From Nostoc punctiforme PCC 73102 (lineage in GTDB: Bacteria > Cyanobacteriota > Cyanobacteriia > Cyanobacteriales > Nostocaceae), in assembly GCF_000020025.1 (NCBI RefSeq), contig NC_010628.1, positions 2,670,001 through 2,702,000 of the forward strand: DNA of 32,000 nt, given 5' to 3'. Below are positions 1 through 32,000 of the stretch, piece by piece. Every line of letters starts with the position of its first letter. The first letter of the stretch is position 1. The notes beneath the pieces are model-generated. The model had not been told where the DNA came from. It searched no databases and was given only the letters and a program-made list of their open reading frames with translations. Made by a program: the position numbers and the translations under genes.

Positions 1-425
1 GTCGCCTACGTGGTAGCATATCAAGATTGTAAACCCACAATCAGCGAACTGCGGCAATTCCTCACAGCAAAACTCCCAGATTACATGGTGCCAAATGCAA
101 TAGTTATCTTGGAGTCACTGCCGCTTACTCCCAACGGCAAAGTAGACCGCCGTGCCTTACCCATACCGGATTTACACAGCGAACAACAAGAAAAATTTGT
201 TGCACCTCGTAATCCAATGGAAGAAATGCTGGCACTCCTTTGGACACAAGTGCTGAAAGTAGAGCTTTTAGGTATTCATGACAACTTCTTTGAACTTGGC
301 GGACACTCGCTACTAGCAACACAATTAGTTTCACGCATCCGTAACGTTTTTAAACTGGAACTACCATTGCGTGAGTTGTTTGCAAGAGCGACAGTAGCCG
401 AATTAGCAAAATCAATTAGGCAGTT
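1..425 (+). other. C-terminal end of an upstream adenylation domain plus its carrier (T) domain
   Basis: The A10 motif PLTPNGKVDRRALP lies at 121-162. The carrier motif is FFELGGHSLLATQLVSRI with Ser codon 307-309. Substrate cannot be called because the specificity pocket lies upstream of the window. Confidence 0.85.
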
Positions 426-3400
426 ACAGCAACAGGCACTTCGACTTACCTCGGCTCCGCTCGGCACAAGTCGCTCAGTACAAGACTTAGAACTATCTGA
501 ACCACCTATTTTACCAAAGATGAGGGATGCAGAATTACCACTGTCTTATGCTCAACAGCGTCTGTGGTTTTTAGATCAGTTCGAGCCGAATAGCGCCTTT
601 TACAACATTCCTATGGCTTTGCGTCTAGTGGGAAATTTGAATCAACCAGCCCTAGAACAAAGCTTACTAGAGATTATTCATCGCCACGAAGCCTTACGCA
701 CCAATTTTATTAGAGTTGATGGAAAACCTTCTCAAATTATTCAAACACAAACGAATTGGACAGTTTCAGTTATTGACTTAAAGTATTTATCTACAACCGA
801 TCAAGAAATTACTAGCCAGGAATTAGCACGACAACAAGCTATTGAGCCTTTTGACCTGGCAAACGGAGCATTAATCAGGACAACATTACTAGTGCTGTCC
901 CAGACAGAACACATATTGTTAGTTTGTATGCATCATGTTGTCAGTGATGGCTGGTCAATGGGTGTGTTTGTTCAAGAACTAGCAGCGCTGTACGATGCTT
1001 ATGCTCAAGGTCAGCCGTCACCTTTAACACCGCTACCGATTCAGTATGCAGATTTTGCTATCTGGCAAAGAGAGTGGTTACAAGGAAATGTACTGCAAAA
1101 CCAACTAACTTACTGGCAACAACAACTGGCAAACGCACCAGCCTTGTTGTCCCTACCCACAGACCGACCAAGACCTGCTGTGCAGACTTTTGCTGGTGCA
1201 TATCAAAAGTTTGCCCTCTCTGCTGAACTCACTGGTAGGTTGATACAACTGAGTCAGAAACAAGGGGTGACTTTGTTCATGACACTTTTGGCAGCGTTTG
1301 ATACCCTGCTTTACCGCTACACAGGTACAGAAGACATTTTGGTGGGATCTCCCATTGCTAACCGCGATCGCAGTGAGATAGAAGGGTTAATTGGCTTTTT
1401 TGTCAATACTTTAGTCATGCGTACTGACTTAGCAGGCAACCCCAGTTTTAGCGAATTACTGACTCGTGTCCGCGAAATAGCGATGGAGGCATACTCGCAT
1501 CAGCATTTGCCTTTTGAAATGCTAGTGGAAGCATTGCAGCCAGAACGGGATCTTAGCCATACACCGCTATTCCAGGTGATGTTTACACTTCAGAATGCGC
1601 CCATATCGACCGTGGAGTTAAATCAGTTAAGTGTCAGTTCAACGTTGATAGAAGGTACAACTGCCAAGTTTGATCTTACCTTGTCAATGGAAAATACTGC
1701 TACTGGAGTAGTGGGTGTGTGGGAATATAGCACTGACTTGTTTGATGCCAGCACAATTGAGCGAATGACGGGTCATTTTGTGACATTGCTTGAAAGTATT
1801 ATTGCTAACCCACAACAGTCCATTTCTCAATTGCCCCTGTTGACAGAAATTGAGCAACAACAGTTATTGGTTGAGTGGAACAATACTCAAGCGGATTATC
1901 CCCTTGATAAATGTCTCCATCAGTTGTTTGAGGAGCAAGTAGCGCGTACACCCGATGCTGTAGCGGTGGTGTTTGAAAACCAACAACTGACTTACCAGCA
2001 GTTGAATTGTCGCGCAAATAAGTTAGCACATTATTTGCAGTCTTTGGGAGTGGGAGCAGATGTGCTGGTGGGTATTTGTCTGGAGCGATCGCTCTTGATG
2101 GTAGTAGGACTATTAGGGATTCTTAAGGCAGGTGGAGCTTATGTACCACTTGACCCAGACTATCCACAAGATCGCTTGAGCTTCATGCTAGAAGATGCTC
2201 AAGTGAGAGTGCTGCTGACACAGCAGCAACTCAAGAAAAAGTTACCTCAGCATCAAGGGCAGGATATATATTTAGATACTGACTGGCAATTTATTTCTCA
2301 GTCCAGTCAGGAAAATCCAATTACTACTGTACAAGGTAGTAACTTGGCTTATGTGATTTACACATCCGGTTCCACTGGCAAGCCCAAAGGAGCAATGAAC
2401 ACCCACTTGGGAATTTGCAATCGCCTGCTGTGGATGCAACAAGCTTATCAATTAACAGATGTAGATTGCATTTTACAGAAAACTCCTTTTAGCTTCGACG
2501 TTTCAGTTTGGGAATTCTTCTGGCCATTAATCACTGGAGCGCGTTTAGTTGTGGCTAAAGCAGGAGGACATAAAGATAGTGCTTACTTGGTCAACCTAAT
2601 TTTAGAACAGCAGGTTACTCATGTGCATTTTGTTCCTTCTATGCTCCAGGTTTTCTTAGAAGAACCAAGTCTCGAAAATTGCCGTAGCTTGAAACGATTT
2701 ATCTGTAGTGGTGAAGCTTTGCCTGTAGAACTTCAGGAACGCTTTTTTGCTCGGTTAGAGTGTGAATTGCACAATCTCTATGGCCCAACAGAAGCGGCAA
2801 TTGATGTCACCTACTGGCAATGCTTTCCAAATGGGAATCTTAGGATAGTACCGATTGGGCAGCCTATAGCCAACACACAAATTTATATTTTAGACGAGCA
2901 TCTGCAACCAGTCCCTGTAGGTGTAGCCGGAGAATTGCATATTGGTGGTGCAGGATTAGCAAGAGGCTATCTCAACCGTCCAGAGTTGACAAAAGAAAAA
3001 TTCATTTCCAACCCCTTTGAAAATTCAAAATTATATAAAACTGGAGATTTAGCGCGTTATTTACCTGATGGCACAATTGAATACATCGAACGAATTGATA
3101 ACCAAGTAAAAATACGAGGTTTCCGCATCGAATTGGGAGAAATTGAGGTATTACTGAACCAATATGAGGAGGTGCAGGCATCTTGTGTTATTGCCCGCGA
3201 AGGTACGACGGGGGATAAATGCTTAGTCGCCTATATAGTGCCGCATCAGCACTCTAAACCCACAACCAATGAACTGCGGCAATTCCTGAAAGCAAAGCTA
3301 CCAGACTACATGGTGCCAAGTGCTTTTGTAATATTGGAATCAATGCCACTCACTTCTAACGGCAAAGTAGACCGTCGCGCTTTACCCGCACCAGATTTAT

Positions 3401-6400
3401 ACAGCGAAATCAAAGATAAATATGTAGCCCCACGTACTCCAATTGAAGAAATACTGGCGCAAACTTGGTCACAAGTACTGCAACTGCCACAGGTAGGCAT
3501 ACATGATAACTTCTTTGAACTTGGGGGACACTCACTATTAGCAACACAATTAGTTTCACGCATCCGCAACATTTTCAAAGTGGAACTACCATTGCGAGAG
3601 TTGTTTGCCGCCGCCACACTAGCCGAATTAGCACGAGAAATTGAACAATTACAGCAACAAGTACTTCGACTTACCTCGGCTCCGCTCGGCACGAGTCGCT
3701 CAGTACAAGACTTACAACTGTCTGCACCACCTATCTTACCAAGGGCGGAGAATGCACTATTAGCACTGTCTTATGCTCAACAGCGTCTATGGTTTTTAGA
3801 CCAATTCGAGCCAAACAGTCCCTTCTACAATATGTCCATAGCCTTGCGTTTAGCAGGAACTGTGGAAGTTGCCGCATTAGAACAAAGCTTCCAAGAAATT
3901 ATTCATCGCCACGAAGCGTTACGTACTAATTTCATTACGGTTGATGGACAGGCAACACAAATCATTCAAACAGAAACGAATTGGACAGTATCAGTTGTTG
4001 ATTTGAAGCATTTATCGACAACTAAGCAAGAAACAGCTTCGCAGCAATTAGTGCAACAACAAGCTATTCAACCCTTTGAGTTGGCAACACAAGCATTAGT
4101 GAGAGCGACATTAGTAGTGCTATCCGAGACAGAACACATACTGTTAATGTGTATACACCACATAGTCTCTGATGGCTGGTCAATCGGTTTGTTTCTCCAA
4201 GAACTAGCAACACTTTACAATGCTTATTCTCAAGGTAAAAGCTCGACTTTAGCGCCACTGCCGATTCAATATGCAGATTTTGCACTGTGGCAAAGAGAGT
4301 GGTTGCAAGGAGAAGTACTACAAAGCCAATTGAGTTATTGGCAACAAAAATTGGCTTCGGCTCCAACCTTATTGTCGCTACCCACAGACCGACCCAGACC
4401 GGCTGTGCAAACTTACCAAGGGACACATCAAGAGTTTGCACTTTCTGAAGAACTAACTGGTAAGCTAGCAAAACTCAGCCAAGAGCAAGGGGTGACTCTG
4501 TTCATGACGCTGTTGGCAGCGTTTGATACGCTGCTTTACCGCTACACAGGTACAGAAGACATTCTGGTGGGTTCGCCAATTGCTAACCGCGATCGCAGTG
4601 AGATAGAAGGGTTAATTGGCTTTTTTGTCAATACTCTAGTCATGCGTACTGATTTATCAGGCAACCCCAGTTTTAGCGAATTACTGGGTCGTGTTCGAGA
4701 AATGGCAATGGAGGCATATTCTCATCAGCATTTGCCTTTTGAAATGCTGGTAGAAGCATTGCAGCCAGAACGGGATCTCAGTCATACACCACTGTTCCAA
4801 GTAATGTTTGTCCTCCAGAATGCGCCGACATCTGGATTAGAACTGACTGGGTTAACTGTCAGTTCATTGCCAATAAAAGGTACAACTTCAAGGTTTGATT
4901 TAACCTTAATAATGCAGAACACTCCTACTGGTCTGGTAGGGGTGTGGGAGTACAACACTGACTTGTTTGATGCCAGTACCATTGAGCGAATGACTGGTCA
5001 TTTTGTGACATTGCTTGAAGGTATTATTGCTAACCCAGAGGAGCGAATTTCTCAATTACCACTGCTGACACAACCAGAACAACAAAAGTTACTTGTCGAG
5101 TGGAACGATACTCAGGTAGATTATCCAGAAGATTTGTGCATCCATCAGTTGTTTGAAGAACAGGTGGATAGTACACCCAATGCGATCGCAGTTGTATATG
5201 AAAATCAACAACTGACTTACTATGAATTAAACTACCGCGCTAACCAGTTGGCGCACTACTTGCGGTCTTTGGGTGTAGGATCTGATGCCCTAGTTGGTCT
5301 ATGTGTAGAGCGTTCTTTAGAGATGGTCATAGGATTATTGGGGATTCTCAAAGCGGGTGCTGCTTATGTGCCACTTGACCCAGAATATCCCAGCGATCGC
5401 TTGAGCTTTATTTTAGAAGATGCTCAAGTTTCTGTCTTGCTAACCCAGCAGTCAATTCTTGACAGATTGCCCCAGCATCAAGCTCACCTTGTCTGTTTGG
5501 ATACTGACGCTCAACTGATTTCCCAGTGCAGTCAGGACAATCTCATCTCCGACGTACAAGCAAATAACTTAGCTTATATAATTTATACTTCTGGTTCTAC
5601 AGGTCAACCTAAAGGTATAGCGATGAATCAGCTTGCCCTTAGCAATCTGATCTTGTGGCATCGGGAAAATCTGAAAATTCCTCGTGGAGCAAAAACCCTA
5701 CAATTTGCTTCGATTAGCTTTGATGTCTCCTTCCAAGAAATCTTCACTACCTGGTGTTCTGGAGGCACATTGTTCTTAATTGGGGAGGAATTACGCAGAG
5801 ATACATCAGCTTTGTTAGGTTTTCTCCAACAAAAAGCAATTGAGAGAATGTTTCTCCCCTTTGTTGCCTTACAGCAACTAGCTGAAGTTGCAATTGGTGG
5901 TGAATTAGTTAATAGTCATTTGCGGGAAATTATTACTGCTGGGGAACAGTTGCAGATTACTCCAGCTATTTCCCAATGGTTAAGCAAGCTAACTGATTGT
6001 ACATTGCACAATCACTATGGGCCATCAGAGAGCCATTTAGCGACCAGTTTTACTCTGACTAATTCAGTGGAGACTTGGCCGCTACTTCCTCCCGTTGGTC
6101 GTCCCATTGCCAACGCGCAAATCTATATCCTTGATAAGTATCTACAGCCTGTACCCGTGGGTGTACCAGGAGAATTGTACATTGCTGGTGTCCTTTTATC
6201 GCAAGGCTACTTCAACCGACCAGAGTTAACACTTGAGAAATTCATCCCTAACCCCTTTAAAAGAAGCAGAGGAGCAGCACTTCGGCTACGCTCAGTGACC
6301 GATGAGCAGGGGAGCAGAGGGGAAACCTTTAATTCCGATCGCCTTTACAAAACAGGGGACTTAGCACGCTATTTAAGTGATGGCAATATTGAATACTTGG

Positions 6401-9400
6401 GGCGTATTGACAATCAGGTGAAAATTCGAGGTTTCCGCATCGAGTTGGGCGAAATTGAAGCAGTACTGAGCCAACTTGATGTACAAGCATCTTGTGCGAT
6501 CGCCCGCGAAGACATTCCTGGGAACAAACACCTAGTCGCTTACATTGTGCCTCAAGAAGAGCAGACTTGTACTGAGCGGAGTCGAAGTACACTCACAGTC
6601 AGCTTTGTGCGTAGCTTCCTGAAGGAAAAGTTACCAGAATATATGGTGCCAAGTGCAATAGTGATCTTGGACGCTTTACCGCTTACCCCCAACGGTAAAC
6701 TAGACCGCCGCGCATTGCCCGCACCTGATTTACACAGCCAATTATTGGACAAATATGTTGCCCCACGTAACCCAATCGAAGAAATTCTGTCGTTAATTTG
6801 GGCACAAGTTCTGAAAGTAGAGCAAGTGGGTATATATGATAACTTCTTTGAACTTGGAGGACACTCCCTACTAGCAACGCAACTCATCTCCCGTGTGCGT
6901 ACTAGCTTGAAAGTAGAATTACCATTGCGTAGCTTATTTGCTGCACCAACTGTTGCTGAATTGTGCCAAAACATTCAACGGTTACAGCAACAGGATTTAG
7001 AACTAATAGCATCACCCATCTTACAAAGGGCAGAGAATGCAGAATTACCATTGTCATTTGCCCAAACACGGCTATGGTTTTTAGACAAGTTAAACCCGAA
7101 CAGCGCCTTCTACAACTTCCCCATAGCTTTGCGTTTAGTCGGAACTCTCAATCGAACTGCCTTAGAACAAAGCTTACAAGAAATTGTTCATCGCCACGAA
7201 GCGTTACGCACCAACTTTGTCATCGTTGATGGAAAGCCTTCTCAAATTATTCAAGCACAAATAAATTGCACACTCTCAGTTGTTGAATTCAAGCATTTAT
7301 CTACACTTGTACTGAGCGAAGACGTTGGCGAAGCCTCTGCCTCAGCAGAAGTAACCGAGCAAGAAACAGCTTTACAGCAATTAGCGCAACAGCCCTTTGA
7401 CTTAGCAAATGAAGCATTAGTTAGGGCAACATTAATAGTGCTGTCCCAGACAGAACACACCTTATTAGTCTGTATGCATCACATAGTTAGCGATGGCTGG
7501 TCAATGGGTGTGTTTGTTCAAGAGCTAGCAGCCTTATACAATGCTTATTCTCAAGGTGATCTGTCACCTTTAACACCACTGCCGATACAGTACGCAGATT
7601 TCGCAATTTGGCAGCGAAACTGGTTGCAAGGAGATGTCTTACAAAGTCAATTGAGTTACTGGCAAAAACAACTGGCAAACGCACCAGCTTTGTTGTCACT
7701 ACCCACTGACCGACCTAGACCATCTATGCAGACTTTCGCAGGTGCATATCAACAGTTTGCGCTCTCAAAGGAATTAACTGATAAACTCACGCAACTAAGC
7801 CAGCAACAAGGAGTTACTTTGTTCATGACGCTGTTAGCAGCGTTTGATACCTTACTTTACCGCTATACAGGTACAGAAGACATTTTGGTGGGTTCGCCAA
7901 TTGCTAACCGCGATCGCAGTGAGATAGAAGGGTTAATTGGCTTTTTTCTCAACACTTTAGTCATGCGTACCAATTTGGCTGGTAATCCTAGCTTTAGCGA
8001 ATTACTAGGTCGTGTTCGTGAAATGGCGATGGATGCATACTCTCATCAGAATTTGCCTTTTGAAATGCTAGTAGAAGCATTGCAGCCAGAACGGGATCTC
8101 AGTCATACACCACTGTTCCAAGTGATGTTTGTCCTCCAAAATGCTCCTATATCTCAACAATTGGAGTTGACTGGGTTAACTGTTAGTCCACTGGTGGTAA
8201 AAAGTACAAATACCAAATTTGATCTTACCTTGGCAATGGAAAACACTGCCACCGGACTGGTTGGGATGTGGGAATACAACACTGATTTGTTTGATGCATC
8301 CACCATTGAGCGAATGACGGGTCATTTTCTGACATTACTTGAAGGTATTATTGCTAACCCAGAAGAGCGAATTTCTCAACTGCCACTATTAACAGAAGTT
8401 GAGCAACATCAACTATTAGTAGAGTGGACTGATACTCAGGTAGATTATCCGCTAGATTTGTGTATCCATCAGTTGTTTGAAGAGCAGGTTCAGCGTACAC
8501 CTGATGCAGTGGCAGTTGTTTTTGAAGACCAGCAACTGACTTACCACCAGCTTAATAGTCGTGCTAACCAGTTGGCGCACTACCTCAAGTCTTTGGGTGT
8601 GAGAGCAGATGTGCTGGTGGGCATTTGTGTGGAACGCTCAATAGAAATGGTGGTGGGACTACTAGGTATTCTGAAAGCGGGTGGCGCATACTTACCACTT
8701 GACCCTGAGTATCCGACTGAGCGTTTGCACTTTATGCTAGAAGATGCTCAAGTTTCGGTGTTGCTGACTCAGCAGAAACTCCTTGATAGACTGTCCCAAC
8801 ATCAAGCAAAGCTGGTTTGTTTGGATACTGACTGGCAGCTTATTTCTCAGTCCAGTCAGGATAATCTCATCACTGAGACGCAAGCAACTAATTTGGCTTA
8901 CGTGATTTATACTTCCGGTTCTACAGGTCAACCCAAGGGAGTGCTGATTGCCCATCAAGGATTATTAAATTTGGTGTTCTGGCATCAACATACTTTTAAA
9001 ATCACGACCTTAGATAAAGCTACTCAGCTAGCAGGAACAGCATTTGACGCTGCGGTATGGGAATTATGGCCTTACTTAACCGCAGGAGCAAGTATCTACT
9101 TAGTCAAATCTGAGTTCCTTAGCTCGTTAGTGAAGCTACGAGACTGGTTGATTTCAAAGCAGATTACTATCAGTTTTCTGCCAACACCACTGGCACAGGA
9201 ATTATTGTCTTTGGAATGGCCAACTGAAAGTTTGGCTTTGCGAACCATACTGACTGGAGGAGATAAGCTTCATCAGTATCCATCAGATTTAGTCCCCTTC
9301 CAACTAGTGAATAATTATGGCCCAACTGAAAATACTGTTGTTACAACTTCTGGGCTGGTAGTTGCCAAGGAGCAAGATCAGATATCACCGAGTATTGGCA

Positions 9401-10374
9401 GAGCGATCGCCAACACTCAAATCTATATTCTAGATAGCAACCTGCAACCAGTTCCCATTGGTATCCCAGGAGAGTTACACATTGCTGGTGTCGGGTTAGC
9501 AAAAGGCTACCTTAACCGCCCCGAACTGACAACTGAAAAATTCATCCTCAATCCGTTTGACGAGGGAGTAAGTAAATTATATAAAACTGGGGATTTGGTA
9601 CGTTATCTCCCAGATGGCAACATTGAATACCTGGGACGCATTGACAATCAAGTAAAAATTCGGGGCTTCCGCATTGAGTTGGCAGAAATTGAAGCATTAC
9701 TGGGACAACATGATGATGTGCAAATATGTTGTGTCATTGCTCGTGAAGAAACTTCAGGTAATACTTGTACTGAGCGGAGTCGAAGTAAGCGCTTAGTCGC
9801 TTACGTAGTGCCGCATTTACACGCGACTTGTACTGAGCGGAGTCGAAGTACACCCACAACGGACGAACTGCGTCAGTTTCTTGACGATAAACTGCCTGGG
9901 TATATGGTGCCAAGTGTTTTTGTGATGCTGGAGTCCTTACCCCTGACACCCAACGGCAAAGTAGACCGTCGCGCTTTGCCTGCTCCAGATTTACAACAGG
10001 AACTATCAAATTATGTAATGCCAAATACTGAAGTAGAAAAAATCATTGCTGGCATTTGGCAAAACACACTGGAAGTAGAAAAAGTGGGAATTTATAATAA
10101 TTTCTTTGAACTAGGAGGTCATTCATTACTACTAATACGAATTAATCAGCAATTGCAAGAAAAATTTGGTTTGGAAGTGTCAATAGTTGATATGTTTAAT
10201 TACCCAACTATACATAGACTAAGCCAATATTTAAGTACTAAACTTAACAAAGAAGATACATTAAAACAAAATAATTCTCGCCCTCAATCTCCAAGTGAAA
10301 GTAAAGCTTTCAGGAACCAACAATTACAGCTTAGACAGCAGTATCTTTCTCAAAGAAAGGGTAAAAAATTATGA
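1..10374 (+). CDS. nosA: Non-ribosomal peptide synthetase, 5'-truncated at the window edge; (A)-T-C-A-T-C-A-T-C-A-T; NosA-like
   Basis: Frame 1 is open from nt 1. The ORF-track start at nt 10 is an internal GTG, and codons 1-9 continue the same A-domain sequence. The TGA stop at 10372-10374 overlaps the next ATG (ATGA). NRPS core motifs recur: NGKVDRRALP (A10), FFELGGHSLL carrier motif x4, HHxxxDGWS x3, LAYxIYTSGSTGxPKG x3. The symbol rests only on colinearity of predicted substrates with nostopeptolide synthetase; symbol confidence is about 0.6. Confidence 0.95.
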   Translation, partial: VAYVVAYQDCKPTISELRQFLTAKLPDYMVPNAIVILESLPLTPNGKVDRRALPIPDLHSEQQEKFVAPRNPMEEMLALLWTQVLKVELLGIHDNFFELGGHSLLATQLVSRIRNVFKLELPLRELFARATVAELAKSIRQLQQQALRLTSAPLGTSRSVQDLELSEPPILPKMRDAELPLSYAQQRLWFLDQFEPNSAFYNIPMALRLVGNLNQPALEQSLLEIIHRHEALRTNFIRVDGKPSQIIQTQTNWTVSVIDLKYLSTTDQEITSQELARQQAIEPFDLANGALIRTTLLVLSQTEHILLVCMHHVVSDGWSMGVFVQELAALYDAYAQGQPSPLTPLPIQYADFAIWQREWLQGNVLQNQLTYWQQQLANAPALLSLPTDRPRPAVQTFAGAYQKFALSAELTGRLIQLSQKQGVTLFMTLLAAFDTLLYRYTGTEDILVGSPIANRDRSEIEGLIGFFVNTLVMRTDLAGNPSFSELLTRVREIAMEAYSHQHLPFEMLVEALQPERDLSHTPLFQVMFTLQNAPISTVELNQLSVSSTLIEGTTAKFDLTLSMENTATGVVGVWEYSTDLFDASTIERMTGHFVTLLESIIANPQQSISQLPLLTEIEQQQLLVEWNNTQADYPLDKCLHQLFEEQVARTPDAVAVVFENQQLTYQQLNCRANKLAHYLQSLGVGADVLVGICLERSLLMVVGLLGILKAGGAYVPLDPDYPQDRLSFMLEDAQVRVLLTQQQLKKKLPQHQGQDIYLDTDWQFISQSSQENPITTVQGSNLAYVIYTSGSTGKPKGAMNTHLGICNRLLWMQQAYQLTDVDCILQKTPFSFDVSVWEFFWPLITGARLVVAKAGGHKDSAYLVNLILEQQVTHVHFVPSMLQVFLEEPSLENCRSLKRFICSGEALPVELQERFFARLECELHNLYGPTEAAIDVTYWQCFPNGNLRIVPIGQPIANTQIYILDEHLQPVPVGVAGELHIGGAGLARGYLNRPELTKEKFISNPFENSKLYKTGDLARYLPDGTIEYIERIDNQVKIRGFRIELGEIEVLLNQYEEVQASCVIAREGTTGDKCLVAYIVPHQHSKPTTNELRQFLKAKLPDYMVPSAFVILESMPLTSNGKVDRRALPAPDLYSEIKDKYVAPRTPIEEILAQTWSQVLQLPQVGIHDNFFELGGHSLLATQLVSRIRNIFKVELPLRELFAAATLAELAREIEQLQQQVLRLTSAPLGTSRSVQDLQLSAPPILPRAENALLALSYAQQRLWFLDQFEPNSPFYNMSIALRLAGTVEVAALEQSFQEIIHRHEALRTNFITVDGQATQIIQTETNWTVSVVDLKHLSTTKQETASQQLVQQQAIQPFELATQALVRATLVVLSETEHILLMCIHHIVSDGWSIGLFLQELATLYNAYSQGKSSTLAPLPIQYADFALWQREWLQGEVLQSQLSYWQQKLASAPTLLSLPTDRPRPAVQTYQGTHQEFALSEELTGKLAKLSQEQGVTLFMTLLAAFDTLLYRYTGTEDILVGSPIANRDRSEIEGLIGFFVNTLVMRTDLSGNPSFSELLGRVREMAMEAYSHQHLPFEMLVEALQPERDLSHTPLFQVMFVLQNAPTSGLELTGLTVSSLPIKGTTSRFDLTLIMQNTPTGLVGVWEYNTDLFDASTIERMTGHFVTLLEGIIANPEERISQLPLLTQPEQQKLLVEWNDTQVDYPEDLCIHQLFEEQVDSTPNAIAVVYENQQLTYYELNYRANQLAHYLRSLGVGSDALVGLCVERSLEMVIGLLGILKAGAAYVPLDPEYPSDRLSFILEDAQVSVLLTQQSILDRLPQHQAHLVCLDTDAQLISQCSQDNLISDVQANNLAYIIYTSGSTGQPKGIAMNQLALSNLILWHRENLKIPRGAKTLQFASISFDVSFQEIFTTWCSGGTLFLIGEELRRDTSALLGFLQQKAIERMFLPFVALQQLAEVAIGGELVNSHLREIITAGEQLQITPAISQWLSKLTDCTLHNHYGPSESHLATSFTLTNSVETWPLLPPVGRPIANAQIYILDKYLQPVPVGVPGELYIAGVLLSQGYFNRPELTLEKFIPNPFKRSRGAALRLRSVTDEQGSRGETFNSDRLYKTGDLARYLSDGNIEYLGRIDNQVKIRGFRIELGEIEAVLSQLDVQASCAIAREDIPGNKHLVAYIVPQEEQTCTERSRSTLTVSFVRSFLKEKLPEYMVPSAIVILDALPLTPNGKLDRRALPAPDLHSQLLDKYVAPRNPIEEILSLIWAQVLKVEQVGIYDNFFELGGHSLLATQLISRVRTSLKVELPLRSLFAAPTVAELCQNIQRLQQQDLELIASPILQRAENAELPLSFAQTRLWFLDKLNPNSAFYNFPIALRLVGTLNRTALEQSLQEIVHRHEALRTNFVIVDGKPSQIIQAQINCTLSVVEFKHLSTLVLSEDVGEASASAEVTEQETALQQLAQQPFDLANEALVRATLIVLSQTEHTLLVCMHHIVSDGWSMGVFVQELAALYNAYSQGDLSPLTPLPIQYADFAIWQRNWLQGDVLQSQLSYWQKQLANAPALLSLPTDRPRPSMQTFAGAYQQFALSKELTDKLTQLSQQQGVTLFMTLLAAFDTLLYRYTGTEDILVGSPIANRDRSEIEGLIGFFLNTLVMRTNLAGNPSFSELLGRVREMAMDAYSHQNLPFEMLVEALQPERDLSHTPLFQVMFVLQNAPISQQLELTGLTVSPLVVKSTNTKFDLTLAMENTATGLVGMWEYNTDLFDASTIERMTGHFLTLLEGIIANPEERISQLPLLTEVEQHQLLVEWTDTQVDYPLDLCIHQLFEEQVQRTPDAVAVVFEDQQLTYHQLNSRANQLAHYLKSLGVRADVLVGICVERSIEMVVGLLGILKAGGAYLPLDPEYPTERLHFMLEDAQVSVLLTQQKLLDRLSQHQAKLVCLDTDWQLISQSSQDNLITETQATNLAYVIYTSGSTGQPKGVLIAHQGLLNLVFWHQHTFKITTLDKATQLAGTAFDAAVWELWPYLTAGASIYLVKSEFLSSLVKLRDWLISKQITISFLPTPLAQELLSLEWPTESLALRTILTGGDKLHQYPSDLVPFQLVNNYGPTENTVVTTSGLVVAKEQDQISPSIGRAIANTQIYILDSNLQPVPIGIPGELHIAGVGLAKGYLNRPELTTEKFILNPFDEGVSKLYKTGDLVRYLPDGNIEYLGRIDNQVKIRGFRIELAEIEALLGQHDDVQICCVIAREETSGNTCTERSRSKRLVAYVVPHLHATCTERSRSTPTTDELRQFLDDKLPGYMVPSVFVMLESLPLTPNGKVDRRALPAPDLQQELSNYVMPNTEVEKIIAGIWQNTLEVEKVGIYNNFFELGGHSLLLIRINQQLQEKFGLEVSIVDMFNYPTIHRLSQYLSTKLNKEDTLKQNNSRPQSPSESKAFRNQQLQLRQQYLSQRKGKKL
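438..485 (-). repeat. 48-nt in-frame insertion: two nested 24-nt dispersed-repeat units, reverse orientation, in a T-C linker
   Basis: The sequence is acttcgacttacctcggctccgctcggcacaagtcgctcagtacaaga. It adds ALRLTSAPLGTSRSVQ between LQQQ and DLEL. The paralogous linkers at about 6985 and about 29125 read LQQQDLEL with nothing in between. Confidence 0.85.
532..3650 (+). other. NRPS module C-A-T, predicted Ser
   Basis: C domain: ELPLSYAQQRLWF from 532 and HHVVSDGWS at 931-957. A domain: about 1915-3387, with LAYVIYTSGSTGKPKG at 2344-2391. T domain: about 3421-3650, Ser codon 3532-3534. The 10-residue code was hand-extracted using GrsA-PheA anchors (FDxS, xxxPS, xGE, NxYGPTE+2). It reads DVWHISLIDK, 9/10 to the canonical Ser code DVWHLSLIDK. 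Confidence 0.8.
1364..1371. repeat. HIP1 octamer GCGATCGC (representative of 20 copies in the window)
   Basis: Exact GCGATCGC was located by hand at 1364, 2085, 4589, 5182, 5393, 6496, 7910, 9403, 11154, 15120, 15247, 18751, 19666, 20238, 23997, 25708, 26678, 27930, 28166 and 30904. Confidence 0.9.
3663..3710 (-). repeat. 48-nt in-frame nested repeat insertion, reverse orientation, in a T-C linker
   Basis: The element matches the one at 438-485 except for one base (cacGagt versus cacAagt). It encodes VLRLTSAPLGTSRSVQ at the homologous linker position. Confidence 0.85.
6259..6342 (+). repeat. 84-nt purine-rich (GGAGCAGR octamer-like) insertion in the A-domain loop before YKTGD, carrying a nested 24-nt unit at 6279-6302
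   Basis: The protein reads FIPNPF-KRSRGAALRLRSVTDEQGSRGETFNSDR-LYKTGD, against 3-6 residues in uninserted paralogs such as FISNPFENSKLYKTGD. It is the same block as 20415-20474 plus exactly 24 nt (acttcggctacgctcagtgaccga). Confidence 0.8.
6565..6588 (+). repeat. Single 24-nt dispersed-repeat unit, in frame (TCTERSRS)
   Basis: The unit acttgtactgagcggagtcgaagt is inserted in the A-domain C-terminal subdomain (VPQEEQ-TCTERSRS-TLTV). It is absent from the paralog VPHQHSKPTTNEL. Confidence 0.85.
7305..7352 (+). repeat. 48-nt in-frame nested repeat in a C-domain loop, second lineage with 12-nt imperfect terminal inverted repeats
   Basis: The sequence is acttgtactgag-cgaagacgttggcgaagcctctgc-ctcagcagaagt. 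It encodes (T)LVLSEDVGEASASAEV between HLST and TEQE. The paralog at about 4010-4030 reads HLSTTKQE. Confidence 0.85.
9763..9786 (+). repeat. Single 24-nt unit (TCTERSRS) between ..SGN and KRLVAY
   Basis: The unit is acttgtactgagcggagtcgaagt. It occupies the same host site as the insertions at 17169, 25317 and 28613. Confidence 0.85.
9826..9849 (+). repeat. Second identical 24-nt unit, 63 nt downstream, same orientation
   Basis: The unit is acttgtactgagcggagtcgaagt. It sits at the site homologous to 6565 (VPHLHA-TCTERSRS-TPTT). Confidence 0.85.
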
Positions 10375-13300
10375 TAAATTCCGTTAATATTAATGGTTTC
10401 AATAATGAAATAGCAATAATTTCTCTTGCTGGTAGGTTCCCAGAAGCCAAATATCTTGACTCTTTTTGGCAGAATTTGCGTGATGGCGTAGAATCTATCT
10501 CCAGGTTGACGGATGAAGAACTAATAAATTCTGGCGTTTCTCTAGATTTACTGAATAATCCTAATTATGTAAAAGCTAATGCTGTTTTATCAGACATTGA
10601 ATTGTTTGATGCAAACTTTTTCGCCTATAGCGCGAAAGAAGCTGAGTTAATAGATCCCCAACAACGCTTATTTTTAGAATTGGCGTGGGAAGCAATAGAA
10701 AAGGCTGGTTATGATCCGCATACCTATAATGGGTTAATAGGGGTTTATGCTGGTGTTGGAATGAACAGATATCTTGTCAACAATCTCTACCCTCATCATC
10801 AATTATTAGAGACAGTTGATCCACTGCAATTAACAATCTCCAACGATAAAGATTTCTTGCCAACACGAGTTGCATATAAACTCAACTTGACTGGGACAGC
10901 AGTGAATGTGCAAACAGCCTGTTCTACTTCTTTGGTTGCTGTTCACTTAGCTTGCCAAAGTCTATTAAATTGTGAATGTGACATGGCTTTAGCTGGTGGA
11001 GTTACTCTCAGCATTCCCCAAAAAATAGGTTATTTGCATCAAGAGGGAATGATTCTTTCTCCTGATGGACACTGCCGTGCTTTTGATGCTAAGGCACAAG
11101 GAACAATTGCTAGTAGCGGTGCTGGTATTGTGGTGTTGAAAAGATTAAAGGATGCGATCGCAGACCGCGACCACATCCATGCAATCATTAAAGGTTCGGC
11201 AATTAATAATGATGGTGCAATGAAAGTGGGCTTCACTGCTCCTAGTGTTAGCGGTCAAGCAGCAGTCATTGGCGAGGCTCAAGCTATAGCTGGTGTAGAT
11301 GCCGAAACCATTTCCTACATCGAAGCTCATGGGACAGCTACACCTTTAGGAGATCCCATTGAAATTGCCGCTTTAACTCAAGCTTTTAATCAAAGTACTG
11401 ATAAAAAAGGTTTTTGCGCTATTGGTTCGTTAAAAACCAACTTAGGACATTTAGATACAGCAGCAGGTGTCGCAGGTCTGATTAAAACTGTATTAGCACT
11501 GCAACATCAAATGCTGCCTCCTAGTTTGCACTTCGAGACACCAAATCCCAAAATTGATTTTGCCAACAGTCCTTTTTACGTCAATACAACCCTGACTGAA
11601 TGGAAAACAAACAACACTCCTCGCCGTGCTGGAGTTAGTTCTTTTGGTATCGGGGGTACTAATGCTCATGTAATTTTAGAAGAAGCACCTGTTTTTGAGC
11701 AGGGAAGCAGGGAAGGCAGTGCGGTCTTGGGGGTTCCCCCCAGGAGCAACTGCCGTCGAGCAGGGGAGCAGGGGAGAAATTATCAATTATTGGTACTTTC
11801 AGCTAAAACTGCGAGTGCGCTTGAGCAAGCAACAGCTAATTTAATCACGCATTTAAAAGAGCATCCAGAACTGAACTTAAGCGATGTAGCTTATACGCTC
11901 AATAGTGGTCGCCGGGGTTTTAATTACCGACGGATGTTGATTTGTCAAGACTTAGAAGATGCTGTCAAAACTCTCAGTAGTTTAGAGGCACAACAAGTTT
12001 TTAGCAATTATACAGAGATTACAGAACGGTCTGTTGTCTTTATGTTTCCCGGTCAAGGTTCTCAGTATGTCAACATGGCGCGGGAAATTTACGAAACTGA
12101 GACAGTATTTAAAGAACAAATTGATTATTGCTCAGAAGTTCTTAAACCCTTACTAGGGCTAGATTTACGTCACATACTTTACCCCAGTGAAGAAAAGATT
12201 CATGAAGCATCAAAGCAACTTCAACAAACAGCCGTTGCTCAACCTGCTATTTTTGTAATTGAGTACGCCCTAGCTAAATTATGGCAGTCTTATGGTGTGG
12301 AACCACAAGCTGCGATCGGTCACAGTATTGGCGAGTATGTAGCAGCAACTCTAGCAGAAGTTTTTTCCCTAGAAGATGTCTTATCTCTGGTAGCAGCACG
12401 CGGACAGATGATGCAGCAACTGCCTACTGGAGCAATGCTTTCAATTCCCCTACCCGCAGACAAGATAAAATCCCAACTAGGGCAAGAACTTTCTGTTGCA
12501 GCGATTAATCAACCCTCCCAGTGTGTAGTTTCTGGTTCCACAGCAGCAGTAGATACACTACAAAATCAGCTTGCTGCTCAAGGGATTGAATGTCGCCAAC
12601 TGCATACTTCCCATGCCTTCCATTCTCAAATGATGGAGCCAATCTTAAAGGCATTTGCAGAACGAGTCAAAAAAGTTACTTTAAATCCCCCAAAACTTCC
12701 TTATATCTCCAACCTGACTGGTACTTGGATTACAGTTACCCAAGCCACAAATCCCGATTACTACGCTCAACATCTGCGTTCCACAGTGCTATTTGCCCAA
12801 GGTGTCGAGAAATTATTGGCAACACCAGAGCAAGTCTTACTAGAAGTGGGGCCAGGGCACACACTAACTACATTAGTCAAAAGACATCCAGACAAAGCAG
12901 CTGCACAAACGGTGTTGACTTCGGTACGTCATCCTCAAGAAAAACAATCTGATAATCATGTTTTATTCACTACATTAGGTCAACTCTGGCTGGCTGGAGT
13001 CAATATAGATTGGTTTGGATTCTATAGTCACCAGGAGCATTACCGCCTTCCCTTACCGACTTATCCCTTTGAGCGCCAACGTTATTGGATTGACCCCCCA
13101 CAAAAAACAGCTTGGGGACAGTTGCAAGCATTACCCACACCATCACAATTATGGACATCGCTTGTACAAGGAGGTCAAAATCAAGCAAATACTAAAAATG
13201 CAGAACTCAACGAGTTAACATATCAGGAAAACAGGCAGTGGTTGAATCGTTTATGTACAGCCTACATCAACTCTGCATTCAGACAATTAGGGGCTTTTAG

Positions 13301-14147
13301 CAATGTCGAAGAAAAGTATTCTTTGGAGAATTTGTTGGTGCAATGCCATATTTCTCCTCGCTATCAGCAATTGTTTTCTAGATGGTTGCAAATATTAGTT
13401 GAGCAAGGACAACTACAGGAACAGGAGGGGTTATTTACTGGGCTACGACCATGTTCACAAGATTATATTAATGAACATTTAGAAGAAGTTAGAGCGAGGT
13501 TTGCTACTTCATCTTTAGTAGATTTAGATTTAGTGCAACGCTGTGGTGAAAATTTAGCTGCTATTGTTGTTGAACAAGAACCCTTAGAGATTTTCAATGA
13601 ACTGGTTTACCAAAAAGGAAACAACGGTTCACATTCAGAATCTCCCTTAAATACTTACTACAACTCTATTTTGCACTCAAGTTTGGAACAGGTGGTCAAA
13701 TTATTGCCATTGCCTCAAGCTTCTGCATCAGCCGCATTTAGCATAAAATCTAGGCTAGAACAGAATAACCAGAAATCAGAGATTTCATTACAAAAAAAGC
13801 CGGATATTTTTCAGCCAGAAAAATTATCTGCACTCCACTCAAGACCTGATTTGCCTAATTCTTATGTAGCTCCCCGTAATGAGATTGAGCAAAAAATTGC
13901 CGATATATGGGAAGAATTATTGGGAATTAAGCAAGTGGGAATCCATGACAACTTTTTTAAATTAGGAGGAGATTCTTTAATAGCCGTTCAAGTTTTATCC
14001 CGAATACGAAATATTTTTTCTATCCGATTATCTGTAGCAAATTTATTTGAGTCACCCACAATAGCTGAAATAGCACCAAAGCTAGAAAAACAAATAGATC
14101 CGGATACAAACTTTAGTGCAGGTGAGAGAGAAGAAATAACAATTTGA
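10371..14147 (+). CDS. nosB: Type I polyketide synthase, single minimal module KS-AT-spacer-carrier protein; NosB-like
   Basis: 1258-aa ORF. KS active site is TACSTSLVAVH (Cys codon 10920-10922), with EAHGTATPLGD and NLGHLD His motifs. AT motifs are GHSIGEY (Ser codon 12324-12326) and HAFH (12612-12623). C-terminal carrier motif is FFKLGGDSL. The ATG overlaps the nosA stop. Symbol confidence is about 0.6. Confidence 0.95.
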   Translation: MINSVNINGFNNEIAIISLAGRFPEAKYLDSFWQNLRDGVESISRLTDEELINSGVSLDLLNNPNYVKANAVLSDIELFDANFFAYSAKEAELIDPQQRLFLELAWEAIEKAGYDPHTYNGLIGVYAGVGMNRYLVNNLYPHHQLLETVDPLQLTISNDKDFLPTRVAYKLNLTGTAVNVQTACSTSLVAVHLACQSLLNCECDMALAGGVTLSIPQKIGYLHQEGMILSPDGHCRAFDAKAQGTIASSGAGIVVLKRLKDAIADRDHIHAIIKGSAINNDGAMKVGFTAPSVSGQAAVIGEAQAIAGVDAETISYIEAHGTATPLGDPIEIAALTQAFNQSTDKKGFCAIGSLKTNLGHLDTAAGVAGLIKTVLALQHQMLPPSLHFETPNPKIDFANSPFYVNTTLTEWKTNNTPRRAGVSSFGIGGTNAHVILEEAPVFEQGSREGSAVLGVPPRSNCRRAGEQGRNYQLLVLSAKTASALEQATANLITHLKEHPELNLSDVAYTLNSGRRGFNYRRMLICQDLEDAVKTLSSLEAQQVFSNYTEITERSVVFMFPGQGSQYVNMAREIYETETVFKEQIDYCSEVLKPLLGLDLRHILYPSEEKIHEASKQLQQTAVAQPAIFVIEYALAKLWQSYGVEPQAAIGHSIGEYVAATLAEVFSLEDVLSLVAARGQMMQQLPTGAMLSIPLPADKIKSQLGQELSVAAINQPSQCVVSGSTAAVDTLQNQLAAQGIECRQLHTSHAFHSQMMEPILKAFAERVKKVTLNPPKLPYISNLTGTWITVTQATNPDYYAQHLRSTVLFAQGVEKLLATPEQVLLEVGPGHTLTTLVKRHPDKAAAQTVLTSVRHPQEKQSDNHVLFTTLGQLWLAGVNIDWFGFYSHQEHYRLPLPTYPFERQRYWIDPPQKTAWGQLQALPTPSQLWTSLVQGGQNQANTKNAELNELTYQENRQWLNRLCTAYINSAFRQLGAFSNVEEKYSLENLLVQCHISPRYQQLFSRWLQILVEQGQLQEQEGLFTGLRPCSQDYINEHLEEVRARFATSSLVDLDLVQRCGENLAAIVVEQEPLEIFNELVYQKGNNGSHSESPLNTYYNSILHSSLEQVVKLLPLPQASASAAFSIKSRLEQNNQKSEISLQKKPDIFQPEKLSALHSRPDLPNSYVAPRNEIEQKIADIWEELLGIKQVGIHDNFFKLGGDSLIAVQVLSRIRNIFSIRLSVANLFESPTIAEIAPKLEKQIDPDTNFSAGEREEITI
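10407..11690 (+). other. Ketosynthase (KS) domain, catalytically intact
   Basis: The domain runs from IAIISLAGRFPEA to GGTNAHVILEEAP. The Cys-His-His triad is present: TACSTS, EAHGTAT, NLGHLD. Confidence 0.9.
11697..11776. repeat. Octamer repeats (GAGCAGGG-like) flanking a 40-nt imperfect hairpin, translated in the KS-AT linker
   Basis: The sequence is gagcagggaagcagggaag-[ggcagtgcggtcttgggggttccccccaggagcaactgcc, 11715-11754]-gtcgagcaggggagcaggggag. It encodes EQGSREGSAVLGVPPRSNCRRAGEQG between EEAPVF and RNYQLLVLSAKT. Confidence 0.75.
12033..12950 (+). other. Acyltransferase (AT) domain, malonyl-CoA type
   Basis: Motifs present: VVFMFPGQGSQY, GHSIGEY (active Ser) and HAFH. HAFH is the established malonyl signature, as opposed to YASH for methylmalonyl. 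Confidence 0.85.
13200..13725 (+). other. Spacer resembling the N-terminal lid of PKS C-methyltransferase domains, lacking the SAM-binding core
   Basis: The sequence LNRLCTAYINSAFRQLG...ISPRYQQLFSRWLQILVEQGQL...LVQRCGENLAAIVVEQEPLEIFN...NSILHSSLEQVVKLLPLP follows the pattern I associate with the segment preceding the (V/I)LEIGAGTGG motif of cis-MT domains. No GxGxG motif follows. No KR-type Rossmann motif is present either. Confidence 0.5.
13863..14090 (+). other. Carrier protein of the PKS module (PCP-like sequence type)
   Basis: The sequence is YVAPRNEIEQKIADIWEELLGIKQVGIHDNFFKLGGDSLIAVQVLSRI with Ser codon 13974-13976. The upstream YVAPR and the GGDSL core look like an NRPS PCP rather than a classical PKS ACP (LGxDSL). 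Confidence 0.8.
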
Positions 14148-14184
14148 GTAACAAATAATTTTAAATTACGAATTAGCTGATGTA

Positions 14185-14188
14185 GAGG
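14185..14188 (+). promoter_or_regulatory. Weak Shine-Dalgarno (GAGG) for nosC
   Basis: GAGG lies 10 nt upstream of GTG 14199 in the 51-nt nosB-nosC spacer. That spacer is the only intergenic DNA in the window. Confidence 0.4.
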
Positions 14189-14198
14189 TAATGTTTCT

Positions 14199-14366
14199 GT
14201 GAATATCGAACAATTGGTCGTTGATCTTAGTAAACAGGGTGTAAAGTTGTGGGTTGAAGGTGAGCAGTTGCGTGTTAATGCTCCAAAAGGGGTATTGACA
14301 CTAGAAACTCGTGACTTATTAGCTAAAAATAAAGCAGAACTTATCTTCTTGCTGCATGAGAAAAAT
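14199..14366 (+). other. N-terminal TubC-type (beta-hairpin) docking domain
   Basis: The sequence MNIEQLVVDLSKQGVKLWVEGEQLRVNAPKGVLTLETRDLLAKNKAELIFLL fits the xxLxxxGVxLWxEGxxLRxxAPxGxLTxExxxxLxxxKxELxxLL pattern of TubC_N docking domains. It precedes the first C domain. Confidence 0.7.
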
Positions 14367-17300
14367 ACAGACACCGATACAGATTTCCCCCCGATCAAAG
14401 CCGAGCGTCCTCAGAACTTACCTCTGTCTTTTGCCCAAGAACGACTCTGGTTATTAAACCAGTTGGAACCAGATAACTCCTCCTATAACGAACAAGCAGC
14501 TCTAAAACTTCACGGGGAATTAAACGTCGTGGCGCTAGAGCAAAGCCTCAACAAAATTATCGATCGCCACGAAGCTTTACGTACTAACTTCCGCACTATC
14601 AACGAGCAGCCAGTCCAGGTAATTACTGACAGCTTAAACTTAAATGTGCCAATAGTAGACCTATCAAAATTACCTGAAAGTGAAAGAGAAATCGCTTGCC
14701 AACAATTAGCCACAACTGAAGCTGATCGACCCTTTGACCTTGCTAGTTCTCCTTTAATCCGAGCTTCTGTGGTTAAACTTACAGAGGTAGAATACGCTTT
14801 GGTACTAACAATACACCACATTGTAGTGGATGGTTGGTCAATAGGCGTATTGATGCGCGAGTTAGCAACCATTTACTCAGCCATCTGCAATAACTTGTCC
14901 CCAGAGCTACCTGAGCTACCAATTCAGTATGCCGACTTTGCTATTTGGCAACGGCAATGGTTGCAATCAGAAGTACTCCAAACGCAGCTTGATTACTGGA
15001 ACCAACTACTCAAAAACGCTCCCACGTTACTAGAATTACCCACAGACAGACCAAGACCAGCGATTCAAACTTTTCGGGGCGAAATTCAATATGGAGAATT
15101 TTCAGTTGAACTGAGTGAAGCGATCGCTAATTTCACTAGGCAAGAGGGAGCCACCCTATTCATGACGCTGTTTGCGGCTTATGTCACCTTGCTTTATCGC
15201 TATACAGACTCCGATGACATTGTAGTGGGTACGCCCATTGCTAACCGCGATCGCTTAGAACTTGAAGGGTTAATTGGCTTTTTTGTCAATACTTTAGTAT
15301 TACGTACCGATTTATCTGGCAACCCCAGTTTTCAGCAATTGCTAAGTCGAGTGCGGCAACTGACACTGCAAGCTTACGCTCATCCAGACCTGCCCTTTGA
15401 GGAGTTGGTAAAAGCATTGCAGCCACAACGTGACCTCAGCTATACACCACTGTTTCAGGTGATGTTTGTCCTCCAGAATGCGCCCATATCTGAAGTAGAG
15501 CTTGCTGGCTTAACTATCAGTTCATTGCCAGCCCAAAGCGCAACTGCCAAGTTTGATTTAACTTTATCAATGCAGAACACTGCAACTGGATTGGTCAGTG
15601 TGTGGGAGTACAATGCTGACTTGTTTGATGCCAGCACAATCGAGCGGATGAGGGGGCATTTCCAAACATTGCTCGAAGGAATTATTGCTAACCCTCAAGA
15701 GCAGATTTCACAATTGCCTCTGCTAACAGAAATTGAACAACAGCAGTTATTACTAAAGTGGAATGATACAGGGGTAGATTATCCCCAAGATAAATGTATT
15801 CATCAGTTATTTGAGGAGCAGGTTGAACTTACTCCCGATGCTGTAGCAGTGGTGTATGAAAATCAATATCTTACATACCACGAATTAAACTGTCGCGCTA
15901 ACCAGTTGGCGCACTACCTCAAGTCTTTGGGTGTAAAAGCCGATGTGCTAGTGGGTATTTGTGTAGAACGTTCTTTAGAAATGGTGGTGGGACTGCTAGG
16001 GATTCTGAAGGCGGGTGGCGCTTATTTGCCACTTGCTTCAGACTATCCTACCGAGCGTTTGCGCTTGATGTTAGAAGATGCTCAAGTTTCGGTATTGCTG
16101 ACTCAGCAGAAACTCCTCGACAGACTGCCTGAGCATACTGCACAGCTTCACTTCGGCTCCCTTCCCTACGGGACGCTACGCGAACGGCTCCGCTCAGGGC
16201 AAGCCGCTCAGTACAAGGTTTGTTTAGATGCTGACTGGCAGCTTATTTCTCAGTTAAGTCAGGATAATCTAATATCTGAGACACAAGCAACTAATTTGGC
16301 TTATGTGATTTACACCTCTGGTTCTACAGGTCAACCCAAGGGAGTACTGATTACCCATCAAGGATTATTAAATTTGGTGTTCTGGCATCAACGCACTTTT
16401 AAAATCACGACCTTAGACAAAGCTACTCAGCTAGCAGGAACAGCATTTGATGCTGCTGTATGGGAATTGTGGCCTTACCTGACCGCAGGAGCAAGTATAT
16501 ATTTAGTCAAACCTGAAATTCTTTTATCTCCAGTGGATTTGCAAGATTGGTTGGAATCTAAAAAGATCACTATCAGTTTTTTGCCAACACCAATGGCAGA
16601 GCAATTATTGTCTCTGGAATGGCCAGAAAGTACAACTTTGCGAACCATAGTGACTGGAGGAGATAAGCTTCATCGATATCCATCAGGTTTACTCCCTTTC
16701 CAGGTAGTGAATAATTATGGTCCAACTGAAAATACTGTTGTCACAACTTCAGGACTAGTAGTTTCTAATGGGCGGGATAATAATATCTCACCACCCATCG
16801 GTCGCCCTATAGCCAATGTTGAAATCTATATATTGGACTCTTATTTACAGCCAGTACCTATAGGTGTACCAGGAGAATTGCATATTGGTGGTGCAGGATT
16901 AGCAAGAGGCTACCTTAACCGTCCAGAGTTAACACAAGAAAAATTCATCCCCAATCCTTTTAGTGATGAATCACATTCCCGCCTCTACAAAACTGGGGAT
17001 AAAGCACGCTATTTAAATGACGGCAATATAGAATACGTCGGACGCATTGACGACCAAGTAAAAATACGTGGTTTCCGCATCGAGTTGAGCGAAATTGAAG
17101 CAGTATTGAGCCAACATAGTGATGTGCAGTTATCTTGTGTCATCGCCCGTGAGGATAGCCCTGGTGATACTTGTACTGAGCGACTTGTGCCGAGCATCTC
17201 GACTTCGCTCGATGGAACCGGAGCCGAGGTAAGTCGAAGTAAACGTTTAGTCGCCTACGTGGTAGCACATCAAGACTGTAAACCCGTAATCAGCGAACTA

Positions 17301-20300
17301 CGACAATTCCTCAAAACAAAGCTGCCAGAATACATGGTGCCAAGTGCTTTTGTAATCTTGGAATCCTTACCCCTGACTCCCAACGGCAAAGTTGACCGCC
17401 GCGCCTTACCAAAACCAGATTTAGACACCACACTGCTAGAAAAATATGTCGCCCCGCGCACACCCATTGAGGAAATGCTGGCACTCCTTTGGGCACAAGT
17501 GCTGAACCTAGAGCTTGTAGGCATATATGATAACTTCTTTGAACTTGGAGGGCACTCACTACTAGCAACACAACTGGTTTCACGTATCCGCAACATTTTC
17601 AAAGTGGAATTACCATTGCGTGAATTGTTTGCCAGATCAACAGTTGTCGAATTGGCGCAATCGATTGGGCAATTACAGCAACAGGTACTTCGACTTACCT
17701 CGGCTCCGGTTCCATCGAGCGAAGTCGAGATGCTCGGCACGAGTCGCTCAGTACAAGACTTAGAACTTTCTACACCATTCATCACACAAAGGGCAGAGAA
17801 TGCTCAATTACCACTGTCTTATGCTCAACAGCGTCTTTGGTTTTTAGACCAGTTCGAGCCGAACAGTGCCTTATACAACATTCCCTTAGCTTTGCGTCTA
17901 GTCGGAACTCTTAATCAAGTTGCCCTAGAACAAAGCTTACATGAAATCATTAATCGCCACGAAGCCTTACGCACCAATTTTGTAACCGTTAATGGACAAC
18001 CAACTCAAATTATTCAAAAACAAACGAATTGGACAGTAACAGTAGTTGACTTGAAGCATTTATCAACACTTGTACTGAGCGAAGCCGTTGGCGTTCGCGT
18101 AGCGTCTCCGTTAGGAGAAGCCTCTGCCTCAGCAGAAGTAACTGAACAAGAAATCGCTACACAGCAATTAGCGCGACAACAATCTATTGAGCCTTTTGAT
18201 CTGGCAAATCAAGCATTAGTTAGGGCGACATTAGTAGTGCTTAACGAGACAGAACACATCTTGTTAGTGTGTATGCACCATATTGTCTCTGATGGCTGGT
18301 CAATGGGTGTATTTCTTCAAGAACTAGCAGCACTGTACAACGCTTATTCTCAAGATCAACCGTCTCTACGAGACGCTATGCGTAGCTTGCTTCCCCGAAA
18401 GGGTACACCTTTAGCACCACTGCCGATTCAGTATGCAGATTTTGCACTGTGGCAAAGACAATGGTTGCAAGGAGGCGTACTGCAAAGCCAACTGAGTTAC
18501 TGGCAACAACAACTGGCAAACGCACCAGCCTTGTTGTCTCTACCCACAGACCGACCAAGACCTGCTGTGCAGACTTTCGCTGGCGCACATCAAGAGTTTG
18601 TACTCTCGCAGAAGCTCACTCAAGGATTGATACAACTAAGTCAAAAGCAAGGAGTAACCTTGTTTATGATGCTGTTGGCAGCTTATGATACCCTGCTTTA
18701 CCGCTACACAGGTACAGAAGACATTTTGGTGGGATCTCCCATTGCTAACCGCGATCGCAGTGAGATAGAAGGGTTGATTGGCTTTTTTGTCAATACCTTA
18801 GTGATGCGTACCAATTTAGCAGGTAATCCGAGCTTTAGTGAATTACTGGGTCGTGTTCGAGAAATGGCAATGGAGGCATACACTTATCAGAATTTGCCTT
18901 TTGAAATGCTGGTGGAAGCATTGCAACCACAAAGAGACCTCAGTCATACACCACTGTTCCAAGTCATGTTTGCACTTCAGAATGTGCCTTTGTCTGGAGT
19001 AGAGTTGGCTGGGTTAAGTGTCACTCCATTGATGCCAGAAAGTACAACTGCAAAGTTTGATTTAAATTTATTCATGCAGAATACTGCTACTGGACTAGTG
19101 GGTGTATGGGAATATAACACTGACTTATTTGATGCCAGCACAATTGAGCGGATGACGGGCCATTTTGTGACATTGCTTGAAGGTATTATTGCTAACCCAG
19201 AACAGCAAATCTCACAATTGCCCCTGCTGACACAAATTGAACAGCATCAGTTATTAGTGGAGTGGAACGATACTCAGGTAGATTATCCACAAGATTTGTG
19301 CATCTATCAGTTATTTGAAGAGCAAGTTCAGCGCACCCCCGATGCTGTAGCGGTTATATTTGAAAACCAACAACTTACTTACTACCAATTAAACTGTCGC
19401 GCTAATCAGTTGGCAAATTACTTGCAGTCTTTGGGAGTGTCCGCAGATGTACTGGTGGGTATTTGTGTGGAGCGCTCCATAGAAATGGTTGTTGGATTAC
19501 TGGGCATCCTCAAGGCGGGTGGGGCTTATGTGCCACTTGACCCAGACTATCCCCAACAACGTTTGAGTTTCATATTAGATGATGCGGCGCTGCCAGTGTT
19601 GTTAACTCAACAATCATTATTGGAATCTTTGCCAGAGCATACCGCACAGGTAGTATGTTTGGATAGCGATCGCCAACTCATTGAGCAACACAGTCGAGAA
19701 AATCCACTCACTGGCGGCAAACCAGAAAACTTGGCTTATGTAATTTATACTTCAGGTTCCACAGGCCAGCCAAAAGGAGTTCAAGTTAACCACAGCAGTG
19801 TAGTCAACTTTTTAGCTTCCATGAGTCATTGTCCGGGATTAACTGACTCTGATACTTTCTGTGCCGTTACTACCATATCCTTTGACATTGCGGCTTTGGA
19901 ACTATATCTGCCACTGGTGGTAGGAGCGAAGGTAGTAGTAGTTCGGCGTGAAGTCGCCAGTGATGGCGCTAGGCTGTTACTAGAGTTACAGCACTCAAGC
20001 ACAACGGTGATGCAAGCGACTCCAGCGACTTGGCAAATGCTGGTAGCTTCCGGCTTATCTACTCAACAGTTGGGAATGAAACTCTTGTGTGGGGGAGAAG
20101 CCTTACCACCTCAATTAGCCCATCAATTACTAGAAACTGGTGCCCAAGTATGGAATCTCTATGGGCCGACAGAAACAACAATTTGGTCGAGTATTTGCCA
20201 ACTTAGGAATGAGTCAACGCAACTAGAAGCTAAAAGTGCGATCGCACCCATTGGTCGTCCCATAGCTAACACTCAATTTTACATTTTAGATTCACACTTA

Positions 20301-23300
20301 CAACCAGTTCCTGTAGGTGTAGCAGGAGAATTGCATATCGGTGGTTTAGGTTTAGCAAAAGGCTACCTTAACCGCCCACAATTGACACAAGAAAAATTTA
20401 TCTCTAACCCCTTCAAAAGAAGCAGAGGAGCAGGGGAGCAGGCGAGCAGAGGGGAAACCTTTAATTCTAATCGCCTCTACAAAACAGGGGATTTAGCCCG
20501 CTATTTACCAGATGGCACAATTGAATACCTGGGACGAATTGACAATCAAGTAAAAATACGTGGTTTCCGCATTGAGTTGGGAGAAATAGAAGCAGTCCTG
20601 AGCCAACATGAGGATGTGCAAGCATCTTGTGTTATCGCCCGCGAAGATACCCCAGGTGATAAACGCCTAGTCGCCTACGTAGTACCGCATCTAGGACAGA
20701 CACCTACAGTTAGCCAGTTGCGCTCCTTCCTGTCTAACCAACTGACTACTTACATGGTGCCACATACTTTTGTGATGCTAGAGTCCCTGCCTCTTACTCC
20801 CAACGGCAAGGTAGACCGCCGCGCATTAAAAGCACCAGACTCTCGTGGAGAACTAGAAGTCAGTTTTGTAGCCCCACGCAATCAAACCGAAGAAATATTA
20901 GCGCAGATTTGGACAGAAGTTCTCAAAGTAGAGCAAGTAGGAGTTCACGATAACTTCTTTGAACTCGGTGGAGATTCTATTCTCAGTCTTCAAATCATCA
21001 ACAGAGCAAAGCTTGCAGAATTGCAACTGACTCTCAAGCAATTATTTGCACATCAAACAATTGCAGAATTGGCCATAGTGGCAAATGTAGCGAGTGTTAT
21101 CCAAATAGAACAAGGTTTGGTAACAGGGACATTACCTCTAACGCCAATTCAACACTGGTTTTTTGAGCAAAATTTACAACAACCGCATCACTTTAATCAA
21201 TCATTTCTGCTCTCAGTACCATCTGACCTCAAGCCAGAGCTATTAAAGCAAGTATTACAGCAATTGCTAGTACATCATGATGCTCTGCGCCTACGTTTTA
21301 CACAATCTGACTCTACTTGGCAGCAAACTCACTCTGCTGTGACTGATAGTGTTGCTTTCTCTTATATAGACTTATCGGCACTCCCACAGAATAAACAAAA
21401 AACTGCGATTGAAGCTAGCGCAACTTGCTTACAGGCGAGTTTGAATCTGTCAGAAAATCTAGTGCAAGTCGCCTTTTTCTATCTGGGTATTGACAAAAGG
21501 GCACGATTACTAATTATTATCCACCACTTGGTAGTTGACGGCGTTTCTTGGCGAATTTTGTTAGAGGATTTGCAAACAGCTTACCAGCAACTTGCTCACG
21601 GTAAAGTAATCGCACTGCCTGCTAAAACAACTTCTTTCAAAGATTGGTCTAACAAACTAACCAAATACGCACAGTCAGAAACAATAAAATCCGAGATGGC
21701 TTATTGGTTGAATGAATCTCGCGCCGCAGTTTCTCCTATGCCAGTTGATTATACACAAGGGGCAAACACTGTTGAAGCAGCTAGTACAGTAACAGTGTCG
21801 TTAAATGAAGCGCAAACTCGCGCTTTGCTACAAGATGTGCCAAAAGCTTACAACACTCAGATTAACGATGTGCTACTAACTGCTTTGGCGCTGGTTTTGA
21901 GCAGATGGACTAACTCAAGCTCTGTGCTGTTCAACTTAGAAGGTCATGGGCGGGAAGACATTATTGATGGTGTAGATTTGTCGCGCACTATCGGTTGGTT
22001 TACAACCATCTTCCCTGTACTTTTGGAACTGGGAGCAACAGAAAATCCAGCCGATGCCTTAAAATCTGTCAAAGAACAACTGCGGGCTATTCCTAATAAA
22101 GGAATTGGCTATGGCTTATTGCGTTATCTGATTCAGGATGCAGAAATTGCTGCCCAACTAGAGGCATTACCGCAAGCAGAAATCAGTTTTAATTATTTGG
22201 GTCAATGTGACCAACTGCTCAATACATCTTCTTGGATGCAGCTAGTTAGTGAGTCTACGGGACACAGCCACAGTTTGCAGAACAACCGCGCTCATCTACT
22301 AGATATTAATAGCGTTATTGCTGGAGAACGGTTACAAATAGATTGGACTTACAGCCCAAATATCCACCAGCACGCCACAATCGAAAGTCTGGCACAAGAA
22401 TTTGTCAAGACATTGCTTGGACTAATTGCTCATTGTTCATCGCCTGAGAGTGGAGGTTACACACCTTCAGATTTCTCGCTAGTCAAGCTCAATCAGCCAG
22501 AAATAGACCAATTGTTGGCAAGGTTAGTATCCAAAAATCAATCAGGCAAAACTAACTCCAGAAATATTGAAGATATTTACCCGCTCTCGCCAACGCAACA
22601 GGGTATGCTGTTTGAGAGTTTGTACGCTCCAGACTCAGGAGTATATTTTCAGCAGTTAAGTTGCACTTTGACAGGTAAGTTGAATGTGACAGCATTTGAG
22701 CAAGCTTGGCAGCAAGTGGTAGCACAGCATTCAATCTTGCGGACTGCTTTTGTTTGGGAGCAATTAGCCCAGCCACTTCAAGTAGTGTATCGGCAGGTGG
22801 ATGTTAACCTCAACAGCCATGATTGGCAACAGTTATCTGCACAAGATCAACAACAGCAATTAGAGCTTTTGTTGCACTCACAGCGAAAACAAGGTTTCCA
22901 ACTGTCTCAACCACCACTGATACATCTGAGCCTCATCCAATTGAGTGCAGATACTTATCAATTTATTTGGAGTTCTCATCACTTATTGCTTGATGGCTGG
23001 TCGATGCCTTTGGTTTTCAAAGACTTATTGTACTTTTATCAAGCAATTTCTCAGGGTGAAAACTTAGCTGTTCAACCAACCCAAAGCTACCGCAACTATA
23101 TTGCTTGGCTACAGAAACAAGACTTAGCCCAAGCTGAACAATTTTGGAGAGAAAAACTCCAAGGTTTTACTGCACCCACTCCTTTTAGTGTTGATAAAAA
23201 ACAATCATCAAACCGTAAAAAGTTAGATTCTAGCTATAGCGAACAACAAACTCAACTGACAGTGCAAGCGACAGCCGCAATCCAAAGTTTTGCACGGAAG

Positions 23301-25850
23301 CATCAACTGACGATAAATAATCTGGTGCAAGCAGCTTGGGCATTACTGCTGTGTCGCTACAGCCAAGAAACTGATGTAGTTTTTGGTGCAACTGTATCTG
23401 GTCGTCCGCCATCTCTTGTTGGTATCGAGTCGATGGTGGGACTATTTATCAACACCTTGCCAGTGAGAGTTCAAGTTTCAGACGATACCCAAGTGTTGGC
23501 TTTATTGAAGGATTTACAGGCGCAACAAGTTGAATCTGAGCAATATTCATATAGCTCATTGGTGGAGATTCAAGGTAAGAGTGAAATCAACAGAGGAACA
23601 CCTTTGTTCGAGAGCATTGTTGTCTTTGAGAATTATCCAGTTGATGAGGCAGTGCAATCACACAATTACAGTTTCTCTATAGACAAGATTCACGCTATTG
23701 AACAAACTAATTATCCTCTGACTGTAATTGCTGCTGTTGGTAAGCAATTGTTAGTGAAGATTAGCTATGATATTAGCCGCTTTGATGATGCAACAATTAC
23801 TCGCTTGTTAGGACATTTCCAAATATTGCTTGAGGGAATTGTTGCTAACCCACACCAGAGGATTTTACAATTGCCTATGCTGTCACAGACAGAGCAACAG
23901 CAATTATTAGTGGAATGGAACGATACTCAGGCAGATTATCCACTAGATAAATGTCTCCATCAGTTGTTTGAGGATCAGGTTGATAGCACTCCAGATGCGA
24001 TCGCAGTTGTGTTTGAAAATCAACAACTCACTTACCAGCAATTGAATAGTCGTGCTAACCAGTTGGCGCACTACCTGAACTCTTTGGGAGTGGGAGCAGA
24101 TGTGCTGGTGGGTATTTGTGTGGAACGCTCAATAGAAATGGTTGTCGGATTGTTGGGCATTCTCAAGGCGGGTGGGGCTTATGTACCAATTGACCCGAAC
24201 TACCCACAAGAGCGGATTCGTTTCATGCTGCAAGACTGTGGAGCAAAGGTTTTGCTCACCCATAGTCAACTCAAATTGGGGGCTGGGGGTTGGGAATCAG
24301 GGACTGGGAATAAAGAAACTTTTCCGCAATCCCGCTCGATACTGTGTTTAGATCGCGATAACTTTGCCAACCAATCTACAGAGAACCCCAGTCGGCAAAG
24401 TCAACCCGATGATTTAGCTTATGTAGATGATTTAGCTTATGTAATCTATACATCAGGCTCTACAGGACAACCCAAAGGGGTACAACTACTGCATCGGGGT
24501 TTAAGTAACTATTTACACTGGGCTAAAGATTACTACGCAGTAGCACAAGGACAAGGTACACCTGTGCAGTCTTCCCTGAGCTTTGATGCAACCATTACCT
24601 CCCTGTACCTGCCGCTAATTTGTGGGCGTACCACCATTTTGGTAAGAGAAAAACAAGAATTGCAGCTTCTAGCAGACATTGTTAAACAAAACAATCATCT
24701 ATCCCTCGTCAAAATCACACCTTCGCATCTGGAAATACTCAATCAGCAAATTGAGCCTGATACCATGCCGAATCGGGTCAATGCCTTTGTTTTGGGCGGT
24801 GAGGCATTACACGCTAACCAAATAATTCCCTGGTTGACTCATGCCCCCAATACCCGCTTGATTAACGAATATGGTCCGACAGAAGCGGTTGTCGGGTGTT
24901 GTGTCTACGAAGCAACTGGAAAAAGGGATCTGGCGGGTGATTTATTAATCGGACAGCCAATTGCCAATGTACGTATTTACATTTTAGACAACCAAAACCA
25001 ACTCCTGCCTGTCGGTATTCCTGGGGAACTTTGTATTGCCGGGGCTGGTTTAGCCCGTGGCTATCTCAACCGTCCCGAACTCACATCTGAAAAATTCATC
25101 GAACTCGACTTATTTGGTAAAAAAGAACGAATCTACAAAACTGGCGATTTAGCCAGATGGTTGCCTGATGGTAATCTTGAATACCTAGGACGCATTGACA
25201 ACCAAATAAAAATTCGCGGTTTCCGCATCGAGTTGGGGGAAATTGAGGCATTACTCAACCAACATGATGATGTGCAGGCATCTGTAGTCACTGCCCGTGA
25301 AGATACCCCAGGTGATACTTGTACTGAGCGAAGTCGAAGTAAACGCTTAGTTGCCTACGTGCTGCCGCATCAGCATACACCCACAATCAATGAACTACGG
25401 CAATTCCTGAAAGCAAAGCTACCAGACTACATGGTGCCAAACGCTTTTGTGATGTTGGAATCAATGCCACTCACTCCCAACGGCAAAGTAGACCGTCGCG
25501 CCCTACCTGCACCAGATTTACACAGCGATGCCTATGGCGGGCTACGCCTACGCACAGAAAAATATGTAGCCCCGCGTACTCCGATTGAAGAAATACTGGT
25601 ACAAATTTGGTCACAAGTGCTGAAAGTAGAGCAAGTAGGCATACACGATAACTTCTTTGAACTTGGGGGACACTCGCTACTAGCAACACAAGTACTTTCA
25701 CGTATCCGCGATCGCTTTAAAGTCAAACTCCCTTTACACGAATTGTTCAATACCCCAACCATCGCTGAATTAGCGCCATCAATCGGGAAGTTACAGCAAC
25801 AAAACTCAGACCTAACTGTTCCACGCATTCTACCAAGGAGCAAGAGATGA
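14199..25850 (+). CDS. nosC: Non-ribosomal peptide synthetase, three modules plus epimerase: dock-C-A-T-C-A-T-E-C-A-T; NosC-like
   Basis: 3883-aa ORF with a GTG start at 14199 and GAGG 10 nt upstream. The upstream ATGs at 14179 and 14191 run into immediate stops. It contains three HHxxxDGWS C domains, one HHLVVDGVSWRIL E domain, three A3 cores and three carrier motifs. The TGA at 25848-25850 overlaps the next ATG. Symbol confidence is about 0.6. Confidence 0.95.
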   Translation: MNIEQLVVDLSKQGVKLWVEGEQLRVNAPKGVLTLETRDLLAKNKAELIFLLHEKNTDTDTDFPPIKAERPQNLPLSFAQERLWLLNQLEPDNSSYNEQAALKLHGELNVVALEQSLNKIIDRHEALRTNFRTINEQPVQVITDSLNLNVPIVDLSKLPESEREIACQQLATTEADRPFDLASSPLIRASVVKLTEVEYALVLTIHHIVVDGWSIGVLMRELATIYSAICNNLSPELPELPIQYADFAIWQRQWLQSEVLQTQLDYWNQLLKNAPTLLELPTDRPRPAIQTFRGEIQYGEFSVELSEAIANFTRQEGATLFMTLFAAYVTLLYRYTDSDDIVVGTPIANRDRLELEGLIGFFVNTLVLRTDLSGNPSFQQLLSRVRQLTLQAYAHPDLPFEELVKALQPQRDLSYTPLFQVMFVLQNAPISEVELAGLTISSLPAQSATAKFDLTLSMQNTATGLVSVWEYNADLFDASTIERMRGHFQTLLEGIIANPQEQISQLPLLTEIEQQQLLLKWNDTGVDYPQDKCIHQLFEEQVELTPDAVAVVYENQYLTYHELNCRANQLAHYLKSLGVKADVLVGICVERSLEMVVGLLGILKAGGAYLPLASDYPTERLRLMLEDAQVSVLLTQQKLLDRLPEHTAQLHFGSLPYGTLRERLRSGQAAQYKVCLDADWQLISQLSQDNLISETQATNLAYVIYTSGSTGQPKGVLITHQGLLNLVFWHQRTFKITTLDKATQLAGTAFDAAVWELWPYLTAGASIYLVKPEILLSPVDLQDWLESKKITISFLPTPMAEQLLSLEWPESTTLRTIVTGGDKLHRYPSGLLPFQVVNNYGPTENTVVTTSGLVVSNGRDNNISPPIGRPIANVEIYILDSYLQPVPIGVPGELHIGGAGLARGYLNRPELTQEKFIPNPFSDESHSRLYKTGDKARYLNDGNIEYVGRIDDQVKIRGFRIELSEIEAVLSQHSDVQLSCVIAREDSPGDTCTERLVPSISTSLDGTGAEVSRSKRLVAYVVAHQDCKPVISELRQFLKTKLPEYMVPSAFVILESLPLTPNGKVDRRALPKPDLDTTLLEKYVAPRTPIEEMLALLWAQVLNLELVGIYDNFFELGGHSLLATQLVSRIRNIFKVELPLRELFARSTVVELAQSIGQLQQQVLRLTSAPVPSSEVEMLGTSRSVQDLELSTPFITQRAENAQLPLSYAQQRLWFLDQFEPNSALYNIPLALRLVGTLNQVALEQSLHEIINRHEALRTNFVTVNGQPTQIIQKQTNWTVTVVDLKHLSTLVLSEAVGVRVASPLGEASASAEVTEQEIATQQLARQQSIEPFDLANQALVRATLVVLNETEHILLVCMHHIVSDGWSMGVFLQELAALYNAYSQDQPSLRDAMRSLLPRKGTPLAPLPIQYADFALWQRQWLQGGVLQSQLSYWQQQLANAPALLSLPTDRPRPAVQTFAGAHQEFVLSQKLTQGLIQLSQKQGVTLFMMLLAAYDTLLYRYTGTEDILVGSPIANRDRSEIEGLIGFFVNTLVMRTNLAGNPSFSELLGRVREMAMEAYTYQNLPFEMLVEALQPQRDLSHTPLFQVMFALQNVPLSGVELAGLSVTPLMPESTTAKFDLNLFMQNTATGLVGVWEYNTDLFDASTIERMTGHFVTLLEGIIANPEQQISQLPLLTQIEQHQLLVEWNDTQVDYPQDLCIYQLFEEQVQRTPDAVAVIFENQQLTYYQLNCRANQLANYLQSLGVSADVLVGICVERSIEMVVGLLGILKAGGAYVPLDPDYPQQRLSFILDDAALPVLLTQQSLLESLPEHTAQVVCLDSDRQLIEQHSRENPLTGGKPENLAYVIYTSGSTGQPKGVQVNHSSVVNFLASMSHCPGLTDSDTFCAVTTISFDIAALELYLPLVVGAKVVVVRREVASDGARLLLELQHSSTTVMQATPATWQMLVASGLSTQQLGMKLLCGGEALPPQLAHQLLETGAQVWNLYGPTETTIWSSICQLRNESTQLEAKSAIAPIGRPIANTQFYILDSHLQPVPVGVAGELHIGGLGLAKGYLNRPQLTQEKFISNPFKRSRGAGEQASRGETFNSNRLYKTGDLARYLPDGTIEYLGRIDNQVKIRGFRIELGEIEAVLSQHEDVQASCVIAREDTPGDKRLVAYVVPHLGQTPTVSQLRSFLSNQLTTYMVPHTFVMLESLPLTPNGKVDRRALKAPDSRGELEVSFVAPRNQTEEILAQIWTEVLKVEQVGVHDNFFELGGDSILSLQIINRAKLAELQLTLKQLFAHQTIAELAIVANVASVIQIEQGLVTGTLPLTPIQHWFFEQNLQQPHHFNQSFLLSVPSDLKPELLKQVLQQLLVHHDALRLRFTQSDSTWQQTHSAVTDSVAFSYIDLSALPQNKQKTAIEASATCLQASLNLSENLVQVAFFYLGIDKRARLLIIIHHLVVDGVSWRILLEDLQTAYQQLAHGKVIALPAKTTSFKDWSNKLTKYAQSETIKSEMAYWLNESRAAVSPMPVDYTQGANTVEAASTVTVSLNEAQTRALLQDVPKAYNTQINDVLLTALALVLSRWTNSSSVLFNLEGHGREDIIDGVDLSRTIGWFTTIFPVLLELGATENPADALKSVKEQLRAIPNKGIGYGLLRYLIQDAEIAAQLEALPQAEISFNYLGQCDQLLNTSSWMQLVSESTGHSHSLQNNRAHLLDINSVIAGERLQIDWTYSPNIHQHATIESLAQEFVKTLLGLIAHCSSPESGGYTPSDFSLVKLNQPEIDQLLARLVSKNQSGKTNSRNIEDIYPLSPTQQGMLFESLYAPDSGVYFQQLSCTLTGKLNVTAFEQAWQQVVAQHSILRTAFVWEQLAQPLQVVYRQVDVNLNSHDWQQLSAQDQQQQLELLLHSQRKQGFQLSQPPLIHLSLIQLSADTYQFIWSSHHLLLDGWSMPLVFKDLLYFYQAISQGENLAVQPTQSYRNYIAWLQKQDLAQAEQFWREKLQGFTAPTPFSVDKKQSSNRKKLDSSYSEQQTQLTVQATAAIQSFARKHQLTINNLVQAAWALLLCRYSQETDVVFGATVSGRPPSLVGIESMVGLFINTLPVRVQVSDDTQVLALLKDLQAQQVESEQYSYSSLVEIQGKSEINRGTPLFESIVVFENYPVDEAVQSHNYSFSIDKIHAIEQTNYPLTVIAAVGKQLLVKISYDISRFDDATITRLLGHFQILLEGIVANPHQRILQLPMLSQTEQQQLLVEWNDTQADYPLDKCLHQLFEDQVDSTPDAIAVVFENQQLTYQQLNSRANQLAHYLNSLGVGADVLVGICVERSIEMVVGLLGILKAGGAYVPIDPNYPQERIRFMLQDCGAKVLLTHSQLKLGAGGWESGTGNKETFPQSRSILCLDRDNFANQSTENPSRQSQPDDLAYVDDLAYVIYTSGSTGQPKGVQLLHRGLSNYLHWAKDYYAVAQGQGTPVQSSLSFDATITSLYLPLICGRTTILVREKQELQLLADIVKQNNHLSLVKITPSHLEILNQQIEPDTMPNRVNAFVLGGEALHANQIIPWLTHAPNTRLINEYGPTEAVVGCCVYEATGKRDLAGDLLIGQPIANVRIYILDNQNQLLPVGIPGELCIAGAGLARGYLNRPELTSEKFIELDLFGKKERIYKTGDLARWLPDGNLEYLGRIDNQIKIRGFRIELGEIEALLNQHDDVQASVVTAREDTPGDTCTERSRSKRLVAYVLPHQHTPTINELRQFLKAKLPDYMVPNAFVMLESMPLTPNGKVDRRALPAPDLHSDAYGGLRLRTEKYVAPRTPIEEILVQIWSQVLKVEQVGIHDNFFELGGHSLLATQVLSRIRDRFKVKLPLHELFNTPTIAELAPSIGKLQQQNSDLTVPRILPRSKR
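16146..16217 (-). repeat. 72-nt compound in-frame repeat insertion in the N-terminal part of an A domain
   Basis: The protein reads LPEHTAQ-LHFGSLPYGTLRERLRSGQAAQYK-VCLDAD, whereas paralogs read ..HQAKLVCLDTD. The block contains the ..cgctcagtacaag arm of the 24-nt family. It also contains an inner 24-mer, cttccctacgggacgctacgcgaa (16161-16184), flanked by the direct repeat cggctcc. Confidence 0.8.
17169..17240 (+). repeat. 72-nt three-level nested repeat (24 in 24 in 24), in frame
   Basis: The sequence is acttgtactgagcg|acttgtgccgagc|atctcgacttcgctcgatggaacc|ggagccgaggta|agtcgaagt. It encodes TCTERLVPSISTSLDGTGAEVSRS between PGD and KRLVAY. Confidence 0.9.
17687..17758 (-). repeat. 72-nt three-level nested repeat, reverse orientation, in the T-C linker
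   Basis: It is the reverse complement of 17169-17240 at 70 of 72 positions by hand alignment. It encodes (V)LRLTSAPVPSSEVEMLGTSRSVQ. Confidence 0.9.
18068..18139 (+). repeat. 72-nt nested repeat (second lineage) in a C-domain loop
   Basis: It is the 7305-type element with ttcgcgtagcgtctccgttaggag inserted at its centre. It encodes LVLSEAVGVRVASPLGEASASAEV. Confidence 0.9.
18366..18407. repeat. 42-nt in-frame insertion in a C domain, related to the CTACGC/GAGACGCT repeat family
   Basis: The protein reads YSQDQPS-LRDAMRSLLPRKGT-PLAPLPIQY against YSQGQPSPLTPLPIQY in paralogs. The block contains ctacgagacgctatgcgtag, which has 5-bp inverted ends. Confidence 0.7.
20415..20474 (+). repeat. 60-nt purine-rich octamer-like insertion in the A-domain loop before YKTGD
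   Basis: The sequence aaaagaagcagaggagcaggggagcaggcgagcagaggggaaacctttaattctaatcgc encodes KRSRGAGEQASRGETFNSNR. Confidence 0.8.
21110..22440 (+). other. Epimerization (E) domain, all core motifs intact
   Basis: All seven cores are present: PLTPIQHWFF (E1), HHLVVDGVSWRIL (E2, 21522-), NDVLLTAL (E3), NLEGHGRED (E4), RTIGWFTTIFPV (E5), PNKGIGYGLLRYL (E6) and ISFNYLGQ (E7). Confidence 0.85.
24275..24309 (-). repeat. Five tandem heptamers, complement of STRR-type CCCCA[A/G]T, translated inside the Asn A domain
   Basis: The heptamers are attgggg gctgggg gttggga atcaggg actggga. They encode part of KLGAGGWESGTGNKE in the variable stretch between A2 and A3. Confidence 0.8.
24408..24443 (+). repeat. 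Perfect 18-nt tandem duplication (gatgatttagcttatgta x2) at the A3 core
   Basis: Positions 24408-24425 equal 24426-24443. This gives DDLAYV-DDLAYV-IYTSGSTGQPKG. Confidence 0.95.
25317..25340 (+). repeat. Single 24-nt unit (variant acttgtactgagcgAagtcgaagt), TCTERSRS
   Basis: It lies between PGD and KRLVAY of the Asn A domain. The uninserted paralog at 20651-20664 reads ggtgataaacgcct. Confidence 0.85.
25527..25556. repeat. Roughly 24-30-nt in-frame insertion (CTACGC family) in the A-T linker
   Basis: The sequence gatgcctatggcgggctacgcctacgcaca gives DLHS-DAYGGLRLRT-EKYVAPR, against DLHSQLLDKYVAPR in paralogs. It contains the tandem ctacgc ctacgc. Confidence 0.65.
25835..25840 (+). promoter_or_regulatory. 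Shine-Dalgarno sequence for nosD, embedded in the last codons of nosC
   Basis: A perfect AAGGAG lies 6 nt upstream of ATG 25847. The ATG overlaps the nosC TGA (ATGA), which suggests translational coupling. Confidence 0.7.
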
Positions 25851-28800
25851 TGATTGAAGAATTACCCCTATCTTATGCTCAACAGCGTTTGTGGTTTTTA
25901 GACCAGTTAGAGCCGAACAGTGCTATATACAACATCCTTTTAGCTTTGCGTCTAGAGGGAAATCTCAATCGGGCTGCCTTAGAACAAAGCTTTCAAGAAA
26001 TTATTGATCGTCATGAAGCATTACGCACTAATTTCATTACGGTTGATGGAAAACCTTCTCAAATTATTCAAACACAAATTAATTGGACAATTTCAGTTGT
26101 TGAGTGCGAACATCTGCCACCAAGCGAACAAGAAATCGCTACACAGCAATTCGTTCAACAACAAGCGATTCAGCCTTTTGACTTGGCAGAGGGAGCATTA
26201 ATCAGAGCGACATTAATTGTGCTATCCAAGACAGAACACATATTGTTACTGTGTATGCACCATATTGTCTCTGATGCCTGGTCATTGGGTGTATTTGTCC
26301 AAGAACTAGCAGCACTATACAACGCTTATTCTCAAGGAGAACCGTCACCTTTAATACCACTGCCGATTCAGTACGCAGATTTTGGCATTTGGCAAAGAGA
26401 GTGGTTGCAAGGGGAGCTACTGCAAAATCAAATCTCGTACTGGCAACAACAACTAAAAGATGCACCAGCCTTGTTGTCCCTACCCACAGACCGACCAAGA
26501 CCTGCTGTGCAGACTTTCGCTGGCGCAATTCAAGAGTTTGCACTCTCAGTTGAGTTAAGCAATCAGCTGACACAACTGAGCCAAAAACAAGGGGTGACTT
26601 TGTTCATGACACTTTTGGCAGCCTTTGATACCCTACTTTACCGCTACACAGGACAGTTAGACATTTTAGTAGGGTCTGCGATCGCAAACCGCGAACACAG
26701 TGAAATTGAAGGGTTAATTGGCTTTTTTGTCAATACTTTAGTCTTGCGTACTGATTTATCAGGCAACCCCAGTTTTAGCGAATTACTTTCTCGCGTTCGG
26801 CAAGTAGCTCTAGGAGCATACTCTCATCAAGAGTTGCCATTTGAAATGCTAGTTGAGGCATTACAACCAGAACGGAATCTCAGCCATCCACCACTGTTCC
26901 AAGTGATGTTTGTACTCCAGAATACACCCATGTCTGGAGTAGAACTTGCTGGCTTAACTATCAGTTCTTTGCCACCCCAAAACACAATTGCTAAGTTTGA
27001 TTTAACTTTATCAATGCACAACTCAGTTACTGGGCTAGTGGGGATATGGGAATATAACACTGACTTATTTGATGCCAGCACAATTGAGCGGATGGCAAAG
27101 CATTTTGTAACACTGCTCTCTGGAATTGTTGCTAATCCAGAGGAACGGATTTCGCAATTGCCTTTGCTGTCCCACACAGAGCAACAGCAGTTATTAGTTG
27201 AATGGAATAATACTCAAGCAGACTATCCTGTTGATAAGTGTATTCATCAGTTGTTTGAGGAGCAATCTGTGAGTACACCCGATGCTGTAGCTGTGGTGTT
27301 TGAAAATCAACAACTAACTTACCACCAGTTGAATAGTTGTGCTAACCAGTTGGCGCACTACCTCAAGTCTTTGGGTATAAAATCAGATACGCTGGTGGGT
27401 ATTTGCGTGGAACGCTCAATAGAAATGGTAGTGGGACTGTTGGGGATTCTCAAGGCAGGCGGAGCTTATGTACCACTTGACCCAGAGTATCCTACTGAGC
27501 GTTTGGCTTTCATGTTAGAAGATGCTGAAGTTTCCATACTGTTGACTCAACAGCGACTTATTGACAGACTTCCTGAGCATCAAGCAAAATTTATCTGTTT
27601 AGATGAAGCTTGGGAACAAATTGCCCAAAACAATCAAGATAACCCAACAAGTGAAGTCAAAGCTTTTCATCTAGCTAATCTGATTTACACTTCTGGTTCA
27701 ACAGGTAAACCTAAAGGTGTGATGGTTGAGCATAAGGGATTATGCAACCTAGCTCAAGCTCAGATTCAAACTTTTGGCTTGACTTCGGATAGTCGCGTTC
27801 TTCAGTTTGCCTCCTTCAGTTTTGATGCTTCTATCTCAGAAATTTTGATGGCTCTGGGGTCGGGTGCAAGGCTGTATCTGGGAACAAAAGACTCTCTACT
27901 GCCTGGGAAGCCATTAATTGAGCAATTAAGCGATCGCAGCATTACCCATATCACCCTACCGCCATCGGCGTTAGCAGTTATGCCTGGGTCGGAACTTCCG
28001 GCACTGCAAACAATAATTGTAGCGGGAGAAGCAAGTTCATCTGAATTAATCAGACAATGGTCTGCTGGCAGAAACTTCTTCAATGCCTATGGGCCAACAG
28101 AAGCTAGTGTCTGTGCCACAATCGCAAAATGCACTGAAGATGACAATAAAATATCTATTGGTAAGGCGATCGCCAACGTCCAGGTTTATATTTTAGATGA
28201 ATATCTGCAACCAGTACCGATTGGTGTACCAGGTGAATTGCATATTGGTGGTTTGGGGTTGGCACGAGGCTACCTTAATCGTCCAGAGTTGACAAAAGAA
28301 AAATTTATTCCCAATCCCTTCGCTCGAAGCAGGGAAGCAGGGGAGCAGGGGAGCAGAGGAGCAGAAATTCTTCTAAATTCCCAATTCCCAGTCCCCAGTC
28401 CCCAATCCCCAATCCCCAATCCCCGACTTTATAAAACCGGAGATTTAGCACGCTATTTACCAAATGGCAACATTGAATACCTGGGACGCATCGACAATCA
28501 GGTAAAAATCCGTGGCTTCCGTATCGAGTTGGGAGAAATTGAAGAATTACTGAACCAACATAGTGATGTGCAGACAGCTTGTGTTATTGCCCGTGAAGAT
28601 CATCCAGGTGATACTTGTACTGAGCGACTCGTGCCGAGCATCTCGACTTCGCTCGATCGAACCGGAGCCGAGGTAAGTCGAAGTAAACGCTTAGTTGCCT
28701 ACGTGGTAGGACATAAACAACATTCACCTACAATTAACCAGTTAAGATCCTTCCTCTCTAGCCAACTGCCACAATACATGATACCTCATGCTTTTGTGAT

Positions 28801-31800
28801 GCTAGAGTCTTTACCTCTGACTCCCAACGGCAAGGTAGACCGTCGCGCATTGAGAGCGCCAGACTCTCGTGAGGGACTGGAAATAAGTTTTGTCGCCCCG
28901 CGCACTCCGATTGAAGAAATCCTGACGCAAATTTGGACACAAGCCCTGAAAGTAGACCAAGTAGGCATATATGATAACTTCTTTGAACTTGGGGGACACT
29001 CACTACTAGCAACGCAATTAGTTTCACGTATCCGCAACATTTTCAAAGTGGAACTACCATTGCGTGAGTTCTTTGCCAGAACAACAGTTGCCGAATTAGC
29101 GCGTTCGATTGAGCAATTGCAGCAACAAGACTTAGAATTGGTTTCCCCACCCATCTTACCAAGGGCAGAGAATGCAGAATTACCACTGTCTTATGCTCAA
29201 CAGCGTCTTTGGTTTTTAGACCAGTTCGAGCCAAACAGTGCCATATACAACATTCCTATGGCTTTGCGTCTAGTCGGAACACTTAATCAAGTTGCCTTAG
29301 AACAAAGCTTGTATGAAATCATTAATCGCCACGAAGCCTTACGCACCAACTTTGTGATAGTTGATGGAAAACCTTCTCAACTTATTCAAACACAAACGAA
29401 TTGGACAGTAACAGTAGTTGACTTGAAGCATTTATCAACACTTGTACTGAGCGAAGCCGTTGGCGTTCGCGTAGCGTCTCCGTTAGGAGAAGCCTCTGCC
29501 TCAGCAGAAGTAACTGAACAAGAAATTGCTACACAGCAATTAGCGCAACAACAAGCTAATCAACCGTTTGACTTAGCAAACCAAGCATTAGTTAGGGCAA
29601 CATTAATTGTGCTGTCCGAGACAGAACACGTTTTGAGTGTATGTATGCACCATATTGTCTCTGATGCTTGGTCAATGGGTGTGTTTATCCAAGAACTAGC
29701 AGCACTGTACAACGCTTACTCTCAAGGTGAGCCGTCACCTTTAACACCACTGTCGATTCAGTACGCAGATTTTGCCATTTGGCAAAGAAATTGGTTGCAA
29801 GGAGAGGTACTGCAAACTCAAATCTCGTACTGGCAACAGCAACTAAAAGCTGCACCAGCCTTGTTGTCCCTACCAACAGATAGACCCAGAGGATCTGTGC
29901 AGACTTTCGCTGGTGGACATCAAGAGTTTGCACTCTCAGTTGAGTTAAGCAATAAGCTGACAAAACTGAGCCAGGAGCAAGGGGTTACTTTATTCATGAC
30001 GTTGTTGGCAGCGTTTGATACGCTACTTTACCGCTACACAGGTACGGAAGATATTTTGGTGGGTTCGCCAATTGCAAACCGTAATCGTAATGAAATTGAA
30101 GGGTTAATTGGCTTTTTTGTCAATACTTTAGTGTTACGTACTGACTTATCAGGCAACCCCAGCTTTAGCGAATTACTTGGTCGCGTTCGATTAATGGCAA
30201 TAGATGCTTATGCTCATCAGGACTTACCTTTTGAAATGCTAGTAGAAGTATTGCAGCCAGAACGGGATCTCAGTCATACACCACTTTTTCAAGTCATGTT
30301 TGCCCTCCAGAATGTGCCTATGTCTGAGATAGAGCTTGCTGACTTAACTATCAGTTCTTTGCCAGTAGAAAGCGCAACTGCCAAGTTTGATTTGTTTTTA
30401 TCAATACAGAACACTGGTACTTCTGCTGAGGCAGAGGCTTCTCCTAACGGAGACGCTACGCGAACGCCAACGACTACGCTCAGTACAAGTAATGGACTGG
30501 TGGGTGTATGGGAATATAACACTGACTTATTTGATGCCAGCACAATTGAACGGATGACTGGACATTTTATGACATTGCTCTCTGGAATTGTTGCTAACCC
30601 AGAGGAGCGGATTTCGCAATTGCCTTTGCTGTCACAGACAGAGCAACAGCAGTTATTAGTTGAATGGAACAATACTCTGACGGATTATCCCCGTGATAAA
30701 TCTATCCATCAGTTGTTTGAGGAACAAGTAGAGCGTACACCCAATGCAGTGGCGGTGGAGTTTGTAGACGAGCGCAGCGAGGCTTCTCGGAGAGTAAATC
30801 AACAACTGACTTACCACCAATTAAACTGCCGTGCTAACCAGTTGGCGCACTACCTGAAGTCTTTGGGAGTATCCGCAGATGTGCTGGTAGGCATTTGTGT
30901 AGAGCGATCGCTAGAGATGGTAGTAGGACTACTTGGCATTCTCAAAGCTGGTGGGGCTTATGTGCCACTCGATCCAAACTACCCTCAAGAGCGTTTGGCT
31001 GTCATGTTAGAAGATGCTCAAGTTTCAGTGTTGTTAACCCAACATTCACTCCTCAACAGATTACCTCAGCATCAAGCTCACCTTGTCTTTTTGGATACTG
31101 ACTGGCAACTGATTTCTCAGTCTAGTCAGGATAATCTCATCTCTGATGTGCAAGCAACTAATTTGGCTTATGTAATTTATACCTCTGGTTCTACAGGTAA
31201 GCCTAAAGGTGTAGCCTTGAATCAGCTTGCTCTTTGCAATTTGATTCTGTGGCAACTGCAAAATAATACAATTTCCACTGGAGCAAAAACGCTGCAATTT
31301 GCTCCTATTAGCTTTGATGTCTCCTTCCAAGAAATGTTTTCTACCTGGTTTTCGGGAGGCACATTGTTCTTAATTACGGAGGAATTGCGCCGAGATACCT
31401 CAGCTTTGTTAGGTTTTCTCCAAGAAAAAGCTGTTGAGAGACTGTTTGTTCCCTTTGTTGCCTTACAGCAACTAGCTGAAGTCGCTGTTGGTAGTGAATT
31501 AGTTAATAGTCATCTGCGGGAAATCATTACTGCTGGGGAACAGTTGCAAATTACTCCCGCGATTTCTCAATGGTTAAGCAAACTAACCGATTGTACTTTG
31601 CACAATCATTACGGGCCATCGGAAAGCCATGTAATTATCACTTTTACTCTGAATAACTCAGTAGAGACTTGGCCGCTACTGCCTCCTATTGGCCGTCCCA
31701 TTGCTAACACGCAAATTTACATCCTGGATCAGTACCTACAGCCTGTACCCGTCGGTGTAGCAGGAGAATTGCACATTGGTGGTGTCTCTTTGGCGCAAGG

Positions 31801-32000
31801 CTACCTCAACCGACCAGAGTTAACACTTGAGAAATTCATCTCCAACCCCTTTAGCACTGACGGGCATTCACGCCTCTACAAAACAGGGGATTTAGCCCGC
31901 TATTTACCAGATGGCAACATTGAATACCTGGGACGTATTGACAATCAGGTTAAGGTGCGAGGCTTCCGCATTGAATTGGGAGAAGTTGAAGCAGTACTGA
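25847..32000 (+). CDS. nosD: Non-ribosomal peptide synthetase, 3'-truncated at the window edge: C-A-T-C-A(partial); NosD-like
   Basis: Not in the supplied ORF track because there is no stop in the window. I translated frame 2 by hand from ATG 25847 (MMIEELPLSYAQQRLWFLDQLEPNS...). The checked stretches all lie in frame 2: 27662-28140 (..LANLIYTSGSTGKPKGV..FNAYGPTEASVCAT..), 31141-31680, and the last codons at 31961-31999 (GFRIELGEVEAVL). No frame-2 ORF break is listed. An AAGGAG sits 6 nt upstream of the ATG. Symbol confidence is about 0.6. Confidence 0.9.
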   Translation, partial: MMIEELPLSYAQQRLWFLDQLEPNSAIYNILLALRLEGNLNRAALEQSFQEIIDRHEALRTNFITVDGKPSQIIQTQINWTISVVECEHLPPSEQEIATQQFVQQQAIQPFDLAEGALIRATLIVLSKTEHILLLCMHHIVSDAWSLGVFVQELAALYNAYSQGEPSPLIPLPIQYADFGIWQREWLQGELLQNQISYWQQQLKDAPALLSLPTDRPRPAVQTFAGAIQEFALSVELSNQLTQLSQKQGVTLFMTLLAAFDTLLYRYTGQLDILVGSAIANREHSEIEGLIGFFVNTLVLRTDLSGNPSFSELLSRVRQVALGAYSHQELPFEMLVEALQPERNLSHPPLFQVMFVLQNTPMSGVELAGLTISSLPPQNTIAKFDLTLSMHNSVTGLVGIWEYNTDLFDASTIERMAKHFVTLLSGIVANPEERISQLPLLSHTEQQQLLVEWNNTQADYPVDKCIHQLFEEQSVSTPDAVAVVFENQQLTYHQLNSCANQLAHYLKSLGIKSDTLVGICVERSIEMVVGLLGILKAGGAYVPLDPEYPTERLAFMLEDAEVSILLTQQRLIDRLPEHQAKFICLDEAWEQIAQNNQDNPTSEVKAFHLANLIYTSGSTGKPKGVMVEHKGLCNLAQAQIQTFGLTSDSRVLQFASFSFDASISEILMALGSGARLYLGTKDSLLPGKPLIEQLSDRSITHITLPPSALAVMPGSELPALQTIIVAGEASSSELIRQWSAGRNFFNAYGPTEASVCATIAKCTEDDNKISIGKAIANVQVYILDEYLQPVPIGVPGELHIGGLGLARGYLNRPELTKEKFIPNPFARSREAGEQGSRGAEILLNSQFPVPSPQSPIPNPRLYKTGDLARYLPNGNIEYLGRIDNQVKIRGFRIELGEIEELLNQHSDVQTACVIAREDHPGDTCTERLVPSISTSLDRTGAEVSRSKRLVAYVVGHKQHSPTINQLRSFLSSQLPQYMIPHAFVMLESLPLTPNGKVDRRALRAPDSREGLEISFVAPRTPIEEILTQIWTQALKVDQVGIYDNFFELGGHSLLATQLVSRIRNIFKVELPLREFFARTTVAELARSIEQLQQQDLELVSPPILPRAENAELPLSYAQQRLWFLDQFEPNSAIYNIPMALRLVGTLNQVALEQSLYEIINRHEALRTNFVIVDGKPSQLIQTQTNWTVTVVDLKHLSTLVLSEAVGVRVASPLGEASASAEVTEQEIATQQLAQQQANQPFDLANQALVRATLIVLSETEHVLSVCMHHIVSDAWSMGVFIQELAALYNAYSQGEPSPLTPLSIQYADFAIWQRNWLQGEVLQTQISYWQQQLKAAPALLSLPTDRPRGSVQTFAGGHQEFALSVELSNKLTKLSQEQGVTLFMTLLAAFDTLLYRYTGTEDILVGSPIANRNRNEIEGLIGFFVNTLVLRTDLSGNPSFSELLGRVRLMAIDAYAHQDLPFEMLVEVLQPERDLSHTPLFQVMFALQNVPMSEIELADLTISSLPVESATAKFDLFLSIQNTGTSAEAEASPNGDATRTPTTTLSTSNGLVGVWEYNTDLFDASTIERMTGHFMTLLSGIVANPEERISQLPLLSQTEQQQLLVEWNNTLTDYPRDKSIHQLFEEQVERTPNAVAVEFVDERSEASRRVNQQLTYHQLNCRANQLAHYLKSLGVSADVLVGICVERSLEMVVGLLGILKAGGAYVPLDPNYPQERLAVMLEDAQVSVLLTQHSLLNRLPQHQAHLVFLDTDWQLISQSSQDNLISDVQATNLAYVIYTSGSTGKPKGVALNQLALCNLILWQLQNNTISTGAKTLQFAPISFDVSFQEMFSTWFSGGTLFLITEELRRDTSALLGFLQEKAVERLFVPFVALQQLAEVAVGSELVNSHLREIITAGEQLQITPAISQWLSKLTDCTLHNHYGPSESHVIITFTLNNSVETWPLLPPIGRPIANTQIYILDQYLQPVPVGVAGELHIGGVSLAQGYLNRPELTLEKFISNPFSTDGHSRLYKTGDLARYLPDGNIEYLGRIDNQVKVRGFRIELGEVEAVL
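28322..28426 (+). repeat. 105-nt insertion: five tandem octamers (28326-28365) plus six tandem STRR-type heptamers (28383-28424), translated in the Tyr A-domain loop
   Basis: The octamers are gaagcagg gaagcagg ggagcagg ggagcaga ggagcaga. The heptamers are aattccc agtcccc agtcccc aatcccc aatcccc aatcccc. The protein reads FIPNPF-ARSREAGEQGSRGAEILLNSQFPVPSPQSPIPNPR-LYKTGD. Confidence 0.9.
28613..28684 (+). repeat. 72-nt three-level nested repeat, in frame
   Basis: It has the same architecture and host site as 17169-17240, with 2 differences (gactCgtgcc, gatCgaacc). It encodes TCTERLVPSISTSLDRTGAEVSRS. Confidence 0.9.
29440..29511 (+). repeat. 72-nt nested repeat (second lineage), identical to 18068-18139
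   Basis: It is embedded in a 135-nt run (29392-29526) that is identical base for base to 18020-18154. Confidence 0.9.
30419..30490 (-). repeat. 72-nt nested repeat (second lineage), reverse orientation, near the C-terminal end of a C domain
   Basis: It is the reverse complement of 29440-29511 with 2 mismatches. The protein reads QNTG-TSAEAEASPNGDATRTPTTTLSTS-NGLVGVWEY, against QNTATGLVGVWEY in paralogs. Confidence 0.9.
30764..30793. repeat. Roughly 30-nt in-frame insertion just upstream of the A1 core (LTYxQL)
   Basis: The protein reads AVAVEF-VDERSEASRRV-NQQLTY against AVAVVFENQQLTY in paralogs. The block contains gcgaggcttctc, related to the gcagaggcttctc segment of the second-lineage repeat. 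Confidence 0.6.

What the first reader, a model, noticed from the sequence alone, without database searches (positions are those of the whole stretch)
438..30793. Megasynthase reading frames peppered with in-frame, nested 24-nt repeat units (24/48/72 nt) at about 22 loci
Codon-by-codon comparison of the paralogous modules shows extra blocks present in some copies and cleanly absent from others. Most blocks are exactly 24, 48 or 72 nt.
- Basic unit: ACTTGTACTGAGCG(G/A)AGTCGAAGT, seen at 6565, 9763, 9826 and 25317.
- 48-nt form: the basic unit with a related 24-mer (ACTTGTGCCGAGCGGAGCCGAGGT) in its centre, seen at 438 and 3663.
- 72-nt form: the 48-nt form with a third related 24-mer (ATCTCGACTTCGCTCGATGGAACC, inverted relative to the outer unit) in the centre of the second, seen at 17169, 17687 and 28613.
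- Second lineage: shares the ACTTGTACTGAG arm but ends CTCAGCAGAAGT (imperfect 12-nt terminal inverted repeats). It occurs as 48 nt (7305) and 72 nt (18068, 29440, 30419). The difference is again one 24-mer at the centre.
The units share a GAGCG(G/A)AG-like core, and new units land in that core, so they appear to target each other. One position pair (7/18) changes A-T to G-C between the outer and middle units, which is compatible with a conserved hairpin. Because 24 nt is 8 codons, every insertion preserves the frame. The loci sit at positions expected to be linkers or surface loops: the T-C linker, the A-subdomain loop PGD|KRLVAY, the loop before YKTGD, C-domain loops and the KS-AT linker. 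By my hand count, about 1.2 kb of the window is such inserted material. This looks like the small dispersed repeats (21-27 nt, nested, sometimes in genes) that I recall being described for Nostoc punctiforme and relatives by Elhai and co-workers. I am not aware of this density inside a single biosynthetic pathway being described, and no mobilising enzyme is known to me.
Basis: partly seen in the sequence, partly recalled or inferred. Interest (0 to 1): 0.85.

Follow-up and report, generated by a model that had tools for sequence, protein, structure and literature searches.

The report
Tiny mobile hairpin repeats inside NRPS genes
A Nostoc punctiforme peptide-synthetase gene cluster carries about 20 recent, in-frame insertions of 21-24-base mobile hairpin repeats (often nested to 48 or 72 bases); the repeat class was described in this genome in 2008, but its density in coding loops, its reuse of the same sites and its presence in other phyla are notable.

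Summary
I count 18 such blocks (858 nt), a 48-nt extra in the PKS linker and five 7/8-mer arrays.

The window is the Nostoc punctiforme PCC 73102 chromosome. That is the genome in which Elhai et al. (2008) defined small dispersed repeats (SDRs).

Main results:
- **Recent gains.** The orthologous cluster in two other strains (95% and 92-93% identical) lacks every one of the 12 testable blocks, with clean junctions.
- **Wide dispersal.** The basic 24-mer occurs exactly in at least 120 genome stretches. It sits in heptamer arrays, nested in relatives, and at the same NRPS sites in other Nostoc.
- **Beyond cyanobacteria.** 32 of those 120 stretches are non-cyanobacterial, mostly Bacteroidota. Seven phage-like contigs also carry it.
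- **Composites move whole.** 72-nt nested units occur in both orientations at different sites.
- **Different hairpin.** Covariation supports a 4-bp stem (positions 6-9 with 22-25) closing a 12-nt loop, GAGCGNAGYCGA, whose centre is the nesting site.
- **Loop positions.** AlphaFold places five tested inserts in the only low-confidence loops of otherwise confident domains.

Verdict: these are SDR-type mini mobile elements, a known kind in a new context. The mobilising enzyme remains unknown.

The parts
438..485 (-). 48-nt composite: basic unit U1 with unit U2 (ACTTGTGCCGAGCGGAGCCGAGGT) in its loop. Lies in the T-C linker and encodes LRLTSAPLGTSRSVQ.
3663..3710 (-). 48-nt U1[U2] composite at the same T-C linker site, next module.
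6268..6330 (+). Octamer-type array (AGCAGGGG-like) in the variable loop between NPF and YKTGD of the A domain. It hosts the 24-nt unit at 6277-6300.
6277..6300 (-). 24-nt family-1 unit with a different stem (reverse complement TCGGT-CACT-GAGCGTAGCCGA-AGTG). Absent in both orthologs.
6565..6588 (+). Simple 24-nt U1, encoding TCTERSRS, in the loop after AYVVP between A8 and A9. Absent in both orthologs.
7305..7352 (+). 48-nt composite: U1 carrying a 24-nt unit of another family (GTTGGCGAAGCCTCTGCCTCAGCA) at C19^G20. Lies in an N-terminal loop of the C domain. Absent in both orthologs.
9763..9786 (+). Simple U1 at the A-subdomain beta-hairpin turn PG(D/N)|KRLVAY. Absent in both orthologs.
9826..9849 (+). 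Simple U1 at the second A8-A9 loop site. Absent in both orthologs.
11691..11775 (+). KS-AT linker of the PKS: octamer arrays plus a palindromic insert. It is 48 nt longer than in the L008 ortholog. L007 has an unrelated AT-rich linker here.
16149..16217 (-). 69-nt triple composite (24+24+21): a U1-like outer unit, a GCTTG-CCCT family-1 unit, and a 21-nt CGCGTAGCGTC-core unit. Lies between A2 and A3. Absent in both orthologs. AlphaFold pLDDT is about 50.
17169..17240 (+). 72-nt triple composite U1[U2[U3 inverted]] at the PGD|KRLVAY turn. Absent in both orthologs. AlphaFold pLDDT is below 50.
17687..17758 (-). The same 72-nt composite, inverted, at a different kind of site (the T-C linker). Absent in ortholog L007.
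   Evidence: (I1, I4)
18068..18139 (+). 72-nt composite: U1[foreign 24-nt unit[24-nt CGCGTAGCGTC-core unit]]. Lies in a C-domain loop. Absent in L007. AlphaFold pLDDT is below 50.
18366..18407 (.). 42-nt block (2 x 21) related to the CGCGTAGCG-core family, in a C-domain loop. It has no counterpart in the closest homolog (P0003, the protein encoded by L007). A related block sits at the same site in other Nostoc NRPSs.
20421..20462 (+). Octamer array (AGCAGGGG x 3.6) in the NPF...YKTGD loop.
24273..24311 (+). Heptamer-like array (GGGGCTG GGGGTTG ...) between A2 and A3. Also present in L008, so it is older.
25317..25340 (+). Simple U1 (A at position 15) at PGD|KRLVAY. Absent in L008.
25529..25549 (.). 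21-nt block (TGCCTATGGCGGGCTACGCCT) before the T domain. Absent in L008.
28328..28424 (+). Octamer array (AGCAGGGG x 4.6) followed by a heptamer array (AATCCCC x 7), in the NPF...YKTGD loop.
28613..28684 (+). 72-nt U1[U2[U3 inverted]] at PGD|KRLVAY. It differs from the 17169 copy at 2 of 72 positions, while the flanks differ more.
29440..29511 (+). 72-nt composite identical in type to the one at 18068, at the same C-domain site.
30419..30490 (-). The same 72-nt composite, inverted (97% complementary), at a different site: a C-terminal hairpin turn of the C domain.
   Evidence: (I2, I3)
30764..30793 (.). 30-nt block (VDERSEASRR) at the A1 turn, with a degenerate GAGCGCAGCGAGG core. Origin unresolved.

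Best explanation
The blocks are copies of very small, non-autonomous mobile repeats of the SDR type. They inserted into the N. punctiforme PCC 73102 NRPS/PKS genes after this strain diverged from strains whose cluster is about 95% identical.

**Anatomy of the main family (shown)**
- A 5-nt 5' tail.
- A 4-bp stem of free but covarying sequence (positions 6-9 with 22-25).
- A 12-nt loop, GAGCGNAGYCGA, shared by units with many different stems.

**Behaviour (shown)**
- One insertion adds exactly 24 nt. A second family adds 21-24 nt.
- The insert lands next to a base identical to its own terminal base. For U1 this is 5' of an A, or rarely a G.
- There is no longer target duplication.
- The favoured target is the centre of the loop of a resident copy (GAGCG^N). 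Repeated hits give nested 48- and 72-nt composites.
- Composites are later copied as whole units, in either orientation.

**Mechanism (inferred)**
- The element acts as a single strand of defined polarity.
- Its loop and stem are bound by a trans-acting enzyme encoded elsewhere in the genome.
- My preferred candidate is a DNA-level nuclease-ligase of the HUH/Y1 kind that works on ssDNA hairpins. I put this at about 0.35-0.4.
- An RNA-to-cDNA route, which I recall Elhai et al. favouring, is the main alternative.

**Why only these sites are seen (inferred)**
- In coding DNA only insertions that survive selection are visible.
- Survivors have a length that is a multiple of three, use one of the five stop-free frames, and fall in linkers or surface turns.
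- The same few codon junctions are therefore filled again and again.
For: **Presence/absence**
- 12 blocks are precisely absent, with intact flanks, from ortholog L007 (95% identical) and/or L008 (92-93%).
- L007 and L008 are 92.9% identical to each other, so L008 is the outgroup and the blocks are gains in the window lineage.

**Dispersal**
- The exact 24-mer occurs in at least 120 genome stretches. About 0.01 would be expected by chance in the 596 billion bases searched (the estimate is mine).
- Among 101 distinct flank pairs, 33 lie in phase-fixed heptamer arrays and 15 lie in the loops of family members.

**Mobility of composites**
- The same 72-nt composites occur in both orientations at different sites, 97-99% complementary.

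**Stepwise nesting seen in other strains**
- A simple 24-nt form sits at the C-domain site in Nostoc CALU 546.
- U1[U3] and U1[U2] sit at the same hot spots in Nostoc DedQUE05.

**Independent hits on the same sites**
- An 82%-identical homolog has both module-3 sites filled with different U1 variants, while the 95% and 92% orthologs are empty.

**Hairpin**
- The stem 6-9:22-25 is 92% paired.
- It has 50 double-change cells against 10.9 +/- 4.2 in shuffles (0 of 500 shuffles reach this).
- Versions slid by 1-3 columns are at most 46% paired.
- G.T wobbles occur on this strand.
- Position +1 after U1 is A in 95 and G in 6 of 101 flanks, and never C or T.
- Position 1 equals position 25 in 22 of 35 non-U1 units (no shuffle in 10,000 reached this count).

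**Loop positions in the protein**
- Five inserts coincide with the only low-pLDDT stretches of two otherwise confident AlphaFold models (mean pLDDT 84.7 and 85.5).

**Genes intact and product made**
- The reading frames are uninterrupted.
- The strain produces nostopeptolides (PMC9324945).
Against: - No mobilising enzyme was found. No protein family recurs next to the copies.
- The stem is thermodynamically weak on its own: -0.7 kcal/mol, no better than shuffles. The fold rests on covariation only.
- The loop was the search key for collecting family members, so its invariance within that set is partly circular. Even so, 49 non-U1 hits against about 2 expected by chance shows the family is real.
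- Both orientations occur within one operon, and the NRPS target sites show no hairpin. This fits neither a strict lagging-strand ssDNA model nor a simple mRNA-level model.
- The host genome outside the window was not censused.
- U1 is rare on Nostoc plasmids.
- I could not check identity with the published SDR consensus sequences.
- That the window is the nostopeptolide (nos) cluster is inferred from its architecture, not verified.
Confidence: 0.85

Rival explanations
1. RNA-mediated mobility. The unit is transcribed and folds as an RNA hairpin. It is then reverse-transcribed or reverse-spliced into DNA. I recall this as the route favoured by Elhai et al. (2008).
For: - G.U-compatible wobble pairs occur on one strand only.
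- The DNA hairpin is too weak to form unaided.
- Composites are copied whole.
Against: - Both orientations occur inside one unidirectionally transcribed operon.
- No reverse transcriptase recurs near the copies.
- No Rfam family matches.
- G.T wobbles are equally compatible with ssDNA.
Confidence: 0.25
2. No transposition. The blocks are old loop sequences that spread among paralogous modules, and were lost elsewhere, by gene conversion or recombination between NRPS modules.
For: - The same sites are filled in several modules.
- NRPS modules are 75-90% identical and are known to recombine.
Against: - Flanks of the 17169 and 28613 copies differ at -7 and +6, while the 72-nt inserts differ at 2 of 72 positions.
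- Identical composites occur inverted at non-homologous sites.
- The unit is abundant in non-coding heptamer arrays and in other phyla.
- The orthologs are empty.
Confidence: 0.03
3. Enzyme-free templated insertion. Replication template switching or slippage copies a hairpin from elsewhere, using microhomology.
For: - There is one base of terminal identity with the target.
- The T-C linker target (AAGT|CTTG) mimics a junction between two elements.
Against: - The boundaries are identical in more than 100 copies.
- The phase within heptamers and the strand are both fixed.
- The stem covaries, which implies selection for a recognised structure.
Confidence: 0.08
4. The inserted peptides are selected, functional protein modules (for example for docking or regulation), not passengers.
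For: The same loops are occupied repeatedly in NRPSs of several Nostoc strains.
Against: - The same DNA unit is translated in five different frames into unrelated peptides.
- The inserts are predicted to be disordered.
- Close orthologs lack them.
- Most copies elsewhere are non-coding.
Confidence: 0.05

Closest known systems
Small dispersed repeats SDR1-SDR8 of Nostoc punctiforme and relatives (Elhai, Kato, Cousins, Lindblad, Costa, Genome Res 2008; cited in PMC3116915, PMC4390886, PMC5861425)
   Same: - Same genome.
- Unit size of 21-27 nt.
- Nesting within copies of themselves.
- Embedding in tandem heptamers.
- A hairpin supported by compensatory changes.
- Evidence of recent mobility.
- Insertion 5' of an A, as reported for SDR5 inside HIP1 (GCG^ATCGC, PMC4390886).
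   Different: - Sequence identity to a named SDR family could not be checked.
- In-frame occupation of megasynthase loops at recurrent hot spots is shown here. I do not know whether the 2008 paper reported this.
- The literature held describes SDRs as confined to Nostocaceae (PMC5861425). Here the exact unit is also in Bacteroidota, other phyla and phage-like contigs.
REP/REPIN elements mobilised by RAYT (Y1/HUH) transposases
   Same: - Short (20-40 nt) single-strand hairpins with a short unpaired 5' tail.
- Non-autonomous and dispersed.
- Presumed to be mobilised in trans.
   Different: - No GTAG or CGTC tag.
- Not extragenic.
- No inverted doublets.
- Nested self-insertion is not a REP trait.
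- Here the shared part is the loop, not the tag or the stem.
IS200/IS605 transposons and their miniature derivatives (PATEs)
   Same: - ssDNA hairpin recognition.
- Insertion without target duplication.
- The end base is specified by pairing with a base at the foot of the hairpin (here position 6 with position 25).
   Different: - Those elements need two different subterminal hairpins and a fixed 4-5-nt target, and are about 100 nt or longer.
- Here there is one hairpin in 24 nt and only a one-base target rule.
Nick sites of rolling-circle Rep (HUH) proteins: conserved loop in a stem of free sequence
   Same: - A conserved loop closed by a covarying stem.
- The strand is opened inside the loop.
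   Different: Those are replication origins, not insertions. This is an analogy only, and it rests on my own knowledge.
STRR heptamer arrays of heterocystous cyanobacteria
   Same: 7/8-mer tandem arrays occur in five coding loops of the window and are the commonest landing pad for the 24-mer elsewhere.
   Different: Arrays grow by tandem repetition, not by dispersed insertion. They are a separate component.
Interrupted adenylation domains (auxiliary domains embedded between A8-A9 or A2-A3)
   Same: The filled A-domain sites lie in the same two inter-motif regions that tolerate whole embedded domains in nature. This rests on my own knowledge of the NRPS literature.
   Different: Here the inserts are 7-24 residues of passenger peptide with no catalytic role.

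Membership tests
Small dispersed repeats (Elhai et al. 2008) | Unit of 21-27 nt | tested here: met
   Ortholog gaps of exactly 24, 48, 72, 69 (24+24+21) and 21 nt.
Small dispersed repeats (Elhai et al. 2008) | Dispersed copies in N. punctiforme and related Nostocaceae | tested here: met
   - The window is PCC 73102.
- The exact unit is in at least 88 cyanobacterial stretches, mostly Nostoc.
- The rest of the host genome was not censused.
Small dispersed repeats (Elhai et al. 2008) | Nested insertion into copies of themselves | tested here: met
   - 48- and 72-nt composites in the window.
- Up to four-fold self-nesting in L092 and L036.
Small dispersed repeats (Elhai et al. 2008) | Frequent embedding in tandem heptamers | tested here: met
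   33 of 101 distinct flank pairs keep period 7 across the junction, always in the same phase and strand.
Small dispersed repeats (Elhai et al. 2008) | Common secondary structure supported by compensatory changes | tested here: met
   The stem 6-9:22-25 is 92% paired, with 50 double changes against 10.9 in shuffles. Whether this is the published structure is unknown.
Small dispersed repeats (Elhai et al. 2008) | Filled versus empty sites between close relatives (recent mobility) | tested here: met
   Twelve blocks are absent from the 95% and/or 92-93% orthologs.
Small dispersed repeats (Elhai et al. 2008) | Sequence match to a published SDR1-8 consensus | not testable with these tools
   - The paper is not held.
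- No held paper prints the sequence.
REP/REPIN-RAYT | GTAG or CGTC tag at one end (PMC3733652) | tested here: not met
   The tails are ACTTG, CGTTC, GCGGT, GTGGT and others.
REP/REPIN-RAYT | Extragenic location and inverted doublets | tested here: not met
   - The copies are inside reading frames.
- Elsewhere they occur singly, nested, or in head-to-tail tandem.
REP/REPIN-RAYT | Cognate RAYT gene in the genome | not tested
   Only the neighbourhoods of copies were examined. Nothing recurred there.
MITE | 70-300 bp, terminal inverted repeats, target-site duplication | tested here: not met
   The unit is 24 nt, and at most one base is shared with the target.
IS200/IS605-derived miniature elements | Two distinct subterminal hairpins and a fixed tetra- or pentanucleotide target | tested here: not met
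   There is one hairpin. The 5' flank is variable and only position +1 is constrained (A or G).

The most novel reading that the evidence does not exclude
The 24-nt units belong to a cross-phylum class of ultra-small hairpin mobile elements defined by the loop GAGCGNAGYCGA.
- The class is present and active in Nostocales and also in Bacteroidota, and it reaches Chloroflexi, Ignavibacteria, Desulfuromonadales, a candidate-phylum bacterium and phages.
- A conserved, still unidentified enzyme that reads the loop would mobilise it.
- In Nostoc it would be active enough to hit one gene cluster at least 12 times since divergence from a 95%-identical strain.
- That activity would act as a natural loop-insertion mutagen of megasynthases.
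Probability: 0.35. Interest if true: 0.85.

Novelty: new member of a known kind. Interest (0 to 1): 0.6.

Why it matters
- **An open mechanism.** As far as I know, how SDRs move has been unresolved since 2008. They may be the smallest mobile elements known. This window with its two orthologs gives 12 clean filled/empty site pairs. It also gives a simple structural rule (shared loop, covarying stem, terminal base paired to position 6) and a cross-phylum distribution. Together these make a phylogenetic-profiling search for the enzyme feasible.
- **A map for NRPS engineering.** The cluster is a natural insertion-tolerance map. Ten distinct codon junctions in the C domain, the A domain and the T-C linker each accept 7-24 extra residues. 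If the window is the nostopeptolide cluster, as its architecture suggests, the assembly line still makes its product.
- **A caution for annotation.** These units add repeated peptides such as TCTERSRS and LRLTSAP to proteins. They also break short-read assemblies.

Tried and rejected
It does no better than shuffled controls.
- **Thermodynamic folding** of U1 and the composites. The family-1 units are not distinguishable from shuffles. Only the foreign-unit composite folds strongly, with z = -3.7.
- **Hairpin at the NRPS target sites.** None is consistent, and energies fall within the shuffle range.
- **Linked mobilising gene.**
  - Clustering ORFs around the copies in 32 non-cyanobacterial loci, and then in all 127 loci, gave no recurrent transposase or reverse transcriptase.
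  - The largest cluster (23 loci) begins with HAMP-like repeats and looks to me like the large sensor-kinase paralog family; I did not scan it against Pfam.
- **Rfam.** No family matches in the window.
- **Literature.**
  - The Elhai 2008 paper is not held.
  - Searches for the DNA strings, the encoded peptides and the SRA run numbers found nothing relevant.
  - A search for 'smallest mobile element' phrases was unhelpful.
- **Plasmid collection.** There were only four weak or partial hits. The inner 48-nt composite does occur alone on a Nostoc sp. C052 plasmid.
- **Full-length NosC-like protein search.** It timed out. The shorter query returned only proteins under about 1900 residues, so orthologs of the first 4.1 kb and the last 6 kb of the window were not obtained.
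- **Assembly artefact.** Rejected.
- **Adapter or synthetic contamination.** I considered this as an explanation for the cross-phylum 24-mer. I rejected it because the copies sit nested inside local relatives with other stems, and in complete isolate genomes.

Full report
**Observation**

- The 24-mer ACTTGTACTGAGCGRAGTCGAAGT is exact at 6565, 9763, 9826 and 25317. The two related 24-mers are at 448/3673 and at 17196/17708/28640. Shuffles of the window give no matches for any of them.
- The sequences at all 13 named positions show the 24/48/72-nt series.
- The repeat finder reports 72-73-nt inverted pairs that are 97-99% complementary. The copies at 438, 3663, 17687 and 30419 are therefore in the opposite orientation.

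The window holds four uninterrupted reading frames.
- There is an NRPS running in from the left, a KS-AT-ACP PKS of 1258 aa, an NRPS of 3883 aa, and an NRPS running out on the right.
- I cut these into eight C-A-T modules and aligned them.
- This gives 18 SDR-type blocks of 21-72 nt, totalling 858 nt. All are in frame and free of stop codons.
- The KS-AT linker has 48 extra nt, and five 7/8-mer tandem arrays lie in coding loops.
- Five independent public read assemblies are identical to window 9018-15293 (one begins at 9273), including two copies. Assembly error is excluded.

**Source**

The PKS protein is ACC80783.1 / WP_012408784.1 / B2J683 of Nostoc punctiforme, on a contig of 8,234,322 bp. 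The window is therefore the PCC 73102 chromosome. Its architecture fits the nostopeptolide (nos) cluster, but I did not verify that assignment. The strain does make nostopeptolide A and nostopeptolide 1052 (PMC9324945).

**Empty sites in orthologs**

A protein search returned close homologs that lack the blocks. Two of them led to orthologous DNA.
- L007 is from Nostoc sp. DedVER02 and is 95% identical. It covers window 4114-18420.
- L008 is from Desmonostoc muscorum LEGE 12446 and is 92-93% identical.

The pairwise alignments show the following.
- The blocks at 6277, 6565, 7305, 9762, 9826, 16149, 17168, 17681, 18068, 25316 and 25529 are gaps of exactly 24, 24, 48, 24, 24, 69, 72, 72, 72, 24 and 21 nt, with intact flanks.
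- The 18366 block also has no counterpart in L007's protein, P0003. That makes 12 blocks.
- An 18-nt tandem duplication at 24408 is likewise absent from L008. It is not an SDR.
- Conversely, both orthologs carry a 66-nt octamer/heptamer array where the window has none (9559-9576).
- L007 and L008 are 92.9% identical to each other. L008 is therefore the outgroup, and the blocks are gains in the PCC 73102 lineage.

**Dispersal**

By my estimate, chance would give about 0.01 matches in the 596 billion bases searched.

Three contexts stand out.
- *Heptamer arrays.* 33 of 101 distinct flank pairs lie in arrays such as GGGCATT, CCAAAAT, ACGAATT and GGTCATT. The phase and strand are always the same (...C^ATT...).
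- *Loops of related units.* 15 of 101 lie in ...CTGAGCG^AAGTCGAAG..., with up to four-fold nesting.
- *The same NRPS junctions in other Nostocales.* These include PGD|KRLVAY in L013, L046 and L076, the second A8-A9 site in L023 and L108, and the C-domain site in Brasilonema.

Other strains show the intermediate steps of nesting.
- Nostoc CALU 546 has the simple 24-nt form at the C-domain site.
- Nostoc DedQUE05 has U1[U3] and U1[U2] at the PGD and T-C sites.
- In an 82%-identical homolog of module 3, DedQUE05 has both A8-A9 sites filled with U1 variants different from those in the window.
- The same junctions have therefore been hit independently.
- Within the window, the 72-nt inserts at 17169 and 28613 differ at 2 of 72 positions, while their flanks differ at -7 and +6. 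This argues against spread by gene conversion.
- The same 72-nt composites also occur inverted at non-homologous sites: 17687 against 17169/28613, and 30419 against 18068/29440. Composites are therefore mobilised as units.

**Anatomy**

I collected every sequence in the fetched loci and the window that carries the core GAGCGNAGNCGA.
- This gave 181 hits, 49 of them not U1. About 2 would be expected by chance, by my estimate.
- They make 45 distinct 25-mers with more than 20 different stems.

On this set (alignment A1) the two candidate folds behave very differently.
- *Stem 6-9 with 22-25.* It is 92.2% paired, with double changes at all four pairs. It has 50 double-change cells against 10.9 +/- 4.2 in shuffles (0 of 500 shuffles reach this). 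Versions slid by 1-3 columns are at most 46% paired.

Further details of the unit follow.
- The unit is a 5-nt tail, a 4-bp stem of free sequence and a shared 12-nt loop. The loop was my search key, so its invariance within this set is partly built in.
- G.T wobbles occur on this strand, which points to a single strand of fixed polarity.
- After U1, position 25 is A in 95 and G in 6 of 101 flanks, never C or T.
- Position 1 equals position 25 in 22 of 35 non-U1 units (no shuffle in 10,000 reached this count).
- An insertion therefore adds 24 nt next to a base identical to the element's own terminal base, with no longer target duplication.
- Nesting of family members occurs at the loop centre (GAGCG^N). 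Units of other families enter the same loop at C19^G20 or G14^A15.
One of these families (core CGCGTAGCGTC, 21-24 nt) is itself dispersed, with 12 hits in 7 sources.
- On its own the U1 stem is weak (-0.7 kcal/mol, no better than shuffles). If the fold matters, it must be held by a partner.

**Position in the proteins**

Two AlphaFold models were built from alignments of paralogous modules and database homologs.
- *A domain of module 4* (mean pLDDT 84.7). The only poorly predicted stretches are residues 131-150 and 470-492.
  - These correspond to the 69-nt insert (residues 131-153).
  - They also correspond to the 72-nt insert (residues 471-494), which sits in the turn of a beta-hairpin between strands 456-464 and 496-503.
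- *T-C linker plus C domain of module 5* (mean pLDDT 85.5). The low stretches are 57-72, 180-194 and 282-284.
  - They lie within the three inserts at residues 48-71, 175-198 and 274-287.
- The remaining sites map, by motif position, to three kinds of place. These are the NPF...YKTGD loop, the A1 turn and a C-terminal hairpin turn of the C domain (and general knowledge of A- and C-domain motifs).
- U1 is open in five of its six frames, and all five are used. Only the frame with a stop codon is unused.

**Mechanism**

- *Shown:* recent gain, copying of composites as units, a weak one-base target rule with fixed strand, preference for the loop of resident copies, a covarying stem, and retention only where the frame and the fold tolerate the insert.
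- *Inferred:* a trans-acting enzyme recognises the loop and stem on a single strand and cuts and joins next to the base that pairs with position 6.
- I favour a DNA-level HUH/Y1-type nuclease-ligase, at about 0.35-0.4. Four features resemble REP-RAYT, IS200/IS605 and rolling-circle nick sites:
  - the shared loop in a free stem;
  - the opening inside the loop;
  - the lack of target duplication;
  - the specification of the end base by pairing.
- As I recall it, Elhai et al. proposed an RNA route. It remains possible, at about 0.25.
- Neither model is helped by three observations.
  - Both orientations occur within one operon.
  - The NRPS targets show no hairpin.
  - No gene recurs near the copies.

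**Comparison with what is known**

- The elements meet every testable criterion of the small dispersed repeats of Elhai et al. (2008), and they lie in the very genome those authors used.
- Identity with a named SDR family could not be checked, because the paper is not held.
- They are not REPs. They lack the tag, are not extragenic and do not form doublets (PMC3733652).
- They are not MITEs or IS200/IS605 derivatives.
- No held paper prints the sequence or the encoded peptides.
- I file the finding as a new member, or new context, of a known kind.
- What appears to go beyond the held literature is the following:
  - the density and hot-spot reuse inside a megasynthase cluster in a strain that makes nostopeptolides;
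  - the loop-and-stem definition of the family;
  - the distribution outside Nostocaceae.

**Beyond the finding**

- 32 of the 120 genome stretches are not cyanobacterial.
- They include isolates: the complete genome of Algoriphagus halophytocola, Cecembia lonarensis, Crocinitomix catalasitica and Thalassobellus citreus.
- They also include assembled environmental genomes of Saprospiraceae, Bacteroidales, Ignavibacteria, Chloroflexi, Desulfuromonadales, Chitinispirillaceae, a gammaproteobacterium and a Candidatus Daviesbacteria.
- In Saprospiraceae the unit is nested inside local relatives with other stems. In Cecembia it occurs once or twice in tandem within copies of a longer intergenic repeat.
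- Seven phage-like contigs with 54-58% G+C carry it at one conserved intergenic site.
- The held literature describes SDRs as absent outside Nostocaceae among cyanobacteria (PMC5861425). This wider range may be new, and it offers a route to finding the enzyme.

Noticed in passing
L009-L128 (for example L067, L041, L093, L038, L012, L036, L049, L077, L117): The exact Nostoc 24-mer also occurs in 32 non-cyanobacterial genome stretches. These come from Bacteroidota isolates and MAGs, Ignavibacteria, Chloroflexi, Desulfuromonadales, Chitinispirillaceae, a gammaproteobacterium and a Candidatus Daviesbacteria. It is often nested in local relatives with different stems. The held literature describes SDRs as confined to Nostocaceae.
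   Followed up: partly
L129-L135 (IMG/VR contigs): Seven phage-like contigs (54-58% G+C, two sequence subtypes) carry the exact 24-mer at one conserved spot, between a stop codon and the next ATG. This is a possible vehicle for spread between phyla.
   Followed up: partly
window 24408-24443: A perfect 18-nt tandem duplication (GATGATTTAGCTTATGTA x 2, giving DDLAYV DDLAYV) lies just before the A3 core motif of the sixth A domain. It is absent from ortholog L008. It is a plain duplication, not an SDR.
   Followed up: partly
window 9559-9576 versus L007 5350-5432 and L008 4845-4922: Both orthologs carry a 66-nt octamer/heptamer array in the NPF...YKTGD loop of module 3, where PCC 73102 has none. 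These arrays are also gained and lost between strains.
   Followed up: partly
window 11679-11776; L007 7505-7560; L008 6984-7033: The KS-AT linker of the PKS is hypervariable. PCC 73102 has octamer arrays plus a palindromic 48-nt extra (GGCAGT...ACTGCC). L008 has the arrays only. L007 has an unrelated AT-rich run.
   Followed up: partly
window 14182 (intergenic, PKS to next NRPS): Both orthologs have 20 extra nt of ACGAATT heptamer repeats just upstream of the next gene's start. PCC 73102 has fewer copies.
   Followed up: no
window 16149-16217, 18095-18118, 18366-18407, 25529-25549; L008 (- strand, offset 7442), L011, L050, L062, L066: A second small repeat family (21-24 nt, core CGCGTAGCGTC) nests in U1 loops. 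In D. muscorum it sits at the same C-domain loop site (...PS|PL.PLP) in another module.
   Followed up: partly
L041 1850-2910, L093 160-210: In Cecembia lonarensis a longer intergenic repeat (about 100 nt, ...ATCCGCGATAATCAG...GGGCGCGTC^ATCCGCG) carries one or two head-to-tail copies of the 24-mer. This shows copy-number variation within one genome.
   Followed up: no
window T-C linker sites 438, 3663, 17687: On the element's strand the empty target reads ...TAAGT|CTTGTTG... This mimics the junction between two tandem units (…GAAGT|ACTTGTAC…) and may explain why the linker is hit repeatedly.
   Followed up: partly
H1, Nostoc sp. C052 plasmid NZ_CP040275.1 282914-282963: The inner 48-nt composite (U2 with inverted U3) occurs on its own, 98% identical, at an unannotated plasmid site. 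Overall the family is rare on Nostoc plasmids.
   Followed up: no
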